DNA from: Verrucomicrobiota bacterium
Lineage (GTDB): Bacteria; Verrucomicrobiota; Verrucomicrobiia; JAWXBN01
Direction of reading: 5' to 3'
NCBI GenBank assembly: GCA_034440155.1
Contig: JAWXBN010000053.1
Location: 20,031-84,030 of the forward strand
DNA length: 64,000 nucleotides
The notes under the pieces: generated by a model
Told to the model about the DNA's origin: nothing
What the model saw: only the letters and a program-made list of their open reading frames with translations
Databases searched by the model: none
Made by a program: the position numbers and the translations under genes
In this document: positions 1 through 64,000 of the stretch, piece after piece
How positions within the stretch are numbered: the stretch's first letter is position 1
How the letters are laid out: every line of letters starts with the position of its first letter

Positions 1-1098
1 CAAGAGAATCTCCAAGCGGTCGCTGATTGTCCGTGCCATATTGCACAACGAATAGTTTTTTTCTGCTAATAATCTCGCTGACAAGGCGATTTTATTTTTT
101 TCGTCCAATGATATCTGCTCGAAAGACATAAATCGGTGAACCATTTCTTTTACATTACTCGACTCAAAAACAAAACCTGAGTGGTGGGCTAAAATATCTT
201 TGGCCAATCCTACCTTGTCAGAGAGGATGATGGGGACTCCTGAAGAAAGGGCCTGCAAAACAGAAGTCGGACACGCATCAAAATCAATGCTGGGCTGCAC
301 CATAATATCCGCAGAGGCAAAGTGCTCTCTGAGTTGTATTGTATCTAATGCACCCCGAAAACTGATCCTGTGTTGAATATTATTTTTTTTGGCAAAATCA
401 AATAGCTTTTCTTTTTCGGGACCTTCACCTGCAATTGTCCATTTCCACCCGGGTAATTGCAATAATGCTTCCGCCATGGAGTGTAAACCTTTCCAACCCA
501 CTAAACGCCCTACACTCACTACATGTTTATCGAATACTTTGTCTTTACGAAGGGAAAAGAAATTTGTATCAACTCCGTTTGTCAAAACATCCGGACGATT
601 CCCATAGCGATTAACTACTAATGCCGCATTATCATCACTGCAAGCATACTCCCAATCTATTGATTTCTTCCAGAAATTATCCGTCGGAAAGAAATCCTTT
701 CCCTGATAATTCATGACTACACACAAATGAGGATTTCCCATTTTCCAAAATCTTGCACTAATAAAATCATATGGTTTGAATACAAACATGATATCACAAT
801 GTTCTTGTTTGATTGAATGCCTACTCTGATAGGCGAAATGCAACCTTTGAACCAACTTCCTGAATCTTGTCCCCAACTTCGGAATATCTTTTGTTTCCCA
901 ATAAGGCGCTAAGCGAAGGCGCATCATCACTTTTCGGTGGACTTTTCCTTCCTTGGGTTCCCCCCCAAAAAGAGTCACATCGTGCCCTAATGCTAATAGG
1001 GCCTCGCCCAAGTCCATGGCATATACCTCAATCCCACCTACCTCAGGTGTGCCTGGAAAATCAAATGTCGCATTAGGTAGAAATATTCCAATTTTCAC
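1..1098 (-). CDS. glycosyltransferase family 4-like (partial; 3' end lies beyond window start)
   Basis: Hand translation of minus strand from GTG at 1096-1098: VKIGIFLPNATFDFPGTPEVGGIEVYAMDLGEALLALGHDVTLFGG...RPDVLTNGVDTNFF...LVGWKGL...GEGPEKEKL...SGFVFESSNVKEMV. Typical GT4 N-terminal glycine loop and C-terminal acidic motif. Absent from ORF track because no stop codon lies inside the window. Confidence 0.65.
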   Translation of the reverse strand, partial: MKIGIFLPNATFDFPGTPEVGGIEVYAMDLGEALLALGHDVTLFGGEPKEGKVHRKVMMRLRLAPYWETKDIPKLGTRFRKLVQRLHFAYQSRHSIKQEHCDIMFVFKPYDFISARFWKMGNPHLCVVMNYQGKDFFPTDNFWKKSIDWEYACSDDNAALVVNRYGNRPDVLTNGVDTNFFSLRKDKVFDKHVVSVGRLVGWKGLHSMAEALLQLPGWKWTIAGEGPEKEKLFDFAKKNNIQHRISFRGALDTIQLREHFASADIMVQPSIDFDACPTSVLQALSSGVPIILSDKVGLAKDILAHHSGFVFESSNVKEMVHRFMSFEQISLDEKNKIALSARLLAEKNYSLCNMARTISDRLEILL

Positions 1099-1121
1099 CC
1101 CGTTATAAATGACGAATTATA

Positions 1122-2153
1122 TTAAGAATGGGAAGTCGAAATCTTTTTAAATAAAAACAACCGTTTCAAACGTAAAATTTGCTCCGGTGTCAAATTCATT
1201 AAATAACTGATTAAAAACATACATCCTAATGCTGAAATATAGACCATATACCCGGCAAACATATGAAAAAATGATATCTCATTACCTATTCCTACGGCAA
1301 ACTCTGTCCCAAAAAAATAGGAACCGATTGTTAGCATCATGATACGCATTGTATTTCCTAGGATTGCCAATGGAAAAACACATGCAAATAATAACCATTT
1401 CTTCAGTTGTGTTGGTTGTGTCAGGTTAGAAAATAGAGCTGTAATCATCGCCAAGGCAAAGAGTGATCTCAACCCACTGCATGGATTATCCACATCTAAT
1501 CCGAATAATTTCCCTGCAGGGATACCTAATACAGGGTCTGGCGCTGACAGGATAGCTGTTCCTACTTTTACTACATGAATCCCAATTAAATTCAGTAGTG
1601 GTATCACGATATTGACCATTAAATGTCTTAATGGAACAGTAATTGTGTCCCCACCGATTAAAGACCACGGAACCATGAAAAGAAGAAATCCAACAGGGAA
1701 AAGTAATTTTAAAAAAAGAGTATTCCCACCGATAAACCCGATAACTCCAAGTATCCAAATGATCAGGGCCACTGGGCCAAACAATGAGACACCACCCCCA
1801 TTACCCAATATATAAAAAAAGCTCCCCAAAAGAATTAATCCAACATAGTGGAATCCCCGTTTGAGATACAGTGGATATAAGTCATCTTTCTTCCACCAAA
1901 TTAATCCCAAAGATATAAGGGGGACAATCATTCCATGTTCGGAATCAGGATCCGTCCCCCAAGCATGCCATAACCAGCCAGTGACAGAAACGGTTTGTCC
2001 ATTAGAAAGGATATAATAATTTTTAATCAAAAACAGATAGAGGACAACAGAACATAGTATAATAAGGAGTAATAAATCTAGCTTGCCAATACTTCTATAA
2101 AGAATTGACTCTTTAAAGCCCGTCTTTTTAATTTCTTCAAGCGTATTTTTCAT
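1122..2153 (-). CDS. exosortase (Xrt/EpsH family) polytopic membrane protein
   Basis: 343 aa, about 8 predicted TM segments. Exosortase hallmark DPDSEHGMIVPLISLGLIWWKK near TM2 and N..R motif (LGNTMRIMMLTIG). Start overlaps the stop of the upstream Wzc-like gene by 1 nt. Sits in an EPS export cluster. Confidence 0.7.
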   Translation of the reverse strand: MKNTLEEIKKTGFKESILYRSIGKLDLLLLIILCSVVLYLFLIKNYYILSNGQTVSVTGWLWHAWGTDPDSEHGMIVPLISLGLIWWKKDDLYPLYLKRGFHYVGLILLGSFFYILGNGGGVSLFGPVALIIWILGVIGFIGGNTLFLKLLFPVGFLLFMVPWSLIGGDTITVPLRHLMVNIVIPLLNLIGIHVVKVGTAILSAPDPVLGIPAGKLFGLDVDNPCSGLRSLFALAMITALFSNLTQPTQLKKWLLFACVFPLAILGNTMRIMMLTIGSYFFGTEFAVGIGNEISFFHMFAGYMVYISALGCMFLISYLMNLTPEQILRLKRLFLFKKISTSHS

Positions 2154-4360
2154 TACTTTTCTGAGCCAATATAGGATGTATAATACTTTTGCGTATAATA
2201 ATAATCTTGTGCCTCCAGTTTATTTACCTGATTGAGGACGACGCCTAAAACCGGAGCTGAAACTGATGTTAATCGCTGAACACAGCTCATAGCCATTCCT
2301 CTCTTGATTGTCGCACACTTGAGAACATATATAATTCCCTGTACCCAAGGCACCAAAGAAAGTGCATCACTAACTGCCGTAAGAGGAGTAGAATCAATAA
2401 TTACACGGTCATAATAATTCATTAAATCGACAATAAACTCACCCATTTTTGGTGACCCTAAAAGTTCTGCAGGATCCACACGGTTAGTACCTGCCGTCAT
2501 GAGATGAAGATTTGGTTGCGGAGTATCTACAATTGCATCCTTCCACTCACATTCCCCATTTAAATAGTTACCTAATCCTATATTATTAGGTATTTTAAAT
2601 CCAGCATGTAAACTCGGACGCCTGAGATCCCCGTCTATTACTAATGTCGCCATATTATTCTGGGCAAATGCAATCGCTAAATTCGAGCTAATAAATGATT
2701 TCCCTTCAGAGGGAATAGTACTTGTCGTCATAATACAACGAAGATTGTCAAAATCAGAGCGTAAACGCAAAGATGCTCTTAATCCCCTAATGGCTTCAGA
2801 TGCAATCGAATTCTTATCCTCAATAGCAATCATATCCATCGAATATTTACGACTCCTTTTAACCTTGGGAATAACACCCAACAGGGGCAGTTGGAGATAT
2901 GTCTCAATATCAAATTGACCCTTGATTTTATCGTCGAGAAAATGAAGACCAAAAGCCAAACCTAACCCCAATAATGCCCCCCCAAGCATTCCCATAATAA
3001 TTACTTTCACCGTTTCGGGCTTAATTGGCTTATTAGGCTTACCTGCCCAGTCATGGATTGTAACATTACTCGGATTTAAGCCTCCTGTGAGTTCGGTTTC
3101 TTTTAATCTCTGAGTCAATGAATCGAGAAGTGTACGATTAATATTCGATTCTCTTTGGAGGGTACTATATTGCACTTTTAATCGATCTAAATTTCTTTGA
3201 TCCTCTTCGAATTTTTTGTACTCATCAGTCAGTACCTTTACATTTATTTCTGATTGATCGAGTCGAATTTTGGCTGTATTTAATGCCTCTTTCATGGCTC
3301 GGTTTAAACCATCTTTTTTTTGCTTTAATTGGAATTCCGCATCAATCATTCTTGGATGTTTTTCTTTGTATCTTCTGGATAAACTTAAAATGTAAAGCTC
3401 CAGATCATTAATCTCTTTTTCGGCCCGAACTACTTCAGGATAATTTGAAATAAAAGGTGATTCTAATAATTTTTGTGAATCGTCCTGAATAGGGGCGAGT
3501 TGTTCCCAAACATTCTGTGATGATAATCTTTCAGATTTTGCAGAATTCAAACGAGTATTCGCATTTTTAAGATTATCTAAAACAATATTTTGTCTCTCAT
3601 CCAACGCATCTGCATCAAATTTCTCCCGGTATTCTAATAACTTCTTTTCAGATGCCTCAGCTTTTGTTTTCAAATCATCAACTTGATCCTTTAACCATTT
3701 TGCAGCAGCAAAACTGACAGAAAGGACACTTTCCGAGCTGTATCGTTGATACTCCTTAGCGACAGTATTCGCAATCTCCATAGCGATTTGTGGATTTGGG
3801 TGATCCACCATGATATTGATTAAATTTGTTTCTCTCTCAGGCGCCACTCTGAGACAACTTAATACTAAATCAACTCGGCTAATTGGCTTATTTTGATATT
3901 TTTTCGGCACAATCCCTACTGGAAAATCCTTATCTGCATCCAGATTTAAAACCCTGACTACCCTTTGAATAAGTTCCCTGCTACCGATAACTCTCACCTG
4001 CGTATTGATGTATTGCGGTGTGAGAGACGAAGAAACCACTTGTTTAATATCAACTACTTGATACTGCCCCGGTTCAATCCGGATAACAGATGTTGCACGA
4101 TATATTTTTATTTCGCGTCTTACATACTCTGCACATGAAATACTGACCACTAAAAAAACAAACAAGATAAGCCATTTGCGCCGCCAGAATATCCCGAAAT
4201 ATTCTTTGATTGTTTGTGTACTTGACTCATTAGCCTTATTATAACCGTAAGCCCCTGTATATCCGTATCCATAACCTCCATAACCTGAGTTCGTATGATA
4301 AGCCGGATTTGTCTCACGACTGGAAGTATTCTTTTTTGGATCATTGGGTATATCAGGCAT
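2153..4360 (-). CDS. polysaccharide chain-length determinant / BY-family tyrosine autokinase (Wzc/EpsFG-like)
   Basis: 735 aa. N-terminal TM plus long coiled-coil Wzz-like periplasmic region, second TM, then C-terminal P-loop kinase with Walker A (TIPSEGKSFISSNLA) and a C-terminal tyrosine cluster (QDYYYTQKYYTSY). An unusual additional N-terminal G/Y repeat is present (GYGGYGYGYTGAYGY). Confidence 0.8.
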   Translation of the reverse strand: MPDIPNDPKKNTSSRETNPAYHTNSGYGGYGYGYTGAYGYNKANESSTQTIKEYFGIFWRRKWLILFVFLVVSISCAEYVRREIKIYRATSVIRIEPGQYQVVDIKQVVSSSLTPQYINTQVRVIGSRELIQRVVRVLNLDADKDFPVGIVPKKYQNKPISRVDLVLSCLRVAPERETNLINIMVDHPNPQIAMEIANTVAKEYQRYSSESVLSVSFAAAKWLKDQVDDLKTKAEASEKKLLEYREKFDADALDERQNIVLDNLKNANTRLNSAKSERLSSQNVWEQLAPIQDDSQKLLESPFISNYPEVVRAEKEINDLELYILSLSRRYKEKHPRMIDAEFQLKQKKDGLNRAMKEALNTAKIRLDQSEINVKVLTDEYKKFEEDQRNLDRLKVQYSTLQRESNINRTLLDSLTQRLKETELTGGLNPSNVTIHDWAGKPNKPIKPETVKVIIMGMLGGALLGLGLAFGLHFLDDKIKGQFDIETYLQLPLLGVIPKVKRSRKYSMDMIAIEDKNSIASEAIRGLRASLRLRSDFDNLRCIMTTSTIPSEGKSFISSNLAIAFAQNNMATLVIDGDLRRPSLHAGFKIPNNIGLGNYLNGECEWKDAIVDTPQPNLHLMTAGTNRVDPAELLGSPKMGEFIVDLMNYYDRVIIDSTPLTAVSDALSLVPWVQGIIYVLKCATIKRGMAMSCVQRLTSVSAPVLGVVLNQVNKLEAQDYYYTQKYYTSYIGSEK

Positions 4361-4401
4361 GAGACAGGAAAGGTTTAGTTAATAGAAATAAACCCTAATA
4401 A

Positions 4402-5151
4402 TTAAAAAAAGTTCTCGGGAACTTCTATTATATCACCGGGTAATATTTCAGGATCAGTGCTTTCACCCTTTTGGATTTTTATTAAATTATATTCAGTCAT
4501 TTTACCACTTCTGGTAATCCGAATCCTTTTGATATTTGCTACTTTAGTAGGACCACCTCTGCTATATATCGCTTTGAGTAATGTAATTTTGCCGTCAGTT
4601 GGAATTTGATTCACCCCTACTCCACCAATTTGGCCTCTCATGATATATTCATTTTGTGAGGTTCCCTCTAAAGCCACTACCACTTGTGGGTTAACGAGAT
4701 AATCCTTCTTTAGCTGCGAAGTTATTGATTCCCTCGATCTCTGTAATGTTAATCCTAATACTCTTACCTCATTTAGTAAGGGTAATAGAATCATGCCTTC
4801 GGAAGTTACGCGAATACCTCGGACACTCAACTCAGGTTCATTAATCACCGTCACCGAAATAATATCTCCACCGCGAATGACATAATTGTCATTAACAGCT
4901 ATTCCAGATTGCACTATACTCTGCTCACCACCTGAATTTGCTGAAATAATATCCGTTGTTTCAGATGCATTAATGAGTGGGTTACCGGAATTATTTTGTT
5001 GTTGTTGTTTTGGAGGGGGAGGAGCATTACCAGCTGAATTTATACCGGGAGGAGCTTGACTAAAATTCCCTTGCTGAGCAAATAACAGATAATTGGAATT
5101 TAAGGTACAAGCTAAGATGTATACTACAGATAAAAATATTTTTTTGTGCAT
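4402..5151 (-). CDS. polysaccharide export protein (Wza/EpsE family, Poly_export + SLBB)
   Basis: 249 aa with signal peptide, Q/N-rich linker, then GGDIISVTV...PGDIIEVPE motifs typical of Wza-type exporters. Confidence 0.75.
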   Translation of the reverse strand: MHKKIFLSVVYILACTLNSNYLLFAQQGNFSQAPPGINSAGNAPPPPKQQQQNNSGNPLINASETTDIISANSGGEQSIVQSGIAVNDNYVIRGGDIISVTVINEPELSVRGIRVTSEGMILLPLLNEVRVLGLTLQRSRESITSQLKKDYLVNPQVVVALEGTSQNEYIMRGQIGGVGVNQIPTDGKITLLKAIYSRGGPTKVANIKRIRITRSGKMTEYNLIKIQKGESTDPEILPGDIIEVPENFF

Positions 5152-5182
5152 TATAATGGAATGCCATCAATAGTTACTGGTA

Positions 5183-6547
5183 TTAGAATGATGCTCCAAT
5201 ACCAATGGTAACCTGATTTTGTGTAAAACTGAAATTTGAAACATTAGATTCATTGACATTGTACTGATAACCACCATAAATCCTCAACCACTCTTGAAGG
5301 AGATATGTTAAATTTACTCCTGCCGTGTAGTTATTGTCATTACGTGCTACATTTCCTATACCCACATAATTTACAGGATTTTGAAAATCAACATTATTCC
5401 AGTTAAAGAATGCACTCGCCGTTAACTTTTGTGTGATTTTTTGGGAGAGTGTTAAATTTGTGCCTGTATTATAATACATATTATTAACTTCAGTAATTGA
5501 TTGGTTAATTGATCTGTAAACATTTAAACTAGCTGTTGTTTTTGTTGTAATCGCATAAGAAAAATTTGCACCACATGTAAATGAAAACGACTGACTCCCC
5601 CCCCCAATTGAATCCTTTGAATCGCCTATAAAAGCTGTTCCACTAGCTGTGCTCGTCAATTTTCCTGTATTAGCAGATATACCTGCGCCGATGGTGCCAC
5701 CTCGACTATCATTACTAGGAGCAACACGACTTAAAGTACCACCTTGTTGTCCGGTTGTTACGTTAGCCGTCTCGAAAGTTTGATTCCCTTGGAATACATT
5801 ATTAATTGCATTTACAGCATAACCAACATTAAAAAATCCTGAATAAGTGGTATTAAAGACCCTATTTATTCCTACACCCACATTGTATCCATTGATATCT
5901 TGGCCTTGGCTAACAGTATTATTAGACCAGTTTCCAAAAAGGTTGAATGTTGTTAATTCGTCGAACGAATATCCAAGACTCGCTCCAATAACATTCTGGG
6001 CATTATCCACCAAACCGAAACTAGTAAAGTTATTGAACTGATGATTGAAATATGTGCTTAATGTAAATTTTTCTGAAAGTCTCCAAATACTTGTAATTCC
6101 TGAATTAAGATTCCCACTGGGTATATACTCACCAACTAATGTATTTGCACCCGTTGAAAAATTATAATTCAGAAATGATGAAATAGTAAAACGGTTAAAA
6201 ACCGATGCTTGTGTAAATGTCAGGTTATTTCCCCAGTTATCCTGGCTTTGTTGATCTACAAAATTTACTATTGAAGCCGTATAATCCATACTGAGTTTTA
6301 AGGCCTCAGTTTGTCCTACGCTGATTTGAACCCCTGGCTGTGTATTAAAACTCCAAGCACTCACACGATTTGTATTAGAAATGAAAATATTATCATTGTA
6401 GTTGGCCGTCTGGTCTATGTGGGGCCTAATACTTAATACGCCTACCTGTAATGGTTTTGCTTGTATAACTACTGAAGAGCAAATAAAACAAGTAATTATT
6501 CCTAAAATAGAAATATATAACTTAGACAGTAATTTGGTCGGTTTCAT
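5183..6547 (-). CDS. outer-membrane beta-barrel protein (EpsL-like, PEP-CTERM/EPS-associated)
   Basis: N/S/T/G-rich alternating pattern and C-terminal aromatic residue (...GIGASF) typical of OM beta-barrels. Likely start is MKPTKLL... (signal peptide) at 6547 rather than the TTG at 6583. Confidence 0.55.
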   Translation of the reverse strand: MKPTKLLSKLYISILGIITCFICSSVVIQAKPLQVGVLSIRPHIDQTANYNDNIFISNTNRVSAWSFNTQPGVQISVGQTEALKLSMDYTASIVNFVDQQSQDNWGNNLTFTQASVFNRFTISSFLNYNFSTGANTLVGEYIPSGNLNSGITSIWRLSEKFTLSTYFNHQFNNFTSFGLVDNAQNVIGASLGYSFDELTTFNLFGNWSNNTVSQGQDINGYNVGVGINRVFNTTYSGFFNVGYAVNAINNVFQGNQTFETANVTTGQQGGTLSRVAPSNDSRGGTIGAGISANTGKLTSTASGTAFIGDSKDSIGGGSQSFSFTCGANFSYAITTKTTASLNVYRSINQSITEVNNMYYNTGTNLTLSQKITQKLTASAFFNWNNVDFQNPVNYVGIGNVARNDNNYTAGVNLTYLLQEWLRIYGGYQYNVNESNVSNFSFTQNQVTIGIGASF

Positions 6548-6717
6548 CGTTTTGTATAGTTTTTGTGTTTGTGACATTAGCAATCAAACCATATTTGAAA
6601 TTTGAGACATTAATATTTAAACCATATCTGAAATTTGAGTCAATAACAATATCAGCATAAATTTCCATCAGTTTTTACGTAAATTCATTACGATTAAATT
6701 AGCTGTTAAATAATCCA

Positions 6718-7413
6718 TCACCACTGTGTTGTATTAAATGTCACAGTCTCTCCCAAAATGAATTTTGTAGATGGGTCTCCTTCAGCTTTTATCTGGATTC
6801 TTTTCCCTCCAACCAGCAAGGAGAACTGGTTATATATAGCATAGTGGTCTACAAAAAAGGCAATTTCAATATCAGATTGTTTTTTTGCTGGCGCAAGGAG
6901 ACGTCCCACTTGTCTTTTATCCTCTGGTTTATCAGCTTCTTTAAAATACGTGTACCCCCTGCCATCAATTAATTCCACAGAATTAGGATTTATACGAAAG
7001 TCTTCGTCGCTTAAATTATCGACCGAAAAACTCGCGGTAACATTAAATCTGGCCCCATTCTTGGTTACATTTACTTTTTCTAAGGTTGCATGTATTCCAT
7101 TGTCCAAGTCAATTTTCTCCCCGTAGGCGGCGGTAGGTAATTTAAATGGTTCCGACGGGGAGGTTCTAGAGGGTTCTACCCCCGGCGCCGTCATAGGATA
7201 ATCATCGTACTGGTTAAATGATTTATAGTATTGGAAGGCCCGGTATCCAAATACCACGAGGCATGCGGCAATAAACAAGAAAGCCAAACTTTTCGCAAAT
7301 ATTTTAATACGATAGCGACGTCTCCACTTTCGATGAACTTTTTTTCGGGGATCCATGTAGTCGTAATCGCTCATAATTACCTTTAAATATGACTGAAATA
7401 GGCTTATAATCAA
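6718..7413 (-). CDS. hypothetical membrane-anchored protein
   Basis: 231-aa ORF with one N-terminal TM (LAFLFIAACLVVFGY) and a beta-rich C-terminal domain. No family recognised. True start may be the internal MSDYDYM. Confidence 0.4.
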   Translation of the reverse strand: MIISLFQSYLKVIMSDYDYMDPRKKVHRKWRRRYRIKIFAKSLAFLFIAACLVVFGYRAFQYYKSFNQYDDYPMTAPGVEPSRTSPSEPFKLPTAAYGEKIDLDNGIHATLEKVNVTKNGARFNVTASFSVDNLSDEDFRINPNSVELIDGRGYTYFKEADKPEDKRQVGRLLAPAKKQSDIEIAFFVDHYAIYNQFSLLVGGKRIQIKAEGDPSTKFILGETVTFNTTQW

Positions 7414-7419
7414 ACTTGT

Positions 7420-8445
7420 TTATATTGATAACTGAGAAAGAAATTGGCTATTATTTTCACTAAACCAGCGGATATCTTCAATTCCATAAAGCATCATTGC
7501 AATTCTTTCGACTCCCATTCCAAAGGCAAACCCCGTGTATATTTCAGGATCATAACCCACAGATTCAAATACGTGAGGATGAACCAATCCACATCCGGCA
7601 ATTTCCAACCATTCTTTACCCCTGATTTTTTTACCAGGAATACTGAAGTCAATTTCAAAGCTCGGCTCTGTAAAAGGAAAAAAATGGGGGCGGAAACGAA
7701 CCTTTGTGTTTTTCCCTAGTAATTCCCTAAAAAAATATTCCATTGTCCCTTTTAAATCCGCAAGACTGACATTTTCATCAACGTAAAGGCCTTCAATTTG
7801 GTGAAACATGAGCGCATGGGTGGCATCAGGGTTATCCCTGCGGAAACATGATCCGGGAGCAATAATCCTCACTGGAGGCTTGGTGTTCTGCATCGTCCTG
7901 ATTTGCACGGGAGATGTCTGTGTTCTTAATAAATGCCTTCCTAACTTTTCATCACTAATTTGACCATCAATATAGAAAGTATCTTGTTCATTTCGTGCAG
8001 GATGATCAGCCGGGGTATTTAATGCATCAAAATTATAGAATTCAGTCTCAATATCAGGCCCTTCTGCAAGACTAAAGCCTATCGCCCCAAAAATACGCGA
8101 AATCTCCTGAATTGTCCCGTTAATCGGATGGACTGTTCCTGAGGGTAGTCTTTGTACTGACAGAGAAACGTCGAACCCAGAATAGTCGACATGGGGACGT
8201 GTTAAAAACTCTTTTTTGCCTTCAAAGGCTTCTGTCACCGCAGTTTTTACTTCATTTGCCAATTTGCCCACTAAAGGTTTATCCTCCTTAGAAACATCCT
8301 TTAATCCTTCAAGCAAACGGGGCAAAGATCCACTCCTGCTCAGATATTTTATTCTGACCTCTTCCAATGATGCTTGGTCATTCACATTATTCAAAGCTGT
8401 GATTATTTCGCTGCGTAATTGATTCAAATCTTCAACCATACTCAT
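7420..8445 (-). CDS. pheS: phenylalanine--tRNA ligase alpha subunit
   Basis: 341 aa. Class II aaRS motifs including FRRDNPDATHALMFHQIEGLYVDENVS and GFAFGMGVERIAMMLYGI. Confidence 0.9.
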   Translation of the reverse strand: MSMVEDLNQLRSEIITALNNVNDQASLEEVRIKYLSRSGSLPRLLEGLKDVSKEDKPLVGKLANEVKTAVTEAFEGKKEFLTRPHVDYSGFDVSLSVQRLPSGTVHPINGTIQEISRIFGAIGFSLAEGPDIETEFYNFDALNTPADHPARNEQDTFYIDGQISDEKLGRHLLRTQTSPVQIRTMQNTKPPVRIIAPGSCFRRDNPDATHALMFHQIEGLYVDENVSLADLKGTMEYFFRELLGKNTKVRFRPHFFPFTEPSFEIDFSIPGKKIRGKEWLEIAGCGLVHPHVFESVGYDPEIYTGFAFGMGVERIAMMLYGIEDIRWFSENNSQFLSQLSI

Positions 8446-8507
8446 TCATAAAACAATTTACCGACAAAAAGGTCACGCCTTTTCTGATGGGAGTTTACCT
8501 GATATTA

Positions 8508-8543
8508 TAAAAAAACAAAAAAAGGCCCGTATAAACGGGCCTT
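8508..8543 (-). terminator. rho-independent terminator downstream of rplT
   Basis: Minus-strand reading gives AGGCCCGT-TTAT-ACGGGCCT followed by TTTTTTTGTTTTTTT. 8-bp GC stem, 4-nt loop, long U-tract. Confidence 0.75.
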
Positions 8544-8567
8544 TAATAAAATATTTCTTTGAGACAA

Positions 8568-8939
8568 TTATGCTTTTGCCGTTTTTGCCGGCACGGATTT
8601 AGCCTGTTCAATAATTGTAGCGAAAGCCTTAGGGTCATTCACAGCCAAATCAGCCAAAACCTTGCGATCGAGTTCAATCTTCAGTACTTTTAATGCTTCA
8701 ATAAAACGGCTGTAGGTGATCCCTGCGGCACGGGTAGCCGCATTGATACGGACGACCCATAAATTACGAAAATCCCGTTTTTTTACTTTACGATCACGAT
8801 AAGACCATGACTGGCCTTTCATGATGGCGTCTTTAGCATAACGGAAAAGTTTACTGCGACGTCCGCGGAAACCTTTGGCTTTTTCTATCACACGTTTACG
8901 ACGGGCCCGGCTGGCGGGTGCGTTAGTGGCTCTTGACAT
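8568..8939 (-). CDS. rplT: 50S ribosomal protein L20
   Basis: 123 aa, highly basic, conserved L20 sequence (RRKRVIEKAKGFRGRRSKLFRYAKDAIMKG...). Confidence 0.95.
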   Translation of the reverse strand: MSRATNAPASRARRKRVIEKAKGFRGRRSKLFRYAKDAIMKGQSWSYRDRKVKKRDFRNLWVVRINAATRAAGITYSRFIEALKVLKIELDRKVLADLAVNDPKAFATIIEQAKSVPAKTAKA

Positions 8940-8993
8940 ACTTTATATCCTCTTTTTTTATATCTCTTAAAATTTAAATATCAGAATTTATCT

Positions 8994-9203
8994 TTAAGCG
9001 AAAGGTAAATTTGATTTGATGCGGTAAACATCAGTTTTGTGCACTAGTGCTGCTTTGGACAAGCGGCTTTTCCTTTTTGCATTTTTACCTGCAAGAAGGT
9101 GGCGTTTGCCGCTTTTACGGCGTAATACTTTTCCGGTTCCTGTCACTTTAAAGCGTTTAGCAACAGATTTCTTTGTCTTTCGTCTGGCGATTGGACGGGG
9201 CAT
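8994..9203 (-). CDS. rpmI: 50S ribosomal protein L35
   Basis: 69 aa. KKRFKVTGTGKVLRRKSGKRHLL matches the L35 core. Confidence 0.9.
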   Translation of the reverse strand: MPRPIARRKTKKSVAKRFKVTGTGKVLRRKSGKRHLLAGKNAKRKSRLSKAALVHKTDVYRIKSNLPFA

Positions 9204-9235
9204 ACTTTTATTCCTTTTCTTACTTTTCCTTAACT

Positions 9236-9950
9236 TTATGTTTTAACCCTGTCAAATGGGCTATTCTTAAATTCTTTTTCAGTTCCAGTCTGGGGTTTAT
9301 CCAGTTTACGAACTAAGACTTTTTCAATTATGCTTTTCACTAACTCCCCATCATTATGATGGATCTCGTGATGTTCTTTTTTTAATTTCTCACGTTGATT
9401 CGCAGGAAGCGGATTATAAAACATCAGAATATTACGTCCGATTGCCTTTGGCTCCGCCTCCAAATTTCCAAATTCTGTTAAATCAGTCTTGATTTGCTGC
9501 ATCAGCCCCATTCCGAGCTCCCGGTGGGACATCTCGCGGCGCCTCAATTCAACAATCAACTTCACCTTGTCACCATCTTCTAAAAATTCAATGGCATGGT
9601 TGATTTTTGTCGTATAATCATGCGAGGCGATATTGATGTGAAACTTAAGTTCTTTCACCTTAGAAGCAGTCTGATGCTTTTTAGCATCCTTAAGCTTCTT
9701 CTCCTCCTCATATTTATACTTACCAAAATCAACGATCTTACATACCGGAGGCACTGCATTTGGTGAAATCTCCACCAGATCCACCCCTCTTTGTTGTGCC
9801 AGCGTCAAGGCATCACGGGTATTCATAATACCCATCATATTTCCCTGATCATCAATGACGCGTACTTCCGGAACACGAATCCTACCATTCACACGTGTTG
9901 AAAACTGGTTACTGTTCCCACGGTAGAAACCCCGATTATAATTATCTTTT
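9236..9950 (-). CDS. infC: translation initiation factor IF-3 (with about 55-aa K/E/H-rich C-terminal extension)
   Basis: Aligns to IF3 (RVNGRIRVPEVRVID..., GVDLVEISPNAVPPVCKIVDFGKYKYE, KELKFHINIASHDYTTKI, ELRRREM). The ORF track calls a GTG start at 10009. An in-frame AUA at 9948-9950 is preceded by AAAGGAGA at 6-nt spacing, consistent with the atypical start codons known for infC. Confidence 0.8.
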
Positions 9951-10108
9951 ATAACACTTCTCCTTTTTGATTTCGTCAAATCGCCATGTCTTTTTATAAA
10001 AACTGACACATGGACGAACCGCGCTTTATAATCAATCGTTTAGATCACTGCAACTAAAAATTCTCATTTCTATCAATATAGTTAAAAATAACATAAAAAT
10101 AATTGACT

Positions 10109-10906
10109 TTACAGCTTCTCTTTTTGTCTTTTATGGCTCATTCGCATGGCTGTATCTTGTCTGTAATACCCCTTGAGTACATCGTAAAGCTTATGATGTT
10201 TATGCGCCATTTGTAAGGGGTTCTCAAAAAAACATTCGGAAGCAACCGCAAAAAATTCTGCGGGGTTTGTCGCAGCATAATCATCAAGGAGAGTTACACG
10301 CCCATGAATACTGTCCTCCACCAATCTTTCGTACTCATCCTTCATAACAGCATGCCATTCAATGTATTGTGCTTTAGATTTAAGCAATGGAGTGCCATCC
10401 GCAAAACCATTCATGAAATCAAGTTGATGGGCGAATTCATGGACCACTACATTCCTTCCGGGATAAGGATCCCTACTTTGCTCCAAGACACAATCCCATG
10501 CTAAGACGACAGGCCCATGCTCCCATGCCTCCCCCAAACGCGCACTATTACCTTCCATAATCACGCCATTTCTTGCTTTTCGTTCAGCCGGATTTTGATA
10601 CCCGGAGGGATAGACTAAAACGGATGCCATATGGCTAAAGTAATCATGTTTCATTGCCAAAAGCATTACTGACACATTCCCTGCTATCGTAACTTTTATC
10701 TCATCATTGATTTCTTGTCCATTACACCCCTCCCAATTTTTTTCAGAGATAAAAATCCTCATGATACTCTGCAAATGGGATTGTTCTGCCTTACTGACCA
10801 ATGAATATAACGCGACATTATTTTCCAGAATCTGCAGCCAATTCTGGGGAAATGGTTCTTTTAGGAGGGCAATTCTTTTCCGTTTCTTGAACCATTTTAA
10901 AATCAT
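10109..10906 (-). CDS. MtfA-like zinc metallopeptidase (M90 family / DUF980)
   Basis: 265 aa. HEFAHQLD zinc motif and ATNPAEFFAVASECFF resemble E. coli MtfA (HEVAHKLD...DPAECFAVLSEYFF). Confidence 0.6.
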   Translation of the reverse strand: MILKWFKKRKRIALLKEPFPQNWLQILENNVALYSLVSKAEQSHLQSIMRIFISEKNWEGCNGQEINDEIKVTIAGNVSVMLLAMKHDYFSHMASVLVYPSGYQNPAERKARNGVIMEGNSARLGEAWEHGPVVLAWDCVLEQSRDPYPGRNVVVHEFAHQLDFMNGFADGTPLLKSKAQYIEWHAVMKDEYERLVEDSIHGRVTLLDDYAATNPAEFFAVASECFFENPLQMAHKHHKLYDVLKGYYRQDTAMRMSHKRQKEKL

Positions 10907-11928
10907 AATTTGCCAATAATTTTACGGGCGATAAAAGGACCTTCGTAAATAAACCCTGTGTACACTTGGATCAATTGAGCGCCCGCATCCAGTTTTTCCT
11001 TCGCATCATCCGCAGTAAAAACACCTCCCGCCCCAATCACTGGAAGTTTCCCTAGTGTCTTTTCCACAATATAACGGATAACCGCCGTCGACCTATTTTT
11101 TAACGGTTTGCCACTTAGGCCCCCTGTTTCACGTGCCCTTGCCGTATCCGGCTGCACGAGCAAATTGCGTGAAATGGTCGTATTTGTAGCGATCACCCCC
11201 GATATGGCCTGTTCCTCCACTACCTCTAATACCTCGTCAAGCTGTGACCATTCCAGATCAGGGGCGATCTTGACAAGGATGGGTTTTCCTCCGAGTTCCT
11301 TATTTTTTTTCTGAAGAACCGAAAATATCGCGCTCAAGTGTTCCTTGTCCTGAAGCTGCCTCAATCCCGGTGTATTAGGGGAACTCACATTGACCACAAA
11401 ATAATCCCCTTCACCGTAAAGTTCAGTAAAAGAAAAAAGATAATCGCTCGCAGCCTCTTCTAGCGGTGTTACCTTACTTTTCCCAAGGTTAATCCCGAGT
11501 GGAATCCGAAGGTTAAAACTCTCATGCAGTTTATGCAGCCGCTGCGCAATTTGCTCAGCACCCTCATTATTAAATCCCATCCGGTTAATCACAGCACCCT
11601 CTGAAGGAATCCTAAAAAGCCTCGGACGCTCATTGCCCGGCTGTCCCTTGGCAGTCACTGTACCGATCTCCACAAACCCAAACCCCAATGCCTGCCATGC
11701 GGGAATCGCAACTGCGTTTTTATCAAAACCAGCAGCGAGCCCGACGGGATTAGGAAAATTCAGGCCGAATACCTCTACCGGTTTCCCCGCCCCCCGGGCA
11801 AATGGTGCCACCATAGACTGCATTAAAAATGTAGGGCCAAACAATTCTAAAAGCCGCATCACTCGGTGATGAATATCCTCCGGATCTTGTCTAAAAAAAA
11901 TCGGTCTGAGTATTTTCTCGTAAATCAC
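10903..11928 (-). CDS. pyrD: dihydroorotate dehydrogenase (quinone), class 2
   Basis: 341 aa. N-terminal membrane-associated helix, GLNFPNPVGLAAGFDKN, GFGFVEIGTVT, NRMGFNNEG motifs. Confidence 0.9.
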   Translation of the reverse strand: MIYEKILRPIFFRQDPEDIHHRVMRLLELFGPTFLMQSMVAPFARGAGKPVEVFGLNFPNPVGLAAGFDKNAVAIPAWQALGFGFVEIGTVTAKGQPGNERPRLFRIPSEGAVINRMGFNNEGAEQIAQRLHKLHESFNLRIPLGINLGKSKVTPLEEAASDYLFSFTELYGEGDYFVVNVSSPNTPGLRQLQDKEHLSAIFSVLQKKNKELGGKPILVKIAPDLEWSQLDEVLEVVEEQAISGVIATNTTISRNLLVQPDTARARETGGLSGKPLKNRSTAVIRYIVEKTLGKLPVIGAGGVFTADDAKEKLDAGAQLIQVYTGFIYEGPFIARKIIGKL

Positions 11929-11969
11929 GTGATGACTTTAAATGAAGCACTACTTGAATCAATGATGTT

Positions 11970-12737
11970 TTATTTTTTTTGAGCAACAAAATAATGGTTT
12001 TGACAGTACCTCGGGAAAAGATATTTAAATATCGTGTCAAAGTACCTGACTGTAGCAGATACCGTATTAGACTGACTCATCCGTACAGGCAGACGATTCC
12101 AACAGTTCCTAGGTATAAACCCATAACGCCCAGTCTCAAGAATTTCAAACCCCGTATCATTACAGAACTCCTCTATATCAGCCCTTATATACTTATAAAC
12201 ATGATGATGTTGCGCGGGTATCTTGGAGTTGATTTTTTCGATATAACTATACTTATTGGGAAAGTGGCCGCAAATAAAAAGCCCCCCTGGAATCAGCACA
12301 CGATTAATCTCTTTCATACTGGCTCTTTCATCTCCGCCTGTTTCTCTCACATGCTCTAACACCCCTACACTTGTCACGACATTATATGATTCGGCAGTAA
12401 ATGGCAGATTAACAGGATCAGCATCGCGAGCCGTACTATATTCAAAACTGGATGAAAAATTCTCCTCTAGAAATCTAATGAGAGCTTCATTTGCGAAAGA
12501 ATATGCATGTGTCTGGAATCCGCACTTCACGGCAAAATAACTAAAATGTCCATTCCCACATCCCCAATCCAAAACTCGGCTATTTTCCGCCACATACTTG
12601 TGTATTAAATTATATAAAGGCTCGTATTGTGCACCTGTTACCCTGCTTTTAAACTGAACCGGAAGGAGCTCTACATTATCCTTTGCTAGGGATTGGAAAG
12701 CATCAAAGATATCATCACTATTGATCTGTTTTGACAT
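11970..12737 (-). CDS. class I SAM-dependent methyltransferase
   Basis: 255 aa. Motif I VLDWGCGNGHFS and post-I/II motifs (VVTSVGVLEHV). Confidence 0.7.
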   Translation of the reverse strand: MSKQINSDDIFDAFQSLAKDNVELLPVQFKSRVTGAQYEPLYNLIHKYVAENSRVLDWGCGNGHFSYFAVKCGFQTHAYSFANEALIRFLEENFSSSFEYSTARDADPVNLPFTAESYNVVTSVGVLEHVRETGGDERASMKEINRVLIPGGLFICGHFPNKYSYIEKINSKIPAQHHHVYKYIRADIEEFCNDTGFEILETGRYGFIPRNCWNRLPVRMSQSNTVSATVRYFDTIFKYLFPRYCQNHYFVAQKK

Positions 12738-12782
12738 ATTAGAATTTTAACAAATAAAAATAAATCTCACGAGAGATATTAT

Positions 12783-14096
12783 CTACTCACCGAGTAATTT
12801 TTTCAGGCGTGCAAGTTGCACATTCACCTTGGCTACATTCTCCTCGCGTTCTTGCGAGTTTTTGATGGTGTTTTGTTTTGGTGTAATCACTATGTTACGA
12901 CCGAGATTTCCAGCTATTTTCGATTGCTGTACCGGGGCTTGGATTGTCACGGTCTGGGCAATGGATTTGGCTGGATTAGATTGAGAAGCAACAGATGGTT
13001 TTGCGACCGTCACAGTAGATCCCCCCCCACCATAACTCATGACACCCGTTTGTAACTGTAGATCATCTTGAAGGCTGCGATGTGGCTGGATCCCCATTCC
13101 TTGCAGGACTCCATGATAGGCTTTAACAGCCTCTTCAGGCGTAATCTTCCCTTCCACTATCAAGCGGAGGAACTGGATAAAGGCGAGTTGATGTTCGGCC
13201 ATATTGATCTTACGCCCAAAGAGCGCCACACGTGCCCCGTACTTTTGTGCTTCAGAGATCAGTTTAAAGGCATCATAAGTCGTTCCTGCTCCTCCACCGA
13301 GAATACCGGCTACAAGCTGCGGGTCATAAGAAACAAGTTCCTCCATGGCCTTCGGCCCATGATAGACGATCTTGAGGAACTGGGGACGTCCAGCGGAGGT
13401 TACTCCGGCTAGGGAACGGATGATATGGTCATTGATAAAGCTGCCGAGTTTTTCATCCGAGACTCCGGCATCAATATTCGGGTCGAAAACCTCAAGAAAA
13501 TATTTAAAACCTTTTCTCTCGGCTTCCTCGCGAAATGTTTTGAAGGCACACAATGAATACTTGTCTCGGTCGACATCATTGGTAAATGTCACTGAATACA
13601 ACCCGAGATTTGCCCCCGTCACATCCTCACCTTCGCCACACTCTACTTTCCCGCATTGGATATGGTCTATCGAAGCCGTACGGAAGGGTTGTGAAGCTTG
13701 TTTGATGTATTGGCTCCCCCTCACCACCCAGATATCTGTTGTATCATTTGCACGAGCAGCAGGAGTAATGTGAGAATTCTGGAATAACCCCTCTTTCATG
13801 GCTAACTGCTCGATATTTGAGGCAGAAGCCAACATGATATCAACAAACCCCTGTTTGATCACCTCCCTGATCTGCTGGCGGTATTCTTCCAATGATTTGA
13901 AATGGGCCTCACCCTTCGCATAAGCTTCAGGTGATTGCCCCGCTTTGGGTCCAGGCGCCGCAGCCCCAAAAGCCATATCGGCGTCCTTCGCATCGGCAAT
14001 AATAAAGGCCTTGCTGGAATGAGGATTCTGCCTGATTTCAGCGAGTTTTTGATCAAGTGATTTATTCATAAAAAATTCCTGATAATTAATTTCCAA
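12783..14096 (-). CDS. DhnA/FbaB-type class I aldolase family protein with about 85-aa low-complexity C-terminal tail
   Basis: 437 aa. C-terminal TIM-barrel region GILGGGAGTTYDAFKLISEAQKYGARVALFGRKIN parallels E. coli FbaB (INSGGAAGGETDLSDAV...LILGRKAFK). Followed by GGGGS linker, a Q/S/T/P-rich stretch and a terminal predicted helix ENVAKVNVQLARLKKLLGE. Confidence 0.55.
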   Translation of the reverse strand: MEINYQEFFMNKSLDQKLAEIRQNPHSSKAFIIADAKDADMAFGAAAPGPKAGQSPEAYAKGEAHFKSLEEYRQQIREVIKQGFVDIMLASASNIEQLAMKEGLFQNSHITPAARANDTTDIWVVRGSQYIKQASQPFRTASIDHIQCGKVECGEGEDVTGANLGLYSVTFTNDVDRDKYSLCAFKTFREEAERKGFKYFLEVFDPNIDAGVSDEKLGSFINDHIIRSLAGVTSAGRPQFLKIVYHGPKAMEELVSYDPQLVAGILGGGAGTTYDAFKLISEAQKYGARVALFGRKINMAEHQLAFIQFLRLIVEGKITPEEAVKAYHGVLQGMGIQPHRSLQDDLQLQTGVMSYGGGGSTVTVAKPSVASQSNPAKSIAQTVTIQAPVQQSKIAGNLGRNIVITPKQNTIKNSQEREENVAKVNVQLARLKKLLGE

Positions 14097-14529
14097 GTCC
14101 TAATTGCTGATTTTTTATCCTTTTACGTATTAGAAAACCTATTACTGCACTCAGCAAAGCAATCAACAGGCTTGAAAAGAGAAATATTGAATTGCTCCAG
14201 TGATAATGGTTTTCAGCAAGAACCAGCATGAATATAGAAAATATCGATACACAGACAATGATCCTAGTCTGTTTTAAATCTAAGTGATATTTTTGTGCCC
14301 GTTTTGCATCATTACATATCAAGGTCTTGGCTTTTTTGCCATATTTTCGAGATAATATTGCGAACGGAAGGAATAATAAAAATGGTGAGATTAGGGCGGA
14401 AATATTCATTTTTCCATTATCCCCTCTATGTCCTATCAAAAGAGGAGTAACAACCAAAAAGATAATCGAAAGAACAGAAGCCAAGAGTGCTATGTTCTGA
14501 TGCTTTTTGATTTGTTTTTCTTCATCCAT
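14086..14529 (-). CDS. small hypothetical integral membrane protein
   Basis: 147 aa, about 4 TM helices. Overlaps the downstream aldolase-like gene by 11 nt (operonic). No family recognised. Confidence 0.45.
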   Translation of the reverse strand: MDEEKQIKKHQNIALLASVLSIIFLVVTPLLIGHRGDNGKMNISALISPFLLFLPFAILSRKYGKKAKTLICNDAKRAQKYHLDLKQTRIIVCVSIFSIFMLVLAENHYHWSNSIFLFSSLLIALLSAVIGFLIRKRIKNQQLGLGN

Positions 14530-14555
14530 AAATATGATTCAATCCAAAGAAAAAA

Positions 14556-15488
14556 CTATGCTTTAACCTTAGCCAATGTGTCTTTCAGAGCCTTGGCTGA
14601 TGCTTGGAGTCCATTGAGCTCTTTAGGCCAGAGTTCAACCTCGATCCGCTTTTCAGCCCCGCCTCGACCGACGATGGTGGGTACACTCAGACAAATATCC
14701 CGAATCCCGTATTCCCCGCGCATGTAGCTCGACACCGGCAGGATTGCTTTCCGGTCAAGGGCAATCGCTTCCACCACGACCTTGATGGCGACTCCCACGG
14801 CCCAACCTGCTCCACCTTTACGACTGATCACCTCGGCTCCACTGCCTTTAGTGCGTTCAAAAAGCTTTGTCTGGAGCTGAGGCGTCATCCCTGGGAAATT
14901 TGCGAGTGAAATCCCGTCTACAGTCGCTGAGGACCACACGGGAATCATGGAGTCACCATGTTCACCCAAGATCAGGGCGCGAACCTGGGTTGCCGGCAGA
15001 TTGAGTTCAGCAGCGATTAACGAGCAAAACCTTGAGGTATCGAGCATGGTCCCCAGACCAATAACGCGTGACTCTGGAAGCCCGAGTTTTTGTAGGGCAA
15101 GTTGCGTCAGGATATCGACAGGATTACTGACCACAAAAATATAAGCATCATCACGGAGACGGGCTGCCTTTAAACTTTCAAGAATTTGGAGAAAAAGAGA
15201 AACATTCCGGTTAATCAGGTCGAGGCGTGATTCGTCCGGTTTACGGCGCAGTCCTGCCGTAATGACAATCATATTACACTGCGCCATTTGCTCGTATCCA
15301 CAGGAGTATATTTTCTGGTCACCACAAAATGCCGCCCCATGCAACAAATCCAAGGCCTCACCCTCAGCAGTCGCCACATTCGCATCCAAGAGAGCAATTT
15401 CTTTAACAATCCCGCCGCACTGCAAGGCAAAAGCCGCACAACTGCCGACACGTCCCCCTGCACCGATGATTCCGACTTTTAAACTCAT
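14556..15488 (-). CDS. mdh: malate dehydrogenase (LDH-like MDH family)
   Basis: 310 aa. Rossmann GIIGAGGRVGS. Substrate loop ITAGLRRKPDESRLDL carries Arg at the LDH-Q102 equivalent position, the MDH signature. Catalytic H in GEHGDSMIP. Confidence 0.75.
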   Translation of the reverse strand: MSLKVGIIGAGGRVGSCAAFALQCGGIVKEIALLDANVATAEGEALDLLHGAAFCGDQKIYSCGYEQMAQCNMIVITAGLRRKPDESRLDLINRNVSLFLQILESLKAARLRDDAYIFVVSNPVDILTQLALQKLGLPESRVIGLGTMLDTSRFCSLIAAELNLPATQVRALILGEHGDSMIPVWSSATVDGISLANFPGMTPQLQTKLFERTKGSGAEVISRKGGAGWAVGVAIKVVVEAIALDRKAILPVSSYMRGEYGIRDICLSVPTIVGRGGAEKRIEVELWPKELNGLQASAKALKDTLAKVKA

Positions 15489-15566
15489 AATCTTTTTCTC
15501 CCGTTTATTGATAAATATAAAATTTTCCCGAGTCCGTATTCACACGCACCATTTCTCAAAGCATCC

Positions 15567-16613
15567 TTATTTTCCGCCAAAAGCTTTCATGATCTCATTA
15601 GTGATTTTTTGAACCGCTTCTTCTGGCACTTCCACTTCTGCTGCTTTGGCCGATTCGTTCCCGGTCTTGCACCCGCAAGAGCCTGTCGCCGTTTTACCAC
15701 GCAAGACTTCCCACGGATCAACTTCACAGAGTTGCACCGGCTTTAATCCCTCCCGGGGATCTGGCATCCCGAGTTTACTCCGGAGTTCAAGCAATTTACC
15801 CACTTCATCACTCGGAATCGTGCTGTCACCCTTTAACGGCATGGCATTCAAAAGGGTACGGCAATAAGCATCCGTGATTTCCATTTTCCAATAAGCATCT
15901 TCCACCCCAAATCCCCAACAAATAACCCCGTGGTTGCCCATCAGGATTGATTGGTGTTCGGCCGCCAATGGCTGGATGATCTCGGCCATTTCTTTCCCGC
16001 CGGGTGTCTTATAAGGGGCCAAGGGAGCGCGCCCCACAAAAACCTCATATTCGGGAATCAAACAAGCGGGAGGCTCGATTCCGGCTATGGCGAAAGCTGT
16101 GGCATGAACCGGGTGGGCATGGACGACGGCTTTAGCATTTGAGTTCCCCTTATAAAGGGCTAGATGGGTCGTGATTTCACTCGTGCGTTTACTGGAACCG
16201 GCAATTTGATTCCCTTCCAGATCCACCATACAAATCATATCCGGAGTCATAAATCCCTTACTCACCAATGTCGGGGTACAAAGGACTTGATTCTGTCCGA
16301 TACGGTAAGAAATATTCCCCCCGTTCCCGTCAACATATTCACGAGTCCAGAGCCGGCGACCCATTTCACAAATCTCTTTTTTGACGCGTTCGGCTTCTTC
16401 CGAAAAAAACATTGCCTGAACAGGATCAGAAGACGAAGATGCCGAAACACTTACGCCACTCTGGGCAATTTGCGCGGAGACAATAATTTTAATCTGATTT
16501 TCAGAAAAAACATCTTTGGCCCCGGGAGTAACGATAACCCCCGCTAGAACAGTAAATTCTTTTTTGCCGGTGGAGGCAAATTGCATCGCATCTTTTTCTG
16601 TGAAGAGTTTCAT
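15567..16613 (-). CDS. class II aldolase (fuculose/rhamnulose-1-phosphate aldolase-like), BMC-targeted
   Basis: 348 aa. Class II aldolase core from about residue 75 (GNGGNISYR...HAHPVHATAFA). C-terminal linker plus amphipathic helix EEAVQKITNEIMKAFGG looks like a BMC encapsulation peptide. About 70-aa N-terminal extension of unknown function. Confidence 0.8.
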   Translation of the reverse strand: MKLFTEKDAMQFASTGKKEFTVLAGVIVTPGAKDVFSENQIKIIVSAQIAQSGVSVSASSSSDPVQAMFFSEEAERVKKEICEMGRRLWTREYVDGNGGNISYRIGQNQVLCTPTLVSKGFMTPDMICMVDLEGNQIAGSSKRTSEITTHLALYKGNSNAKAVVHAHPVHATAFAIAGIEPPACLIPEYEVFVGRAPLAPYKTPGGKEMAEIIQPLAAEHQSILMGNHGVICWGFGVEDAYWKMEITDAYCRTLLNAMPLKGDSTIPSDEVGKLLELRSKLGMPDPREGLKPVQLCEVDPWEVLRGKTATGSCGCKTGNESAKAAEVEVPEEAVQKITNEIMKAFGGK

Positions 16614-16619
16614 AATTTA

Positions 16620-16916
16620 TTATTCCTGGTATGTTTTTCCTTGATAAAAATATTCATCGATGAGACCCGCACAATAGGCATCCACAGGCCGAGCCGGGTC
16701 GAAAGGGCAGGCAGCCTCACGGCCTTCACTGATGGCGATCGTCTGCCCCTGACTGGCTCCTAACTCGTCATAAACAACAATGGCAAAGTCGGTCGCTTTC
16801 TTCTCACCAGCAAAACGCTCCTGTTTCCAAGGCGCTACCAGCAAAAGCCTCTCACCGACATAACTTTCATGCCGTCTCGACAAGACCACGCGGCCTATGA
16901 CTGTTCCAAATCTCAT
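16620..16916 (-). CDS. BMC vertex protein (BMC-P; EutN/PduN/CcmL family)
   Basis: 98 aa. MRFGTVIGRVVLSRR...ERLLLVAP matches the EutN-family N-terminus. Confidence 0.8.
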   Translation of the reverse strand: MRFGTVIGRVVLSRRHESYVGERLLLVAPWKQERFAGEKKATDFAIVVYDELGASQGQTIAISEGREAACPFDPARPVDAYCAGLIDEYFYQGKTYQE

Positions 16917-17188
16917 GCGTTTAAATTCACTCCGTCGTCAATTACCCCCAGCACCGCCCAACGGGCAGGACTGAGTTCACTACCGACAATTTTCCGGGCT
17001 TCCGAGCCGTCACTGGAAATAATGACTTTTGATCCGATCCCAGCTCCAAAAGTATCAATCACCAGTTGCGGAGCCCCGTCATTAAAATCGTCATAGGAAA
17101 GAGGTTGTGCAATCATCAGACGCCACCCCTCGAGTGAAACATGTTTCACCTCGGCTGTTGCATAACCTTCTATCCGTGCGATTTTCAT
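16913..17188 (-). CDS. BMC vertex protein (BMC-P; EutN/PduN/CcmL family)
   Basis: 91 aa. MKIARIEGYATAEVKHVSLEGWRLMIAQPL... Overlaps the next BMC-P gene by 4 nt. Confidence 0.8.
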   Translation of the reverse strand: MKIARIEGYATAEVKHVSLEGWRLMIAQPLSYDDFNDGAPQLVIDTFGAGIGSKVIISSDGSEARKIVGSELSPARWAVLGVIDDGVNLNA

Positions 17189-17195
17189 TCGTTAA

Positions 17196-18656
17196 TCAAT
17201 AAATCTTGAGTTGATCGACCATGACACAGCGACGGCTGCGGGTGAATGTCATCGGTGTGGTGACTCCTTCTCCCGTCGGGGTCGCGATACTAAAGCTCAG
17301 AAAACCTTCACCTCCCAAACCCAAACCTGTCATGCTCGGACCGTTCTTGATGTAAAGTGTCGTATCTACGGCTTGAGCCATTTTCGTCATATTGACGACA
17401 TTCTGGGAATGAATGATGGCTGTGTGTTTATAACCATGCTCGGCACGAACCGCTGCGGCCACCGCATCGTCAAAATTCTTTACCCGTACAATCGGGATAA
17501 AGGGCATCATCTGCTCTTCTTCCACAAAGATATGATCTTCAGGGGTCACCCCAAAAAGTAACTGTGTCGATGCTGGCACATCTAGCCCTGCAATTTTAGC
17601 CAATACTGAAGCATCGGCTCCCACGAGCTTGCGATTCACACTCGGATGAGCGCAACCCGCGCCTTGGCCTTCGGGGAATACAAAAGCTTCTTGGGTGAGT
17701 TTTTCGATTTGGGCTGCATTTAATTGGACTGCCCCGTGTTTCTTGAGGGCGGCAATCAAGGCGTCGGCTACTTTCTCCACCACAAAAACTTCCTTTTCGC
17801 CGATGCAGAGCAAATTGTTATCATAAGAAGCTCCTTGGATGATTGCCGAGGCCGCCTGATCGAGGTTTGCGGTTTCATCCACGACGACAGGGGGATTTCC
17901 CGGACCGGCACAAACGGCACGTTTTCCTGATGCCATGGCTGCTTTGACTACCGCAGGGCCGCCTGTAACGCAGAGCAAACGGACAAACGGGCTCTTGCAC
18001 ATGGTATTAAAGGATTCAAGAGTTGGTTTCTCCACCATAGACAACATATCGCTGATCCCTGTGACCTTTTCGATTTCACGGTTGTAAACACGCAAGGCAA
18101 TGGCCGCACATTTTGCCGCACTCGGATGACAGTTAAAAACAATCGTGTTCCCCGCAGCAATCATATTAATCGCATTGCCCGTAATGGTAGGAACACTGTG
18201 GGTCGACGGGGTAATCGCCCCGATCACGCCCCATGGCGTATATTCGATCACTGTTAACCCGTGATCACCACTGAAAGCGTCGTGTTTGAGGAATTCCACA
18301 CCTGGAACCAAATCACCACAAATGCCCAGCTTCTCGATTTTATGATCCAAGCGCCCTATTTTGGTTTCTTCGAACTCAATCCGGCCCCACTCTTGGGCAT
18401 TTTGCACACAGAGTTTACGGATGACATTAATCGCTTTTTTACGGGCTTCGACCCCGGCGGCCTGGAGCTTTTGAAAAGAAACATCAGCAGCGGCAATGGC
18501 TTCTTCCATCGTGGGGTACACACCGTATCCACCGGCACTCACCGGTATACTGGAGACCGGCGTAGCGGGAGTCGCCTGTGGAGCACCAGCTCCCAAACTT
18601 GCCAACACCTGTTGAACCACCCTTGCGATTGTATCATCATTAATTTGTGTGTTCAT
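17196..18656 (-). CDS. CoA-acylating aldehyde dehydrogenase (PduP/EutE-like) with N-terminal encapsulation peptide
   Basis: 486 aa. ALDH fold with catalytic Cys in NLLCIGEKE. N-terminal amphipathic helix DDTIARVVQQVLASL followed by a G/A/P/T-rich linker is typical of BMC encapsulation peptides. Confidence 0.85.
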   Translation of the reverse strand: MNTQINDDTIARVVQQVLASLGAGAPQATPATPVSSIPVSAGGYGVYPTMEEAIAAADVSFQKLQAAGVEARKKAINVIRKLCVQNAQEWGRIEFEETKIGRLDHKIEKLGICGDLVPGVEFLKHDAFSGDHGLTVIEYTPWGVIGAITPSTHSVPTITGNAINMIAAGNTIVFNCHPSAAKCAAIALRVYNREIEKVTGISDMLSMVEKPTLESFNTMCKSPFVRLLCVTGGPAVVKAAMASGKRAVCAGPGNPPVVVDETANLDQAASAIIQGASYDNNLLCIGEKEVFVVEKVADALIAALKKHGAVQLNAAQIEKLTQEAFVFPEGQGAGCAHPSVNRKLVGADASVLAKIAGLDVPASTQLLFGVTPEDHIFVEEEQMMPFIPIVRVKNFDDAVAAAVRAEHGYKHTAIIHSQNVVNMTKMAQAVDTTLYIKNGPSMTGLGLGGEGFLSFSIATPTGEGVTTPMTFTRSRRCVMVDQLKIY

Positions 18657-18692
18657 AATCGATTTTCATCCTGATCAAACGGCATTATCGTT

Positions 18693-19001
18693 CTACTTAT
18701 TCTTGTATATTTCACGTCCATGGAGATCGACCGCGTCGACGATGCCGATAATGACAGCATCGACGGGTGTATCCTTATCCTTGGCGGCCAGACGGGCGGA
18801 GCTTCCTTGCACAACAAGCACGAGCTCACCCACGCCGGCCCCGAGGCTATCCGTCACCACGATTGTCGATGATGAAGCTTTGAATTCCTTAGCGTCCGGC
18901 CCTTCAGCAGTGACAGGACGCACGACGAGCAGTTTCTGCCCGGTCATTTTTTCATTCTTCTTGGTCGCGACCAGCGCGCCCTCGACTTTGGCTAGGATCA
19001 T
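18693..19001 (-). CDS. BMC vertex protein (BMC-P; EutN/PduN/CcmL family)
   Basis: Likely start is the internal MILAKVEGALVATKK... (about 102 aa). The ORF track extends 25 codons further upstream. Confidence 0.8.
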   Translation of the reverse strand: MILAKVEGALVATKKNEKMTGQKLLVVRPVTAEGPDAKEFKASSSTIVVTDSLGAGVGELVLVVQGSSARLAAKDKDTPVDAVIIGIVDAVDLHGREIYKNK

Positions 19002-19102
19002 AATACTTTTCCTTCTATGCAGATGAAGGCGTAATGAATCATCCGTTAACACCGGACCACCCACTCCATCCCGCAAACTGCCTCAGGTTATACTGGCTTA
19101 AA

Positions 19103-19384
19103 TTATTTTGTCTTGGGGAGTATACCCAGGATTTCGTCATGAGGACGGGGAATCACGCTGGTGGTAATAATTTCTCCACCAATAGCGGCGGCGGCTGTAC
19201 GACCAGCCTCTGTTGCGGCTTTAACAGCGGCGACATCACCGGTGACAACGCTCGTGACCATGGCGTTACCGACTTGTTGGTAACCCACGAGTTTAACATT
19301 CGCGCTTTTGAGCATCGCGTCGGTAGCCTCGACCAATGCGACGAGCCCACGTGTTTCAATGAATCCTAATGCTTGTTGTGACAT
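19103..19384 (-). CDS. BMC hexamer shell protein (BMC-H, Pfam00936)
   Basis: 93 aa. MSQQALGFIETRGLVALVEATDAMLKSANVKLVGY... Canonical PduA/EutM-type BMC domain. Confidence 0.9.
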   Translation of the reverse strand: MSQQALGFIETRGLVALVEATDAMLKSANVKLVGYQQVGNAMVTSVVTGDVAAVKAATEAGRTAAAAIGGEIITTSVIPRPHDEILGILPKTK

Positions 19385-19435
19385 ATTTTTGTTTTCCTAT
19401 TTTTGTTTTTTAAGTTGGTTAAAAATTTAGTTCTA

Positions 19436-20647
19436 TTATTGATGCAGAAGCTTCCAAGCATTCCGCGCGATAATCGTTTCTTCCGATGTCGGGATCAACA
19501 TGATGCGCGTTTTACTCGAAGGCTTCGAGAGCGTTACTTCCGTTTTGGGTGCTGTTTTATTAGTTTCTAAGTCGAGCTCAATCCCGAGCCCGTCGAGACC
19601 CGCGCAAATTGCTTCACGCAGCCAAGGGTTATTTTCGGCAATACCGGCTGTGAAGATCAATACATCACAACCACCAAGCTCGACAAGGAATTGACCGATA
19701 TAATTCCGAATATTCTTCACCAGGACTTTCAGTGCCATTTGCGCATCCACGCTTCCTTCATCAGCAGCCTTCAAGACATCGCGCAAATCCCCTGTGGGTG
19801 TGCCCGCCATTCCTTTGAGTCCGGCTTCTTTCATGAGCATTTGCTCTACTTTTTCCACGCCCAAACCCAGGTCGCGGATCAGGTAGATCAGTGCAAAGCT
19901 ATCAAAGTCACCGACACGGTTATTTTGGGGCAAACCACTCTGCGGTGTCATTCCCCAACTCGAATCCACAGCCACACCACCCTTGACCGCAGCAATCGAT
20001 GAACTCCCCCCCAAATGGCAGGAAATCATCCGCAAATTGCCCGCACCTAAAATCTCGGCGGCACGCTCAGTCACAAACCGGTGGCTGGCTCCATGGAACC
20101 CGTTGCGGCGAATCCCGTATTTATCATGCCACTCTTGAGGAATGGCAAATCGGGTATTCTGCTCGGGAACATGGTCGTAGAAGGCTGTTTCGAATGTACC
20201 GACACAGGGAATCTCTGGATAGTCCTTCTGAAAAAGACGCACCGCATTTACATACGGCGGATTATGCGCGGGCAGGAGGGTATAGATTTCCTCCATGGCC
20301 TTGAGCACATCCTCGGTCATTTCCACAGTCCCACTGATTCCCTTGGCCATTACCGGTTTGAACCCAATCGCTTTGACTTCGTCCATGGAGGTAATCACAC
20401 CTTCCTCGGTATCCATCATGGATTCAAAAGCCATATGAATGGCGGTCGGATAATCTGGAATCGGACAGGTTTTCTTCTGCGCTATCCCGCCCATCTTTTG
20501 ATAAGAATAGATACCGTCCTGCGAACCAATCCGTTCCACCCCTCCTTTACAGAGGAAAGTCTCATCGGGCATCGAAAATACAACGAATTTGAACGAAGTA
20601 CTTCCAATATTGGCTACGAGTATTTTATTTTTTTGCACGGACGACAT
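19436..20647 (-). CDS. ackA: acetate/propionate kinase
   Basis: 403 aa. ILVANIGSTSFKF N-terminal ATPase motif and ASKHH-family core. Confidence 0.9.
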   Translation of the reverse strand: MSSVQKNKILVANIGSTSFKFVVFSMPDETFLCKGGVERIGSQDGIYSYQKMGGIAQKKTCPIPDYPTAIHMAFESMMDTEEGVITSMDEVKAIGFKPVMAKGISGTVEMTEDVLKAMEEIYTLLPAHNPPYVNAVRLFQKDYPEIPCVGTFETAFYDHVPEQNTRFAIPQEWHDKYGIRRNGFHGASHRFVTERAAEILGAGNLRMISCHLGGSSSIAAVKGGVAVDSSWGMTPQSGLPQNNRVGDFDSFALIYLIRDLGLGVEKVEQMLMKEAGLKGMAGTPTGDLRDVLKAADEGSVDAQMALKVLVKNIRNYIGQFLVELGGCDVLIFTAGIAENNPWLREAICAGLDGLGIELDLETNKTAPKTEVTLSKPSSKTRIMLIPTSEETIIARNAWKLLHQ

Positions 20648-20725
20648 AGGGATATCTATCGATCTAATATTTTATGTGTGTAAAAAGGTTCCCGCCTAGA
20701 AATAACGAATCCGGCGGAAAATCCC

Positions 20726-21019
20726 TTATTTGGCTGCGGTAGCTCCACCGATCCATTTACCCATTCCAGCGAGTTCATCATGCGGACGGGGGATGACATG
20801 GACAGCGACGACTTCACCGACAGCGGCAGCGGCGGTGGCCCCTGCTTCGATAGCGGCTTTAACAGCAGCGACATCACCCTTTACAAAAGCCGTGACATTT
20901 CCTGAGCCGATCTTTTCCCAACCAACGATCTGGACATTGGCGGATTTGAGCATTTCATCGGTCGCTTCGAGTAATGCGACCAATCCTTTTGTTTCAACCA
21001 TACCTAGAGCTTGTGACAT
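20726..21019 (-). CDS. BMC hexamer shell protein (BMC-H)
   Basis: 97 aa. [34 protein letters not shown]... Confidence 0.9.
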
Positions 21020-21045
21020 AAATTTCTTTTCTCCGTATTTTAAAA

Positions 21046-21315
21046 TTAAGCGATATAAACCTTGAGCAGATCCGGATGGGGATTTGCGATGACATGACTG
21101 GCGACCAGTGTTCCAATGCGTTGAACCACTTCGCGCCCGGAATCAACTGCAGCTTTAACACTGCCTACATCTCCGCGGACAACGACAGTGACCATAGCAC
21201 CACCGATTTGGATCATTTTGACGAATTCGACATTCGCCGCCTTACACATGGCGTCTGTCGCCTCGGCGAGGCCGACGTAACCTTTAGTTTCGAGTAGTCC
21301 GATTGCTTGACTCAT
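21046..21315 (-). CDS. BMC hexamer shell protein (BMC-H)
   Basis: 89 aa. [34 protein letters not shown]... Confidence 0.9.
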
Positions 21316-21376
21316 ATTTTCCTTCTTTTCTTTGGGTTTGGGTTAGATTGTTTATTTTGTGTGTTAAAATCTTCGA

Positions 21377-22054
21377 TTAGACGAGCTCTACCTGTTCCGC
21401 CCTGTCGAGATCACAGGCATTTGCCTCATCGGTATCGATGTGGACCTCGAGTTTAAATGAGGGATCTACACGCACGAGCATGTCTTCAAAAACGGTCGTA
21501 CATTTAGGGGCTGTGATCCGCAGTTTCATATTATCCAAGTGTTTGACACCGTAAAACTCCGCATCAGATGGGCTCATATGAACATGGCGTGAGGCACGGA
21601 TAATCCCATCGGGCATTTCCCACGAGCCTTTCGGCCCGATCAATATCCCGCTGGTAGTCCCTGAAATATCCGCGGACATCCGGACGGGAATATCTAACCC
21701 GAGCTGGATCGAATCGCTGTAAGCAAGCTCGACTTGGTTAAGATTCCGGCATGGCCCGAGAATGCGGAGATTCGGGATGATCCTTTTCTTCGGCCCGATC
21801 AAAGTAACGGTTTCATTCGCCGCAAATTGCCCTTCTTGGTAAAGCCATTTGAAAACGGTGAGCTTGTGCCCGGCACCAAAAAGTTTTTCGACGGCTTCCT
21901 GAGTAAGATGGCAGTGGCGCGCGGAAGAATTTACGACTAATAATGGAACAGTTTTACCCGTCCTCGATGCAGCACCTGCTAATTGATTTTTCAGCGCCTG
22001 GCGGACGAGTTGCTCGACAGTGCCACGATCATAACTTGGATTCCCCTTAATCAT
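21377..22054 (-). CDS. pduL: phosphate propanoyl/acyltransferase PduL with N-terminal encapsulation peptide
   Basis: 225 aa. Two PduL repeats with SARHxHL-type motifs (VNSSARHCHL, IIRASRHVHM). N-terminal helix GTVEQLVRQALKNQL plus linker. Confidence 0.85.
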   Translation of the reverse strand: MIKGNPSYDRGTVEQLVRQALKNQLAGAASRTGKTVPLLVVNSSARHCHLTQEAVEKLFGAGHKLTVFKWLYQEGQFAANETVTLIGPKKRIIPNLRILGPCRNLNQVELAYSDSIQLGLDIPVRMSADISGTTSGILIGPKGSWEMPDGIIRASRHVHMSPSDAEFYGVKHLDNMKLRITAPKCTTVFEDMLVRVDPSFKLEVHIDTDEANACDLDRAEQVELV

Positions 22055-22866
22055 GCGATCGACTCCTTCTGGGTTAAATTTCTCTTAGATCCCTGTACTG
22101 CGACAACCACCTGGACGCCGGTCCGCTTGACCATTTTAAGGTGTTCGTCAGGAATGCCCTCAGAGGTGATCCAGTAATCAAAATCTTCAAATTGGGCAAA
22201 TGCCACAGGGCGATTCTGCCCCCATTTTGAGGCGTCCACCACCAAAATCGTCTTTTCGGCCCGTTTCATGAAAAGCTTTTTCATCTGTGCCTCGGTAAGC
22301 TCTGTGGTTGTGGCACCCCGTTCAAGCGAAAGCCCCGATGAACTCAAAATGGCGAAATCCGCAGATAATTGCTCCATCCATTGCGTGGAAAGCTCCCCAA
22401 CCAAAGCTTGGTTCACCACGCGCAATTGTCCCCCGATACAAATCACTTGGGCTTGGGTGCTATGCGCCGCGGTTAAAAGGGGAATGGAATTGGTAATAAT
22501 CGTTAAATCCTTCCGCCGTAAAAGGCGGCGACCAATCTCCATACATGTCGAACCGGAATCCACAAATACAGAGGAATTTGATGGAATAAGATCAATAACC
22601 GTATCGGCAATGGCCTGTTTGTCCAGACGGTTCTCCTGGGCTTTCTGTTCGTAACTGGGTTCCCCATTGAAATAGGATGGATGCATGACCCCACCATGAA
22701 TCCTGATTAATTTACCCGATTCCTCCAGCTCTGTGAGGTCACGGCGCAGGGTTGCAGGGGAAACCCCCAAGGCTTTCTCAAGGGTCTGCACACTCAGACG
22801 GCCCTTCCGGTCGAGAAGCGAAGTTATTTTTTGAAAGCGCTCGTGAGCGAACATGAGCGAATTCAA
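22051..22866 (-). CDS. DeoR/GlpR-family transcriptional regulator
   Basis: 271 aa. N-terminal HTH (LSVQTLEKALGVSPATLRRDLTELEE) plus sugar-phosphate-binding C-terminal domain. TTG start at 22866 or ATG at 22854. Confidence 0.85.
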   Translation of the reverse strand: MNSLMFAHERFQKITSLLDRKGRLSVQTLEKALGVSPATLRRDLTELEESGKLIRIHGGVMHPSYFNGEPSYEQKAQENRLDKQAIADTVIDLIPSNSSVFVDSGSTCMEIGRRLLRRKDLTIITNSIPLLTAAHSTQAQVICIGGQLRVVNQALVGELSTQWMEQLSADFAILSSSGLSLERGATTTELTEAQMKKLFMKRAEKTILVVDASKWGQNRPVAFAQFEDFDYWITSEGIPDEHLKMVKRTGVQVVVAVQGSKRNLTQKESIA

Positions 22867-22878
22867 GCAATTCGCTCA
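22854..22878. promoter_or_regulatory. perfect 10-bp inverted repeat (TGAGCGAATT-N5-AATTCGCTCA) overlapping the DeoR start; a third TGAGCGAA copy lies 10 bp downstream
   Basis: Read directly from the sequence at 22841-22880: cgTGAGCGAAcaTGAGCGAATTcaagcAATTCGCTCAcg. Confidence 0.5.
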
Positions 22879-22948
22879 CGCCCCGTCAAGAGCAATTTTA
22901 TATTTTTTTCTGAACAAAATCGATTGTTGTCCTCAATATACCAAAAAA

Positions 22949-25900
22949 TCAGTCTACCTTCAGGATGACTTCCGAGAGGATAATCGAGAGTTCCGCTAGA
23001 CGATAAGGCTTTGGTAAAGCCGCTTTAAAGCCCATTTGGGAAAAACTCATCATTGTTTCTTCTTCCGAATACCCGCTGGAAGCAATCGCCCTCACCTCCG
23101 GATCAATCTGCTTCAATCGCCTGAGGGTTTCGACGCCACCAATGCCTCCTTGGATCGTCAAGTCCAGAATTAAGGCATCAACCCGGGTTCCATTTGCTTT
23201 AAGCTTTAAAAACGCCTCTACACAATCTTCTCCGTGAGATGTTTTGACCGCCTGATACCCGAGCACCTCGATAGTTTCCGCCAAAGTATTCAGGATCATC
23301 TCATTATCATCCATAATCACAATCAATCCCTGTCCCTCGATCACATTCTCGGACATCCTGCGGGGGGATGTATCCTGACTATCCGTAGCTGGTAAGGTCA
23401 CAGAAAAAACAGTTCCCTTTGTGGATGAAGAGGAGAACTGGATGCTTCCCCCGTGTTTACCGATAATCGAATGGCTAATGGCCAACCCCAATCCTGTGCC
23501 ATTTTTCTTGGTGGTGAAATAAGGGTTAAAGATATTCCTTTGAACTTCCCTCGGGATACCCGGCCCATTATCGGCCACTGAAAATGAAACAAATTTAGTC
23601 ACCTGATTGCCCGTGGAGGGTAACTCGATATTCTCCGCATAGACCTTGATTTTTCCACCTTCACCGAGCACCTGCCGTGCATTCAGTGCGAGATTGTATA
23701 TAACCTGTTTGATCTGGCCTTCATCGGCATTCACACGGAATAAATCATCAGGAATATTGTATTCGCAAGCAATTTGCGAACCCCGGAGCGCAAACCGGGA
23801 GGCTTCCGTGAGTAATTCTGCTAAGCTGGTTACCTGTTTGATTGGTGCCCCCCCTCGCGCAAAAGTCAGGAGCTGCTTGGTTAATTGCTGGGCTTCATCA
23901 CAAACTTTGAGGATATCATCGAGATACTCCCGTGTTTTAGACTGGATAACCTCTTGATTTTTCACTAAGGAGGCATTCATCACGATCGTCGACAAGAAGT
24001 TATTGAAATCATGGGCTATACCCCCTGCCAAAATCCCGACTGACTCGAGCCTTTGATTCCGTTCATTCCTTTCATCCTCACGTTTTTTATCGGAGATGGC
24101 ATGAATAAAAAGGATAATTCTGAAAACCTCGCCTTGGGAATTATAAATAGGGCTAAACCGTGTATGCCACCAGAAAAGATCGTCCTCCCCCGTGATCGAC
24201 AGCTCCGCCTCGCATGTCTCCTGTTTCAGCAAACACTCTTCCAGAAGTGCAAACAACCCGTCTCCCGCTTCCTGCGGGAGGAGCCGCCTACATTCATAAA
24301 CGTCGTTTTCCAGCAAGATGTGACAATTCTCCGTGTCGACAACCTTCCTGAACGCGTTATTCAGTGCGACACAATGTAAACTCCCATCATCATTCTTCTC
24401 AATGACTGCCAACATGGTATCTACCCCGTCAAAGATCGATTTAAAGAAAGCTTCACTCTGGATAAGCTGTTCCTCGGCAGACTTTTTATCTGTGATATCA
24501 TGGGCGATTCCTGCCACTCGCCGCACGTTTCCGTCATCATCACGGATGGGGTAACCCCTATCCCTAATCCACCGGACGGATCCGTCAGCCATGACTATCC
24601 GGTACTCCTTGTCGTAAAGGACATCCTTCCCCTGCTGGATCGACATTTTTACTACCCAAGGGCGGTCATCGGGATGGATGGCCTCCAACCAATCGAGCGG
24701 GTCTTTAAGTAGTTTGTCTACCGATCTCCCCCAGACCTTCTCATACGATGGGTTCACATAGACCATCAGGTCGGTCTTCGCATCCCATATCCAGAAAACA
24801 TCATAGATATTTTCCGTAATCTGAAGGAACCGCTCTTCATTTTCTTTAAGCTTTTCCTCTATGATTTTTCTCTCTGTGATGTCTAGGGCAAACCACACCG
24901 TATAAATATTCTCAGGATTACTCTCGACTAAATCACTCCCGATCAGTGCCATGGCCAAGGCCCCGTCTTTACGGATGAACTCCTGTTCGATCAACGTCGG
25001 CCCCCCTTCATTATTCCTCTCCCTGACAAACTCATGGGTCTGACCAGGCCGTTTCATCATGAGGGAATCAATTTTGAGTCTGCCCGCTTGGATATCCTCA
25101 TGGCTGTAACCCGTCATTTTTAGGAAATATTCATTACAATCCCGGATCACCCCTTTTGCCCCCGTGAAAAAGACACCGACAAGATCAGACTCAAAAACCT
25201 TTCTGAACCGGGATTCATTTTCCTTGAGGGCATTTTGTGTCTTGACCCTATTAGACACATCACGACTGCTGCAAACAAGATGCATTTCATCATCACCCTG
25301 GGCAGAAAGCGATTTTATAGTGGACTCTAGCCACTTATAGTCACCCCCTTTACAGGCAAACCGATAGGTAACACTACAAGCACTTAACTCATCCTTGAGC
25401 ATGGAGAAATGCTGTCCAACAAGTATTTGCTCATCCGGATGAACAAACTCCATGATCTTCTGACCAATTAACTCTTCTGGATCATGACCGATTATCACAC
25501 TACACGAAGGCGAAACATATTGAAGGGTCAAATCCTCATCTAAAAGACAAATCATGTCCGAGGAATGCTCGGCAAGCAAACGGTAACGGGCTTCACTTGC
25601 AAGGGAGGCTTCCTCCGCCGTTTTCCTTTCGGTGATATCCCTGCACAAACCGATCACTTGACACACAGCACCTCCACTATCCCTCTTAAAAACCGCCTCA
25701 CTACTGCGGAACCAGCGGAATCCGCCCCCTTTAAGGATCATACGGTACTCCATATCGATCACATCACCGTCATTGAGTCCGAGATACAGACCCTGGTGCT
25801 CGATAAATGCCGGATAATCATCGGGATAAATCACTGTTTCTATTACTTTAGTTCCCATTTCGATAATCTCTTCCGGTGTGTAGCCCGCCCGGTCAAAAAT

Positions 25901-26431
25901 GCTCCGGTTACAAAAAATATTCTTCCTTTCGATGCTATCAAAAATATACAGGATATCCGGGACTGTATGATTAATCCTTTCCGCAAATTCCTTACTACTG
26001 AAAAGTTCATTCTCGGTATTCTTGCGGGCTGTAATATCCTTGGCGAATACCAATCGTGCTTTTACACCATTAAAAACAAACTCATGGGACTCCACCTCGA
26101 CCCAGATAACCGTCCCATCTTTCTTGAGATGTTTCCATTCAGCTTCATGGGTAAATTTTTGTAAGGCCTCGGTGAGGAATTCCTTGAGGACAAGCACATC
26201 TTCCGCATGCCTGATATCAAAAATAGTCATCGATGAAAATTCTTCTTTGGAATAACCGTATTGGCGGACAGCGGCAGGGTTCACGTCCTGGAATCGAAAT
26301 GTCCCGACGTCATAAATATACATCGGCAAAGGGTTACACTCAAAAATCAAACGGAATGAGTCAGGACCAAAATTTTGCAGGGTTTGGTCCTGATCTTGAT
26401 TACCCGGCAGAGGCTTTTTATCTTCTGGCAT
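22949..26431 (-). CDS. hybrid sensor histidine kinase: multiple PAS/PAC domains, HisKA, HATPase_c, C-terminal receiver
   Basis: 1160 aa. At least four PAS-like blocks, H-box GGIAHDFNNFLSTI, G-boxes (GTGLGLAISHSII), receiver with DD...D...K (IMDDNE...LILDL...K). Confidence 0.85.
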   Translation of the reverse strand: MPEDKKPLPGNQDQDQTLQNFGPDSFRLIFECNPLPMYIYDVGTFRFQDVNPAAVRQYGYSKEEFSSMTIFDIRHAEDVLVLKEFLTEALQKFTHEAEWKHLKKDGTVIWVEVESHEFVFNGVKARLVFAKDITARKNTENELFSSKEFAERINHTVPDILYIFDSIERKNIFCNRSIFDRAGYTPEEIIEMGTKVIETVIYPDDYPAFIEHQGLYLGLNDGDVIDMEYRMILKGGGFRWFRSSEAVFKRDSGGAVCQVIGLCRDITERKTAEEASLASEARYRLLAEHSSDMICLLDEDLTLQYVSPSCSVIIGHDPEELIGQKIMEFVHPDEQILVGQHFSMLKDELSACSVTYRFACKGGDYKWLESTIKSLSAQGDDEMHLVCSSRDVSNRVKTQNALKENESRFRKVFESDLVGVFFTGAKGVIRDCNEYFLKMTGYSHEDIQAGRLKIDSLMMKRPGQTHEFVRERNNEGGPTLIEQEFIRKDGALAMALIGSDLVESNPENIYTVWFALDITERKIIEEKLKENEERFLQITENIYDVFWIWDAKTDLMVYVNPSYEKVWGRSVDKLLKDPLDWLEAIHPDDRPWVVKMSIQQGKDVLYDKEYRIVMADGSVRWIRDRGYPIRDDDGNVRRVAGIAHDITDKKSAEEQLIQSEAFFKSIFDGVDTMLAVIEKNDDGSLHCVALNNAFRKVVDTENCHILLENDVYECRRLLPQEAGDGLFALLEECLLKQETCEAELSITGEDDLFWWHTRFSPIYNSQGEVFRIILFIHAISDKKREDERNERNQRLESVGILAGGIAHDFNNFLSTIVMNASLVKNQEVIQSKTREYLDDILKVCDEAQQLTKQLLTFARGGAPIKQVTSLAELLTEASRFALRGSQIACEYNIPDDLFRVNADEGQIKQVIYNLALNARQVLGEGGKIKVYAENIELPSTGNQVTKFVSFSVADNGPGIPREVQRNIFNPYFTTKKNGTGLGLAISHSIIGKHGGSIQFSSSSTKGTVFSVTLPATDSQDTSPRRMSENVIEGQGLIVIMDDNEMILNTLAETIEVLGYQAVKTSHGEDCVEAFLKLKANGTRVDALILDLTIQGGIGGVETLRRLKQIDPEVRAIASSGYSEEETMMSFSQMGFKAALPKPYRLAELSIILSEVILKVD

Positions 26432-26493
26432 AGTCTGTCAAAGGCTCCATGTTACCTCTTCATAGGAAAAAATCATCCCAAAAGAAATCTATT

Positions 26494-27480
26494 TTAGTGG
26501 ATTAACCATAACCCGAAACGTAACCACAGGGGAATCGTGACCAAACTCAAGATCGACGTCGTAAAAATCACGCGAAATGCTGTCGGCACATCCCCTTTAT
26601 AATGGCGGGTCATCACTAAGGGAAAAACCCCGGAGCCCATTGCCGCCTGTACCGCGATCACTTGCCTCAGCTCCTCCGACATAGGTAAAAACTTTGCCAC
26701 TATCAGGAAAATCGCCGGCAAAAAAATCAAACGCAGAAACGCCGCACCTAACGAGGTAGAAACCCCCTCTTTCAGGATACCCGGCTGGAAATAGTCATAC
26801 ATCACCGCCCCGATTAAAAGCAGGATCACCGGGATCGCCGCACCTCCCAGCATTTGCATCAGGGTAATACAAGTGACGGGAATGTGACTCCTCTCTACTA
26901 ATAAATTCAGTATCAACCCCAAAAAAATTGCGATCAGCGGTCCGCTGAAAAGACGGCGCCATTCTTTAAAAGGATTTGCCCCGGTTAACAGACTGATCCC
27001 GACCGTCCAAATCGCAACATCCACCCCGAGATTAAATACAAAAAGTACCCCCAAGGTTTTTACCCCGAAAAAATCCATGATCAAGGGTATCGGGATGTAA
27101 CCAAAATTAAACACCCCGACAGTCATCGCAAAAGTGCGCCTTTTAAACTCTTTATCGAGCCCTAGCCACCGACTCGACACATAGGCTACAAGGAACCCGA
27201 TTGCCGCCGCAAAAAAACCCAAGACTGGCGGCAAGAAAAGATTCTCCGCTGAGTCCAAAGCTTTATTTCCGATGATTTTCTCTAGGATCAAGCAGGGGAA
27301 AAGCAGGTTAATCGCCAGTTTCATCAGCGTGTCATCAGCCTGCTTATTTAGCCATCCACGGGCGCGCACACCGGCACCCAGGATCATAATCAGGAAAATC
27401 GGCATCACCGATTCGAGTATGCGCAAATAGTCCGCCATAATAACCACCCCATTAATCCCCTGATTTATCCACCCTGACAA
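26494..27480 (-). CDS. AEC-family (auxin efflux carrier-like) membrane transporter
   Basis: 328 aa, about 10 TM. Two-repeat architecture typical of PF03547. Start may be the internal MADYLRIL. Confidence 0.6.
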   Translation of the reverse strand: MSGWINQGINGVVIMADYLRILESVMPIFLIMILGAGVRARGWLNKQADDTLMKLAINLLFPCLILEKIIGNKALDSAENLFLPPVLGFFAAAIGFLVAYVSSRWLGLDKEFKRRTFAMTVGVFNFGYIPIPLIMDFFGVKTLGVLFVFNLGVDVAIWTVGISLLTGANPFKEWRRLFSGPLIAIFLGLILNLLVERSHIPVTCITLMQMLGGAAIPVILLLIGAVMYDYFQPGILKEGVSTSLGAAFLRLIFLPAIFLIVAKFLPMSEELRQVIAVQAAMGSGVFPLVMTRHYKGDVPTAFRVIFTTSILSLVTIPLWLRFGLWLIH

Positions 27481-27635
27481 GCTGATTCACTTCCCACTTT
27501 GGAAAAACAGGACAGAATCTTTCCTGAATCCCCCCCGGCGGCTGCCACTTTTTTTTTTGCATGCTTGCCATCCCCTTTCGAACAGGGCTATTCTTCGCCC
27601 GATCAATCATGTCCTATTAACCCTTTGAACCAAAG

Positions 27636-28601
27636 GTGAATCTTATGAATACCGATCTGCACACATGGAAAACCAAACATGGCCAAATCATCATCTCTCC
27701 CGAACGCGCCCGCGTCATCCAAGCACAGGTGGGTAGCAATGACCTTTTATGGATGAATGCCTTTTGGCGGCAGGGATGGAATGTCGGTGGTGACCGCCTC
27801 TGGGTGGGACCGGAGACTGACTGGTTCTGGAAAGTCAAAGATGATCCCGATTTTTCAAAGTATGAGGTTCAGAAACCCCTCGACAGTGACAACTGGAATA
27901 TCACCCAATTAGATAAAGATGTCTGTCATCTCTCCAAAATGATTACGCTCAAGCACCAGCATGATAAAAGCTCCATCAAACTCGCCTTCACCCGCAGTTT
28001 TCTACTCAATGACATGGAAGCCCCCTATTTCGAGAAATTCGTCTCTTACACGAGTAATAATACCCTCGAAATCCGTAAGGGCAAAGTCGGCCAACAAGTC
28101 GATCTCTGGGCCATCCTCCAGGTCCCAGCTGGGGGCATCGTTTATATCCCCGTCCGCGGCGATGGCGAGATCCGTAATTATTTTGATCCGATCACCGACG
28201 ACCTCTGGGAGAAACGTAAACGCGTCATTGCTTTTGAGATTACCGGTAAACAACAATATAAAGTCGGTATCTCCCCTTCCAGCAGCCGAGGCCGATACGC
28301 CTACGTACGCGAGTTTGGCGATGATTACCTAGTCGTTTACCGCGAATACTTTAACCAACCATGGCGCGAATACTGTGACTCGCCCTTGAGTGAGCCCGAC
28401 ACACAAGGCGACTCTCTCCAGGTTTATAATGACAATGGTGATTTCGGCGGTTTCGGCGAGATCCAGCACCACACTCCCGGACTCCGTGTTGATGGTTATT
28501 TCGACCACCTGAGCAATAGCTACCTCACCATTGCTGGTATCGTCAAAGAAAAACAATGGTCCAAGTGGTATAATTACTGGCTCCTCGGTGAGGATGATTA
28601 A
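27636..28601 (+). CDS. hypothetical protein
   Basis: 321-aa ORF with good coding periodicity and no recognised family. Only plus-strand gene in a minus-strand neighbourhood. Confidence 0.45.
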   Translation: MNLMNTDLHTWKTKHGQIIISPERARVIQAQVGSNDLLWMNAFWRQGWNVGGDRLWVGPETDWFWKVKDDPDFSKYEVQKPLDSDNWNITQLDKDVCHLSKMITLKHQHDKSSIKLAFTRSFLLNDMEAPYFEKFVSYTSNNTLEIRKGKVGQQVDLWAILQVPAGGIVYIPVRGDGEIRNYFDPITDDLWEKRKRVIAFEITGKQQYKVGISPSSSRGRYAYVREFGDDYLVVYREYFNQPWREYCDSPLSEPDTQGDSLQVYNDNGDFGGFGEIQHHTPGLRVDGYFDHLSNSYLTIAGIVKEKQWSKWYNYWLLGEDD

Positions 28602-28708
28602 CCCTTGCCGGGTTAATCACTCAAGGCGGGAGCATCTTTTTTTTTCGTGAAGGACCTGAAGGGGATAATACACCATTCATTCCGAATAGCACCTATCTCC
28701 GCTCAGGG

Positions 28709-29293
28709 TCACTGCGTGTGATCCGTCGTTTCCCATCCTTCTTCGCTTTTTCCAACGATCCGGTACATGCTTTGCACAAAACCGAATTCGTAAACGTGTG
28801 TGGTGATGTGTTCAAGGGGGATGTCCCGCTCGACCGGACCAAAAAGGGTTTTCCCCTGCCCGATCAGGATGGGGATACGGGTAATGGTCATTTCATCAAT
28901 GAGTCCCGCATCCAGAAAACCTTGAATCGTAAGACCCCCATCAATATACAAATGTTTACTCCCCCCCGCCGATAAACGCGCGACGAGCACCTCTGGAGAC
29001 TCCTTGGAAAGACTCACCGAAGGCAGGACCCCCTGTGGCAGTTCCTTCAAGCCCCGGCTGAGCACCACTACCGGGGTCTGCCCGTATGGCCACTCGGGGA
29101 ATGACAAGACCTGTTCAAATGTCCTACGCCCCATCACCATTGTATCGACCGTGGAGATAAATTCCCAATAACCACAGTCCTCCCCCGGAGGAATGCTGGC
29201 ATTCGCCTGATCTAACCAATCAATCCGTCCATCCTCCCGGGCGATGTAACCATCCAAGCTGGTAGCAATAAAAACAGAGCATTTTGCGCGCAT
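28709..29293 (-). CDS. dihydrofolate reductase-family protein (RibD C-terminal domain-like)
   Basis: 194 aa. MRAKCSVFIATSLDGYIAREDGRIDWL...GRRTFE matches the RibD_C/DHFR-like family. Confidence 0.6.
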   Translation of the reverse strand: MRAKCSVFIATSLDGYIAREDGRIDWLDQANASIPPGEDCGYWEFISTVDTMVMGRRTFEQVLSFPEWPYGQTPVVVLSRGLKELPQGVLPSVSLSKESPEVLVARLSAGGSKHLYIDGGLTIQGFLDAGLIDEMTITRIPILIGQGKTLFGPVERDIPLEHITTHVYEFGFVQSMYRIVGKSEEGWETTDHTQ

Positions 29294-29477
29294 ATCCCTC
29301 TATCCTACCCGATCTCCTCAGCAATCAACAACACCCATCTCTCTCATATATTGAAACATTCACTACAGAAATATTTCCCCTTGTGAACTCCGAACAGGGA
29401 CTATGATCACTCACAAAACAATTTGCCCTTTATACCCTCGGCGTGCATGAAGATTTCACGATTAATTTCTGATCTTT

Positions 29478-31412
29478 TTAGGGGCTACGGCGTTCGAGGG
29501 TGGGATTATAGGGTCCGAGCAATTTGCGCGACCACCAGGCCCCGGTTTGTTTGTGTTCCTCCGGGGTGGTGAATTTGTAATCGTAAAGGATGGCGCGGAT
29601 GTAGCGGGGTGGGTGGCCAGCGAAGGGGTCCCTGCCGAGCAATTTGCATACGGGTTGAGATCCTTCCAAAATCCGGCCCTGTAAATTCAAGAGCCATGGG
29701 TTCGCCTGATAATCACCGAGGGAGGCGAACCACATTTGCCAGTCGAGGCGGGGTTGGAACGGGGCAATTTGTGGTGGTAGGCGGTTGACATCGCCGGGCT
29801 TATATTTGAATTCATAGGGCAACCAGTTGACCCCGTCATGGCTCCCCTCGATGACGATCTCCCGGCGTTCAGTCGTCATCACAGCAAAGAGGCCGTAACC
29901 ATTCACTATCCGGAATTGCCCAAGGTAGCGGTTCCACAGCGACACCCATTGAGGAGAGTTTATCCGGAAAGCACCCACCAGCGGGGCGATACTCATCCAA
30001 GTCACCAACACAGCGAGGGCAGGAATAATAATCCATCTTTTTAAAAAAATCTCCGGTTTGCAGGGCCGCCGACTTCCTGCCTCATCCACAATCTGCACTT
30101 TAGATCGCCTGTTTCTGAAAAGGCTGGAGAACCATTCCAATGCCTGATCGTCCCAACAGGTCAAAACTAACAAAAGGGTAAGCCAATTAAAAAAGGTATA
30201 ATTCCCTGTCAGTATTATCAGGACTTGGAGAAAGGCCAGTAGTCCCCCTGCCCCAAAACGCAAACGACGCGGGGCAAAAATAAAAAATGGCACGACTAGC
30301 TCGATAAAAAACATGCTACCCACGGAAAATTCCTGGAACCATCGGGGTAACTGGTGGGCATACCATGACACAGGATTGGGAATGGGTTGCGTAAAATAAT
30401 GAAAATCCAGTGCCCTCCAGTCAGCCCAGACTTTATCCCCACTGGAGAGCTTCACCACAGCGGAGGCGAACATGAGCCGGAAAAGGAGCCAACGATAGAG
30501 CCAGACAATCACCCGCGAGGGAGCAGGAGCAAATTGCCCACGGCCCGGGAAGAGCTTCCACGGGGCAAAAAAGATCGCCAAAAACCCCATCTCTAGCAAG
30601 AGGGCATCCCATTGGAAACCCATGAATGGTTCACCCACAGCACAAATCGATAGATAGAGGACAAAACAAATTGCTGCAGCAATTGCCGGGGCAATGTTAA
30701 TAACGAGGAACAAAGCGGCGACTACTCCCAACCACAATACAACCATGAGAACGGTGTCAGATTGGGAATACCAGAAGACGGATGGAATATACCAGAATCG
30801 AATCATATTCCCACCTTGTTGAGCTAAAGCCTCCTCCACGATTCGAGCATACTCGGCAACAGGCATGACGCCTTGGCTCCCAAATAATCCCAGCATCTGG
30901 GGAATCAGGGACAAAAAGGCAATGAGATAAACAATTCCCAGTCCCCTCAAGAAAAGAGATCGAATCATCAATACACGTGAAACATTCAGTTCCTCCCCCC
31001 AAAATAATAAAGTCAGCTTCGAAAAAAGCATACGGTTGGAGGCGACCACTCGATACACAGCCTCTGAGCAGCGGGCGAATGGCTGAAACCCCTGGTAAAA
31101 CCAAACCAAGAAGCAAAAGACTGGATTTAATGACAAAGCCCTGAAACAGGCCTCAGCTCCATGGTAAATCGCCCCACCTGTATCGATAAATTTCACTGAT
31201 TGAGCAAATTGCTCTTGGGTAATCTGAGGGAACAGAGGGCCTGCCTCTTGACTGGATCCTATTTGAAAACGTCCGAGGGCAATTTGTTGAAAGTAAAGGG
31301 CCCAGCGCTTGCAAAAACCACATTCCCCATCTATAATCAGCAAGTTCTGGGGTGCTGGATTTACGTGTGCATCATTAGTCACTAGAGGACAATTTGGCTC
31401 ATTTTCAGGCAT
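29478..31412 (-). CDS. fusion protein: DCC-type thiol-disulfide oxidoreductase (DUF393) + lipase maturation factor (LMF)-like polytopic membrane domain
   Basis: 644 aa. N-terminal LLIIDGECGFCKRWALYF (DUF393 CxxC), then about 10 TM with an LMF-like pattern (LIAFLSLIPQMLGLFGSQGVMP...). Confidence 0.55.
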   Translation of the reverse strand: MPENEPNCPLVTNDAHVNPAPQNLLIIDGECGFCKRWALYFQQIALGRFQIGSSQEAGPLFPQITQEQFAQSVKFIDTGGAIYHGAEACFRALSLNPVFCFLVWFYQGFQPFARCSEAVYRVVASNRMLFSKLTLLFWGEELNVSRVLMIRSLFLRGLGIVYLIAFLSLIPQMLGLFGSQGVMPVAEYARIVEEALAQQGGNMIRFWYIPSVFWYSQSDTVLMVVLWLGVVAALFLVINIAPAIAAAICFVLYLSICAVGEPFMGFQWDALLLEMGFLAIFFAPWKLFPGRGQFAPAPSRVIVWLYRWLLFRLMFASAVVKLSSGDKVWADWRALDFHYFTQPIPNPVSWYAHQLPRWFQEFSVGSMFFIELVVPFFIFAPRRLRFGAGGLLAFLQVLIILTGNYTFFNWLTLLLVLTCWDDQALEWFSSLFRNRRSKVQIVDEAGSRRPCKPEIFLKRWIIIPALAVLVTWMSIAPLVGAFRINSPQWVSLWNRYLGQFRIVNGYGLFAVMTTERREIVIEGSHDGVNWLPYEFKYKPGDVNRLPPQIAPFQPRLDWQMWFASLGDYQANPWLLNLQGRILEGSQPVCKLLGRDPFAGHPPRYIRAILYDYKFTTPEEHKQTGAWWSRKLLGPYNPTLERRSP

Positions 31413-31540
31413 AAAATCGAATCTAATCGTCTCGAATATGGCACTTTATAGATAAAATCATAGTCTTGAATCAAATTAATTGAATTTTCATATAACACTG
31501 ATATAATGGGATTTCAATCTCAGTACGTTTTTTCAAATCT

Positions 31541-31846
31541 ATGAAATCAAAAAATCGCATTAAAAAAGCATCGGTTAAAACTACTTCTTCATCAATCTTA
31601 ACATCAACCCCTGTGGTCGACATCTTACAGAAACCGAAATTTGTTTTCTGTACCTCTTGTGGCGTGAGACTGACGGAACTCAATCATATAGCCCCTTTTG
31701 ACGGGGTTTGTTCCGCTTGTAAAACTGCCCAAGGTCAAAAAGAAGCGGAGGCCGCCCGCCGTAAACAATCCCAGACAGTTGCCGGACTCAAGCACTCTAC
31801 CTATGTGCGTAAAGCCCTCAAGGCTATAGAGCCTTGGCTAAATTAA
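31541..31846 (+). CDS. hypothetical small zinc-ribbon protein
   Basis: 101 aa. CTSCGVRL...CSACK two CxxC pairs. K/R-rich C-terminus. Confidence 0.4.
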   Translation: MKSKNRIKKASVKTTSSSILTSTPVVDILQKPKFVFCTSCGVRLTELNHIAPFDGVCSACKTAQGQKEAEAARRKQSQTVAGLKHSTYVRKALKAIEPWLN

Positions 31847-31871
31847 TCAGCCGGTTTATCTTTAAATAACA

Positions 31872-31910
31872 AACCCCCCACTTTTTCGATAAAGTGGGGG
31901 GTTTTGTTTT
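31872..31910. terminator. bidirectional rho-independent terminator between convergent genes
   Basis: AACCCCCCACTTT-TTCGAT-AAAGTGGGGGGTT followed by TTGTTTT on plus strand and by T-rich run on minus strand. Confidence 0.65.
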
Positions 31911-31919
31911 AGATCGATA

Positions 31920-33341
31920 TCATGAATCTATATTGGCGAAGTATTCGTCGCGAACAGCACGGGCGACTTCCTTGCCGACATTATAATCGAACACACTGGG
32001 AATGATATTGTCCGGAGCCAGATCAGAAGGAGCCACACACCTTGCAATAGCGCGCGCTGCAGCTACTTTCATTCCTTCTGTAATCTTACGGGCCCTGACA
32101 TCGAGAGCACCCCGGAAAATCCCGGGGAAGGCTAGAACGTTATTGATCTGGTTAGGATAATCACTCCGGCCGGTCGCTACAATCGCCGCATATTTCATGG
32201 CTTCTTCAGGCGGGACTTCCGGTACTGGATTTGCCAGAGCAAAGACAAAACCATTTGGATTCATCGCCTTGAGCCATTGTGGCTCCACGATTCCTGGTCC
32301 CGAGACACCGACAAAAACATCCGATTTTTTTAGGCTTTCTTGAACGCCACCTTTTTCATTTTTAGGATTCGTATGATCGGCGAGCCACTTTTTCATGGGG
32401 TTAAGATCGGTACGTCCTTTATGGATCGCCCCCATCCTGTCACACATAATTATATTCGAGCAACCCGCGGACATCAAGATTTTGGCAATGGCCACCCCAG
32501 CAGCACCAGCACCGACAATGACAACTTTCAGTGACTTGATTTTTTTATTGGTTAATTTGCAGGCATTAATCATGGCGGCAAGGACCACAACAGCCGTCCC
32601 GTGCTGGTCATCATGGAAAACCGGTATATCGAGGCGTTCTTTAAGTTTCTCCTCTATTTCAAAACAACGTGGGGCAGAGATATCCTCGAGGTTGATTCCA
32701 CCGAATCCGGGGGAAATCCGGCAAATCGTTTCCACAATCTCATCGACATCCTTTGTACGTAAACAAATCGGATAAGCGTCCACAGCCCCGTATTCCTTAA
32801 AGAGCATGGCTTTACCTTCCATCACAGGCATTGCCGCTTCCGGGCCGATGTCACCGAGGCCAAGGACAGCGGTTCCATCTGTCACCACCGCGACGGAATT
32901 TTTCTTAATGGTGTAATCAAAAGCTTTGAGGGGATCTGCTGCAATGATCTGGCAAACACGTGCGACACCCGGGGTATAGGCCATTGAAAGGGTGTCACGG
33001 TTATCGAGGCGGAGCTTGCTACGGATCGCTATCTTACCACCCTCATGGATTTTCAGGACTTCATCCGTGACATCTTCGACGACAAGGGTCTTGATTTTCC
33101 GCAATGCCTTAACGATCAGGTCTGCATGCTTTTCATCAGCGGCGTGGAAAGTCACACGGCGATTCATCCGGTTATGAATGACCCCGAGTATCTCCACATT
33201 GCCCAAGTCACCCCCTTCGTCACCAATGACTTTTGTCACCCTTGCCAACATCCCCGGCAAATTTGGGTAATTCATTTTAATAATAAAGCTGTGACTAATA
33301 CTCGGTTTCGATGGTTTTTGAGAGCCTTGTTTTTTCTTCAT
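31920..33341 (-). CDS. NAD(P)-dependent malic enzyme (ACT-like N-terminal domain)
   Basis: 473 aa. [63 protein letters not shown] motifs of the malic enzyme family. Confidence 0.85.
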
Positions 33342-33502
33342 AACCGCACTCTTTCATTTTCCCTGATGGTTAAAAAAAGTTTTTGGCGGATTTACAATTT
33401 TCCGCACGACCTACATCATGGCAAGACACGCTCCCAAAATGAAGAAGCCAGATCGCGCCATCTCTTTTTTGCCAGACTATTTTTGTCCTACTTCATTTAG
33501 GA

Positions 33503-34957
33503 TTAAGCAAATTGTTTTGCTAAATCCACGAGTAATCGCACCCCGTAACCGGTGGCACCCTTGCCTTGGAAAACATGTTCCCTCGTCGTCCAAGCCACCC
33601 CGGCAATATCCAGATGGACCCAAGGTGTCTTTTCCGCCCAGAGCTCTAGGAATGCTGCCGCTGTAATGGCCCCCCCATAACGTCCCCCGACATTTTTAAC
33701 GTGGGCCACATCACTTTTTATCTGGTCATGGTATTCCGGTCCGATCGGCAGATGCCATGAGGGCTCTCCGCTACTCAGCGAAGCTTGTTTGACCTGTGCA
33801 ATAAATTCTTCATTATTCCCGAAAAGTCCGGCTTTGTATTCCCCTAGGGCCACAATACAGGCTCCTGTCAATGTCGCTAGGTCGATCATCGCTGCGGGTT
33901 CATATTTCTGGCGCGCGTAAGCCATGGCATCGGCTAGGACAATCCGTCCTTCCGCATCGGTGGTGAGCACTTCGATTGTCTTTCCGTCATAGCTGGTAAT
34001 AATGTCACCAGGACGGTAAGCATGGGCATCCAGGAGATTCTCCGCTGAAGAAATCAGGGCGACCACATTAATCGGGAGCTTTAGGGCGGCAATTGCACAA
34101 ATGGCCCCGAGGACGGCGACCCCACCCATTTTATCAAATTTCATCTCCTCCATCTTTTCCCATGGTTTGATGGATATTCCCCCGCTGTCGAAAGTAACAG
34201 CCTTCCCTACAAAAGCCAACGGCTTGGCTGATTTGTTTTTTGCCCCTTTATATTCCAATGCTATCAGGCGTGGCTCGCTCTTACTGCCACCGCCCACCGC
34301 CAATATCCCGCGAAAACCGCCCGCCTCGAGTTTCTTTTTATCAAAGACAGTGGCTTTGAGCTTGTATTTCTTCGCCAGCTTCAAGGCTTCATCCGCCAAG
34401 GTGGGAGGATTAATGTAGTTGCCCGGCAGGTTACCGATTTGCCTGACTATATTCACGCATTCTCCGACAATCTGTCCGTCATGGACAGCTTTGGTGACAC
34501 TCGCGACCTGATCTTTTGAAATTAAAAAACTAATCTCATCAACCTTCGCTTTCTTGGCATTTTTAGAATCCTTGAAACTGGTGAACTCATAAACACCTTG
34601 AAGAATACCCTCGACACAGGCTTGAGCAAATTGCTCCACACCGTCTAGGACAAATTGCGCGCGATAAACACCGATTTTATTCAATTGCCGGATGGCGACC
34701 CCGGATGCTTTGCGGAATGTATCATCATCAACCTTTTTCCCGTCACCGAGCCCGATTAAAAGGATTCTTTTTTTACCTTCCCTCAGAATGATGTGTGTAA
34801 ATTTTTTACCGGAAAATTCTTCCGGGGAAATTGCTTCGAGCTCCTTCAAGGGTGGCTTCGACGAGAATTCAGGGATAAATCCAACGACCGGTTGGGACTG
34901 GTCGGGTTGAGCGGAAGGTCTGATAGTAAAATTCATCATGTCCTGCACTATAAGCAA
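33503..34957 (-). CDS. pepA: leucyl aminopeptidase (M17)
   Basis: 484 aa. M17 signature TTDAEGRIVLADAMAYA and VGKAVTFDSGGISIK. Confidence 0.85.
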   Translation of the reverse strand: MLIVQDMMNFTIRPSAQPDQSQPVVGFIPEFSSKPPLKELEAISPEEFSGKKFTHIILREGKKRILLIGLGDGKKVDDDTFRKASGVAIRQLNKIGVYRAQFVLDGVEQFAQACVEGILQGVYEFTSFKDSKNAKKAKVDEISFLISKDQVASVTKAVHDGQIVGECVNIVRQIGNLPGNYINPPTLADEALKLAKKYKLKATVFDKKKLEAGGFRGILAVGGGSKSEPRLIALEYKGAKNKSAKPLAFVGKAVTFDSGGISIKPWEKMEEMKFDKMGGVAVLGAICAIAALKLPINVVALISSAENLLDAHAYRPGDIITSYDGKTIEVLTTDAEGRIVLADAMAYARQKYEPAAMIDLATLTGACIVALGEYKAGLFGNNEEFIAQVKQASLSSGEPSWHLPIGPEYHDQIKSDVAHVKNVGGRYGGAITAAAFLELWAEKTPWVHLDIAGVAWTTREHVFQGKGATGYGVRLLVDLAKQFA

Positions 34958-35083
34958 TTTGCGCGCCCGCGCAAGCTCCCAAGAAGACCCATCATGCCTC
35001 TTTTGATATTTTGATGCAAGTACCCATTGCCCTTATAATGGACTCCTGTGGTTCATGAGGAAAACACCCGAGGACTATAAAAT

Positions 35084-36610
35084 TCATTTTTTTCCTTTTT
35101 CTAGGGGAAGCCGTCCCATCCAGACTCCAGTTGCCACGTATTTCCACTCAAGCAAGGTGATAGGAGGAGGGGAATTTTCCGGTCCAAATTTAAGCATACG
35201 GTCTTCCTTCTTCATTTTTATCACCCAAGGCAATAAAGCCCTTACATCACGGTCATTCCACTTATAACACCTGAAAACTTCCAAATTATCAGGAGTCATC
35301 AATCCGGGTTCAAACCCCAAGACATATTTCCAGTTACCCTGTGGAAAATGATAAAACATCTCGTAGAAGAGCCCCATACTTTCATTATAAACGATCCCGT
35401 TTTTGCCGGGCAACCAATCACCCAGTTGTTCCGCCTTCTCCTCAGTAAAATATTCTTTATCCAGACTCGATGTCCATCGCTGCCCGTAATCATTTGTCGT
35501 CACAAAATAAAAAGCGGTACAGACATATAAAGTCATGAGGATTCTAGGGACAGGTCGTATTTTTAAATGAGAATCCCAGATTTTCTCAAACATGAAATAC
35601 AAACAGACCAACAATGCCGGGATACCCCAATCCGCCCAAAACCGGATATTGATAAAACCTAACAACCAACCAAGCGCAAAGAGGATAAATGCGGGTTCGC
35701 GGAATTGCCCCTTAGAAAATGTCTTTGTATAAACACTAGCAAAAAACACGGCAAAAAAGGCCATCAACACATTCAAAGAACCATCTGAAGGTCTAAATTC
35801 CCCCGCTAATTGTTTCTCAATCACATCGTCTCCCACGGCGGAAATAAGGGTTTGTACAGGTTCGATAAGATAGGGCAAGGGCCTTCCGGCAAACCATGTG
35901 CCTAATAGACTGCCTAATAACCAACACCCCGTAAAAACCAGTCCCAATCTGATCCGTCCTGACAAGAGAAAGGCCAGTGAAGGCAATGCAAATAAATACC
36001 AACTCCCGTGAGTATGGGTCACCAGCGCATAAAGGACGACCAACAAAACTACTTTTAACGGCTGGATCAATTTCCCCCCCCAGTATGACCACATAAACAA
36101 TAAAGAAATAGTAAATGCCATCGAGATGATAAATGGTCTGCCCAATGCCCAACGGAAGATCAGTCCCATTGTGAGGGAAATAATGAGGAGCGATAAAATC
36201 CAAAGTTCGGGATATTTTGTCCAAGGAAAAGCGGACCCCATAAACAATAGGAGGAGGAGGACAACCGAGAAAATCAATAACCCCGTAGTCCCCCATCCCA
36301 GGTAGTCATGAAAAAAGCCGAGAAAAACATGCCAACCATGATGATGGTCAGTCGTGACGCCGATTTTCAATACCAGAATGTCCTGCCAATCCTTCCCAGA
36401 AACCACTTTAGCAACATGACGCAAAGCATCATCTGGAGGTTGGTATCCCCTACCAATAATCTTGAGCGGAACCAGGATAATCGTAGTCAGACAAACAAAC
36501 AAAACGATCACGTTGATTCTCTGACCAATCAACTCGACTATGCTGGACTGAAACTTTTTCAGAGAAGAAAACATATCGTCAAGTTGGGGCATTGAGTTTT
36601 TGTAAAACAT
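35084..36610 (-). CDS. hypothetical polytopic membrane protein with C-terminal soluble domain
   Basis: 508 aa, about 11 TM segments, then about 120-aa hydrophilic C-terminus. No family recognised. Confidence 0.45.
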   Translation of the reverse strand: MFYKNSMPQLDDMFSSLKKFQSSIVELIGQRINVIVLFVCLTTIILVPLKIIGRGYQPPDDALRHVAKVVSGKDWQDILVLKIGVTTDHHHGWHVFLGFFHDYLGWGTTGLLIFSVVLLLLLFMGSAFPWTKYPELWILSLLIISLTMGLIFRWALGRPFIISMAFTISLLFMWSYWGGKLIQPLKVVLLVVLYALVTHTHGSWYLFALPSLAFLLSGRIRLGLVFTGCWLLGSLLGTWFAGRPLPYLIEPVQTLISAVGDDVIEKQLAGEFRPSDGSLNVLMAFFAVFFASVYTKTFSKGQFREPAFILFALGWLLGFINIRFWADWGIPALLVCLYFMFEKIWDSHLKIRPVPRILMTLYVCTAFYFVTTNDYGQRWTSSLDKEYFTEEKAEQLGDWLPGKNGIVYNESMGLFYEMFYHFPQGNWKYVLGFEPGLMTPDNLEVFRCYKWNDRDVRALLPWVIKMKKEDRMLKFGPENSPPPITLLEWKYVATGVWMGRLPLEKGKK

Positions 36611-36711
36611 TCACCCCCATAATCAAAGTAAAAAGAGGTAAAATACTTTCCTTCAAGCCGGCGAGTATATCCCCAATCATTTATTCTTATCAAACCTGAA
36701 ACAAACGCCTG

Positions 36712-37353
36712 TTATTGCCCTTGATTCTTCTCTTCTTGGGAAAATTGGCCTTCTGGAATAAACTTCAAAGATTCCCCGTTGATACAATAACGCAGTTTTG
36801 TCGGGGCAGGTCCATCAGGAAAAACATGTCCCAGATGCCCATCACAGCGGACACAGTGAACCTCCACACGTTCTATCCCGTGACTTTTATCATGTTCTTC
36901 GCCAATATTTTCAGCGGCAAAAGGCTGGAAAAAACTGGGCCAACCAGTACCAGAATCAAACTTTGTGTCTGACATAAAAAGGGGCAGGCTGCACGCGGCA
37001 CAGACATAAATTCCTTTCCCCTTGTTATTAAGCAAACCCTCACAAAAGGGGCGTTCAGTACCCTTTGAGCGCATGATGTGGAATTGTTCAGACGTGAGCA
37101 ACTTGCTCCATTCTTCATCTGTCTTGAGAATTGCGGGGACTTGTTTGGGTTCACTCGCATTTCCGGCGGACGTATAGAATCGGACTGTAACCATGGTATT
37201 TTTAGGGGGGTTGATTTTCTTTTCAGGGGTTTGATTACTTTGAGCTCTTTGCCCGTTCATAAACCAGGCAAATATGCAAATGGCGATTCCCAAAAATACG
37301 ATATCCTTGATGATACGATTTCGTGAGGTTATTTGCATTGTATATGATAACAT
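36712..37353 (-). CDS. msrB: membrane-anchored peptide-methionine (R)-S-oxide reductase
   Basis: 213 aa. N-terminal TM, then SelR domain with CxxC...CxxC zinc site and catalytic region (GTGWPSF...HLGHVFPDGP...RYCIN). Confidence 0.8.
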   Translation of the reverse strand: MLSYTMQITSRNRIIKDIVFLGIAICIFAWFMNGQRAQSNQTPEKKINPPKNTMVTVRFYTSAGNASEPKQVPAILKTDEEWSKLLTSEQFHIMRSKGTERPFCEGLLNNKGKGIYVCAACSLPLFMSDTKFDSGTGWPSFFQPFAAENIGEEHDKSHGIERVEVHCVRCDGHLGHVFPDGPAPTKLRYCINGESLKFIPEGQFSQEEKNQGQ

Positions 37354-37521
37354 TAAAACCTGTTTTGTCTCATAAAATATCAGTATTCATTTGAGCCGGA
37401 TCAGGTGTGATATCTGAAGCAAGCGAGTCATGATTTAAAGTAACTTAAGTGTTTGCCCTCCCGCAGGTGTAGTACTCATTAAAGAAAGAATGAATCAAAG
37501 AATCCCAACAAAAAGGTATAT

Positions 37522-37791
37522 ATGAATACAGTCAAATACTTGGTAGCAGCGACCCTCATCTCAGGTTCTTTAACCTTTGGTGTCATGGCGAACCAAAACA
37601 GCAAAGATAGCCTAGTCTATCAAAATGCCGGTGGCAATGTCTCAGCGAAACAACCAACCACTTTTAACGGTGCATCCCTTAGCTCTAAGACGTCATCAAA
37701 AAACACCTCAAGTGTTTCCCAGGTAAAAGTCGAAAAAAACTGCAGTAAACATAGTGCCAACAAAATGAACTGCACTATGCATTGCCAATAA
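37522..37791 (+). CDS. small secreted protein with Cys/His/Met-rich C-terminus
   Basis: 89 aa. Signal peptide, S/T/N-rich middle, C-terminal CSKHSANKMNCTMHCQ (possible metal-binding). Confidence 0.4.
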   Translation: MNTVKYLVAATLISGSLTFGVMANQNSKDSLVYQNAGGNVSAKQPTTFNGASLSSKTSSKNTSSVSQVKVEKNCSKHSANKMNCTMHCQ

Positions 37792-37916
37792 TACCACAAT
37801 GTCATTATCCAACGGGAGAGCCGGAGAACAACTACTCCGGCTTTATCATTTTGGACATTGGATCAGAAAAAAATGAATTTGAGTGTTTTATGTGGGAGTG
37901 GGGTATAACCCGTATG

Positions 37917-38204
37917 AATAAAATCAAAAGATCCGTCCGTTTAGCTGTCTTGGCCATGTTTTCGACCCTTTTACCTGTCTACGGTAGCGATTCAATTGAA
38001 ACTCAAAAGAAAAATTATCCCACAGACAAATGTGTAGTCTCCGATGAGAAACTCGGTGCAATGGGAGATCCTATCGAAAAAACCGTAAAAACCAGCAAGG
38101 GTGACCGTCTACTTTTACTCTGCTGCAAAGGTTGTATCAAAAAAGTGGATAAAGACCCCGAAACGTATGTTAAAAAGCTCGATGATCTACAAAATAAGAA
38201 ATAG
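37917..38204 (+). CDS. small secreted protein with CCKGC motif
   Basis: Likely start MNKIKRSVRLAVLAMFSTLLPVYG (signal peptide) inside the longer ORF 37782-38204. Mature part contains CVVSDEKLG...LLLCCKGCIKK. Confidence 0.4.
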   Translation, partial: NKIKRSVRLAVLAMFSTLLPVYGSDSIETQKKNYPTDKCVVSDEKLGAMGDPIEKTVKTSKGDRLLLLCCKGCIKKVDKDPETYVKKLDDLQNKK

Positions 38205-38228
38205 ACTCCTGTTCCAACCTCTTTTGTC

Positions 38229-38900
38229 ATGCGGAAAATCCCCCTTCACACTCATACCCTGTTATTATTGATATTCCTCGGTATGAATGTACAAGCGGGA
38301 AGCGGGTTTGAATCTTGGTTAAATATCTCACTGGGGCAACGATTGGATTATGGACTTGAGGCCAAAGTCGAAACTGAACAATGGTTCGCCAGTGAGTCTC
38401 CCACTTATAAACATATTGAAATCATGCCCCAACTCATCTGGCATTATTCACCCCGTTATGATTTCACTGTTGGTTATGCGTATGATTGGACACAACAATC
38501 AAATCGCATGATCACCGTCGGCAACAGCGGCTTCTTCGACACAACTGTCAAAATTCCATTCCAAAGATTCAACCTCAGTTCACGGCAAAGATTACAGTTC
38601 GGGACGGAAGCCACCGAGGAGGACCAAAACGGATTTGTCGCCCTTTACCGACCCAAAACTGTTCTCGAATATGAAATGCCTTGGTTACCCCTACGCCTGA
38701 TGCCGTTTGTGGCTGATGAGGTTTTTTTCGATATGAATACAGGGGTACTTCTTGAAAATAGGGCTCAAATCGGGGTCGCCTACCGTATCAATAAATCGTG
38801 GCGAATAGAAGTTTATGGTATGCGAGTGGACCAGTGGGATATGACGGGGGAAAATAGCAACTTCCCGGTCGCAGGACTGAACTTCGCAATGCAATTTTAA
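38229..38900 (+). CDS. small outer-membrane beta-barrel-like protein (DUF2490-like?)
   Basis: 223 aa. Signal peptide, alternating amphipathic beta-strand pattern, C-terminal ...LNFAMQF. Confidence 0.4.
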   Translation: MRKIPLHTHTLLLLIFLGMNVQAGSGFESWLNISLGQRLDYGLEAKVETEQWFASESPTYKHIEIMPQLIWHYSPRYDFTVGYAYDWTQQSNRMITVGNSGFFDTTVKIPFQRFNLSSRQRLQFGTEATEEDQNGFVALYRPKTVLEYEMPWLPLRLMPFVADEVFFDMNTGVLLENRAQIGVAYRINKSWRIEVYGMRVDQWDMTGENSNFPVAGLNFAMQF

Positions 38901-38942
38901 ATGGCAAAACACGTGAGATAAAACAGCTCGAAAATAATTTAT

Positions 38943-40238
38943 ATGCAAAATATTCTGATCACTATTCTTTTATCAATCATCCTGCTGGCGGGCTGTTCAC
39001 GATCTGATGAAAAACATGAAAACGATCAGGAATCGAACGGTTCAGGTAAAAAGCCAGAAACGCCGGTCGTACCCAAAAAAGAGATATGGACCTGCTCCAT
39101 GCATCCCCAGATCAGACAGGATAAACCCGGTGACTGTCCGATTTGCGGTATGACACTTGTCCCTGCAAAAGAAAACGTAAATCAGGTATCCCAAAATCAA
39201 GATCCTGCTTCTACAGCAAAGGCGACAGTTAGCCTAATGCCTTCCCAGGAAAGTGTTGCCAGCATAAAAACAATCCCGGTAAAATCCGGGCCTTACACTA
39301 GGGAGATCCAATTTTTCGGGGATATCAAATATGTTCAAGATAACCATCTTGATCTTACCTCATTTTATCCAGGCCGTGTAGAAAAAGTTCTCATAAGCTA
39401 TAATACAACCTCCGTATCAAAAGGCCAACCCCTCTTGGAAATCTATTCCGAAGATGTGATCAATGAACAGGAGAAATACCTCGAAGCCCTCCGGCAAAGA
39501 TACCTGACCACATTTTACGAACGTAAAATCGTCACCGCCAAAATCCAAACCATTAAAGAAAAACTCCTCAAGGGTGGCCTGACGGAAGAAGACCTTGAAT
39601 CCCTCGTGAAGGAAAATAAGGTCAAAAAAACAATCATCATCAAAGCGGCACAATCCGGTTCAATCGTCGGTCAAATCCCCCACGTGGGAGAACGGATCAC
39701 TCAGGAGTCTGTCATCTTCCATATTGCCCCCTTGGGAAAAGTATGGTTTGCTGCACGCGTTTTCGAAGCCGACATGACGTCCCTTAAGCCTGGCCAGAAA
39801 GCATCAATTGAAACAAAAGCACGTCCGGGGAAAACCTATGAGGGAAAACTGGTTTTCATCGACCGTATCCTCGATCCTACAAACCGAACTGTCCTCGCGC
39901 GCTTCGAAATCGACAACCCCAAACAAGAACTCCTCCCTGAAATGTCGGCGACTGGAAAAATCCAATCGGGAGACTCAAAGACTTATATACTCATCCCCTC
40001 CAGCGCTGTTATCGATACCGGCCTGCGGAAACTCGTTTACGTAAAAACGGGCGACTCGTCATATGATCAAAGGGAGGTCAAAGTAAGTGAAACTACCTCG
40101 GGACAAAGCGAAACAATGGCCATCTCAAGCGGCCTGAGCAACGGGGAGGAAGTCGTCACCTCCGGAGCCTTCCTCCTCGATGCAGAAGCTGAGCTACGCG
40201 GTCTTAATTCTGCCTCCCAACCTGAACACCAACACTAG
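38943..40238 (+). CDS. efflux RND periplasmic adaptor (CusB/ZneB-like) with N-terminal metal-binding CxxC domain
   Basis: 431 aa. Lipoprotein signal (LAGCS), then WTCSMHPQIRQDKPGDCPICGMTLVP (CusB-type N-terminal metal site), then MFP biotinyl-lipoyl and beta-barrel domains. Confidence 0.8.
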   Translation: MQNILITILLSIILLAGCSRSDEKHENDQESNGSGKKPETPVVPKKEIWTCSMHPQIRQDKPGDCPICGMTLVPAKENVNQVSQNQDPASTAKATVSLMPSQESVASIKTIPVKSGPYTREIQFFGDIKYVQDNHLDLTSFYPGRVEKVLISYNTTSVSKGQPLLEIYSEDVINEQEKYLEALRQRYLTTFYERKIVTAKIQTIKEKLLKGGLTEEDLESLVKENKVKKTIIIKAAQSGSIVGQIPHVGERITQESVIFHIAPLGKVWFAARVFEADMTSLKPGQKASIETKARPGKTYEGKLVFIDRILDPTNRTVLARFEIDNPKQELLPEMSATGKIQSGDSKTYILIPSSAVIDTGLRKLVYVKTGDSSYDQREVKVSETTSGQSETMAISSGLSNGEEVVTSGAFLLDAEAELRGLNSASQPEHQH

Positions 40239-40240
40239 CC

Positions 40241-43200
40241 ATGATCCTGCGCAAACTTGTCGAATGGTGTTTAAACAACCGGTTTCTGGTTCTCGCTTTT
40301 TATCTAGGCATCACCGGGACCGGCATCTGGTCCATGTACAATACACCCATTGATGCGATTCCTGATCTGAGTGAGAATCAAGTGATTGTTTTTACGGAAT
40401 GGCCGGGGCGCTCAGCCAGCGAGATCGAGGATCAAATCACTTATCCTCTCTCCACAGCCATGCAGGGACTCGCTGGGGTAAAAACCGTCAGGGCCTCCTC
40501 GGCTTTCGGTTTTTCCATGCTCACGATTATCTTTAATGACAATGTAAATGTTTATTTTGCCCGAGCACGGATTCTTGAGAGGCTCAATTCCCTCCCCATG
40601 AAACTCCCGGAAGGAGTCACCCCCAGCCTCGGGCCAGACGCCACCGGGCTCGGATGGGTGTATCAATATTATCTCGATGACTCGGAAGCCCGGCGCACGG
40701 GCAAGAATATCGACTTGGGACAATTACGAGCTATTCAAGACTGGCTGGTCAGGTACCAGCTTAACTCTGTCCCCGGCGTGGCGGAAGTAGCCAGTATCGG
40801 GGGATTTGTCCGCCAATACCAAGTAGATATCGACCCAAACCGTTTGCGCGCCTATAACCTCAATCTCCCTCAAGTCATCCAAGCCATCTCGGGATCAAAC
40901 CGGAATGTCGGTGGGGGAATCATTGAAAAGGGCGGACGCGAATTCACCGTCCGCGGCTTGGCACTCATAGAAAGTATCGATGATTTGAATAACATCCTTG
41001 TTGGATATTCAAACAACCAACCCATCCGGCTCAATGATGTCGCCATTATCGGGATGGGACCTGAACCCCGCCGCGGGGTACTGGATAAAAACGGGAAGGA
41101 AGTCGTCGGGGGCACTGTGGTGATGCGTTATGGCGAAAGCACCCGTGATGTGATTGCCCGAGTGAAAACCAAGATTGCAGAAATCCAACCAGCCTTGCCG
41201 GAAGGGGTTGTGATCAAATCATTTTATGATCGTAGCGAGCTCATCGAACGGGCCATTGACACATTACGGGTCACTTTGATCGAAGAAGTCATACTGGTGA
41301 TCCTTGCTCATATCATTTTCCTCTGGCATTTCAGGAGTATCCTGATCGTAACAATCCCCCTGCCCCTCTCCATCCTGATTTCATTTATCCTGATGCAGTG
41401 TTTCGGGATCACATCGAATATCATGAGCTTGGCTGGAATCGCGATCGCCATCGGTGTCCTCGTTGATGCCGGAATCGTCATGACAGAAGCCGTGCTGCGT
41501 GAGGCACATAATGTGCAGGAAGGTAAAGTACCCGGATTAAAGTATCCTGAAGACCTCAAAGAAATCGTCTTGCGTGCCACGTCCACGGTCGGCCGCCCCA
41601 TATTCTTTTCAATGGCGATCATCATCCTGGCATTTGTTCCTGTATTCGCGATGGGTGGGCAGGAAGGGAAACTTTTCCACCCCTTGGCATTTACAAAAAC
41701 TTTTGCCATGGTCGGGGCTACACTTTTATCGATTACTTTTGTCCCTGTCCTGTGTTCCCTCTTCGTCAGAGGCCATCTTCATGACGAGAATGACAACCTC
41801 CTGATGAGGTTATTAATGAAAATTTATCTGCCCGTTTTAAAGTGGGCCTTGAACCACAGGGCTTTGGTTATTTTATCAGCTGCGGGCATTCTGGCCTTTT
41901 CACTTTTATTTCTTGCCCCCCGGATGGGAAAGGAATTTATGCCCCCCCTCAACGAACGGGCCTTTATTTTTATGCCGACAACCCTGCCTAGCGCCTCGGT
42001 CAGTGAAATCAAACGGACCATGTCCGCCCAGAACATCATCCTCTCTCAAATCCCAGAGGTCGAAAGTGTGGTGGGTAAACTCGGCCGCGCAGAGACGGCC
42101 ACTGACCCGGCGCCGATATCCATGATTGAAACCACGATCATGCTCAAGCCCCCTGAAAAGTGGCGCAAAGGCATGACCATGGAAAAACTCCGAGCAGAGA
42201 TGCTTGAAAAGATGCAAGCCTTCCCGGGATTCACACCGGCCTTCCTCCAGCCGATTCAAAACCGGGTCCTCATGCTCTCGACAGGGATCCGTACCCAAAT
42301 CGGCGTCAAAATCTTCGGGGACAACATCGAAACCCTGCAACATCTTGCTCTTGAGGTGGAAAAGGCTCTGGGAACGGTGAATGGCGTTACAGACCTTTAT
42401 GCGGAAAGGGTCACAGGGGCCCCCTATCTGGAGATCGACCTGCGCCCGGCGGATGCTGCCCGTTATGGGGTGCCTGTTGCAGATGCCCTCGAGGTGATTG
42501 AAACTGCTCTGGGAGGCCGGACGATTACGACAACGATTGAAGGGCGTAAACGTTTTCCCGTCCGCTTGAGGTATGCGCGTGAGTTACGTGATTCCCCTGA
42601 TCAAATCCGGCGCATTCTGGTTAACTCCATGGACGGGACATCACTTCCCCTAGAGAAAATCGCGGATATCCGGATCGTTCCCGGCCCGTCCATGATCTCC
42701 AGTGAAAACGGGTTATTACGCATCTATGTCCAATGTAATGTCAGGAATCGTGATCTGGGATCTTTTGTTGATGAAGGGAAAAGAGTGGTGACTCAACAAG
42801 TAAAACTCCCTCCCGGCTATTATGTTTCATGGAGTGGGGAATACGAAAACCAGATCCGGGCTAAAAAAACGCTTCAACTGGTTTTTCCGATTGTTATCGC
42901 TGTTATTTTTATCCTTCTTTATATCACTTACCATTCCGCCATTGAAGCCGCCCATGTCCTTTTGGCTGTCCCATTCGCATTATCTGGTGGGATTATCCTC
43001 CAATACCTGATGGGATATAATTTCAGTGTTGCCGTGTGGGTCGGTTATATCGCCCTATTCGGTACCGCCGTGCAGACCGGGGTCGTCATGGTTTTATACC
43101 TGGAAGAATCCCTTAAAAGAAAGCAACTGGAAAGAGGATCGGCGTTCAATCTTGAAGATTTGAAAGCCTCAGTCATTGAGGGTGCTGCCCTGCGCCTGCG

Positions 43201-43417
43201 CCCGAAGGTCATGACGGTGGCCACCATTCTAGCCTCTTTAAGCTTTATCATGATTCCGGCACTGAGCGGGAATAGGACCGGGATAGAAATCATGCGTCCG
43301 ATCGCAGTCCCTGTCATTGGCGGAATGGTGAGCAGTCTGCTCCATATCCTGATCGTGACACCCGTCATCTTTCTTTGGCTCAGGGAAATAGCTTTTAGGA
43401 GAGGACAGAAAAAATAG
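40241..43417 (+). CDS. heavy-metal efflux RND transporter (CusA/CzcA family)
   Basis: 1058 aa, 12 TM, two large periplasmic loops. HME-RND conserved blocks (IIFLWHFRS, GIAIAIGVLVDAGIVMTE). Confidence 0.9.
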   Translation: MILRKLVEWCLNNRFLVLAFYLGITGTGIWSMYNTPIDAIPDLSENQVIVFTEWPGRSASEIEDQITYPLSTAMQGLAGVKTVRASSAFGFSMLTIIFNDNVNVYFARARILERLNSLPMKLPEGVTPSLGPDATGLGWVYQYYLDDSEARRTGKNIDLGQLRAIQDWLVRYQLNSVPGVAEVASIGGFVRQYQVDIDPNRLRAYNLNLPQVIQAISGSNRNVGGGIIEKGGREFTVRGLALIESIDDLNNILVGYSNNQPIRLNDVAIIGMGPEPRRGVLDKNGKEVVGGTVVMRYGESTRDVIARVKTKIAEIQPALPEGVVIKSFYDRSELIERAIDTLRVTLIEEVILVILAHIIFLWHFRSILIVTIPLPLSILISFILMQCFGITSNIMSLAGIAIAIGVLVDAGIVMTEAVLREAHNVQEGKVPGLKYPEDLKEIVLRATSTVGRPIFFSMAIIILAFVPVFAMGGQEGKLFHPLAFTKTFAMVGATLLSITFVPVLCSLFVRGHLHDENDNLLMRLLMKIYLPVLKWALNHRALVILSAAGILAFSLLFLAPRMGKEFMPPLNERAFIFMPTTLPSASVSEIKRTMSAQNIILSQIPEVESVVGKLGRAETATDPAPISMIETTIMLKPPEKWRKGMTMEKLRAEMLEKMQAFPGFTPAFLQPIQNRVLMLSTGIRTQIGVKIFGDNIETLQHLALEVEKALGTVNGVTDLYAERVTGAPYLEIDLRPADAARYGVPVADALEVIETALGGRTITTTIEGRKRFPVRLRYARELRDSPDQIRRILVNSMDGTSLPLEKIADIRIVPGPSMISSENGLLRIYVQCNVRNRDLGSFVDEGKRVVTQQVKLPPGYYVSWSGEYENQIRAKKTLQLVFPIVIAVIFILLYITYHSAIEAAHVLLAVPFALSGGIILQYLMGYNFSVAVWVGYIALFGTAVQTGVVMVLYLEESLKRKQLERGSAFNLEDLKASVIEGAALRLRPKVMTVATILASLSFIMIPALSGNRTGIEIMRPIAVPVIGGMVSSLLHILIVTPVIFLWLREIAFRRGQKK

Positions 43418-43426
43418 GCATCTTCC

Positions 43427-44545
43427 TTACCTCGAAGCTGGAGGATTACAAAGGGGCAGATGGATGCAAAAAGTCGATCCCCTGCCGGGAAAACTCTCGA
43501 GTCGGATAGATCCATGATATTTCTGGATGATATTATAAACGTAATATAACCCCAGCCCCGTCCCTCGTCCGACTTCTTTAGTTGTAAAAAACGGATCGAA
43601 TATTTTCTGGTGTAAATCTAAGGGAATTCCCGCGCCGTTATCATTAATACACACGGAGACATTATTATCCGACCTCTCCACACTCACATTAATCTGGCCG
43701 GTTCCGGTAATGGCTTCCTCAGCATTGAGGAGAAGATTGATAAAAAGCTGGAGAAGCTCAGAACGTGAAGCCTCTATCCAATACCTATCAGCCTTCATGG
43801 TGACATCCATTTTAATGCGGGAGGAAAGGCCCGGACGGATCAGATTCTCCACTTGGCAAAGGACCTCCCCCATTTCCAAGATTTCAAGCTCCGTTTCTTT
43901 TTGGTGGGCATAATTCACCATATTGCGGGTGATTTCCGAAGCGTGACGGATGGATTTCTCTATTTGATTGAGATAAATCACAGCATTGGGGACACTCTGA
44001 ATTTCCTCTTGTAGTTTATTTGTGAGGGCCAAAATCGTCATCATGAGGTTGTTAAAATTATGGGCGACACCTGCAGCAAGTGTCCCGACAGCCTCCATTT
44101 TTTGGGAATGATAAAGTTGATCATCAAGTTTTTCATTTTTTTGAAGTGATTCTTTGAGGACAGTCATGTCTCGGTGGATCACAAGCAACCTGTCGAAACC
44201 TACTTGACCTTTCAACGGGATCTTTACGGTATCAAACCAAATCTTCTTCCCTTGCAAATCATGCCTGACATATAAATCAAAGTGAACGGGCTTTCCCCCT
44301 TTGATGATTTCATTATCTTGTTCCAACCACTCCAGAAACTGTTTTCTACCTACATAGGGCTCAACTGTTTTCCCAATCATGTCTTGAGGCCTTTGATTAT
44401 AGAGTGCAGCATCATTTTGATTGATATAGATGAAGCGGCCTTCCAGATCCTTCACGCAAATATAGGCCAAATCAGAATCCAATACCTCGCGCATGATCTC
44501 ATTGTCTTTATAAATCTGGAGATAGTTATCAGTATCAAAGGTCAT
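43427..44545 (-). CDS. cytoplasmic PAS-domain sensor histidine kinase (orphan)
   Basis: 372 aa. PAS region, H-box GVAHNFNNLMMTI, HATPase G-boxes (GTGLGLYYVYNI). No TM and no adjacent response regulator. Confidence 0.75.
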   Translation of the reverse strand: MTFDTDNYLQIYKDNEIMREVLDSDLAYICVKDLEGRFIYINQNDAALYNQRPQDMIGKTVEPYVGRKQFLEWLEQDNEIIKGGKPVHFDLYVRHDLQGKKIWFDTVKIPLKGQVGFDRLLVIHRDMTVLKESLQKNEKLDDQLYHSQKMEAVGTLAAGVAHNFNNLMMTILALTNKLQEEIQSVPNAVIYLNQIEKSIRHASEITRNMVNYAHQKETELEILEMGEVLCQVENLIRPGLSSRIKMDVTMKADRYWIEASRSELLQLFINLLLNAEEAITGTGQINVSVERSDNNVSVCINDNGAGIPLDLHQKIFDPFFTTKEVGRGTGLGLYYVYNIIQKYHGSIRLESFPGRGSTFCIHLPLCNPPASR

Positions 44546-44789
44546 AAAAATATATTAAGGAATAGTTTGATATGATCTTAAGCCTCTATGGATCTTAAGC
44601 GGGGGCATATTTTCAATAAATTCACTAATTATCAAGTCATTTTAATTTATAAGCTAAATTACTATATATTTATTATAATCAATATTACGACTCAACAGAA
44701 AAATGTCCTTAACTAATGAAATCCCCCTCAATTCACCCACTCGAAATCCCGAAGAGCCAATAAAATACTATTTAAATCGAAAAATCTTT

Positions 44790-45100
44790 TCAGAAAACTG
44801 TATAACGGGAGGTTCGCCCTGCCTATCACAAAACCGATGACCGGATCCGCAAGTCACGCGTTCCTTTGCACCTTGGCCTATTACCTTTAATGGCTTCGCC
44901 AATAAGCGGCTGAAAGGCTTCTTCACCCCCGATGGAACCAACAAACACCGCCAGTGGACCATGCGCAATGTCATCGAACGCCTCGGGGGCCATCCGCCGT
45001 GAACGCATTGTCATGGCCGACGTCGAGTTTGAGAAAGTCACCACCCATCAATATGACCAGCAAAGAATCCTCGACGCTCTCAAGATAAGACTGTAGCCAT
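44790..45100 (+). pseudogene. possible decayed transposase C-terminal fragment (IS4/IS5-like ...IERxFG... tail), frameshifted
   Basis: Own translation in two frames: ...TNKHRQWTMRNVIERLGGHPP* and ...RRERIVMADVEFEKVTTHQYDQQRILDALKIRL*. Local GC is higher than the surrounding AT-rich intergenic DNA. No intact ORF. Confidence 0.25.
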
Positions 45101-45374
45101 CTTTGTGAAATAAGAATTCATCCCATCTTCCTCGATTATAATAACTTGCACTAAAACTTTAAAAAAAATGTGCGTGAGGGCAAAATTTGTTAGTTGACGC
45201 TAACATTTCTTTATACTAAATACCCTTCGCTATGTTTTACATAAAAAAACGGTTAAGACATTCACTCCACCTAAAACTCACTATTGATAGGTACAAATAT
45301 TAATCGCAATTTACTTGCGTTTAATAAAAGGAATCATTTTAGTGACGAAACTTATGTTGAAAACTATTATCTAT

Positions 45375-46760
45375 ATGAAACAATTATTACTCATAACAAT
45401 CCTCTCTCTTGCGTGGCCTTTTTTGACCAGTGCTGCTGACACATCCAAATCAATCGAGGGTTCCCCTGTGATGAGTCAACAATCACAATCCATCTGGGAA
45501 AGGGATTATCTCCTCGGGGACTGGTGCGGGGCACGTCCGGATTTAAATAATAAAGGGGTCACGATCAGCCTGGATTATACGGCTGAGGTCTGGGGATTTG
45601 TTGATGGAGGGCTGGACCGCGGTTCTTTATATCAAGGCCTTTTTGAAGGTGGCCTTGACTTTGATTTTGAAAAGATGATGGGCTGGAAAGGCGGAAGCAT
45701 GAGGGTTAATGCCCTGATCCCCCAAAATTCCAATAACAATGGCCCGACATTTTTTACGGGTAGTGGATTTGACTCCAGCAATATCTCGGCCAATGACACA
45801 GCACGACTTTTTGAACTGTGGCTCCAGCAAGATTTTCTGGATGATAAACTATCCCTGCGGGCCGGACAACTTGCTGCGGATGACGAATTTTTCCTCAGTG
45901 AAACAGCCGGTCTATTCCTTGGCGCAAACTACGGCTGGGGTAATAATCTTGCATCCAATATTCCCAATGGCGGGCCAGCATACCCAGTAGCAGGGCTGGG
46001 AGTACGCGTCAAAGTCCAGCCGGTGGAACAATTTTATGTCATGAGCGCCCTATTCCAAGGTGATGTCGGTGACCAAGCTACAAACAATCAACATGGTACA
46101 TACTGGGATCTCGGCGGGGACCAAGGGATTTTCTCCATCAATGAAATGGGTTACCTCCTGAACCAAGAAGAAAATGCGAAAGGATTACCGGGCTCCTATA
46201 AATTTGGAGGATGGGCACATACCGGTGACTTCTCTAGTTTTCTATATGATGACACAGGCCTCTCGTTGGCAGACCCGGCTTCCAGTGGTATCCCGGCTCT
46301 CAATCACGGCACCTGGGGACTTTACTTTATCGCAAACCAAATGGTTTACCGGAAGAAAGAAGGGACCGACCAAGGCCTCTCAGTCTTCTGGCGCATCGCG
46401 GGAGGACCTGATAACACCAGCACGATTCCCTTCTACACCGACTTTGGAGCTTCCTACAAAGGCTTGATCCCCTGCCGGAGTGATGACACCATCGGAGTCT
46501 CTTTTGGAGTGGAAGGATATTCGGATGATTTAGCCACCACGGGCGACCAGAGGAATTCATTGAATGGTACGAATGAACCTGTTGTGGGTAATGAAGCCAT
46601 CATTGAAGCTACCTACCAGATCCAACTCGCCCCATGGTGGTATCTCCAGCCCGACATCCAATACATCATTAATCCTGCCGGTGGTGCATTAAATCCGAAT
46701 ACCGGTGGAAAAATCCAGAATGCCGTCGTAATCGGACTGCGCACGGGTTTGACCTTCTAA
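45375..46760 (+). CDS. OprB-family carbohydrate-selective porin-like outer-membrane protein
   Basis: Signal peptide MKQLLLITILSLAWPFLTSAA, then a beta-barrel-type sequence ending ...GLRTGLTF. Overall length and G/D/N/Y-rich pattern resemble OprB-like porins. Confidence 0.5.
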   Translation: MKQLLLITILSLAWPFLTSAADTSKSIEGSPVMSQQSQSIWERDYLLGDWCGARPDLNNKGVTISLDYTAEVWGFVDGGLDRGSLYQGLFEGGLDFDFEKMMGWKGGSMRVNALIPQNSNNNGPTFFTGSGFDSSNISANDTARLFELWLQQDFLDDKLSLRAGQLAADDEFFLSETAGLFLGANYGWGNNLASNIPNGGPAYPVAGLGVRVKVQPVEQFYVMSALFQGDVGDQATNNQHGTYWDLGGDQGIFSINEMGYLLNQEENAKGLPGSYKFGGWAHTGDFSSFLYDDTGLSLADPASSGIPALNHGTWGLYFIANQMVYRKKEGTDQGLSVFWRIAGGPDNTSTIPFYTDFGASYKGLIPCRSDDTIGVSFGVEGYSDDLATTGDQRNSLNGTNEPVVGNEAIIEATYQIQLAPWWYLQPDIQYIINPAGGALNPNTGGKIQNAVVIGLRTGLTF

Positions 46761-46833
46761 GCTGAAACGAAAGTTCCATTTTAAAACGTATTTGAGACAG
46801 AAAAAGGTGTCATCATGAATGAAGTTTACGCTT

Positions 46834-47487
46834 TTAACCTATCCATTTCTCCGTCATTACGAGATCTTTTAACGGAAGCCTTTTGCCCCAACCTATTGTT
46901 TCGAGCATGGGTTTGTCCTCGAACTCTTCTGGGTATCCCACGCACAAGTAAGCGATAAGCTGGACGGAGGGTGGCAGTTCCAAAATCGATTCGATCTGGC
47001 CTTGGGGCAAAATGCTCACCCACCCGACCCCGACTCCTTCCGCACGGGCGGCGAGCCAGAGATTCTGGATCGCCAGACAGACACTGTCCCTGATCGTCTG
47101 GGGAATGGTTCCTGCCCCGAGGGTGAATCGGCCCTCAGGCGGGGGTTCACACACGACAGCGAGGTTAAAATCACTTTCCATGATCCCTTCGAGCTTGAGG
47201 GAATCATAAAGTTCTTGGCGTTTTAGATCTGTTATCCGGATTTTTTGGTCGGTATTAACCCCCGAAAAAAGTTCTTTGACACGGTTCCTCGTTTCCAGGG
47301 AGCGAATCATGATAAAACGCCATGGCTGGGATAAACCGACCGAAGGTGCGGCATGAGCAGCATTTAAAATTTTCTCAACAGTCGCATCGGGGACTTTGCC
47401 CGAACGGAACTTGCGGATATCCCTGCGCGAATAGAGGACTTTATAAAAGCCTTCACGTTCTGTATCGGAAATATTGCCTTGAGCCAT
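46834..47487 (-). CDS. nitroreductase-fold protein, BluB-like (5,6-dimethylbenzimidazole synthase family)
   Basis: 217 aa. YSRRDIRKF...AAHAAPSVGLSQPWRFIMIRS...VKELF closely parallels the BluB N-terminal region. Confidence 0.55.
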   Translation of the reverse strand: MAQGNISDTEREGFYKVLYSRRDIRKFRSGKVPDATVEKILNAAHAAPSVGLSQPWRFIMIRSLETRNRVKELFSGVNTDQKIRITDLKRQELYDSLKLEGIMESDFNLAVVCEPPPEGRFTLGAGTIPQTIRDSVCLAIQNLWLAARAEGVGVGWVSILPQGQIESILELPPSVQLIAYLCVGYPEEFEDKPMLETIGWGKRLPLKDLVMTEKWIG

Positions 47488-47543
47488 AAACAGGATTCAA
47501 CGCCCAGTCCGATGGACTGTGAAGAGCAATTTGCGCAGGAAAA

Positions 47544-48668
47544 TCATTTTCCCCTCACAAGCCAAGGCCATTTTCTCATCCCTTTGGACTGCCATTTTCT
47601 CGGATCAATGCTTTTTAGATAATCATAGGCGTCAGAGATATTCGAGGGAGGAACCTCGACCCCGGTGACATTACTGGTGAAAAGGAACATTCCTTTTCCA
47701 CCATCCGTGCATTCCAGAAAATAGTCGACTTCGTCACGGACATCCTGACCTGTTCCGTAAGGTAAAGTCCGCGTGACAGACAAACCCGTCATGAATTTCG
47801 GTGTTTTTCCGGTTTTTGTCTTTTTCGAGTGGATCACCAAGGGATCAACGTTACATTCATATTGGAATCCCTGAAACCCACTGAACCCGATATCGAGAAT
47901 ATCATCAATCAAGGGCATGATGTTCCCGTCACAGTGATGGAAGAGCTGTATCCCCGCTTCAAGCAGTGGTTCAATAGAATAACGGGCATGTTTCCAATAA
48001 CGTTGTTTTAAGAAACGTGGGGAAACCATGGGTGACTTATTATCGCAAATATCGTGTCCGCAAAATAGCATGGGGATAAAGTCCATTTCTTTGAATAATT
48101 CCACAAGTTCTTTATTCTTCTCCCGAGCAATAACAGCATCCGCCCAGAAAATTTTCTCCACTTCATCTGGATATAGTCCACAAGCCTCGAGGAATGCCTT
48201 GTATCCATATTGGAAATAGAGTGCGAAATTTGCAACCGCTTCCCAATGAGTAGGAATCAATTCGATTCCCTTCATCTTGGGCAGAAACGTCTGATACCCC
48301 TTTAAACAATCCTCTTTGTACTTGCCGTATGGGAAGTCTTTGAGGACACCCTCCTCAGTGTTGGGTATTTTCTCAGCCCTTTCAAGTAGGTCTTCTGGCA
48401 TGAAATGTTCAAAATTATGCTCTTCGACACTACCCTGCCGCATTTCCTCTTCGGAATGAGGAATGATCGCTGTAAAGACGATAGCATCCACCCCGAGCCG
48501 CAAATTCGCCTCGACCACCCCCGCAAAGGCATCCTTCATAAATATATCGAGTGGCATTCCCGCAATTTGCGCAATATTGCTTGCCCCGAGATTCCATCCA
48601 CCAAACATGGGAATCCGGTCAACAGGCTCTTCATTGAGTTGTGCTAAAATTCTTTCTTTTCGAGTCAT
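47544..48668 (-). CDS. uroporphyrinogen decarboxylase (URO-D)-family protein (MtaA/CmuA-like methyltransferase fold)
   Basis: 374 aa. N-terminal ERILAQLNEEPVDRIPMF typical of the URO-D family. Confidence 0.5.
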   Translation of the reverse strand: MTRKERILAQLNEEPVDRIPMFGGWNLGASNIAQIAGMPLDIFMKDAFAGVVEANLRLGVDAIVFTAIIPHSEEEMRQGSVEEHNFEHFMPEDLLERAEKIPNTEEGVLKDFPYGKYKEDCLKGYQTFLPKMKGIELIPTHWEAVANFALYFQYGYKAFLEACGLYPDEVEKIFWADAVIAREKNKELVELFKEMDFIPMLFCGHDICDNKSPMVSPRFLKQRYWKHARYSIEPLLEAGIQLFHHCDGNIMPLIDDILDIGFSGFQGFQYECNVDPLVIHSKKTKTGKTPKFMTGLSVTRTLPYGTGQDVRDEVDYFLECTDGGKGMFLFTSNVTGVEVPPSNISDAYDYLKSIDPRKWQSKGMRKWPWLVRGK

Positions 48669-48846
48669 AGGTTTTCCTTTCCCTACATCATGTTCTAATC
48701 TGCAAAGCTTTAAAGCCAGAAGAGAAGAAATCCTTTTTTAAACCAGACGAACTTCATCCTTTCAGGAAGGTTTCCGCGCAATAAAGTCTATTTGCAAATA
48801 GTGATTATTCCCGCTTATATACTGGCCATACACTCCTTCTCTATAT

Positions 48847-51249
48847 ATGCAACCACTCTATAAATACCGCCCGGTTACCCGAGACCTTGAAACCCGTGAT
48901 GTCGTCCGCGCCTCAGTTATCCGTGTCGCCATTCGCAAACAAGGCAAATCCTCAATCACCTTTGATTCCTTCGCCGCATCAAAACTCTTTGGATTTATTT
49001 GCTCCGGCGACGCCGACATGGTGAATTACAAAAAGAAATTCGGGGATGGAGAAGAAATCCCGGGAACACTCAAATTAGATATCCTCTCAGACGATGTCAT
49101 CCGTGTACGGTATGCAGAGGAAAATGAGGTTCCTGAAAATCAAACAGCCATGCTCGACTGCCATCTCTCGGGCCCGAAGAAATGCAAGATCAAGGTAGAG
49201 AAAACAAAATACCAAGCCTCTATTTTAGTCGAAGGCAGTAAAGAACAAAAAGTTTCCAGAGAAAATACCCAAGTCATCATCGAGACGGCCAAGGTCAGGG
49301 TTCTCATTGATTATGAACCGTACCGCCTCACGGTCACCGATCTCAAGGGTAAAAAAATCTGTGGTGTCAGCGGAGCTGAAAAAAACCATTTTGGCACCTG
49401 GGACACGATCGGCACATCCATTTGTAGAACTATGGACTCCCAATCACCGATCGCCGCGGAGAGCTTTGATCTCGAAACCGATGAATGCATTTACGGTCTC
49501 GGTGAAAAATTCCTCAAACTCAATAAAGTCGGCCAAACCCTCGACCTTTGCATGCAAGACGGCCTCGGTGTTTATTCTCCCCGTACCTATAAAAATGTGC
49601 CGTTCCACGTCTCCACCCATGGTTACGGGGTGTTTTTTAACCACCACAGTATGATGACTTATTGGGTCGGCAGCAGTGGAGCCGCTGATATCCAAGTCGC
49701 AGCGGCAGACGACTTCCTCGATTATTTCCTGATGTTTGGCCCCATTTCTAAGGTTCTTTCCCTTTACACTGATATTACGGGGAAAGGTCAAATGCCCCCA
49801 GCATGGACTTTTGGTTATTGGCAGGCAAAATTCTCCTACCGCTCAGCCATCGAAACCCTCGAGGTGGCGCGCAAATTGCGCGAGAATAAAGTACCCTGTG
49901 ACGTTATCCACGTGGATACTGATTGGTTCAAGAAAGACTGGCACTGTGACATGGAATTCGATCCGGTTGACTTCCCCGATCCGGAGGGTTGGCTCAAGGA
50001 GCTGAAAGAAAATGGTTTTAATGTTTCTCTCTGGCAAATGCCTTATATCAAGGAGCCCAGCCCCCTCTTTAGCGAACTGGCTGCGGTGGATGGGTTCATT
50101 AAGACAAAAGATGGAGAAATCTATAATCTGCGCCCTGAATTCAATGAGGTGGCCGCGCCAATTGATTTCACTAATCCTAAAGCCGTAGAAATCTTTAAAA
50201 GGTATTGCGCCAGAATCTTGAGAATGGGTGTGCGTTGTATCAAAACTGATTTTGGTGAGGAAGCCCCCACCGATGGAGTGTATCATAATGGCTTGGACGG
50301 TACCCATAACCATAATCTCTACCCGCTCATTTATAATAAAGCTGCTTTCGAAGTGACAGAGGAAGTCCATGGCCCCGGAAACGGCGTCGTCTGGGCGCGT
50401 TCAGCCTGGGCGGGAAACCAACGTTATCCCCTACACTGGGGTGGCGATGTCTCTCCCCTCTGGGAAGCCCTCGGACCGCAACTCGCAGGGGGACTGTCTT
50501 TTGGATTGTCCGGATTCCAATTCTGGAGCCATGACATCGGTGGATTCCTTGGGGAAACCGCTGACCATAAGCTCATGACCCGTTGGCACCAGTTTGGTTG
50601 TTTGAATTCCCATGCGCGTAATCATGGTTGTGGCGAACGCGAAATCTACCGTTTACCTAAGAAATACTTTAAACTTTGCCGGGACGCTATCCGTCTCCGT
50701 TATAAATTACTCCCCTATATCATGGGCCAATCCTACCAGTGTGTGGAGTCGTCCCTGCCCGTGCTTAGGGCTATGGCCGTGGATTTCCAAAATGATCCGA
50801 ATACTTGGAATCTCGCCGATCAATACATGTTTGGCGTTCACCTGCTTGTCGCTCCCGTCTTTAGCAAGGATGACTCCCGTCGTTTCTACCTGCCCGCAGG
50901 CGAGTGGACAGACTGGTGGACCGGAAGAATAGTCACGGGAAATCAATGGATCACACAGACAAATATTCCACTGAGCCGTTTTCCCCTCTACATCAAAGAA
51001 GGCGGCATCATCGGTTTACAACCCGTAATGAATTATGTGGATGAGAAAAAGGTCGATACCTTGATCCTTCGGATCGCTCCATTGAGCAGCAAGGGAGTCA
51101 CCACGACCACTTTGATTGTTAACGGCAAAAAAGTCCCCGTTACTTATCAGTCTGTGAAAGGCAAACACTTGGTCACTGTCGGGAAAGGCGAATTCTCAGT
51201 CAAGATCGAAGGTTCCCTCTCCAAAAAAGCTAAAATAACGCGCCGTTAG
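48847..51249 (+). CDS. glycoside hydrolase family 31 (alpha-xylosidase/alpha-glucosidase-like)
   Basis: 800 aa. GH31 catalytic blocks IHVDTDWF...CDMEFD (nucleophile region), KTDFGEEAP, WARSAWAGNQRYPLHWGGD. Confidence 0.85.
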   Translation: MQPLYKYRPVTRDLETRDVVRASVIRVAIRKQGKSSITFDSFAASKLFGFICSGDADMVNYKKKFGDGEEIPGTLKLDILSDDVIRVRYAEENEVPENQTAMLDCHLSGPKKCKIKVEKTKYQASILVEGSKEQKVSRENTQVIIETAKVRVLIDYEPYRLTVTDLKGKKICGVSGAEKNHFGTWDTIGTSICRTMDSQSPIAAESFDLETDECIYGLGEKFLKLNKVGQTLDLCMQDGLGVYSPRTYKNVPFHVSTHGYGVFFNHHSMMTYWVGSSGAADIQVAAADDFLDYFLMFGPISKVLSLYTDITGKGQMPPAWTFGYWQAKFSYRSAIETLEVARKLRENKVPCDVIHVDTDWFKKDWHCDMEFDPVDFPDPEGWLKELKENGFNVSLWQMPYIKEPSPLFSELAAVDGFIKTKDGEIYNLRPEFNEVAAPIDFTNPKAVEIFKRYCARILRMGVRCIKTDFGEEAPTDGVYHNGLDGTHNHNLYPLIYNKAAFEVTEEVHGPGNGVVWARSAWAGNQRYPLHWGGDVSPLWEALGPQLAGGLSFGLSGFQFWSHDIGGFLGETADHKLMTRWHQFGCLNSHARNHGCGEREIYRLPKKYFKLCRDAIRLRYKLLPYIMGQSYQCVESSLPVLRAMAVDFQNDPNTWNLADQYMFGVHLLVAPVFSKDDSRRFYLPAGEWTDWWTGRIVTGNQWITQTNIPLSRFPLYIKEGGIIGLQPVMNYVDEKKVDTLILRIAPLSSKGVTTTTLIVNGKKVPVTYQSVKGKHLVTVGKGEFSVKIEGSLSKKAKITRR

Positions 51250-51334
51250 ATTGATTGGCTTTTTTAGAAGACTGTAAAAAATATCTTATCGCAAAAGGAC
51301 ACGCAATTTGCTTTTTTAATGGATCATACCCCCT

Positions 51335-51571
51335 ATGGCTAATTATCAAGACAGATTCGAGCAGAATGTGACCGGCGGCTATTACGTCGACCGGACCTGT
51401 GTCCATTGCAAGCTTTGCATGTCGATTGCCCCGGATCATTTCACCCAGCAAGGTTTTGCCGGATTCGTCATACAGCAACCCTCCACAGACAGGGAAGAAG
51501 CCCTTTGTGAAGTAGCCATGGATAGTTGCCCCGTCAACGCCATCGGCGACGACGGCAATAAAAAAGGCTAA
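51335..51571 (+). CDS. small ferredoxin
   Basis: 78 aa. CVHCKLC...C and ...DSCPVNAI cluster-binding motifs. Confidence 0.7.
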   Translation: MANYQDRFEQNVTGGYYVDRTCVHCKLCMSIAPDHFTQQGFAGFVIQQPSTDREEALCEVAMDSCPVNAIGDDGNKKG

Positions 51572-51616
51572 CCATTATCCCGGTTAGCCTATTGGTTTTC
51601 CCTATAGCCTATTCCA

Positions 51617-51853
51617 CTAAATCTTATTGTGTGTCCCGTCACAGAACGCGCCATTATGAGAGTGTTTGCATCCGCACCACCAGACTTTTTTGGCTTCGGT
51701 AATCTCTACTTTAAGAGGAAGGATATCAGTCCCTTTATGGGATCCGTCACAAAAAACCTTGTTTTTAGCTAAGCCACAAGCACAAAAGAAATATGTACCC
51801 GGCTCCATATCCATTTCAATCGGCGCCTTTTGCGCAATATGCGGTTCTGACAT
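51617..51853 (-). CDS. CDGSH iron-sulfur domain protein (two CDGSH motifs)
   Basis: 78 aa. CACGLAKNKVFCDGSHKG and CGCKHSHNGAFCDGTHNK. Confidence 0.85.
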   Translation of the reverse strand: MSEPHIAQKAPIEMDMEPGTYFFCACGLAKNKVFCDGSHKGTDILPLKVEITEAKKVWWCGCKHSHNGAFCDGTHNKI

Positions 51854-51867
51854 GATATTATCTCACC

Positions 51868-53112
51868 CTATTTCGTTTTCTTGGATTTTGAGGCATGAAC
51901 CTTTGCCGCTACTTTCAGGCGCAGGCCATTCAATCGGATAAATCCGGTGGCATCATCTTGGTTATAGGCTTTTGTCGGATCCGCATCCATCGTGGCAATT
52001 TGCGGGTTGTAGAGGCTCACGGGACTCTTACGCCCCGCTACCATGATATTTCCCTTATAAAGTTTCACCTTCACTGTTCCGGTCACATTCTTTTGCGACT
52101 CGGTAATGGCGGCTTGGAGGAATTCACGTTCAGGGGCAAACCAGAATCCGTAATAAATCAGTTCAGCATATTTCGGAATCAACCCATCACGGATGTGCAT
52201 GACTTCGCGGTCCATCGTGAGTGTTTCCATCTGGCGGTGGGCAAACATCAGGATTGATCCGCCGGGGGTTTCATACACACCACGGCTTTTCATCCCGACA
52301 AAACGGTTCTCGACCAAGTCAACACGGCCTACACCATGTTTACCCCCGAGTTTATTGAGTGTTTTCATGACTTGAAGAGGGTTCATGGCCTTACCATTGA
52401 CGGCCACACAATCTCCCTTCACAAAATCCAAGGTCACATACTCGGCCTTGTCTGGCGCATCTTCAGGGGAAACAGAGAGTTTATACATGTCCTTGTATTT
52501 CGGATCGAACGCATCAAGCCAAGGATCTTCCATAATCCCGGCCTCATAACTAATGTGGAGCAAATTACGATCCATCGAGTAGGGCTTCTTTGCACTAGCC
52601 TCGACAGGAATTTTTTTGCGTGCGGCATACTCGATCATTTCAGCACGTCCGGGAAAATCATGGCGGAAATGGGCATCACGCCATGGGGCGATAATCTCGA
52701 TATCGGGTGCCAAGGCTGCGGCAGCCAGCTCAAAACGGACTTGGTCATTACCTTTTCCAGTCGCTCCGTGGGCAATGGCATCAGCACCTTCTTTCACCGC
52801 GATTTCCACCATGCGTTTGGCGATGAGAGGCCGGGCGATACTCGTCCCGAGGTAGTATTGCCCCTCATAAACTGCATTAGCCTGGATCATCGGATAAATA
52901 AAGTCCTTGGCGAATTCCTCCTGGAGATTGTCGATATAACATTTGCTTGCACCCGTTTTGAGCGCTTTTTTATTAAGTCCTCTAAGCTCCTCCTCCTGCC
53001 CTACATCCGCACAAAATGCGATAATTTCTGCGTCGTGGCGGTCTTTCAACCATGTCAATAGGACGGAAGTATCCAGTCCACCGGAATAAGCGAGTACGAT
53101 TTTCATAAGCAA
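51868..53112 (-). CDS. argG: argininosuccinate synthase
   Basis: 414 aa. [10 protein letters not shown]-loop, conserved ArgG core. Confidence 0.92.
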
Positions 53113-53145
53113 CCACAGTCATAAACAACTCCGCCAGCGAATCAA

Positions 53146-53188
53146 TGACAAAAACGGCCCGATCCCGGATTGTAACGGAAACGGGCCG
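53146..53188 (-). terminator. candidate hairpin + U-tract immediately upstream of argG start
   Basis: Minus strand: CGGCCC-(22-nt loop)-GGGCCG followed by TTTTTG. Stem 6 bp, loop long, so only moderate support. Confidence 0.35.
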
Positions 53189-53455
53189 AAAGTGTATAAT
53201 GGCAATCAAACGTTACTTCTGGGTTGTCCTCAAAACCTCATACTTGGCATGATCATCTTTGTGAGTGCGGGTAACGCTATAGGGGTCATATTTAACTGGG
53301 CATCCCGGTGAGTTTTATTCACCTCAAAAATCGGAATCAGCCCCGAGCACATCACCTGCACGATCAAACCCCCTTGAACTACCGCAAACAAAATCCGATG
53401 GCCTCAAAATAGGTCAACGCTTAATCGCGAGGATTGTTTTGACGATTGGAAAATC

Positions 53456-53905
53456 TTAATTCTCCCCGTCAACGGTAACCGTCAACTCTACACTTTTGGC
53501 AGGTGGAATATCTTTCTCCCAAGGACGGCCATAGAAGAAATGGATTGTTTTTTTGCCAAATGATACCGTTTCGAAAGGAAACTCGAAATACCCAGGGGCT
53601 CCGACGACATCGGAATTATTTTTAGAATGGAAGAACTGGTATTTACCTCCAGAAATAACAACTTTAGAGCCCTTGAGAGCAGTATAATTCCACAAGTAAC
53701 CTGTTGTAGGATTACCTTTGAGCCTCACCCAGAAAACTTTCCCTTTAGGTAATGTGACCTTCTTTTTGCTTTCACCTTCCCGGAGATTAACAATAATCCT
53801 TTTATTATCTATTTGCGAATCTGTGGACTGGGCAACTAGCCTGAAAAATGAGGAATTTAATCCCAGCAAGACCAATAAAAGGGAGAAACGGATGGAAGAA
53901 GTCAT
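53456..53905 (-). CDS. chagasin-family (I42) cysteine-peptidase inhibitor, secreted
   Basis: 149 aa. Signal peptide. Chagasin motifs LKGNPTTGYLWNY and GRPWEKD. Confidence 0.7.
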   Translation of the reverse strand: MTSSIRFSLLLVLLGLNSSFFRLVAQSTDSQIDNKRIIVNLREGESKKKVTLPKGKVFWVRLKGNPTTGYLWNYTALKGSKVVISGGKYQFFHSKNNSDVVGAPGYFEFPFETVSFGKKTIHFFYGRPWEKDIPPAKSVELTVTVDGEN

Positions 53906-53955
53906 TATAGAATCCTAACAAAAAGACTTCTTACAAACAACGTTATTTTCCGGGG

Positions 53956-54408
53956 TTACCCCCCGATAATCACAATCAACGTCGCTGTGCGGGCTGGTGC
54001 TCTGGCACCTGCCCCTTGATTCACCAGATCAAAAACAAGGGTCTGTTGCCCTGCGCCTGTCGCCAAGAATGGAAAGTCATAATACGCTGGGATATTCAAA
54101 TCAGTGGAGGGCTCAACAAAGGCACGTTGCCCCGTTACTTTCACGACCTGTGGCCCCTGCACATCACGCATCACCCAATCATACCCGCCATATCCTTCTG
54201 CTTCCCCACCGGGAAGGGTCACTGAAAAGGCCTGTCCTTTGGGAACTTTTGCATGGAAAATACCCGTGGCACCGCTGAGTTGAATCGCTTGGATTCCGGT
54301 TACGGTCGGAGCCATGGCCGTTTTTTGTGAACCTTCTGGCAATTGAACTGATTGACATCCGGCCAAGGCAACCACGGCAAAAATCATCAGGGGAACAAAT
54401 TGTTTCAT
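53956..54408 (-). CDS. lipoprotein, divergent chagasin-like paralog?
   Basis: 150 aa. Lipobox LAGCQS. Similar length and spacing to the adjacent chagasin-like gene but motifs degenerate (LPGGEAEGYGGYDW; no RPW). Confidence 0.4.
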   Translation of the reverse strand: MKQFVPLMIFAVVALAGCQSVQLPEGSQKTAMAPTVTGIQAIQLSGATGIFHAKVPKGQAFSVTLPGGEAEGYGGYDWVMRDVQGPQVVKVTGQRAFVEPSTDLNIPAYYDFPFLATGAGQQTLVFDLVNQGAGARAPARTATLIVIIGG

Positions 54409-54652
54409 CGCTCCTGTCTAACCCATGTTCATAAAAACACAAGTACCGAGAAATATTTCATGGCAATAAAAAAGAGTTTTTTCATACTTGCCACTAACAA
54501 TATCCGGCCGCTAGTCATCACCCTGAGTGTCTTTGTGCCTTTTGCTGTGTTCTACCTATCGGGCCTGATTCCATCTGGGCCGGGCTGTGCCTCACGGGTT
54601 CAGTTTATTTTATTTTCCGCTCGTTATAACGATCCCCCGTCGTCTATGAGGA

Positions 54653-55237
54653 CTACTTCCCCTTGGACGGACATTTTAAATGGGAAATAAGGGAAAGGAT
54701 CGTGGCCCCCGCAAAAATCGCATCAATACCGAAGAATAGCCCTAGAATCCAAGCTACCGTTGAATCAAACTTAATAATAATATAATAACCCAGGATGACT
54801 GTAATAATCCCGTTGAATAACATCCATATCCATTGAGGCGCGGGTTTAAGCTGGAATGCCGCGATGAATTTATAAGTGCCGCTAATGATGAACCAAGCCG
54901 CCATCAATGAAGTCATCGTGACAATTCCCACGACGGGCACAGCAGCCATGATAATTCCAAGTACAGTCGAAACAATACCAAAGACCAAAGTCAGCCAGAA
55001 ATGTGCTGTCCCTCTATGGGTGAGAGCGTAAGCTATCTGGGCAACACCTGAGAAAAGAATCAGCCAAGAAACAAATAACTCCACCGCGAGGGAACCCATT
55101 ATGGGAAAAGTCACTGCGGCAAAGCCTAATACAATAAGTATCCAACCCGCTAGCTTCACTTGGCAGGCATTTTTGATTATGGACTCTTGGAATTTCCCTT
55201 TAATCATTTCTACTTCTTGCACGATAGGCTCGTTCAT
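54653..55237 (-). CDS. HdeD/DUF308-family membrane protein
   Basis: 194 aa, 6 TM, repeated GxxxxxG-containing helices typical of DUF308. Confidence 0.55.
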   Translation of the reverse strand: MNEPIVQEVEMIKGKFQESIIKNACQVKLAGWILIVLGFAAVTFPIMGSLAVELFVSWLILFSGVAQIAYALTHRGTAHFWLTLVFGIVSTVLGIIMAAVPVVGIVTMTSLMAAWFIISGTYKFIAAFQLKPAPQWIWMLFNGIITVILGYYIIIKFDSTVAWILGLFFGIDAIFAGATILSLISHLKCPSKGK

Positions 55238-55306
55238 ATATTTCCCCTTGTTGAGTTAATTAGTCTGCGGAGCAAAAAGATAACCAGACACCCGGATTTG
55301 CACAGC

Positions 55307-56062
55307 CTATTTTTCCCGGCAAAAAACGATTTGCCTCGGGGAAGTTCCGCGAAAGGGCCGCCCTTGATAATCCCCATATCGCTTCAAGAGTTTGAACCCA
55401 TTGGATTCGATAAGCAATTTCAGTTCCTCAGGGTAGAAAACCCTCAGTTTGAGTTCATGACTCTCCCCACATTTTCCATTCGAAAACCTCTGGTGCCAGA
55501 CCAAATGATTGATTTGCCGGACCGGATCATAATAACCAGTTTCCTCCACAATCACCTCGCATTTTGCTTTTTTATCCTGATAACGGCTGATCAGGAACCG
55601 ATCATCTTTGACCCTTGTGAGAAAATTAAGGTTTGGATTTGGCACATCAATGGCAAAGATCCCCCCTGGACGAAGCGATTTTTTTACCGAAGTAAAAAAA
55701 CGCTTTAATTCAGCAACCCTCACTAAATGCGCCATCGAGCCCATAGGCGCATAGACAAATTCAAACTCCCATCCTTTAAAATCCAAGCTTAAAACATCTT
55801 GAACCTCATAACCTATATTGAGTTTCGCCCGTTTCGCTTTCTTGCGGGCAAATTGCACGAGGCCACTCGAAAGATCGACACCCGTCACTGATTTTCCGGA
55901 GGCGGCAAGAGCCTGCGCAATTTGCCCGGTCCCGCAAAAAAGCTCTAGGATAGCGCCTTTGAATGGTTTGGATTGTCCCACCCAAAACGGGATATCGTTG
56001 CGTTTTAGAGGATCAACCATCAAGTCATAAATATCGGGATCATAATAAAAAGGTGTCATCAC
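55307..56062 (-). CDS. class I SAM-dependent methyltransferase
   Basis: 251 aa. Motif I ILELFCGTGQIAQALA. Confidence 0.7.
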   Translation of the reverse strand: MMTPFYYDPDIYDLMVDPLKRNDIPFWVGQSKPFKGAILELFCGTGQIAQALAASGKSVTGVDLSSGLVQFARKKAKRAKLNIGYEVQDVLSLDFKGWEFEFVYAPMGSMAHLVRVAELKRFFTSVKKSLRPGGIFAIDVPNPNLNFLTRVKDDRFLISRYQDKKAKCEVIVEETGYYDPVRQINHLVWHQRFSNGKCGESHELKLRVFYPEELKLLIESNGFKLLKRYGDYQGRPFRGTSPRQIVFCREK

Positions 56063-56138
56063 GTCCTATGATACAAATGCTTCCTGTAAAGAAAACTGGA
56101 TTTTTCCGGCGAGTTTGCTTAAATCAGGAAAATTATAC

Positions 56139-56212
56139 GCGGGTGTAGTTCAATGGTAGAACGCGAGCTTCCCAAGCTCGATACGGGAGTTCGATTCTCC
56201 TCACCCGCTCCA
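56139..56212 (+). tRNA. tRNA-Gly (anticodon CCC)
   Basis: 74 nt. Hand-folded cloverleaf: acceptor GCGGGTG/CACCCGC, D-stem GTTC/GAAC, anticodon stem CGAGC/GCTCG with loop TTCCCAA, T-stem GGGAG/CTCCT with TTCGATT loop, discriminator T plus encoded CCA. Confidence 0.85.
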
Positions 56213-56245
56213 GTTAACGTTTTTTCACTTTATTCCCTGCTCCCT

Positions 56246-56770
56246 ATGCCAAAAGAAATCGAACGTAAATTCCTCATTACTGGCGACTTCAAGCCCCAAG
56301 TAAGCACGAGTCATAGGATTACCCAAGGATACTTGTCTACGATTCCTGGGCGAACTGTCCGTATCCGGATCAAAGACCAAAAAGGATACCTAACCATCAA
56401 AGGGGCAATCAATGAAACAGGGATGAGCCGGTATGAATGGGAAAAGGAAATCGAACTGGCAGATGCCCATGAATTGCTCAAACTTTGTGAACCGGGTATG
56501 ATCGATAAAACCCGTCATCTTATCCCCTGGGGAAAACATACTTTCGAGGTGGATGAATTCCACAGTGAAAACCGGGGGTTGGTGATGGCCGAAATTGAAC
56601 TGGCTGATGAAAATGATTTTTTTGAGAAACCAGCTTGGCTCGGCGAGGAAGTCACCGGCGACCGTCGTTATTATAACTCCATGCTGATGAAAAACCCGTT
56701 TACGGAGTGGTCACCGTCCATGAAAACAAATAACTCACGCTACCGGACCAGCGCTGGCCCTGGTAATTAA
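56246..56770 (+). CDS. CYTH-domain protein (CyaB/thiamine-triphosphatase-like)
   Basis: Start at MPKEIERKFLI (ExExK CYTH signature). The ORF-track start at 56153 would overlap the tRNA, so the internal Met is preferred. Confidence 0.7.
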   Translation: MPKEIERKFLITGDFKPQVSTSHRITQGYLSTIPGRTVRIRIKDQKGYLTIKGAINETGMSRYEWEKEIELADAHELLKLCEPGMIDKTRHLIPWGKHTFEVDEFHSENRGLVMAEIELADENDFFEKPAWLGEEVTGDRRYYNSMLMKNPFTEWSPSMKTNNSRYRTSAGPGN

Positions 56771-57748
56771 CTCAACCGGTAATCGGCGGACCTCAACAGG
56801 TTGTTTCTCTAGGCGATCCCAGAGGAGATTAACCGCAATCTGGGCAATGTCAGCCCGAGGTTGATGAATCGTGGTCAGGGGAACCTTATAGAATTCACCC
56901 ATCTTAAGATTCCCATATCCAATGACCGATACTTCTTCTGGTAATTTAATATTCTGTGCAAGTAAAACCTCGCAAGCACCAATGGCCACATGGTCATTGA
57001 CAGCAAAAATCCCTGAGAATTTCACACCCTCATCTAATGCCTGGAGCATGGCCGTCTTTCCCGAGTTCACATCGAACCCTGCGGAAAAGATAAATTTATC
57101 CACATCCTCGCAACCCGACTCAATCATGGCTTTACGGTAACCCTCTTTTCTTTCTTCACTGGATGAAACTCCGGCTGGACCGGTGAGAAAAAGGATATTC
57201 CTGTGTCCCAATGAAATCAGGTGCTGTGTCGCCATAAAGCCTCCAGCACGATCATCGGTCACCACAAAGGGAATATTCATGCCAGGGGCATTCGGAGGAT
57301 AACGGTCAATCAATACCATGGGCACACCGTTTTTCGATGATAAATCGAAGATATCGTAGAACCGGCTGAGCCGTGGGGATGAACAAAGGATGATTCCGTC
57401 GACACGTGAGTCAATGAGGCGTCCAACCGCTTTTGTTTCTTCCTCCGCGCTGGAAAATGATTGTTCGATCAAGACCTTGAAATTTTTCGAGCCCACAATT
57501 TTACAAATTCCGGAAACAACCTCGGCCATATGCTCTTCAGTCAAAGACGGAATCACAACCCCTATAGTAGATAATGATTTGACTCTCAACCCGCGAGCAA
57601 TCGGATTAGTCCGATACCCCATCGTCACAGCCAAAGCCTTGACCCGCTCCTTTGTTTTGACTGAAATGTCCGAGGCATCATTCATGACTTTCGATACAGT
57701 CATGATGGAGACACCGGCTTGTTCAGCGACCTGTCGAATAGTGACCAT
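56735..57748 (-). CDS. LacI-family transcriptional regulator
   Basis: 337 aa. N-terminal HTH MVTIRQVAEQAGVSIMTVSKVMN plus periplasmic-binding-protein-like sugar-binding domain. Confidence 0.85.
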   Translation of the reverse strand: MVTIRQVAEQAGVSIMTVSKVMNDASDISVKTKERVKALAVTMGYRTNPIARGLRVKSLSTIGVVIPSLTEEHMAEVVSGICKIVGSKNFKVLIEQSFSSAEEETKAVGRLIDSRVDGIILCSSPRLSRFYDIFDLSSKNGVPMVLIDRYPPNAPGMNIPFVVTDDRAGGFMATQHLISLGHRNILFLTGPAGVSSSEERKEGYRKAMIESGCEDVDKFIFSAGFDVNSGKTAMLQALDEGVKFSGIFAVNDHVAIGACEVLLAQNIKLPEEVSVIGYGNLKMGEFYKVPLTTIHQPRADIAQIAVNLLWDRLEKQPVEVRRLPVELITRASAGPVA

Positions 57749-57771
57749 GGGAGGGGAGAATCAATGAGGGG

Positions 57772-58233
57772 TTAAATCTTGCCTTCGGCTTCTTCGATAA
57801 TGGAGATGAATTCTGCAGTAGTGGAGGCCTTCAACAATTGGCTCCTGACATCGGAGTGCTTGAGGATGCGGGCCAATCCACCGACGAGCCTGAGGTAATC
57901 AGTCACCATTTTTTTCGGTGTCCCGATAATGAAGATCAATTTCACCGTAGAGAGCCCGTTATCCTCAAAATCGACACCGGCAACACTGCGTCCTACCGCC
58001 ACGACCATGTCAGTCAATTGGTCGATCCGGGCATGGGGAAAAGCCAGTTCATTTCCAACGCTGGTTGTATAAATCCTCTCCCGCTCAAGTAACTCCCCGT
58101 AAAATTTCTTAAAATCTAAGATACGCGGGTCATTTTGGAGTAAATCAGCCACCTCCCTGATGGCGGGACATTTTTTCACCGCTACGAGATTCAGGTTGAT
58201 TAATTCAGGTTTGATCAGTTCGACTATTTTCAT
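57772..58233 (-). CDS. PTS EIIA type-2 domain protein (PtsN/EIIA-Ntr-like)
   Basis: 153 aa. EIIA-2 fold with conserved His region (GNELAFPHAR). Confidence 0.6.
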   Translation of the reverse strand: MKIVELIKPELINLNLVAVKKCPAIREVADLLQNDPRILDFKKFYGELLERERIYTTSVGNELAFPHARIDQLTDMVVAVGRSVAGVDFEDNGLSTVKLIFIIGTPKKMVTDYLRLVGGLARILKHSDVRSQLLKASTTAEFISIIEEAEGKI

Positions 58234-59111
58234 TTCTTAACCTCAATATTTGATCCGCGCCATTTGAGTTTTTCTCTCAACACCTGATAGTATGAATACC
58301 CCTCAAGTTTGGCTAGCTGTACTTTTTCCTTGGCTTTCCGGAGCACCACCCGGTCAGTAGGTTCTAAAGCAAATTGCTCCTGCCCGTCCACAGTCAAATT
58401 AATTAAATAATCTTGCTCATGAATACGCGCTGAAATACATGACCGGTCACTGAGCACAATCGAACGGTTAGCCAAGGCATGTGGACATATCGGTGTAAGC
58501 ACAAAAACATCCGCCTCCGGATGCACCACCGGGCCTCCGCCTGAAAGATTATAAGCCGTCGAACCTGTGGGGGTCGAAACAATAAGCCCATCCCCCGCAT
58601 AAGTGGTGAATTCCTCGTGATCAACCTGGATATCTATACGGATGGTCCTGAGCACTTCCGCACGACAGATCACAACCTCATTAAGACTCAATGATCGAAA
58701 GACCGGTTCATCATCCCGATAAACCTCCACGTGGATTTGAGCGCGCGAACTTGTTATAAATTTTCCAGCCAAAATAGCGGCCATGGCCCCTTTAGCCTCA
58801 TCAATTCCTACCGCCGTCAGGAATCCCAACCCCCCCAGGTTAATTCCCAAAACCGGTGTTTGTGAGCCCTTTAACCCGTGGGCGACCTGCAATAAAGTCC
58901 CGTCCCCTCCCAAGATAATAATCAAATCCGATTTTCTCCCGAGATCCTTGACCTCATGGGTCTCTTCCTTCCCCATCAAACAGGCGGTATTTGTATCCAA
59001 GAAAGCCTTGATCCCCCTCCTTTTTGCTGCATCCAATATAAAACGGGTAATCCCAGCCGATTCCTGCTTTTGGCTGTTTGCGATGATCCCTATGGCTTTG
59101 ACGTTATTCAT
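58230..59111 (-). CDS. nadK: NAD+ kinase
   Basis: 293 aa. GGDGTLL motif (ILGGDGTLLQ) and NE/DG region. Confidence 0.85.
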   Translation of the reverse strand: MNNVKAIGIIANSQKQESAGITRFILDAAKRRGIKAFLDTNTACLMGKEETHEVKDLGRKSDLIIILGGDGTLLQVAHGLKGSQTPVLGINLGGLGFLTAVGIDEAKGAMAAILAGKFITSSRAQIHVEVYRDDEPVFRSLSLNEVVICRAEVLRTIRIDIQVDHEEFTTYAGDGLIVSTPTGSTAYNLSGGGPVVHPEADVFVLTPICPHALANRSIVLSDRSCISARIHEQDYLINLTVDGQEQFALEPTDRVVLRKAKEKVQLAKLEGYSYYQVLREKLKWRGSNIEVKK

Positions 59112-59845
59112 TTTTTCCTGAGCCCTATTAAAAACTCACGGTTTCCTTCCGCTCCAAAAATGGGTGAGTCCATTAATCCTATGACATTGAATCCGGTGTC
59201 TTGTGCAAACCCTCTGATATCCTGCGCGATTTGATCTTGGATATCCCGGTCTTTTAATACTCCACGGCACCGATCCATCACCTCTCTACCCGCTTCAAAC
59301 TGCGGCTTGATCAATACCACAGTATCGGCACCGGCAACAATCTTATTGAATAAGGGACGCAGGATTTTCTTCAATGAAATAAATGAAACATCCACACAGG
59401 AAAACTCCAAGGGTAGATCAAATTGCTCACTTTCGAGATTCCGAGCATTAATATTCTCCCGGGAGACCACGCGTGCGTCCTGTTGGAGTTTCCACGAGAG
59501 TTGGCCATGGCCCACATCAATGGCAAAAACTTTTTTTGCTCCGTGCTGTAAAAGGCAATCGGTAAATCCACCCGTCGATGCCCCGACATCCAGACAGATT
59601 TTCCCGGAGACATCGAGATGAAATTCCGCCAAGGCCGCCTCGAGCTTGAGCCCACCGCGGCTGACATATTTCTCATGGGTTTTAAGGGTAACCACAGATT
59701 CGGGTTTTGTCTTGTGATCGGCTTTCGCGACCATTTGACCATCGACAAATACTTCGCCGGCCATAATCATCCGCTTAGCTTTTTCACGGCTTTCAATAAT
59801 CCCGCGCTCAACAATCAAAATGTCTAAGCGCGTGGTCCGTGCCAT
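59108..59845 (-). CDS. tlyA: TlyA-family 16S/23S rRNA (cytidine-2'-O)-methyltransferase
   Basis: 245 aa. N-terminal S4 domain (RLDILIVERGIIESREKAKRMIMAGEV) plus FtsJ-like MTase (LDVGASTGGFT). Confidence 0.8.
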   Translation of the reverse strand: MARTTRLDILIVERGIIESREKAKRMIMAGEVFVDGQMVAKADHKTKPESVVTLKTHEKYVSRGGLKLEAALAEFHLDVSGKICLDVGASTGGFTDCLLQHGAKKVFAIDVGHGQLSWKLQQDARVVSRENINARNLESEQFDLPLEFSCVDVSFISLKKILRPLFNKIVAGADTVVLIKPQFEAGREVMDRCRGVLKDRDIQDQIAQDIRGFAQDTGFNVIGLMDSPIFGAEGNREFLIGLRKK

Positions 59846-59857
59846 AAGAGCAATCTG

Positions 59858-61795
59858 TTAGACCGCAGCAGGTGTTTTTACTGTAACGGCTGATGGTTCC
59901 ACAGAATCCACAAAAAAACCGAGAACCTTCTGAACCCCGTTTTTCGCAGTTAACCCGTATTTTTCACGCAAAATCTCAGGTTTCCCATGCTCGACAAATT
60001 CATCCGGCCAACCGACACGGGCCACTGGTTTTTCGATTTTCATTTCTTGGAGCTGCTCGATGACAATACTGCCGAAACCACCCATAAGAGCATGATCCTC
60101 AAAGGTCAGGAGGGCGTCGGCCTCCCGCGCAAATTGCTCCAGAATCTGGTTATCAAAAGGTTTAGCGAAACGGGCATTAATCACGGCCACTGAATATCCC
60201 TGTTTTTCAAGGAGGGTAGCAGCTTCCTGCGCCATGCCCAAAATCATGCCATAACTGATAATCGCCACCTTATGGTCTTTTTCGCCCGCCTTGAAAGGAT
60301 GAATCACCTCGGCTTTACCGATCTCCAGGACTTTTGGTTTATCCTTCGGGGTCACACCAGTGCCGATACCCCTCGGGTAACGCATCGCGATCGGACCGTC
60401 ATTATATTGGAGTCCCGTATAAAGCATGTCGACGAACTCGTCCTCATCCTTCGGAGCCATGATCGTCATATTTGGCAGACAACGCATATAGGCAATATCG
60501 AAAAGGCCATGATGGGTCGGACCATCGTCCCCGGAAAGACCAGCCCGGTCCATACAGAAAAAGACATTAAGATTCTGCAAGGCCACATCGTGATGGATCA
60601 TGTCATAAGCGCGTTGCAAGAATGTCGAGTAAATGGCGCAAACCGGCTTTAATCCCATCGTCGCCATGCCCGCCCCAAAAAGGACAGCATGCTCCTCGGC
60701 AATACCGACATCATAAAATTGTGCAGGCACTTTCTTTTGAAAATGGATCAAACCTGTCCCAGTGGACATCGCCCCGGTAATACCGATCACGCGTTTATCC
60801 TTTAATGCAAATTTGGCCAGTTGGTGCCCTAAAAGCTCGGAGAATGTAGGGGTCGGCATGCCTGTGGTCTCGCCTGTCTCCAGAGTATACGCCCCTAAAC
60901 CGTGGAATTTATCTGGCTTGGCCAAGGCGGGTTCATACCCCTTACCTTTGATCGTCTGGATGTGGAGGATGACCGGTTCGTCCTGATCTTTGAGGAATTT
61001 AAAAGTCTTTACCAAGAGATCAACATCATGGCCGTCAATCGGCCCGTAATACCGGAGGCCCAGATCCTCGAAAAACACGCTGCGTGCCTCGGGTAAAATC
61101 ATCCCTTTCACGGCTTCTTCAGCACGTTTTGCAAAACCGAGGACACCCTTGCCTCCGATCCGTTCGATAAATTTCTCCGCTTCCTTGTGAATGTGGGAAT
61201 ACTGTTCGCTGGTGACGATTTTATTCAGGTAATGAGCGATCGCCCCGACATTTTTAGAGATGGACCATTCATTATCATTGAGGACAACGATCATTTTCTT
61301 TGTGCATTGGGAGATATTATTCAGGCCCTCGAAAGTCACACCACACGTGAAAGCGGCATCCCCGGCCACAGCAATAACATGTTCATCAGTCCCCTTGATA
61401 TCTCGGGCGGTCGCCATACCTAAGGCTGCCGAAACAGCCGTTCCAGCATGTCCTGCGCCAAAGCTGTCGTGCGCGCTTTCTGTACGGAGCATGAACCCAT
61501 TTAATCCTTGATACTGGCGAATGGTATCAATGCGGTTGCGGCGACCAGTCAGGATTTTATGCACATAAGCCTGATGACTCACATCCATCAGGATTTTATC
61601 CTTGGGGGAATCGAATACATGATGGAGAGCAATCGTCAACTCCACGACCCCGAGATTAGGGCCGAGATGTCCCCCGGTCTTTGAAAGTGCCTGAATGAGC
61701 TCTTGACGGATTTCTTCCGCAAGAGTCTTCATTTCATCCAGATGAAGTTTTTTAACATCATCGGGCGAATTAATTTTGTCCAAAATCTTAGCCAT
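59858..61795 (-). CDS. dxs: 1-deoxy-D-xylulose-5-phosphate synthase
   Basis: 645 aa. TPP-binding GGHLGPNLG, GDG...N motif, transketolase-like domains. Confidence 0.95.
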   Translation of the reverse strand: MAKILDKINSPDDVKKLHLDEMKTLAEEIRQELIQALSKTGGHLGPNLGVVELTIALHHVFDSPKDKILMDVSHQAYVHKILTGRRNRIDTIRQYQGLNGFMLRTESAHDSFGAGHAGTAVSAALGMATARDIKGTDEHVIAVAGDAAFTCGVTFEGLNNISQCTKKMIVVLNDNEWSISKNVGAIAHYLNKIVTSEQYSHIHKEAEKFIERIGGKGVLGFAKRAEEAVKGMILPEARSVFFEDLGLRYYGPIDGHDVDLLVKTFKFLKDQDEPVILHIQTIKGKGYEPALAKPDKFHGLGAYTLETGETTGMPTPTFSELLGHQLAKFALKDKRVIGITGAMSTGTGLIHFQKKVPAQFYDVGIAEEHAVLFGAGMATMGLKPVCAIYSTFLQRAYDMIHHDVALQNLNVFFCMDRAGLSGDDGPTHHGLFDIAYMRCLPNMTIMAPKDEDEFVDMLYTGLQYNDGPIAMRYPRGIGTGVTPKDKPKVLEIGKAEVIHPFKAGEKDHKVAIISYGMILGMAQEAATLLEKQGYSVAVINARFAKPFDNQILEQFAREADALLTFEDHALMGGFGSIVIEQLQEMKIEKPVARVGWPDEFVEHGKPEILREKYGLTAKNGVQKVLGFFVDSVEPSAVTVKTPAAV

Positions 61796-61851
61796 AATAT
61801 AAAATGATTGCCCGTTTTAGTTACAAACCGCCTTTGCTACAAACAGTTTTT

Positions 61852-62160
61852 TCAGAAAAGAGAATCCTTCTCATTAATGTCTGAATTTGTATCGACTGTT
61901 TCATCCCCCCCTGAGGCCGCCTGAAATGGGATGGTAGGGATATCCCCTGCCGCATTTTTTTTGGCGAGGAATTCGATTTTACCCTCAGCTTCTGTGAGCT
62001 TTTTTGTACAAAAATGGGAGAGTTCTATCCCCTTTTCATATTTTTGAAGCACTTCATCCAGAGGTAGTTCTGCCGATTCCATCTCATTAACGATTTTCTC
62101 CAAGGAAGCTAATGCGTCCTCGAATCTTATTTCGTCAATTTTTTTCTTTACAGCCATCAC
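61852..62160 (-). CDS. xseB: exodeoxyribonuclease VII small subunit
   Basis: 102 aa. FEDALASLEKIVNEMESAELPLDEVLQKYEKGIEL is the conserved XseB helix pair. Conserved neighbour of dxs. Confidence 0.7.
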   Translation of the reverse strand: MMAVKKKIDEIRFEDALASLEKIVNEMESAELPLDEVLQKYEKGIELSHFCTKKLTEAEGKIEFLAKKNAAGDIPTIPFQAASGGDETVDTNSDINEKDSLF

Positions 62161-62348
62161 TTCTTATCTACCACAAAATTGATTCCGCCGTCCAGCCCTC
62201 AAATATCCTTTATTAAAAATAATCCTCCAAAAGGGTTCCACACCACACTCCTAATACCTAACCCGACTTCCTCGTGTGGGGCAACCAAGACTATTCAATG
62301 TGCATTTGGGAGACCCAGAAGAGGGTGTCTTTGCTCTCACCGGAGTGC

Positions 62349-63257
62349 CTAGACAAACACCACACCCTCATTGTCGGCGGCGAGGATTTTCACATTTCCG
62401 CCTTCTCGGCTTTTATTAAAAGCCCGTTTCATGGCTTGAGCGACAGAGGCCGCACGGTCGAGAGTGATACAGCAAATGGTCGAACCTGATCCGCTCAGCC
62501 AGCCCCCGAGGGCGCCGGCCTTTTTCCCGGCATTAATCACATCAAAGAGTTCCGGCAGGAGTTGGGAACGGTAGGGTTGATGAATCCGGTCTTCGAGGAA
62601 TTGTCCGATCATCGAGTACTCCCCTTCGAGAAAAGCAGCTGTAAGGAGGGAGGAATTACTAATATTACTGACCGCATCCTCACGGGAATAAAGGTCAGGT
62701 AGGATCTGGCGTGCTTTTTTTGTTTCCATCTCAAATGATGGCACTAACAGGATGAATTTTAATTTACTGGGCAATTTCTTGCGAATAAATGTGACTTTAC
62801 CGTCCTTGAATTGAGAGGCGACAAATCCCCCGACAAGGGCGGGTGTCGTATTGTCCGGATGCCCCTCGATTTCGGCGGCTAAATGGGCAAGGTCTTTTTT
62901 CTTCAACGGTTTCCCATGCATCCGGTTGAGCCCAGCCAATACAGCGACAATCAATGTCGAGCTACTCCCCAAACCTCGGGCAATGGGAATATCACTGACA
63001 ATATTCAGGCTAAAGCCCGCACCATTTTTTGTAATCCTTGTCGCCTTATAAAACTTGGTGAAGCTAGCCCGGATAAGGGGCATGGCCCCTTGGACTTTAT
63101 CCTGTCCTTTTTCCGATGTAATCCGGATCTCGGATTCCTCGGTAAAGGAAAAGGTGAATGTGTTATAAAGTTGCAGGGCAATCCCAAGCGTGTCGAACCC
63201 CGGGCCTAGATTGGCCGTGGTTGCCGGGACTTTAATATTCAGGGTGCGGGAAGGCAT
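62349..63257 (-). CDS. thrB: homoserine kinase (GHMP kinase)
   Basis: 302 aa. VPATTANLGPGFDTLGIAL and GLGSSS motifs. Confidence 0.8.
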   Translation of the reverse strand: MPSRTLNIKVPATTANLGPGFDTLGIALQLYNTFTFSFTEESEIRITSEKGQDKVQGAMPLIRASFTKFYKATRITKNGAGFSLNIVSDIPIARGLGSSSTLIVAVLAGLNRMHGKPLKKKDLAHLAAEIEGHPDNTTPALVGGFVASQFKDGKVTFIRKKLPSKLKFILLVPSFEMETKKARQILPDLYSREDAVSNISNSSLLTAAFLEGEYSMIGQFLEDRIHQPYRSQLLPELFDVINAGKKAGALGGWLSGSGSTICCITLDRAASVAQAMKRAFNKSREGGNVKILAADNEGVVFV

Positions 63258-63447
63258 AATTCAAGCGAGTGCAAAGACATACTTTAGCGGATGCGACAGG
63301 GCAAGCACATTTTCTCCATTCTGCCTCTTTCTGGAGAAAACTGTGGTCAAATACGTAAAAAGTTACTTTTTACAATCTTTGCAGAAGTTTCACAATGGAT
63401 AGGCATGGCATCTGCTTACTATTGATCAATAACAAAGCAGTCATCCT

Positions 63448-64000
63448 ATGTATCACACCCGTTCACAAATCATCCACGAAATTAATACGCGCAAGGAAAA
63501 CAACATTCCTCTCTACGCCCATTATATTAAGAAAAACACTCCAAAGCTCATCACTTCATCGGTTAAGGAATTTGGTGGTTGGAAGGAGGCAGTAATGGCT
63601 GCTGGTATCGAGTACGACCATGTGAGAAAATATAAAAATTGGACAAAAGAATCCATTATTGAAGAGATACATACTTTAAGGAATCAAGGTATTGACCTAT
63701 CATTCCGGTCCATGATGCTTAGTAAACACGCCTCACTGGTCTATGCAGCCATACGCCCTCGGCGATTTGGCTCATGGCGCAAAGCCTTGTTATCAGCGGG
63801 TTTGCCCGCTACGGATATCTACCGTTACCGCTCTTGGAACAATGAAGACATCATTTCCGAAATTAAGCGGTTGGCTGTACTAAGTACGGATATGAGCTCG
63901 AAAAAAATGGATGAATCTTATAATGCACTGATATCCACTGCCCGCCGCCGTTTTGGCAGTTGGGCATCCGCCTTGGCCAGGGCCGGGGTCGAGTATGAGG
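63448..64000 (+). CDS. hypothetical protein with three tandem ~45-aa repeats (partial; runs off window end)
   Basis: Own translation from ATG 63448: MYHTRSQIIHEINTRKENNIPLYAHYIKKNTPKLITSSVKEFGGWKEAVMAAGIEYDHV...RRFGSWRKALLSAGLPATDIYRY...RRFGSWASALARAGVEYE. Recurring FG(S/G)W-x2-A-x3-AG(L/I/V) motif. Absent from ORF track because there is no stop in the window. Confidence 0.5.
   Translation, partial: MYHTRSQIIHEINTRKENNIPLYAHYIKKNTPKLITSSVKEFGGWKEAVMAAGIEYDHVRKYKNWTKESIIEEIHTLRNQGIDLSFRSMMLSKHASLVYAAIRPRRFGSWRKALLSAGLPATDIYRYRSWNNEDIISEIKRLAVLSTDMSSKKMDESYNALISTARRRFGSWASALARAGVEYE

Follow-up and report, generated by a model that had tools for sequence, protein, structure and literature searches.

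The DNA analysed here, a 64-kb stretch from an uncultured Verrucomicrobiota bacterium (hereafter the window), raises the question of why one 9-bp word recurs through so many of its genes, and what recognises it. A sequence-only reading of the window had reported at least 22 exact copies of a 9-mer or its reverse complement.

An over-represented palindrome in the window

We found 23 exact GCAAATTGC matches with both strands counted, 12 with an A and 11 with a T at the centre on the + strand (Table 1). All 23 positions listed in the sequence-only reading correspond to real copies, 17 of them to within 2 nt and the worst placed 12 nt off. Near-matches of 8/9 were also recovered at 29418, 34650 and 59418, but there is none at 8230, where the nearest one-mismatch copy lies at 8259. 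GCAAATTGC and GCAATTTGC are one palindromic site with a degenerate centre, GCAAWTTGC, so that equal orientation counts are automatic; the balance of orientations, which had been used as an argument against a Chi-like site, is silent on Chi-like polarity.

Dinucleotide shuffles of the window gave a mean of 1.01 copies and a maximum of 3, and the Markov-model comparison that had been proposed (orders 1-4) gave 0.7-1.0 expected copies against the 23 observed. The enrichment in the window is therefore about 23-33x, below the 40-50-fold first estimated, a range that is reached (40x) in the pooled contigs of its clade. GCAAWTTGC ranks first among all 9-mers of the window, in which its single-mismatch variants occur 0-4 times apiece (three times for the S-centre form). 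The copies share an extended consensus of about 19 bp that is itself a dyad, ccc-G-M-GCAAWTTGC-K-C-ggg, and the G at -2 and C at +2 agree with the GC-rich flanks noticed before. Apart from these dyad-consensus positions the flanks are unique, indicating that the copies do not belong to a longer repeat. As had been claimed, they lie in unrelated genes and not in duplicated DNA. The pheS-rplT-infC core genes (7.4-10 kb) contain zero sites.

Table 1. Position and coding context of the 23 GCAAWTTGC copies in the window.
Position	Location	Gene span, strand	Sense codons or peptide	Remarks
11160..11168	pyrD	10903-11928, -	CGC-AAT-TTG-CTC, R-N-L-L	
11546..11554	pyrD	10903-11928, -	GAG-CAA-ATT-GCG, E-Q-I-A	
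16465..16473	class II aldolase	15567-16613, -	A-Q-I-A	
16576..16584	class II aldolase	15567-16613, -	M-Q-F-A	
19604..19612	acetate kinase	19436-20647, -	GCA-ATT-TGC, A-I-C	sole window copy in this frame
20032..20040	acetate kinase	19436-20647, -	GGC-AAT-TTG-CGG, G-N-L-R	
21822..21830	PduL phosphotransacylase	21377-22054, -	G-Q-F-A	
23769..23777	multi-PAS hybrid histidine kinase	22949-26431, -	S-Q-I-A	
29519..29527	DCC1-LMF1 fusion gene	29478-31412, -	R-K-L-L	9/9 in both L208 and L209; W>C at the centre in L206
29639..29647	DCC1-LMF1 fusion gene	29478-31412, -	C-K-L-L	kept in both L208 and L209; W>C at the centre in L206
30529..30537	DCC1-LMF1 fusion gene	29478-31412, -	G-Q-F-A	common to L206; deleted in L208/L209
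31204..31212	DCC1-LMF1 fusion gene	29478-31412, -	E-Q-F-A	kept in L208 and L209
34626..34634	leucyl aminopeptidase pepA	33503-34957, -	E-Q-F-A	window species only; L206 = FETFIA
34954..34962	5' edge of pepA / intergenic	33503-34957, -		
47526..47534	intergenic, nitroreductase gene (46834-47487) to 47544-48668 gene			
48562..48570	374-aa URO-D-like gene	47544-48668, -	A-Q-I-A	
49871..49879	GH31 glycosidase	48847-51249, +	R-K-L-R	with flanks = GCGCGCAAATTGCGCG
51303..51311	intergenic, 54 nt 3' of GH31			
51995..52003	argininosuccinate synthase	51868-53112, -	P-Q-I-A	
55848..55856	class I SAM methyltransferase	55307-56062, -	V-Q-F-A	
55917..55925	class I SAM methyltransferase	55307-56062, -	G-Q-I-A	second copy in this gene
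58369..58377	NAD kinase	58230-59111, -	E-Q-F-A	9/9 kept in L007
60129..60137	dxs	59858-61795, -	E-Q-F-A	9/9 kept in L007

A word recognised as DNA

A word scattered through genes could be a by-product of protein motifs, of codon-pair bias, or of a dispersed repeat or mobile element, and of the 20 copies in window genes, 14 do encode Q-I/F-A. We nevertheless consider such an origin highly improbable. When all proteins and the codon usage were kept, only 2.5 +/- 1.45 coding copies (maximum 8) were expected instead of 20, and shuffling codon order reduced the expectation to 0.7. Among the 92 coding sites of the clade that carries the word, the frames xxG-CAA-WTT-GCx (Q-I/F-A) and xGC-AAW-TTG-Cxx (K/N-L) are used almost equally, 46 and 42 times, and the third frame, which requires Cys, is nearly empty (4 of 92); the copies do lie in different reading frames, as had been claimed, but the choice of frame is not arbitrary. 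The codons needed in the two common frames are preferred ones (CAA 60%, TTT 64%, AAA 68%, AAT 76%). Intergenic sites are proportional to noncoding DNA (12 of 104 sites against 11.3% of the sequence), the remaining 88% being coding.

The tripeptides QIA and QFA are themselves in excess over expectation in the clade, 4.8x and 4.0x respectively, and this 4-5x inflation indicates that the peptide is driven by the DNA word and not the reverse. Synonymous positions within the sites are frozen: codons for the same amino acid are identical between species in 18 of 19 cases inside sites, against a background of 45% (P=6e-6). The synonymous shuffle, the frozen positions and the frame and peptide data together refute an origin in protein motifs, codon-pair bias or repeats, and a dispersed repeat of the REP or MITE type was rejected on the unique flanks outside the dyad consensus and the 88% coding fraction. 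GCAAWTTGC is recognised as DNA, neither as protein nor as RNA, and the codon-aware nulls and frozen synonymous codons bear out the earlier view that its conservation lies at the DNA level.

Distribution, gain and retention of the word

The word is found in a small clade of uncultured Verrucomicrobiota, which includes the window species and the relatives represented by contigs L007, L206 and L209, and is restricted to it; in this clade the housekeeping genes are filled with copies, at hundreds per megabase. A count in contigs of the clade, following the suggestion to count in related genomes, gave 104 sites in 159 kb of sequence drawn from at least four species, where 2.6 were expected (40x); every clade contig sampled has 0.36-1.0 site per kb, with enrichments of 23-50x per contig, and at least four species-level relatives carry 0.6-1.0 per kb. 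No such enrichment of GCAAWTTGC was seen in the next relative or in about 78 further species.

Existing sites are held fixed at synonymous positions. Of the window sites, 5 can be aligned with the CAYTAI01 genome and all 5 are identical there, compared with 6-7% of control 9-mers, and sites are kept base-for-base despite synonymous saturation between species. The word is also repeatedly gained, even through amino-acid replacements. Private sites made in this way occur in every lineage (for example ETYA>EQFA and QDMI/KDLI>RNLL), and some were built from 5-7 differences, as in ACC-TAC > CAA-TTT; at the dxs site the motif-free outgroup L008 reads GAA-ACC-TAC-GCG (E-T-Y-A). Inserted or atypical DNA is site-free. 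The EPS/exosortase cluster and the blocks 35084-36610 and 37782-43417, which L206/L208 lack between the corresponding genes, amount to 14.6 kb of inserted or low-GC sequence and contain 0 sites (P=0.001), and 0 sites were counted in a toxin-antitoxin stretch of a clade contig (L209:1-4400). The word accumulates only in long-resident chromosomal DNA.

Other Verrucomicrobiota clades have hyper-frequent words of their own, which are non-palindromic (GCCTAACGA and variants, AAGATCGACA and GGGTTTACAAC) and enriched 20-160x. They occur in both orientations, equally frequent within 20-kb loci, and in all stop-free frames. GCCTAACGA, CCCTAACGA, TCGGCTAAC, AAGATCGACA and GGGTTTACAAC each map to other clades on a Dxs tree, on which the variants track phylogeny as DUS dialects do. 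The words are strong taxon markers, of use in metagenome binning and in flagging foreign DNA, as with verrucomicrobial contigs that we found within assemblies labelled as a cyanobacterium.

Candidate mechanisms and known systems

The explanation that we tentatively prefer, stopping just short of calling it probable, is that GCAAWTTGC is a self-DNA tag for natural transformation, accumulating by drive. During transformation, cells of the clade would show a preference for word-bearing fragments in binding, uptake or recombination, and mutations improving the match would spread preferentially to other cells and displace the resident allele, a molecular drive that could bring sites to about 0.4-1 per kb. 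The perfect dyad would call for a factor that reads duplex DNA in a symmetric manner. This factor may be a dimeric receptor, or a palindrome-specific methyltransferase whose mark the uptake or recombination machinery prefers, as recently reported for cyanobacterial HIP1. Clade contigs L209 and L210 carry three prepilin-type N-methyl (minor-pilin-like) genes and DUF7305; no ComEC, DprA or secretin gene was seen in the roughly 159 kb of clade contigs annotated. The literature searched contains no uptake or transformation experiment on these uncultured organisms, no demonstration of natural competence in Verrucomicrobiota, and no description of GCAAWTTGC, which the sequence-only reading had likewise not recognised as a described motif.

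An alternative that we regard as unlikely is that each site is selected for a chromosomal function, the dyad binding a dimeric protein, abundant in the cell, that associates with the nucleoid or organises the chromosome, and being maintained by purifying selection. An extended dyad of about 19 bp is typical of dimeric DNA-binding proteins, the A-tract in the middle (AAWTT), where W is strongly favoured and S disfavoured, fits shape readout, and positional and synonymous-site conservation between species is strong; Xu et al. 2018 argued likewise for HIP1, taking cross-species positional conservation as selection and not neutral drive. The conservation data fit continuing drive and selection alike. 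Yet each of the more than 1000 sites in a genome would have to confer an advantage outweighing amino-acid replacements in enzymes, a different organising protein would be needed for the unrelated non-palindromic words of each related clade, structural spacing would not lead one to expect site-free inserted DNA, and no candidate protein was found.

Slightly less likely again is methylation-linked biased mismatch repair, in which a methyltransferase would recognise the palindrome and a cognate repair nuclease would convert near-matches to the full word, with no role for DNA exchange. The W-centred palindrome recalls the CCWGG of Dcm/Vsr, alternate HIPs co-occur with matching methyltransferases, and the commonest one-mismatch form, the outer-position transition G1>A (= C9>T), is reminiscent of the outer-position bias in the HIP repair model of Elhai. 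Repair of this kind should however deplete its precursors, and in the pooled clade one-mismatch variants are enriched 2.1x overall, the centre-S variant 14x, G1>A 5.6x and C2>T 1.4x; a Vsr/Dcm-type word was rejected on the two transition variants. This graded halo of near-matches is what a balance between mutation and drive should produce if the preference is itself graded. Moreover a single T:G repair collects existing 8/9 matches only and thus leaves the 40x enrichment and the sites built from 5-7 differences unexplained, and the non-palindromic 9-11-mers of sister clades do not fit. The absence of a DNA methyltransferase or Vsr gene from the same 159 kb is weak evidence given the small sample; the SAM methyltransferase of Table 1 is of the Methyltransf_11/25 type, not of a DNA methyltransferase family. 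The sequence-only reading had offered several mechanisms without preferring one; we infer that the evidence opposes a simple repair-driven, methylation-only or Chi-like word and favours an uptake/transformation type of drive.

On a broader scale, and somewhat more tentatively still than for the clade itself, Verrucomicrobiota (the window clade and much of Chthoniobacterales) may use a phylum-scale and hitherto unrecognised system of lineage-specific self-DNA tags for natural transformation, with dialects, the window clade having switched to a dyad-symmetric tag. To our knowledge sequence-tagged DNA uptake is known experimentally in just two proteobacterial families. If the proposal is true, uptake-sequence biology would have arisen independently for a third time, the earlier cases being Neisseriaceae/Pasteurellaceae and possibly cyanobacterial HIP1, and abundant uncultured soil and freshwater bacteria would be routinely transformable, with recombination policed by sequence tags. 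In either case the window adds an independent case of a hyper-iterated word in a different, mostly uncultured phylum. The palindrome and its neighbours' non-palindromic counterparts offer a natural comparison across many lineages that differ in their words, and the receptor could come to light where word identity co-varies with minor pilins or methyltransferases.

Chi and KOPS are, like GCAAWTTGC, short over-represented words scattered through genes, but their enrichment is only few-fold and each replichore shows them with strand polarity, which a palindrome cannot have. Dcm/Vsr offers another W-centred palindrome raised by a DNA-level process; there the CCWGG excess in enterobacteria is small and T:G-derived variants are depleted, whereas here the excess is 40x and such variants are not depleted. 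For 30 years there has been debate over what HIP1 does in cyanobacteria. HIP1 (GCGATCGC) and the alternate HIPs are palindromes over-represented 15-300x (500-2500 per Mb), against 40x for GCAAWTTGC in the pooled clade; they too lie in genes and spacers, are conserved between genomes beyond coding constraint and give way to other words in some lineages. HIPs differ in having an even length and a GC-rich sequence organised around GATC/CGATCG or other methyltransferase sites, whereas GCAAWTTGC has an odd length and an AT-rich core centred on W, lacks GATC and CpG, has no known cognate methyltransferase and has non-palindromic counterparts in sister clades. HIP1 proper was rejected on the AT-core 9-mer and the Verrucomicrobiota host, HIP1 itself occurring 0-2 times in the clade contigs. 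Natural transformation is now reported to be increased by HIP1, depending on methylation, and HIP1 has been proposed as an uptake signal.

The DUS of Neisseriaceae (GCCGTCTGAA and dialects) and the USS of Pasteurellaceae (AAGTGCGGT / ACAAGCGGT) share with GCAAWTTGC a 9-12-bp length, a density of about 1 per kb and presence in coding and noncoding DNA. Classical DUS and USS are not palindromes, and their receptors, ComP and the predicted ComN, read asymmetric sites; GCAAWTTGC differs in being a perfect dyad in a different phylum, without inverted pairs at terminators, and its role in uptake is putative. The likeness extends to inflated tripeptides, to frame choice by preferred codons, to absence from genes without homologues in relatives, the proteome imprint described by Findlay & Redfield, and to placement at poorly conserved residues, and both systems have lineage-specific words or dialects that follow phylogeny (for DUS, Frye 2013). 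Density, enrichment, conservation and clade-specific word families place the word in the DUS/USS/HIP1-like class proposed at the outset, and GCAAWTTGC, a hyper-iterated word undescribed in this phylum, resembles the uptake sequences of Neisseria and Haemophilus and cyanobacterial HIP1.

The repeated word and its symmetry

An exact search of both strands of the 64-kb window found 23 matches to GCAAATTGC, with 12 A-centred and 11 T-centred copies on the plus strand, against an expectation of 1.01 copies on average (maximum 3) in dinucleotide-preserving shuffles and of 0.7-1.0 copies under Markov models of orders 1-4. It is the top-ranked 9-mer of the window and the runners-up overlap it. The 23 positions listed by the sequence-only reading were all genuine, with offsets of 0-12 nt, and three of its four near-matches are present, the exception being the one at 8230. 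Since GCAAATTGC is the reverse complement of GCAATTTGC, the two are a single palindromic site, GCAA-W-TTGC. The earlier remark on the equal frequency of the two orientations is accordingly correct as a count but not informative, because equality is automatic for a palindrome. Single-mismatch variants occur 0-4 times each in the window, and the S-centred form three times.

All statistics rest on a pooled clade sample of 158,962 bp, with about 20 kb for each of the other species. This sample contains 104 perfect sites (2.61 expected, 40x), 12 centre-S variants (0.88 expected, 14x) and 100 other one-mismatch variants (48.3 expected, 2.1x). The excess of one-mismatch variants is concentrated in G1>A (5.6x), A3>C/G (3.5x) and A4>T (3.6x), and the sole depleted variant is G1>C (0.24x). 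In the window and at the 104 pooled sites the flanks are unique apart from positions that extend the dyad: position -2 is G in 70% of the pooled sites, with C at +2 as its mirror image; A or C fills position -1, and positions -5 to -3 are C-rich. The extended dyad consensus is ccc-G-M-GCAAWTTGC-K-C-ggg, about 19 bp long.

Twenty of the 23 window copies are coding, whereas shuffling synonymous codons with proteins and codon usage kept left 2.5 +/- 1.45 copies (maximum 8); shuffling codon order left 0.7. In the pooled sample the frames xxG-CAA-WTT-GCx (Q-I/F-A, 46 sites) and xGC-AAW-TTG-Cxx (K/N-L, 42 sites) are used almost equally, and GCA-AWT-TGC, which needs Cys, accounts for 4 sites. The favoured frames carry preferred codons (CAA 60%, TTT 64%, AAA 68%, AAT 76%). 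Intergenic sites (12 of 104) are proportionate to the 11.3% of non-coding DNA. The word leaves an imprint on the pooled proteome, with QIA 4.8x and QFA 4.0x above expectation. The synonymous shuffle, in agreement with the frames and the intergenic share, bears out the proposal that conservation is at the DNA rather than the protein level. A protein motif, codon bias and a dispersed repeat were each refuted as the source by the codon shuffles, the frozen codons at sites, the use of two frames and the unique flanks.

Gain, retention and placement of sites

The window and L007, a contig of the metagenome-assembled genome (MAG) CAYTAI01 (GCA_964435715.1), share about 71% DNA identity, which puts synonymous positions near saturation. 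Codon alignments with this genome and with two other motif-bearing relatives, L206 and L209, gave the following retention.

Retention of window sites and of site codons in motif-bearing relatives (codon alignments)
Lineage	Window sites kept 9/9	Control 9-mers kept	Site codons identical, same amino acid	Background	P
CAYTAI01	5/5 alignable	6.3-7.0%	18/19	45%	6e-6
L209	3/3	5.6%	9/11	44%	0.013
L206	1/5	5.4%	11/13	45%	0.005

Every lineage also has private sites, many of them produced by amino-acid replacement. The site in dxs encodes EQFA where the motif-free outgroup has ETYA, that in tlyA encodes AQFA versus RGFA, and that in the histidine kinase gene encodes RNLL versus QDMI or KDLI. These site-making replacements, together with the frozen codons, indicate that the word was created at a cost to the protein and then held fixed. 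Six same-species contigs that are about 99.8% identical (L001-L006) do not differ inside any site, though their differences are too few to give this comparison power.

Coordinates of features in the window and in related contigs
Feature	Location	Content	GCAAWTTGC sites
Left stretch	window 1-11159	starts with exosortase/Wzz/polysaccharide-export cluster, GC 37-38%	0
Low-GC region	window 1-10900	GC 35-42%; exosortase (EpsH), Wzz/GNVR tyrosine-kinase-like protein, Poly_export, beta-barrel porin, then pheS, rplT, infC	
Core genes	window 7.4-10 kb	pheS-rplT-infC, ~40% GC	0
Planctomycetes/Verrucomicrobia-type microcompartment and sugar-aldehyde locus	window 14556-22866	malate/lactate dehydrogenase, class II aldolase, aldehyde dehydrogenase, EutN/CcmL vertex protein, acetate kinase, PduL, DeoR regulator	
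Middle stretch	window 34963-47525	includes the next two features	0
Inserted gene	window 35084-36610	508 aa, no Pfam match	0
Inserted efflux block	window 37782-43417	DUF2490, CusB-like protein (with heavy-metal-binding domain), CusA/AcrB-type RND protein	0
Stretch just past the window's right end	L001:1-7796	cobS/cobT, YjbQ, Zn-ribbon protein, UbiE-type methyltransferase, HNH_repeat protein; neighbouring gene of 275 or 288 aa depending on strain	13 in 7.8 kb (1.7 per kb, top density observed)
Minor-pilin-like cluster adjoining the LMF1 gene; candidate type IV pilus or competence pseudopilus	L209:10862-19006	two prepilin N-methyl proteins, DUF7305, GerE response regulator, HisKA_3 kinase, third N-methyl protein; also a 623-aa protein without Pfam match; cluster missing at the corresponding window position	

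The kinase, SelR, pepA and LMF1 genes are adjacent in L206 and L208 without the 508-aa gene and the efflux block, and the two blocks are therefore insertions, being missing there between the same flanking genes. Taken together, the low-GC cluster and the inserted blocks (14.6 kb) hold no site, compared with a density of 0.47 per kb in the remainder (P=0.001). L209 opens with a toxin-antitoxin stretch that likewise has no sites. A dyad-symmetric recognition process acting at the DNA level favours both the acquisition of the word and its retention in long-resident DNA.

Lineages carrying this and other words

Exact matches to the window proteins came from metagenome contigs only; JGI 3300009084 and ERZ27246977 are examples of samples in which the organism is present. 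In reference genomes the relatives of Dxs are Verrucomicrobiota throughout, the nearest being L007 (90% identity), followed by the outgroup L008 (JANRIZ01, 74%) and by others at about 63%, mostly Chthoniobacterales. GCAAWTTGC is dense in contigs of the window's own species and, at 1.0 per kb, in L007; in L008 and all 78 other Dxs loci it is either missing or no commoner than chance. Homologues of the LMF1-fusion protein led to the identification of three more close lineages (L206/L207, L208 and L209/L210; 66-69% identity) in whose contigs the word has a density of 0.63-0.95 per kb, 30-50x expectation; L208 and L007 proved to be from the same MAG. Among the matches listed in a two-site metagenome scan, L121 is a true clade contig and L122 probably is, and nearly all of the remainder were rejected as chance pairs or as tandem/CRISPR-like arrays containing the word. 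Six metagenome loci (L124, L192, L161, L202, L110 and L106) hold regular arrays of the latter kind, with periods of about 19-144 bp and a repeat unit that happens to contain GCAAWTTGC; such arrays are false positives for any two-site word search. Two scans of viral contigs found only local operator- or iteron-like arrays, with no phage carrying dispersed sites among them. The IMG/VR phage contigs L211, L287, L296 and L307 have clustered palindromes of about 25 bp, CGATGAG(T/G)-GCAAWTTGC-(A/C)CTCATCG, spaced 23-69 bp apart, which resemble arrays of operators or iterons and have nothing to do with the genome-wide word.

The L209/L210 contigs (GCA_030285445.1 / GCA_030285465.1), in which the verrucomicrobial word has a density of 0.63 per kb, were deposited as Oscillatoria amoena NRMC-F 0135. 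They contain zero copies of HIP1, the highly iterated palindrome of cyanobacteria. We rejected cyanobacterial DNA with an alternate HIP because HIP1 is absent and Elhai's alternates do not include the word; the most likely source of the contigs is an associated Verrucomicrobiota bacterium whose DNA was binned with that of the cyanobacterium.

Scanned under an order-3 Markov model, the Dxs-anchored loci yielded distinct hyper-frequent words for other Verrucomicrobiota lineages. GCCTAACGA(G) is enriched 50-80x in about 16 Chthoniobacterales species (L010, L013, L023, L025, L029, L030, L039, L044, L051, L054, L059, L063, L069, L074, L080 and L083), with up to 25 copies in 21.9 kb (1.1 per kb). 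We also found CCCTAACGA (L012), GC(C)GCTAACGAC (L015) and TCGGCTAAC (L026), dialect-like variants that have CTAAC in common, as well as GGGTTTACAAC (L027), AAGATCGACA (L065 and L081) and AGGTTCCCCA (L055). These words are non-palindromic, equal in both orientations within each locus and set in unique flanks. GCCTAACGA occurs in all four stop-free frames (29, 33, 45 and 28 copies), has roughly double the density in intergenic DNA and forms no inverted pairs. A Chi- or KOPS-like reading was rejected, as polarity is impossible for a palindrome and the words of the relatives have no orientation skew. The words map to clades on the Dxs tree, with losses and switches inside clades, and L065 carries AAGATCGACA (14 copies) plus residual GCCTAACGA (4 copies), as if caught mid-switch. 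Variants that track lineages are the pattern called DUS dialects in the DNA uptake sequences of Neisseriaceae, and the likeness is that word identity follows clades. Literature searches for GCAAWTTGC and for the words of the relatives brought up nothing beyond primers and unrelated constructs, and the searchable literature held nothing relevant for 'DNA uptake sequence' with Verrucomicrobia.

Candidate processes and known systems

We tentatively propose natural transformation, with a bias in uptake or recombination, as the process. Cells would preferentially take up or recombine word-bearing DNA, so that the word would spread by molecular drive, and the dyad could reflect a reader that is a dimer, or else an intermediary methyltransferase specific for the palindrome. 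We favour this drive because all the signatures of uptake sequences, in proteome and genome, given by Findlay & Redfield are present, because the halo of one-mismatch variants shows gradation and not depletion, because sites have been built from sequences differing by 5-7 substitutions, a path that calls for a graded advantage, because sister clades have non-palindromic words with dialects, and because HIP1, the palindromic analogue, is linked to transformation. Methylated HIP1 was recently reported to raise natural transformation >100-fold and is now proposed as an uptake signal. What counts against uptake is that Pfam annotation of about 159 kb, covering the window and all clade contigs, found no ComEC, DprA or DNA methyltransferase. 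The same annotation found no Vsr. The window's methyltransferases belong to the class I SAM enzymes (UbiE/Methyltransf_11 type), and the only candidate transformation genes in the annotated DNA are of prepilin type, in L209/L210.

Selection of sites for a nucleoid or chromosome-structure function, as described for HIP1 by Xu et al., would fit both the dyad and the conservation of sites, but we consider it rather unlikely: each site would have to confer an advantage exceeding the cost of the protein changes, and each clade's word would demand a separate organising protein. Methylation-directed biased repair, of the Elhai or a Vsr-like type, appears more improbable still. A W-centred palindrome agrees with it, as does the bias of deviations towards outer positions, but it predicts depleted transition precursors, which are enriched instead, and it could neither yield a 40x enrichment nor build sites from distant sequences, and it leaves the non-palindromic words of the sister clades unaccounted for.

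On its sequence features, the phenomenon belongs with the DUS/USS of Neisseriaceae and Pasteurellaceae and with the HIPs. Uptake bias is the defining feature of DUS/USS, and since the likeness here is confined to sequence signatures we do not claim membership. Nor does the word belong to the HIP1 family, because composition and host differ: it has an AT core, an odd length, no GATC, no CpG and a non-cyanobacterial host. GCAAWTTGC is a hyper-iterated, W-centred 9-bp palindrome of Verrucomicrobiota, within a phylum-wide pattern of lineage-specific words.

What the first reader, a model, noticed from the sequence alone, without database searches (positions are those of the whole stretch)
12783..15488. 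BMC operon continues into mdh, a small membrane protein and a DhnA-type class I aldolase with a long C-terminal tail ending in an amphipathic helix
Three further co-directional genes follow the class II aldolase with short gaps (78, 26 and -11 nt): an MDH-signature dehydrogenase, a 4-TM protein and a 437-aa FbaB/DhnA-like aldolase. The last has an approximately 85-aa extension: GGGGS, then a Q/S/T/P-rich linker, then ENVAKVNVQLARLKKLLGE. Linker plus terminal amphipathic helix is the architecture of BMC encapsulation peptides. PVM loci are not known to encode a second, class I aldolase or a 2-hydroxyacid dehydrogenase for cofactor recycling. This could be an accessory module, for example an alternative sugar-phosphate cleavage route or NADH recycling by an LDH/MDH-fold enzyme. 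It could also simply be an unrelated neighbouring operon.
Basis: inference. Interest (0 to 1): 0.55.

Follow-up and report, generated by a model that had tools for sequence, protein, structure and literature searches.

The report
Tailed second aldolase ends PVM microcompartment operon
The last conserved gene of this fucose/rhamnose microcompartment operon encodes an unannotated enzyme with a Schiff-base (class I) aldolase fold and a tail that looks like a microcompartment targeting signal, so the accepted enzyme list for this organelle may be incomplete; the dehydrogenase beside it is already known and the small membrane gene is a local insertion.

Summary
The three minus-strand genes are present as described and continue a complete PVM-type microcompartment (BMC) operon.

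1. The 310-aa LDH/MDH-fold gene is the known PVM component PvmO, so it is not new.
2. The 147-aa 4-TM ORF has low GC (0.34 against about 0.50). It has no homologue in 160 related loci. In sister genomes the same slot holds unrelated small ORFs. I read it as a lineage-specific insertion, not a module part.
3. The "DhnA-like" protein is most likely 428 aa from the ATG at 14069, not 437 aa.
   - It belongs to a very large family in which every named member is "hypothetical protein", with no Pfam or NCBIfam family.
   - The strand-6 lysine and the GGG and GRK phosphate motifs are conserved.
   - In 56 of 65 species-level genomes it lies directly after the PVM class II aldolase, with or without PvmO between. 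Synteny ends there.
   - All 24 aligned Verrucomicrobia/Planctomycetes members, and nearly all complete genes in the 80 genome loci, carry a variable linker and a conserved, basic C-terminal helix. Alphaproteobacterial relatives in sugar-kinase operons without shell genes lack the tail.

Encapsulation and substrate remain inferred.

The parts
14556..15488 (-). PvmO-type LDH/MDH-fold NAD dehydrogenase, 310 aa, with no terminal extension and so no encapsulation peptide. The residue at the Gln102 position of LDH is Arg.
   Evidence: Pfam Ldh_1_N and Ldh_1_C. NCBIfam scores lie at the LDH/MDH borderline. Best PDB match is T. maritima L-LDH 1a5z, E 7e-67, with R aligned to the LDH Q. The gene lies between the class II aldolase and the aldolase-like gene in 29 of 56 related genome loci. 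It is named PvmO in Sutter 2021 Supplementary Data 6.
14086..14529 (-). 147-aa ORF with four hydrophobic segments. It is a lineage-specific, low-GC insertion between pvmO and the aldolase-like gene and is probably not part of the BMC system.
   Evidence: GC is 0.338 (GC3 0.311) against 0.48-0.52 for the neighbouring genes, and there are four Kyte-Doolittle segments. No Pfam family passes threshold. There is no tblastn hit in 80 genome loci or 80 metagenome loci. In the sister genomes the same slot holds an unrelated 136-aa ORF or a 23S_rRNA_IVP gene. Its 90% identity cluster has only 4 members.
12783..14069 (-). Protein with a class I aldolase fold plus a C-terminal tail, 428 aa from the ATG at 14069. 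The mechanical ORF starts at the TTG at 14096. This is the last conserved gene of the PVM operon.
13035..14069 (-). Catalytic (beta/alpha)8 core, residues 1-345. Motifs: strand 1 IIADAKDADM, strand 6 FLK(233)IVYHGP, strand 7 ILGGGAGTT, strand 8 ALFGRKIN.
   Evidence: Invariant columns are listed. Strand positions come from DSSP on the model. hhalign against E. coli LsrF gives probability 77% and E 1.9e-5 over 134 columns.
13371..13373 (-). Codon of Lys233, the candidate Schiff-base lysine on strand 6.
   Evidence: Translation was checked. The residue is invariant in the 24-sequence alignment A1. It aligns with the lysine of the LsrF IIK motif, which is Lys203, the Schiff-base residue (my own knowledge of LsrF).
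12861..13034 (-). Low-complexity linker, residues 346-403. It is predicted to be disordered, and its length and sequence vary between homologues.
   Evidence: pLDDT is below 50 for residues 343-403. The alignments show no conservation, and total protein lengths range from 384 to 454 aa.
12786..12860 (-). C-terminal helix NSQEREENVAKVNVQLARLKKLLGE, carrying the family-wide motif h-A-x3-A-R-L-x2-R-(L/F)-G. It is a candidate encapsulation or cargo-association peptide.
   Evidence: The model has a helix at 400-425 with block-mean pLDDT 58-75 over 401-428. The motif is present in all 24 aligned homologues and in nearly all complete genes of the 80 genome loci. It is absent from the tail-less alphaproteobacterial clade. 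Hydrophobic moment and net charge were computed.
15567..16613 (-). Context: PvmN-type class II aldolase, the signature enzyme, with a C-terminal encapsulation peptide (EEAVQKITNEIMKAFGGK) and a 75-aa N-terminal extension.
   Evidence: Pfam Aldolase_II, E 1e-44. Sequence. C-terminal encapsulation peptides on BMC class II aldolases are described in PMC4594438.
16620..22866 (-). Context: the rest of the PVM operon, in order DeoR, PduL, BMC-H, BMC-H, AckA, BMC-H, BMC-P, AldDH, BMC-P, BMC-P.
   Evidence: ORFs and translations. Pfam gives PTAC, Aldedh and EutN_CcmL. The same gene order is seen in L164-L167 with precomputed Pfam labels.

Best explanation
Positions 12783-15488 are the 3' end of a PVM-type (Planctomycetes-Verrucomicrobia) microcompartment operon for L-fucose/L-rhamnose catabolism.

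**Gene 1** is the known PvmO LDH/MDH-fold dehydrogenase. It has no targeting peptide. Its proposed role in the literature is NAD+/NADH balancing around lactaldehyde and lactate.

**Gene 2** is a horizontally acquired small membrane ORF sitting in a variable insertion slot. It is not part of the system.

**Gene 3** is the last conserved gene of the operon. It belongs to a large, unannotated family of TIM-barrel enzymes remotely related to the Schiff-base enzymes that bind DHAP (ADH synthase, LsrF, archaeal FBP aldolase, LacD, YihT).
- *Inferred:* it uses Lys233 on strand 6 to form a Schiff base with a phosphorylated ketose or a DHAP-type substrate. The phosphate would be held by the GGG (strand 7) and GRK (strand 8) loops. 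The reaction would release DHAP plus an aldehyde, or would be a related trans-aldol or thiolytic reaction.
- *Shown:* the Verrucomicrobia/Planctomycetes clade carries a disordered linker and a conserved, positively charged amphipathic C-terminal helix. Relatives in operons without shell genes lack this tail.
- *Inferred:* the helix recruits the enzyme into, or onto, the PVM metabolosome. It would do so by binding shell proteins or by pairing with other cargo tails such as the acidic C-terminal peptide of the class II aldolase. The organelle would then hold two mechanistically different aldolases.
For: **Operon membership**
- Of 65 species-level loci with at least 2.5 kb upstream, 56 have the PVM class II aldolase on the same strand directly upstream, and 29 of those have PvmO in between. 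Loci with enough upstream DNA show the full order DeoR-PduL-H-H-AckA-H-P-AldDH-P-P-aldolase.
- Intergenic gaps are often only 3-40 nt.
- No gene family recurs downstream. The most frequent one occurs in 5 of 53 loci.
- Sister genomes keep aldolase-LDH-[variable small ORF]-gene 3 but are followed by different housekeeping genes.
- No terminator-like site was found between the genes.

**Fold and active site**
- Foldseek gives the same set, E 1.8e-8 and weaker, with probability 1.00.
- hhalign of a diverse family profile against E. coli LsrF gives 77% probability and E 1.9e-5. It aligns FLK233 with the LsrF IIK lysine, GGG with aGG, and FGRKI with mGRNI.

**Sugar-phosphate context**
- Tail-less relatives sit next to PfkB, FGGY or ADP-PFK-type kinases, sugar ABC transporters and SDRs, with no shell genes within 7 kb on either side.
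- Fusions of this domain to PfkB kinases exist (P0126, P0158).

**Tail**
- It is present in all 24 aligned members of the clade and in nearly all complete genes of the 80 genome loci.
- The linker is variable and has low pLDDT, and a terminal helix is predicted.
- It is absent from the listed close relatives of the tail-less clade, which are mostly 339-343 aa.
- This matches the published definition of encapsulation peptides (PMC4594438; PMC11585597).
- Mean net charge of the last 20 residues is +3.1 (n = 76), against -1.1 for the class II aldolase tails from the same set of loci (n = 60).
Against: - Nothing here shows encapsulation or catalysis.
- The helix is only moderately amphipathic. Its mean hydrophobic moment is 0.53 against 0.43 +/- 0.14 for shuffled sequences, and the window's own tail scores 0.44.
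- The helix is basic and conserved in sequence, unlike classical encapsulation peptides, which are described as not conserved in sequence.
- Nine of 65 loci carry the tailed gene with no BMC genes in the upstream DNA held (about 3 to 10 kb).
- In a metagenome sample picked with the PVM aldolase, only 10 of 37 loci with enough downstream DNA have the gene. That includes 6 PVM-like loci that lack it, whose aldehyde dehydrogenases are the closest to this window's in that sample, where that gene lies on the contig. It is therefore a frequent but not obligatory component.
- Sequence homology to class I aldolases is marginal. There is no Pfam or NCBIfam membership, and hhalign against FbaB is not significant.
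- The model has only moderate confidence (mean pLDDT 69.7).
- I could not read Erbilgin 2014, so the gene may already be drawn in the characterised locus.
Confidence: 0.6

Rival explanations
1. The aldolase-like enzyme belongs to the PVM regulon but works in the cytosol. It could, for example, act on a sugar phosphate upstream of the organelle or on exported DHAP. In this reading the C-terminal helix serves oligomerisation, regulation or docking on the outside of the shell, not encapsulation.
For: The tail is basic and conserved in sequence, unlike canonical encapsulation peptides. Its hydrophobic moment is only modestly above shuffled sequence. PvmO in the same operon has no encapsulation peptide at all. 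Nine loci keep the tail without adjacent BMC genes. DhnA-family enzymes such as LsrF and ADH synthase form large ring oligomers (the many chains per entry; my own knowledge).
Against: Tail-less relatives show that the barrel needs no tail. A linker plus terminal helix, found in the clade that sits in BMC loci and absent from the relatives that do not, is exactly the published criterion for an encapsulation peptide.
Confidence: 0.22
2. The protein is an LsrF-like CoA-dependent thiolase or transferase, or a trans-aldolase like ADH synthase, rather than a simple retro-aldolase. It would make an acyl-CoA plus DHAP, or move a DHAP-derived fragment, inside the CoA-cycling metabolosome.
For: LsrF and ADH synthase are the two best structural matches. 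LsrF is the only family member with a significant profile alignment. The operon encodes the CoA-cycling enzymes AldDH and PduL.
Confidence: 0.1
3. The protein is a catalytically dead scaffold or assembly factor that only uses its tail to organise cargo, like the inactive enzyme paralogues bearing encapsulation peptides seen in some BMCs.
For: Non-functional enzymes with encapsulation peptides are documented in other BMC types (PMC11585597). Three divergent family members have lost the strand-6 lysine. Two of them, P0186 and P0262, are tailed; P0160 is tail-less.
Against: In the main clade, Lys233, the strand-1 DAKD motif and the GGG and GRK motifs are invariant, and the core is 60-70% identical across two phyla. 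That points to selection on an active site.
Confidence: 0.05
4. The three genes form an unrelated neighbouring operon that merely abuts the BMC locus.
For: There is a 78-nt AT-rich gap before the LDH gene. The genes downstream are housekeeping genes.
Against: Adjacency and orientation are conserved in 56 of 65 genomes across Verrucomicrobia and Planctomycetes, while everything further downstream varies. PvmO is a recognised PVM gene.
Confidence: 0.03

Closest known systems
PVM (Planctomycetes-Verrucomicrobia) bacterial microcompartment locus, genes pvmB-pvmO (Erbilgin 2014; Axen 2014; Sutter 2021)
   Same: The gene order DeoR, PduL, BMC-H x2, AckA, BMC-H, BMC-P, AldDH, BMC-P x2, class II aldolase with a C-terminal encapsulation peptide, then an LDH/MDH-fold PvmO is the same.
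   Different: The gene lists I could read stop at PvmO. They mention no component with a class I aldolase fold. Here, and in 56 of 65 related genomes, one more conserved gene follows.
DhnA/FbaB-LsrF-ADH synthase-LacD-YihT group of class I (Schiff-base) aldolases (Pfam PF01791, DeoC/LacD)
   Same: It shares the (beta/alpha)8 fold, with these enzymes as its best structural matches. It also shares a lysine on strand 6 aligned with the LsrF Schiff-base lysine, and GG and GR phosphate loops on strands 7 and 8.
   Different: Identity is 12-16%, and no Pfam or NCBIfam model recognises it. The core is about 345 aa against 250-290 aa, with long insertions (low-pLDDT segments 30-55 and 110-131). It also has a C-terminal tail. 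The substrate is unknown.
DERA (PF01791) signature enzyme of SPU microcompartments
   Same: Both are enzymes of class I aldolase fold encoded in a BMC locus and carrying a targeting-type extension.
   Different: SPU DERA is recognised by Pfam, carries its extension at the N-terminus and is the signature enzyme. It has been stated to be restricted to SPU loci. The present family sits in PVM loci, carries its tail at the C-terminus and accompanies a class II signature aldolase.
Canonical BMC encapsulation peptides (PduP, PduD, EutC, CcmN, C-terminus of class II aldolase)
   Same: [quoted passage not shown]
   Different: It has net positive charge (+3 on average) and a recognisable conserved sequence motif: ARLxxR(F/L)G in all flavours, preceded by WP...DGxPDFxxM in most Verrucomicrobia (most planctomycete tails keep only PDFxxM). 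Classical encapsulation peptides share a hydrophobic pattern but no sequence.

Membership tests
PVM-type BMC operon | BMC-H genes plus a BMC-P triplet, together with AldDH, PduL-type PTAC, acetate kinase and a DeoR regulator | tested here: met
   ORFs at 16620-22866, with Pfam PTAC, Aldedh and EutN_CcmL. The same set carries precomputed Pfam labels in L164-L167.
PVM-type BMC operon | Signature class II aldolase (PF00596) with a C-terminal encapsulation peptide | tested here: met
   Gene at 15567-16613, Aldolase_II E 1e-44. Its C-terminus is ...EEAVQKITNEIMKAFGGK.
PVM-type BMC operon | The three genes of the finding are conserved, co-directional members of the locus in other genomes | tested here: met
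   Met for the LDH gene (29 of 56 loci) and the aldolase-like gene (56 of 65 loci). Not met for the 4-TM ORF (0 of 160 loci). The reverse test is weaker: 10 of 37 aldolase-seeded metagenome loci have the aldolase-like gene.
PVM-type BMC operon | Co-transcription with the shell genes and induction on fucose or rhamnose | not testable with these tools
   There is only indirect evidence: short gaps and no terminator-like site in the intergenic regions.
Class I (Schiff-base) aldolase superfamily, DhnA/LsrF/LacD group | (beta/alpha)8 barrel whose closest structures are members of the group | tested here: met
Class I (Schiff-base) aldolase superfamily, DhnA/LsrF/LacD group | Schiff-base lysine on strand 6 | tested here: met
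   K233 lies in model strand 232-235 and is invariant in A1. It aligns with the lysine of the LsrF IIK motif. Its chemical role was not tested.
Class I (Schiff-base) aldolase superfamily, DhnA/LsrF/LacD group | Phosphate-binding glycine loop after strand 7 and a G-R motif after strand 8 | tested here: met
   ILGGGAGTT and ALFGRKIN align with LsrF aGG and mGRNIFQ.
Class I (Schiff-base) aldolase superfamily, DhnA/LsrF/LacD group | Recognition by the curated family models (Pfam PF01791; NCBIfam FbaB, LsrF or ADH synthase) | tested here: not met
   No Pfam hit at E <= 10 in any of 24 members. NCBIfam best hit is 20.8 bits against a cut-off of 241. hhalign against E. coli FbaB gives E 0.16. I therefore file it as a remote relative forming a family of its own, not as a DhnA/FbaB member.
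Class I (Schiff-base) aldolase superfamily, DhnA/LsrF/LacD group | Aldol cleavage or condensation activity through a covalent imine | not testable with these tools
   Needs enzymology (borohydride trapping, K233A mutant).
BMC encapsulation peptide | Terminal amphipathic helix of about 15-20 residues | tested here: inconclusive
   A helix is predicted at 400-425. The hydrophobic positions follow an i, i+4, i+7, i+11 pattern (my reading of the tails). The mean hydrophobic moment is 0.53, against 0.43 +/- 0.14 for shuffled sequence, and the helix is basic.
BMC encapsulation peptide | [quoted passage not shown] | tested here: met
   pLDDT is below 50 for 343-403. The linker is unalignable and varies in length.
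BMC encapsulation peptide | The extension is present in BMC-associated homologues and absent from non-BMC homologues | tested here: met
   The tailed form sits in PVM operons in 56 of 65 loci. The tail-less relatives end right after the barrel, and the two contexts examined are sugar operons without shell genes. Caveat: 9 tailed genes have no BMC genes in the upstream DNA held.
BMC encapsulation peptide | Sufficient and necessary for targeting cargo to the shell lumen | not testable with these tools
   Needs reporter fusions and BMC purification.
LDH/MDH superfamily (PvmO) | Ldh_1_N and Ldh_1_C domains, encoded directly after the PVM class II aldolase | tested here: met

The most novel reading that the evidence does not exclude
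The PVM metabolosome, a widespread organelle for degrading algal and plant 6-deoxy sugars, would contain two encapsulated DHAP aldolases of different mechanistic classes. One is the known metal-dependent PvmN. The other is a previously unannotated Schiff-base enzyme. The second enzyme would either widen the substrate range, for instance to a different 6-deoxyhexulose-1-phosphate stereoisomer or another ketose phosphate that yields an aldehyde for PvmJ, or account for how a single organelle handles both fucose and rhamnose. Its unusual basic, sequence-conserved tail would be a new flavour of encapsulation peptide that pairs with the acidic PvmN tail to nucleate the cargo core.
Probability: 0.3. 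Interest if true: 0.7.

Novelty: new member of a known kind. Interest (0 to 1): 0.5.

Why it matters
PVM microcompartments are the characterised route for fucose and rhamnose use in Planctomycetes and Verrucomicrobia. These bacteria are major degraders of fucoidan and other algal polysaccharides.

The current pathway model has one signature aldolase, plus AldDH, PTAC, acetate kinase and PvmO. A further conserved enzyme with a targeting-type tail would mean one of two things. Either the model lacks a reaction, or the organelle takes a second substrate.

The family is very large and completely unannotated. A single biochemical assignment would therefore propagate to thousands of genes. That includes the tail-less relatives in alphaproteobacterial sugar operons and the fusions to PfkB kinases.

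The basic, conserved tail could also be a useful orthogonal tag for engineering cargo loading.

The rest of the finding is ordinary. The LDH gene is known, and the membrane ORF is an insertion.

Tried and rejected
- **Curated models.** Pfam and NCBIfam gave nothing usable for the aldolase-like protein or the 4-TM ORF.
- **Sequence searches of the PDB.** They gave only insignificant hits: phmmer E 0.4 to LsrF, and nothing relevant with the A1 profile.
- **hhalign.** The narrow alignment A1 against LsrF was weak (13% probability). It became informative only with the diverse alignment A3. FbaB stayed non-significant.
- **AlphaFold database.** The afdb50 fold library was not available.
- **Erbilgin 2014.** This is the paper that characterised the locus. 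It is not in the library, so I could not check whether the gene is drawn or named there.
- **Other literature searches.** Searches for PvmO/PvmP/PvmN and papers on Lentimonas, Planctomycetota, Limisphaera and peat Verrucomicrobia do not mention the gene.
- **Link to the model organism.** A third homologue search seeded with a planctomycete member was meant to find the Planctopirus limnophila copy. It returned only hypothetical proteins from uncultured (MAG) or unnamed metagenomic sources.
- **Downstream partner.** I looked for a conserved downstream gene, such as a kinase or isomerase, that would hint at the substrate. There is none.
- **Rest of the window.** It holds no fucose or rhamnose isomerase or kinase genes among the ORFs I scanned.
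- **Promoter/terminator scan.** It is uninformative: counts are at or below the shuffled expectation.
- **The idea that the 4-TM protein is a transporter or anchor for the BMC.** Rejected because of its composition, its lack of conservation and the variable content of that slot.

Full report
**What is in the sequence**

All genes of the region are on the minus strand. Reading in the direction of transcription, the operon is:

| Coordinates | Gene |
|---|---|
| 22051-22866 | DeoR regulator |
| 21377-22054 | PduL-type phosphotransacylase |
| 21046-21315, 20726-21019 | two BMC-H |
| 19436-20647 | acetate kinase |
| 19103-19384 | BMC-H |
| 18693-19076 | BMC-P |
| 17196-18656 | aldehyde dehydrogenase |
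| 16913-17188, 16620-16916 | two BMC-P |
| 15567-16613 | class II aldolase |

This is the PVM locus architecture. The class II aldolase ends in a typical encapsulation peptide, EEAVQKITNEIMKAFGGK.

The three genes of the finding follow:
- 14556-15488, 310 aa;
- 14086-14529, 147 aa;
- 12783-14096, 437 aa from a TTG.

Downstream lie a methyltransferase, pyrD, an M90 peptidase, infC, rplT and pheS, all unrelated housekeeping genes. An exact-sequence look-up places the window in a Verrucomicrobiota MAG. NCBI annotates the 147-aa ORF there as 'hypothetical protein'.

**Gene 1, the dehydrogenase**

It has the Ldh_1_N and Ldh_1_C domains. Its NCBIfam scores sit on the LDH/MDH border. It is most similar to bacterial L-LDHs (1a5z, E 7e-67). 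However, it has Arg where LDHs have Gln102, in the motif GLRRKPDESR. The 'MDH signature' is therefore real at that position. There is no N- or C-terminal extension, so the protein has no encapsulation peptide.

- Axen et al. [quoted passage not shown]
- Supplementary Data 6 of Sutter et al. 2021 lists PF02866 as PvmO.

In my sample, the gene lies between the class II aldolase and the third gene in 29 of 56 loci.

**Gene 2, the 4-TM ORF**

Hydropathy analysis confirms four hydrophobic segments. Several observations argue against a role in the system:
- Its GC content is 0.338 (GC3 0.311), against 0.48-0.52 for every neighbouring BMC gene.
- It has no significant family match.
- Its 90% identity cluster has four members.
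- tblastn finds no homologue in any of 80 genome loci or 80 metagenome loci.
- In the closest genomes, whose aldolase-like protein is 89% identical, the same slot holds an unrelated 136-aa ORF.
- In the next closest genomes (73% identical), the slot holds a 23S_rRNA_IVP-family gene.
- In many genomes the LDH gene and the third gene are only 3-40 nt apart, which leaves no room for an extra gene.

I conclude that this is a lineage-specific insertion in a permissive intergenic slot, not a part of the module.

**Gene 3, classification**

All homologues begin M-x-K-S-L-D. The start is therefore most likely the ATG at 14069, with AGGAA 7 nt upstream. This gives 428 aa.

The family is very large. In the 50% identity library there are 1140 representatives at E <= 1e-3. 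Every named member is a 'hypothetical protein'. No Pfam model hits any of 24 members, even at E <= 10. NCBIfam gives only a 21-bit hit to ADH synthase.

The AlphaFold2 model has mean pLDDT 69.7, with most of the barrel at about 75-95. It is an eight-stranded TIM barrel.
- Foldseek gives the same set, led by the ADH synthase-DHAP Schiff-base complex at E 1.8e-8.
- With a diverse family profile, hhalign against E. coli LsrF reaches 77% probability and E 1.9e-5 over 134 columns. It aligns FLK233 with the LsrF IIK lysine (Lys203, the Schiff-base residue, from my own knowledge of LsrF). It also aligns GGG with aGG, and FGRKI with mGRNI (the same register appears).
- K233 lies in model strand 232-235 and is invariant in the 24-sequence alignment.

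The protein is thus a remote relative of the DhnA/LsrF/LacD group that forms its own family. Filing it as 'FbaB/DhnA' would overstate the case. The curated models do not recognise it, and hhalign against FbaB is not significant.

**Gene 3, genomic association**

- Of 65 loci with at least 2.5 kb upstream, 56 have the PVM class II aldolase on the same strand just upstream. Loci with enough upstream DNA show the whole PVM gene order. The 56 include both Verrucomicrobia and Planctomycetes.
- Downstream there is no conservation at all. Among 53 loci with at least 3 kb of downstream DNA, the most frequent gene family occurs in 5.
- The gene is therefore the last conserved gene of the operon.

The association is not absolute.
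- Nine loci carry a tailed copy with no BMC genes in the upstream DNA held, about 3 to 10 kb.
- In a reverse test seeded with the PVM aldolase on metagenome contigs, only 10 of 37 loci with at least 2.6 kb downstream have the gene.
- Many of the 27 without it have a different architecture, with DeoR immediately downstream of the aldolase.
- Six PVM-like loci (L084, L085, L087, L088, L090, L091) lack it nearby. Five of these carry an aldehyde dehydrogenase 69-77% identical to the window's; L087's contig starts too late to show that gene. L088 carries PduS and a BMC-T gene downstream instead.

**Gene 3, the tail**

Every aligned member from the Verrucomicrobia/Planctomycetes clade continues past the barrel (...MSYGG). 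There follows a linker that cannot be aligned, and whole proteins range from 384 to 454 aa. A conserved C-terminal helix closes the protein.

There are three flavours of the helix:

| Clade | C-terminal motif |
|---|---|
| This window's clade and Chthoniobacteraceae | RVxxQLARLRxRLGE |
| Most Verrucomicrobia | WP..DGxPDFxxMTxxQRxAYDxxRLxRxFG |
| Planctomycetes | PDFxRMTxAEKLAYNKAxRDRIFG |

All three share h-A-x3-A-R-L-x2-R-(F/L)-G. The model shows pLDDT below 50 for 343-403 and a helix at 400-425.

By contrast, a clade that includes named Alphaproteobacteria (Acidisoma, Shinella, Dongia, Inquilinus, Consotaella) has proteins mostly of 339-343 aa that stop right after the barrel. The representative P0124 is 49% identical to the window protein. 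Their contexts are sugar operons with no shell genes within 7 kb on either side:
- DeoR, an ADP-PFK/GK-type kinase, an ABC transporter, an SDR, the gene, and another SDR;
- ROK, an FGGY kinase, an ABC transporter, the gene, and a PfkB kinase.

Fusions of the domain to PfkB kinases also exist (P0126 of 727 aa, P0158 of 674 aa). These neighbours fit a kinase/aldolase pair acting on a phosphorylated sugar.

A linker plus terminal helix that is present in BMC loci and absent elsewhere is the published operational definition of an encapsulation peptide (PMC4594438; PMC11585597).

The tail differs from classical encapsulation peptides in three ways:
- It is basic. Mean net charge of the last 20 residues is +3.1 (n = 76), against -1.1 for the class II aldolase tails from the same set of loci (n = 60).
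- Its hydrophobic moment is only modestly above shuffled sequence (0.53 against 0.43 +/- 0.14).
- Its sequence is conserved across phyla.

The opposite charges of the two aldolase tails suggest they might pair. That is speculation.

**Most likely mechanism**

*Shown:*
- operon membership, by synteny;
- a class I aldolase-type fold with a conserved strand-6 lysine and phosphate loops;
- a tail specific to the clade that sits in BMC loci.

*Inferred:*
- The enzyme forms a Schiff base through K233 with a ketose phosphate or DHAP-type substrate. It releases DHAP plus an aldehyde, which the encapsulated aldehyde dehydrogenase can take.
- The tail brings it into, or onto, the PVM metabolosome.

The substrate is unknown. 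One attractive possibility is a 6-deoxyhexulose-1-phosphate stereoisomer not handled by the class II aldolase. I offer it because YihT, sulfohexulose-1-P aldolase and ADH synthase, all near structural matches, act on 6-deoxy or 6-sulfo ketose phosphates. This rests on my knowledge of those enzymes, not on a test here. An LsrF-like CoA-dependent reaction is a minority alternative.

**Comparison with what is known, and novelty**

The LDH gene is already known as PvmO. The membrane ORF is an insertion.

For the third gene, the PVM gene lists and descriptions I could read contain no component with a class I aldolase fold (Axen 2014; Sutter 2021 main text and Supplementary Data 2 and 6). A 2024 paper states that, among BMCs, DERA (PF01791) occurs only in SPU loci.

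I could not read Erbilgin 2014. I also could not retrieve the P. limnophila copy. The gene may therefore already appear as an unnamed ORF in a published locus diagram.

I rate the finding as a new member of a known kind: a new cargo-type enzyme family of a known organelle. The tail variant is somewhat unusual. Interest is 0.5. The finding is not categorically new, but it concerns a very large unannotated family. It gives a concrete, testable addition to the model of an ecologically important organelle.

Noticed in passing
window 16389-16613 (minus strand; N-terminal 75 residues of the class II aldolase): The PVM class II aldolase carries a 75-aa N-terminal extension (MKLFTEKDAMQFASTGKKEFTVLAGVIVTPGAKDVFSENQIKII... 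followed by a Ser-rich linker) with no Pfam hit at E <= 0.1. Verrucomicrobial homologues align from residue 1, whereas planctomycete hits start near residue 60. It might correspond to the small separate PvmL ('flavoprotein-like', PF02441) gene listed for the planctomycete locus, fused here to PvmN.
   Followed up: partly
P0126 (727 aa) and P0158 (674 aa): These are natural fusions of the aldolase-like domain, without the tail, to a C-terminal PfkB-type sugar kinase with GAGD motifs. This is a Rosetta-stone hint that the family acts on the product of a PfkB kinase.
   Followed up: partly
P0186, P0262 and P0160: These divergent family members (27-38% identity) have lost the strand-6 lysine, with L, F and E in its place. 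P0186 and P0262 still carry the planctomycete-type tail ...EKLxYNQxxRDRIFG, so they may be non-catalytic paralogues that keep the tail.
   Followed up: no
L164 6477-6920, L165 6476-6919, L166 5944-6390 and 9042-9422, L167 2697-3077: Small PDDEXK_3 (PF13366) and 23S_rRNA_IVP (PF05635) genes are inserted inside the PVM operons of the closest relatives, between AldDH and BMC-P and between pvmO and the aldolase-like gene. In this lineage the operon seems to tolerate, or attract, small selfish-looking inserts. The window's 4-TM ORF occupies one of these slots.
   Followed up: partly
L164/L165 (GCA_030285465.1, GCA_030163865.1); record titles of L014, L015, L034, L043, L048, L049: Contigs carrying clearly verrucomicrobial PVM loci are deposited under the cyanobacterial names Kamptonema cortianum and Oscillatoria. 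Others appear as MAGs titled Bifidobacterium, Klebsiella pneumoniae or Akkermansia muciniphila. These are probably co-culture contamination or mislabelled bins.
   Followed up: no
window 18693-19076 (minus strand): The mechanical ORF of the first BMC-P gene (127 aa from a TTG) is probably over-extended. The homologous gene is called at 102 aa in L165 and L166, which matches an internal start at MILAKVEG....
   Followed up: no
L088 9339-11203; L085 7253-8533; L087 2722-3969: PVM-like metagenome loci that lack the aldolase-like gene carry other genes downstream of the class II aldolase. L088 has a PduS-like protein plus a BMC-T protein. L085 and L087 have extra paralogues of the class II aldolase.
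   Followed up: partly
window 11970-12737 (minus strand): The SAM-methyltransferase directly downstream also has low GC (0.397). It is intact in L165 but appears only as a 108-aa called gene in L164. It is another variable gene at the operon boundary.
   Followed up: no
window 22949-26431 (minus strand): A 1160-aa multi-PAS hybrid histidine kinase with a receiver domain lies immediately upstream of the DeoR regulator of the BMC operon, on the same strand. It is a possible sensory input to the locus.
   Followed up: no

Follow-up and report, generated by a model that had tools for sequence, protein, structure and literature searches.

The locus described here is very probably a bacterial microcompartment (BMC, a metabolosome) of the PVM (Planctomycetes-Verrucomicrobia) type encoded in a Verrucomicrobiota genome, complete with proposed cargo and with proposed roles for an unnamed protein, U437, and an N-terminal module of the signature aldolase. 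It is a typical representative of the known PVM fucose/rhamnose organelle, of which 285 loci are catalogued. The locus extends three genes past the end given in the first-pass annotation, and the last of these encodes an unnamed, aldolase-like protein that appears to be targeted to the organelle as well.

Gene content and type of the locus

Within the window (the whole 64 kb stretch that was analyzed), the ORF listing and Pfam place eleven co-directional genes on the minus strand from 22866 to 15567, in the order DeoR, PduL, BMC-H, BMC-H, acetate kinase, BMC-H, BMC-P, aldehyde dehydrogenase (AldDH), BMC-P, BMC-P, and class II aldolase (Table 1). All eleven pass Pfam or NCBIfam cut-offs. The first-pass annotation correctly recognized a contiguous single-strand gene set, but its count of twelve genes disagrees with both its own list and the region, each of which contains eleven. 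It also treated the operon as complete at 15567, whereas the locus reaches 12783, three genes further, with an Ldh/Mdh-family gene, a membrane ORF, and U437. Its statement that no alcohol dehydrogenase is present consequently holds within 15567-22866, but not in effect, as the Ldh/Mdh-family gene (14556-15488) is the next one downstream, beginning 78 nt after the class II aldolase.

Table 1. Features of the PVM-type locus in window coordinates, in the direction of transcription
Feature	Position	Strand	Evidence
DeoR-family transcriptional regulator	22051..22866	-	PF08220 E 3e-17; PF00455 E 1.7e-44
PduL-type phosphotransacylase (PvmB homologue)	21377..22054	-	PF06130 E 1.7e-67; PRK15070
PduL N-terminal encapsulation peptide, residues 11-25 (GTVEQLVRQALKNQL), then short linker	21980..22024	-	orthologue conservation
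BMC-H shell protein 1 (89 aa)	21046..21315	-	PF00936 E 1.3e-25
BMC-H shell protein 2 (97 aa)	20726..21019	-	PF00936 E 1.7e-27
Acetate/propionate-family kinase (PvmG homologue)	19436..20647	-	PF00871 E 1e-95; TIGR00016
BMC-H shell protein 3 (93 aa)	19103..19384	-	PF00936 E 4.6e-26
BMC-P pentamer 1 (102 aa from ATG of MILAKV)	18693..19001	-	PF03319 E 1.2e-28
CoA-acylating aldehyde dehydrogenase (PvmJ homologue)	17196..18656	-	PF00171; PRK15398
AldDH N-terminal encapsulation peptide, residues 7-21 (DDTIARVVQQVLASL), then G/A/P/T linker	18594..18638	-	hydrophobic moment, conservation
BMC-P pentamer 2 (91 aa)	16913..17188	-	PF03319 E 4.6e-21
BMC-P pentamer 3 (98 aa)	16620..16916	-	PF03319 E 4.7e-18
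Signature class II aldolase (PvmN homologue), 348 aa	15567..16613	-	PF00596 E 1e-44
Aldolase N-terminal mini-domain, residues 1-45	16479..16613	-	AF2, hhalign vs EutQ
Aldolase C-terminal encapsulation peptide, residues 331-347 (EEAVQKITNEIMKAFGG)	15573..15623	-	hydrophobic moment, AF2, conservation
Lactate/malate-dehydrogenase-family protein (PvmO homologue)	14556..15488	-	PF00056, PF02866
Small predicted membrane protein (147 aa), between dehydrogenase and U437	14086..14529	-	no Pfam family
U437, unnamed "hypothetical protein", 428 aa, last gene	12783..14069	-	AF2 class I aldolase-like TIM barrel
U437 C-terminal helix, residues 401-425	12795..12869	-	AF2 and homologue conservation; candidate fourth encapsulation peptide

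HMM classification of the shell proteins assigns three to BMC-H (PF00936) and three to BMC-P (PF03319), and HMMs built from these six detect no further BMC-domain ORF, BMC-T included, in the whole 64 kb, in agreement with the earlier statement that BMC-T is missing. The Pfam match of the first pentamer starts at residue 26 of a longer TTG-started ORF, and the BMC-P triplet is divergent, with the second pentamer sharing only 27-33% identity with each of the others. When the locus is compared with published BMC locus types, the PVM description fits (PMC4207490, PMC8217296 supplement, PMC4594438, PMC4784909), and the original assignment to this type is right on gene content, placement of encapsulation peptides (EPs), the missing BMC-T, and gene order.

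The named references for this type are pvmA-O of Planctopirus (Planctomyces) limnophila (Erbilgin et al. 2014) and the locus type of Axen et al. 2014 and Sutter et al. 2021. Like the P. limnophila locus, the present one encodes counterparts of DeoR, PvmB, PvmD/E, PvmG, PvmH/K/M, PvmJ, PvmN, and PvmO, lacks BMC-T, and has EPs at the N-termini of AldDH and PduL and at the C-terminus of the aldolase. It differs by having three BMC-H genes instead of two, by the membrane ORF and, possibly, the U437 gene after the dehydrogenase, and by the absence of a separate PvmL (PF02441/eut_hyp-like), a TPxARD-type module being fused to the aldolase N-terminus instead. The genes of the second and third pentamers overlap by 4 nt, which leaves no space between them for a PvmL gene.

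Among 80 species-level genome loci chosen by aldolase homology, the order PduL-H-H-Ack-H-P-AldDH-P-P-aldolase recurs in about 60, all from Verrucomicrobiota. A third BMC-H gene, present in 59 of the 80, is typical of Verrucomicrobial PVM loci, whereas planctomycete-type loci have two (also PMC8217296 supplement); in a Planctomycetaceae contig, the order is the same apart from there being two BMC-H genes, and Ldh and U437 come next. The Verrucomicrobial loci of Lentimonas, Ca. Fucivorax, and Ca. Mariakkermansia (PMC8857213) share the three BMC-H and three BMC-P genes, the gene order, and the aldolase architecture found here. DeoR is adjacent in 55 of the 80 loci. In most Opitutales loci it is divergent and the Ldh-family gene and U437 are not adjacent, whereas here, as in planctomycete loci, DeoR is co-directional (as it also is in locus L002) and translationally coupled to PduL, its stop overlapping the PduL start by 4 nt, and Ldh and U437 come after the aldolase.

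These comparisons also bear upon whether the locus could belong to another aldolase-containing BMC type (PVM-like/GRM5-related, MIC4, or MUF2) rather than to PVM proper. MIC4 and MUF2 similarly join AldDH, a PTAC, a PF00596 aldolase, and a BMC-P triplet, and MIC4 adds an acetate kinase (PMC8217296 supplement). However, those types have BMC-T and PduS homologues or occur in other phyla, whereas this locus has no BMC-T, its relatives are Verrucomicrobiota, and its gene order is that of PVM loci, Ldh-family gene included. We therefore regard membership in another type as highly improbable.

Core enzymes and the question of substrate

The enzymes of a PVM-type organelle are recognizable. NCBIfam scores exceed their cut-offs for PduL (PRK15070, 231 bits vs 209), the kinase (TIGR00016, 321 vs 293), and AldDH (PRK15398, 615 vs 403), and PduL aligns with rPduL (PDB 5CUO) at E 2e-33, including the metal-ligand His-x-His. 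The Ldh-family protein scores at the border of both the lactate and the malate dehydrogenase models of NCBIfam, and it has Arg at what we take to be the position separating malate from lactate dehydrogenases. A related gene (57-76% identity) follows the aldolase in 12 of the 80 genome loci, and in 26 of 54 metagenome loci with at least 1.5 kb upstream it lies directly before the U437 homologue. Based upon the PVM literature, in which such a protein serves as the NAD+ recycler (PMC4207490; PMC8217296 supplement), 14556-15488 presumably encodes the NAD+-recycling dehydrogenase.

By analogy with the Planctopirus limnophila system, L-fuculose-1-phosphate or L-rhamnulose-1-phosphate would pass into the shell, where the class II aldolase would split it into DHAP and lactaldehyde. 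AldDH would then convert lactaldehyde into lactyl-CoA and NADH, PduL would form lactyl-phosphate and recycle CoA, and the kinase would yield lactate and ATP. The Ldh-family enzyme would restore NAD+, presumably by turning a second lactaldehyde into 1,2-propanediol.

The fucose/rhamnose substrate is thus one that the locus would inherit from its characterized homologue. No fucose/rhamnose isomerase, kinase, transporter, fucosidase, or sulfatase is found in the 64 kb, so the substrate is assigned through homology only. It is conceivable that the shell and core enzymes have been read correctly, while fucose/rhamnose is not the physiological substrate, or not the only one; the two different aldolases could handle other ketose-1-phosphates, such as xylulose-1-P or other deoxy or sulfated sugars, yielding glycolaldehyde or other 2-hydroxyaldehydes. 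Besides the missing pathway genes, several observations are in line with such a scenario: promiscuity is described for class II aldolases (PMC4207490), a U437 homologue follows lyxose-isomerase and ketohexokinase-like genes in another operon (see below), and PduL retains a Gln where use of lactyl-CoA is said to bring change. By our inferred residue numbering, the window PduL does not have the Tyr/Phe that most pvm PduLs are reported to carry at the position of rPduL Gln77; it keeps the Gln, as do 60 of 62 Verrucomicrobial PduLs. Despite this, we consider a different substrate unlikely. The aldolase is orthologous over its full length to thousands of PVM aldolases. In Verrucomicrobia and Planctomycetes, rhamnose, fucose, or fucoidan brings about the formation or induction of PVM-type BMCs (PMC13608581, PMC11685898, PMC8857213), and the PVM-bearing genomes treated in two of these papers have at least part of their fucose-pathway genes elsewhere than in the shell-gene locus (PMC8857213, PMC11685898).

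Encapsulation peptides and a possible second targeting module of the aldolase

AldDH, PduL, and the aldolase would be recruited as cargo by short terminal amphipathic helices at the N-, N-, and C-terminus, respectively. The helices are present at the termini where they had been predicted from the sequence, and their position and pattern are conserved in 40-60 orthologues, whereas the adjoining linkers vary in all three proteins; the kinase and the Ldh/Mdh-family protein have no terminal extension. In AldDH, the N-terminal helix has the top terminal hydrophobic moment of the protein (z = 3.1), and its motif E..IR.VV.EVL..L is conserved among about 45 orthologues with variable linkers. In PduL, (V/I)E(Q/R)(L/M)VR.(S/A)L is conserved before a variable linker in about 40 orthologues; the corresponding EP of P. 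limnophila PduL (residues 1-20) changes the oligomeric state of the protein (PMC4784909).

The signature aldolase consists of an N-terminal mini-domain, a linker, the aldolase domain, a Cys-containing linker, and the C-terminal EP (AF2 pLDDT 86), and it has more than 6,700 full-length homologues. Its aldolase domain matches FucA structures (E ~1e-17) and contains the HxH, NHG, and TSE motifs, with the metal-ligand motifs retained. The C-terminal helix (331-344 in the AF2 model) comes after a disordered linker (310-328), has the top terminal hydrophobic moment of the protein (z = 3.1), and includes the motif E.LVQ.ITD.I, conserved among orthologues; a C-terminal EP on BMC aldolases is already published (PMC4594438).

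Targeting of the aldolase had been attributed to this C-terminal EP alone, which overlooked a second targeting-type module at the N-terminus. The mini-domain, a beta-alpha-beta-beta-alpha-beta unit with a TPxA[KR]D motif, is modeled with a pLDDT of 91-98 over residues 1-45 and resembles residues 1-43 of E. coli EutQ in pairwise hhalign (probability 80%, E 1.3e-5, 41 columns), although hmmsearch among 30,543 ORF segments returns just E 0.088. It is conserved in about 100 PVM aldolases and is missing exactly where a separate PvmL-like ORF has the motif. [quoted passage not shown] Residues 1-45 of the aldolase may therefore be the counterpart of the EutQ shell-binding region, although the module here is located on the signature enzyme, not on a cupin domain, its shell binding is putative, and the H3/H4 cargo-binding part of EutQ is missing. 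If it is such a counterpart, the signature aldolase also tethers cargo to the shell, and in this lineage the shell-binding-type module appears to reside on the aldolase rather than on a separate PvmL protein.

U437, a candidate fourth cargo protein

The membrane ORF that precedes U437 has counterparts in L081 and L082, the two nearest relatives, whereas the remaining 160 loci gave no match. It is specific to this lineage and possibly not part of the BMC system.

The three EP-bearing proteins may not be the full set, since U437, with an EP-like tail, had been missed. Sequence by itself points only weakly to class I aldolase membership: U437 has no Pfam match, its NCBIfam hit (E 2e-4) is far under the cut-off, and hhalign gives a probability of 20%. 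The confident core of its AF2 model is a class I aldolase-like TIM barrel of the DhnA/LsrF/LacD type, in which Lys233 is invariant and aligns with LsrF K203 in two alignments. Its C-terminal helix follows a G/A/S/P/T-rich linker (residues 345-400) and a stretch where pLDDT falls below 50. Of 120 U437 homologues, 94 have a helix of the RV..QLAR(L/I)R.R(L/F)G type and most others a variant helix, and the linkers span 15-58 aa, with A/G/S/P/T making up 65% of residues. Among loci chosen by U437 homology alone, 33 of the 40 with at least 3 kb upstream contain the PVM aldolase. Of 29 independently sampled loci that extend 9 kb or more upstream, 23 have the whole PVM operon ahead of U437.

In our interpretation, U437 would be a second, Schiff-base-type ketose-1-phosphate aldolase-like enzyme that enters the same compartment via its own C-terminal helix. 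A competing interpretation, which we judge less probable though a real contender, is that U437 acts on sugar phosphates in the cytosol and has no more than co-transcription in common with the operon (e.g. for handling of DHAP or side products), its helix being an oligomerization or regulatory element instead of an EP. The helix is very basic, rich in Arg/Lys, and has an unremarkable Eisenberg hydrophobic moment (z = 1.3). Moreover, the tail is retained in U437 homologues away from PVM operons, so it could have another purpose, although these isolated copies may represent satellite loci of the kind described for PVM (PMC8217296 supplement). Encapsulation, on the other hand, is favored by the arrangement of a domain, a variable A/G/S/P/T linker, and a conserved terminal helix, which corresponds to the published EP definition (PMC4594438). 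In addition, all four homologues examined from non-BMC sugar operons end at ~330-340 aa and lack the whole extension; in one of these operons, the homologue accompanies a lyxose-isomerase and a ketohexokinase-like kinase.

As a candidate encapsulated enzyme, U437 invites comparison with SPU BMCs, in which a DeoC-family class I aldolase (PF01791) with an EP is the signature enzyme (PMC11585597). Both combine a class-I-aldolase-fold TIM barrel, predicted in the case of U437, with a terminal EP-type extension in a BMC locus. Unlike the SPU aldolase, U437 has no PF01791 match, its nearest folds are DhnA, LsrF, and LacD, not DERA, its extension is C-terminal instead of N-terminal, and it accompanies a class II aldolase rather than serving as the sole signature enzyme.

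Composition and extent of the PVM operon

The operon at 22866-15567 is an ordinary representative of the Planctomycetes-Verrucomicrobia microcompartment (PVM), a known system. By definition, PVM loci are restricted to these two phyla and combine a signature class II aldolase with a DeoR regulator, acetate kinase, an aldehyde dehydrogenase (AldDH), PduL, and BMC-H genes together with a BMC-P triplet (PMC4207490; PMC8217296). All of these elements are present in the window, and comparison with published locus types thus upholds the PVM assignment of the first-pass annotation. Its gene list was likewise right, as Pfam assigns each ORF accordingly, except that the twelve genes it counted are eleven in the ORF listing, arranged on the minus strand with short gaps or 4-nt overlaps. 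It had also reported that BMC-T is missing, and this holds for the entire window, because searches with HMMs of the six shell proteins recovered the three PF00936 and three PF03319 proteins and no additional BMC-domain ORF in 64 kb. The three BMC-P paralogues are 27-33% identical to one another in pairwise comparisons, a low value that would fit a pentamer triplet drawn from distinct clades.

Features of the extended PVM locus and of other regions of the window
Feature	Coordinates	Strand	Matches and description
DeoR regulator	within 22866-15567	-	PF08220, PF00455
PduL	21377-22054	-	PF06130 (E 1.7e-67); NCBIfam PRK15070 above curated cut-off
Three BMC-H		-	PF00936; two ahead of acetate kinase, third after
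Acetate kinase		-	PF00871; TIGR00016 above curated cut-off
Three BMC-P (BMC-P1 to BMC-P3 in gene order)		-	PF03319; one ahead of AldDH, two after
AldDH		-	PF00171; EutE/PduP-type model PRK15398 (615 bits vs cut-off 403)
Class II aldolase		-	PF00596 (E 1e-44)
Aldolase C-terminal linker	15630-15700	-	conserved Cys between domain and encapsulation peptide
Ldh/Mdh-family gene (PvmO)	14556-15488	-	PF00056, PF02866; 78 nt past aldolase
Membrane ORF	14086-14529	-	147 aa, several hydrophobic segments; between Ldh/Mdh-family gene and U437
U437	12783-14069	-	428 aa; end of extended locus
PAS hybrid histidine kinase	22949-26431	-	1,160 aa; multiple PAS, HisKA, HATPase, receiver; 82 nt upstream of DeoR
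Exopolysaccharide/PEP-CTERM-type cluster	1122-6583	-	exosortase (EpsH), Wzz/GNVR tyrosine-kinase-like protein, polysaccharide export protein, beta-barrel porin
Peptidase-inhibitor genes	53456-54408	-	two adjoining genes, chagasin family (I42)

The conservation of this arrangement was examined in 80 genome loci, obtained by scanning one genome per species for aldolase homologues. The aldolase homology search returned more than 6,700 proteins; the matches listed span the whole length of the query, and those named by organism belong to Verrucomicrobiota, bar one labelled as a cyanobacterium. Approximately 60 of the 80 loci share precisely the order PduL-H-H-Ack-H-P-AldDH-P-P-aldolase, and a Planctomycetaceae contig exhibits it too, but with two BMC-H genes. 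The nearest relatives come from Verrucomicrobiota MAGs and are 62-89% identical; the closest locus (89%) is on a contig of 4 kb in the MAG of an uncultured Verrucomicrobiota bacterium. Two further loci with the same operon, housekeeping flanks, and ~89% protein identity lie on 80-121-kb contigs labelled Kamptonema cortianum (L081 and L082; GCA_030285465.1 and GCA_030163865.1), which probably represent Verrucomicrobial contamination of cultures that were not axenic. Inside the operon, both contain three extra ORFs (1585-2106, 4248-4967, and 6476-6919 in L082 locus coordinates): one of 173 aa between BMC-H2 and the kinase, one of 239 aa between BMC-P1 and AldDH, and a 147-aa GxxExxY/PDDEXK_3 protein between AldDH and BMC-P2. 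At the same sites, the window has gaps of just 78, 36, and 7 nt, and the operons being identical in other respects, the extra ORFs resemble small insertions more than losses from the window.

The locus does not end at 15567, where the first-pass annotation had placed the operon boundary, and instead continues downstream with an Ldh/Mdh-family gene, a membrane ORF, and U437. The accompanying claim that alcohol dehydrogenase is missing is accurate between 15567 and 22866, but it is misleading for the locus as a whole, because the literature predicts that a PVM gene containing PF00056 and PF02866, PvmO, supplies the alcohol dehydrogenase/NAD+-recycling function (PMC4207490; PMC8217296), and a gene of exactly this type directly follows the aldolase. 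Of the 80 genome loci, 12 have an Ldh-family gene (57-76% identity) after the aldolase, and among metagenome loci with sufficient upstream sequence, 26 of 54 encode one immediately ahead of a U437 homologue. By NCBIfam, the window protein is a borderline case, scoring 285 vs 303.6 bits for the L-LDH model and 283 vs 283 bits for the MDH model. Its sequence contains the motif GLRRKP, in which the Arg occupies what we take to be the position marking malate dehydrogenases, lactate dehydrogenases usually having Gln. The substrate of this PvmO-like dehydrogenase may differ from that assumed in the PVM model.

Promoter and terminator scans of 11.8-27.7 kb yielded 18 and 15 predictions, respectively, compared to 21.8 and 16.4 expected from shuffles; since these counts are at or below expectation, the operon boundaries cannot be set by this approach. 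From DeoR through the dihydroorotate dehydrogenase (DHODH) gene, every intergenic gap is 101 nt or less. Several neighboring genes were considered as parts of the system. The PAS hybrid histidine kinase was rejected, as it has just two weak co-occurrences among 80 loci, as were the downstream methyltransferase and DHODH, which are shared with no loci but the two closest relatives, L081 and L082. Counterparts of the lineage-specific membrane ORF are similarly found in these two relatives only, with none among ~160 other PVM or U437 loci.

Encapsulation peptides and the amino-terminal module of the aldolase

Encapsulation peptides (EPs) are terminal amphipathic helices of ~15-20 aa, set off by a poorly conserved, small-residue-rich linker and missing from non-BMC homologues (Aussignargues et al. 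2015). Judged bioinformatically by these features, AldDH, PduL, the aldolase, and U437 are each predicted to carry an EP. The first three had already been proposed from the window sequence, at the N-termini of AldDH and PduL and the C-terminus of the aldolase, and the proposals stand: among 40-60 orthologues, the helix patterns are kept (E..IR.VV.EVL..L in AldDH, VEQLVR.SL in PduL, and E.LVQ.ITD.I in the aldolase), whereas the adjoining linkers differ in both length and sequence. AldDH residues 7-21 and aldolase residues 331-347 have the highest terminal hydrophobic moments of their own proteins (z = 3.1 each), and the AlphaFold model of the aldolase is disordered from 310 to 328, followed by a helix at 331-344. 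The positions match those published previously for this set of enzymes (PMC4594438; PMC4784909), and there is nothing new in these three EPs.

The linker preceding the aldolase EP contains conserved cysteines, both in the window (QLCEVD...SCGC) and in loci L004-L045, the Opitutales form being KECELCD...C(G/S)C. A table in PMC4594438 lists aldolase linkers as high in Cys. These cysteines may form a site for metal binding or redox chemistry.

The aldolase also has an extension at its other end. The FucA structures that it matches in the PDB have a length of ~215 aa and align to aldolase residues 71-278 only; they consequently lack both extensions. Residues 1-45 are modeled by AlphaFold as a compact beta-alpha-beta-beta-alpha-beta unit (pLDDT 91-98) with helices at 6-14 and 30-38, after which a disordered linker follows, and this unit is kept in ~100 Verrucomicrobial PVM aldolases. 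When its profile was aligned to E. coli EutQ by hhalign, residues 1-43 of EutQ were matched with 80% probability (E 1.3e-5, 32% identity). The similarity was weaker by hmmsearch against 30,543 ORF segments, in which EutQ was recovered at E 0.088 and the N-terminus of EutT at E 0.0047. To our knowledge, EutQ is the only shell-cargo adaptor characterized so far. In the Salmonella protein, residues 9-41 (H1/H2) bind the shell and H3/H4 bind cargo EPs, a function known there only (PMC12487888).

The same profile also finds ORFs of 210-300 aa, exclusively within planctomycete-type PVM loci, which presumably correspond to PvmL. These ORFs occur ~1 kb upstream of the aldolase in L087, L110, L130, L134, L135, L145, L151, and L159, and they pair two parts: a module bearing a TPAARD motif, which has a weak match to the C-terminal portion of the TIGR02536 (eut_hyp) model, and a domain with weak similarity to RpiB/LacAB isomerases. 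The aldolases of precisely these eight loci are devoid of the N-terminal unit. The Planctopirus limnophila PVM locus, which we compared via secondary sources and one Planctomycetaceae contig, encodes PvmL as an EP-bearing, PF02441/eut_hyp-like protein, whereas the window has no such ORF. Nor does the window operon have room for one, given the 4-nt overlap between BMC-P2 and BMC-P3. PvmL is also not universal in PVM loci, since ~60 Verrucomicrobial loci similarly lack it. The module, borne by either PvmL or the aldolase, may serve as a shell- or BMC-association element.

U437, an aldolase-fold protein at the end of the locus

Database annotation is nearly silent regarding U437. Pfam searches at E values up to 10 yielded zero matches for U437, the two aldolase extensions, or the membrane ORF, while the best NCBIfam scores of U437 (E 2e-4 to 5e-3) were 16-21 bits vs cut-offs of 241-430. 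At least 8,000 homologues exist among Verrucomicrobia and Planctomycetes at 56-90% identity, and those listed are all either nameless or termed hypothetical protein, with a Pfam domain in none. One Logan contig encodes a 437-aa protein that is 100% identical to U437 in a full-length match. The predicted structure of U437 is a (beta/alpha)8 barrel most like members of the class I (Schiff-base) aldolase superfamily DhnA/LsrF/LacD/DeoC (PF01791), and the enzymes listed in this comparison include the ADH synthase MJ0400, two class I fructose-bisphosphate aldolases, LsrF, and Cgl0159, as well as sulfohexulose-1-P aldolase, tagatose-bisphosphate aldolase, and the sulfofructose-phosphate aldolase YihT. 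An invariant lysine, K233, is part of the strand FLK and pairs with K203, the Schiff-base lysine of LsrF, in alignments both by phmmer and by hhalign of the profile to E. coli LsrF. K233 would accordingly be a candidate for the catalytic, sixth-strand lysine. By sequence models, U437 falls outside of the PF01791 superfamily, and because its scores are far below threshold, it is best regarded as a separate unnamed family having the same fold rather than a PF01791 member.

The linkage of U437 to PVM operons was assessed using 80 metagenome loci picked by U437 homology alone. Among the 40 loci that extend 3 kb or more upstream of U437, 33 have a PVM aldolase there in the same orientation, and among the 29 that extend 9 kb or more, 23 contain the whole PVM operon. 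The genes are arranged as either aldolase-Ldh-U437 or aldolase-U437. A search for a U437 orthologue in P. limnophila returned MAG proteins only among the matches listed.

The C-terminus of U437 has the layout of an EP. A conserved ...SYGG sequence is followed by a linker of 15-58 residues (65% A/G/S/P/T) and then a helix, which is of the type RV..QLAR(L/I)R.R(L/F)G in 94 of 120 homologues, with a variant helix in most others. This basic helix has an unexceptional hydrophobic moment. Copies of U437 located away from PVM operons are still tailed and may represent satellite loci. When 1.84 billion representatives were searched exhaustively, 1,140 relatives were recovered, some of which are 330-340 aa in length and end with the barrel. 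All four of the tail-less homologues with a readable context lack BMC genes and reside in sugar operons. P0264 is accompanied by a lyxose-isomerase and a ketohexokinase-like kinase, P0255 by a plain 215-aa class II aldolase, 2-hydroxyacid dehydrogenase, FGGY kinase, and ABC permeases, and P0245 by an ABC transporter, FGGY kinase, Zn-dehydrogenase, GlpD-like oxidoreductase, and DeoR, while P0248 adjoins a GH2 glycosidase. The last position in a triad of isomerase, kinase, and homologue is the classic site of a ketose-1-phosphate aldolase. The best reading of these sequence data is that U437 would be a DHAP-forming class I aldolase-like enzyme and a cargo of the PVM compartment, recruited via its own C-terminal peptide.

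By itself, the operon is one more Verrucomicrobial example of a type with hundreds of catalogued loci (285 already by 2021), which has previously been linked to fucoidan and methyl-pentose turnover in both the sea and soils. However, the current parts list of the PVM organelle looks incomplete. Two parts would be added: an abundant, conserved, and unannotated aldolase-fold protein with an EP-type tail, which accompanies the operon in both phyla, and a EutQ-like module on the signature aldolase. Neither the EP-tailed class-I-aldolase-fold protein nor the EutQ-like aldolase module is mentioned in the BMC literature text searched, and a U437-type protein is likewise not mentioned in the supplements, locus figures aside. 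Taken together, it is conceivable, although we would place it somewhat below an even chance, that PVM BMCs hold an overlooked second signature-type enzyme, an EP-recruited member of a large unnamed family with a class I ketose-1-phosphate-aldolase fold, and that the Verrucomicrobial class II aldolase doubles as a shell-cargo tether by means of a EutQ-like N-terminal module replacing PvmL. If true, both parts would affect models of PVM substrate range and compartment assembly.

Substrate assignment and other content of the window

Culture and field studies have tied PVM loci to the use of fucose, rhamnose, and fucoidan (PMC8857213; PMC11685898; PMC13608581). No fucose/rhamnose isomerase, kinase, transporter, fucosidase, or sulfatase gene was found in the 64-kb window, and the 6-deoxyhexose assignment therefore rests upon orthology to the characterized system. 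A marker for lactyl-CoA has been described in PduL, as most pvm PduLs have Tyr or Phe at the position of rPduL Gln77 (PMC4784909). The window PduL has Gln at this position (Gln76), and the same residue is found in 60 of 62 related Verrucomicrobial PVM PduLs, the numbering being inferred from the alignment. Verrucomicrobial PVM PduLs also share the sequence LY(Q/M).GQ(F/Y) (window residues 70-78), including a conserved Tyr four residues upstream of the Gln, which is a Lys in rPduL.

Elsewhere, the window encodes housekeeping functions (PheS, IF3, DHODH, argininosuccinate synthase, DXS, and NAD kinase) along with an RND efflux system, a GH31 glycosidase, an OprB porin, and the PAS hybrid kinase. 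It also contains the pair of peptidase-inhibitor genes listed in the table as well as the exopolysaccharide/PEP-CTERM-type cluster, which is conserved in close relatives.
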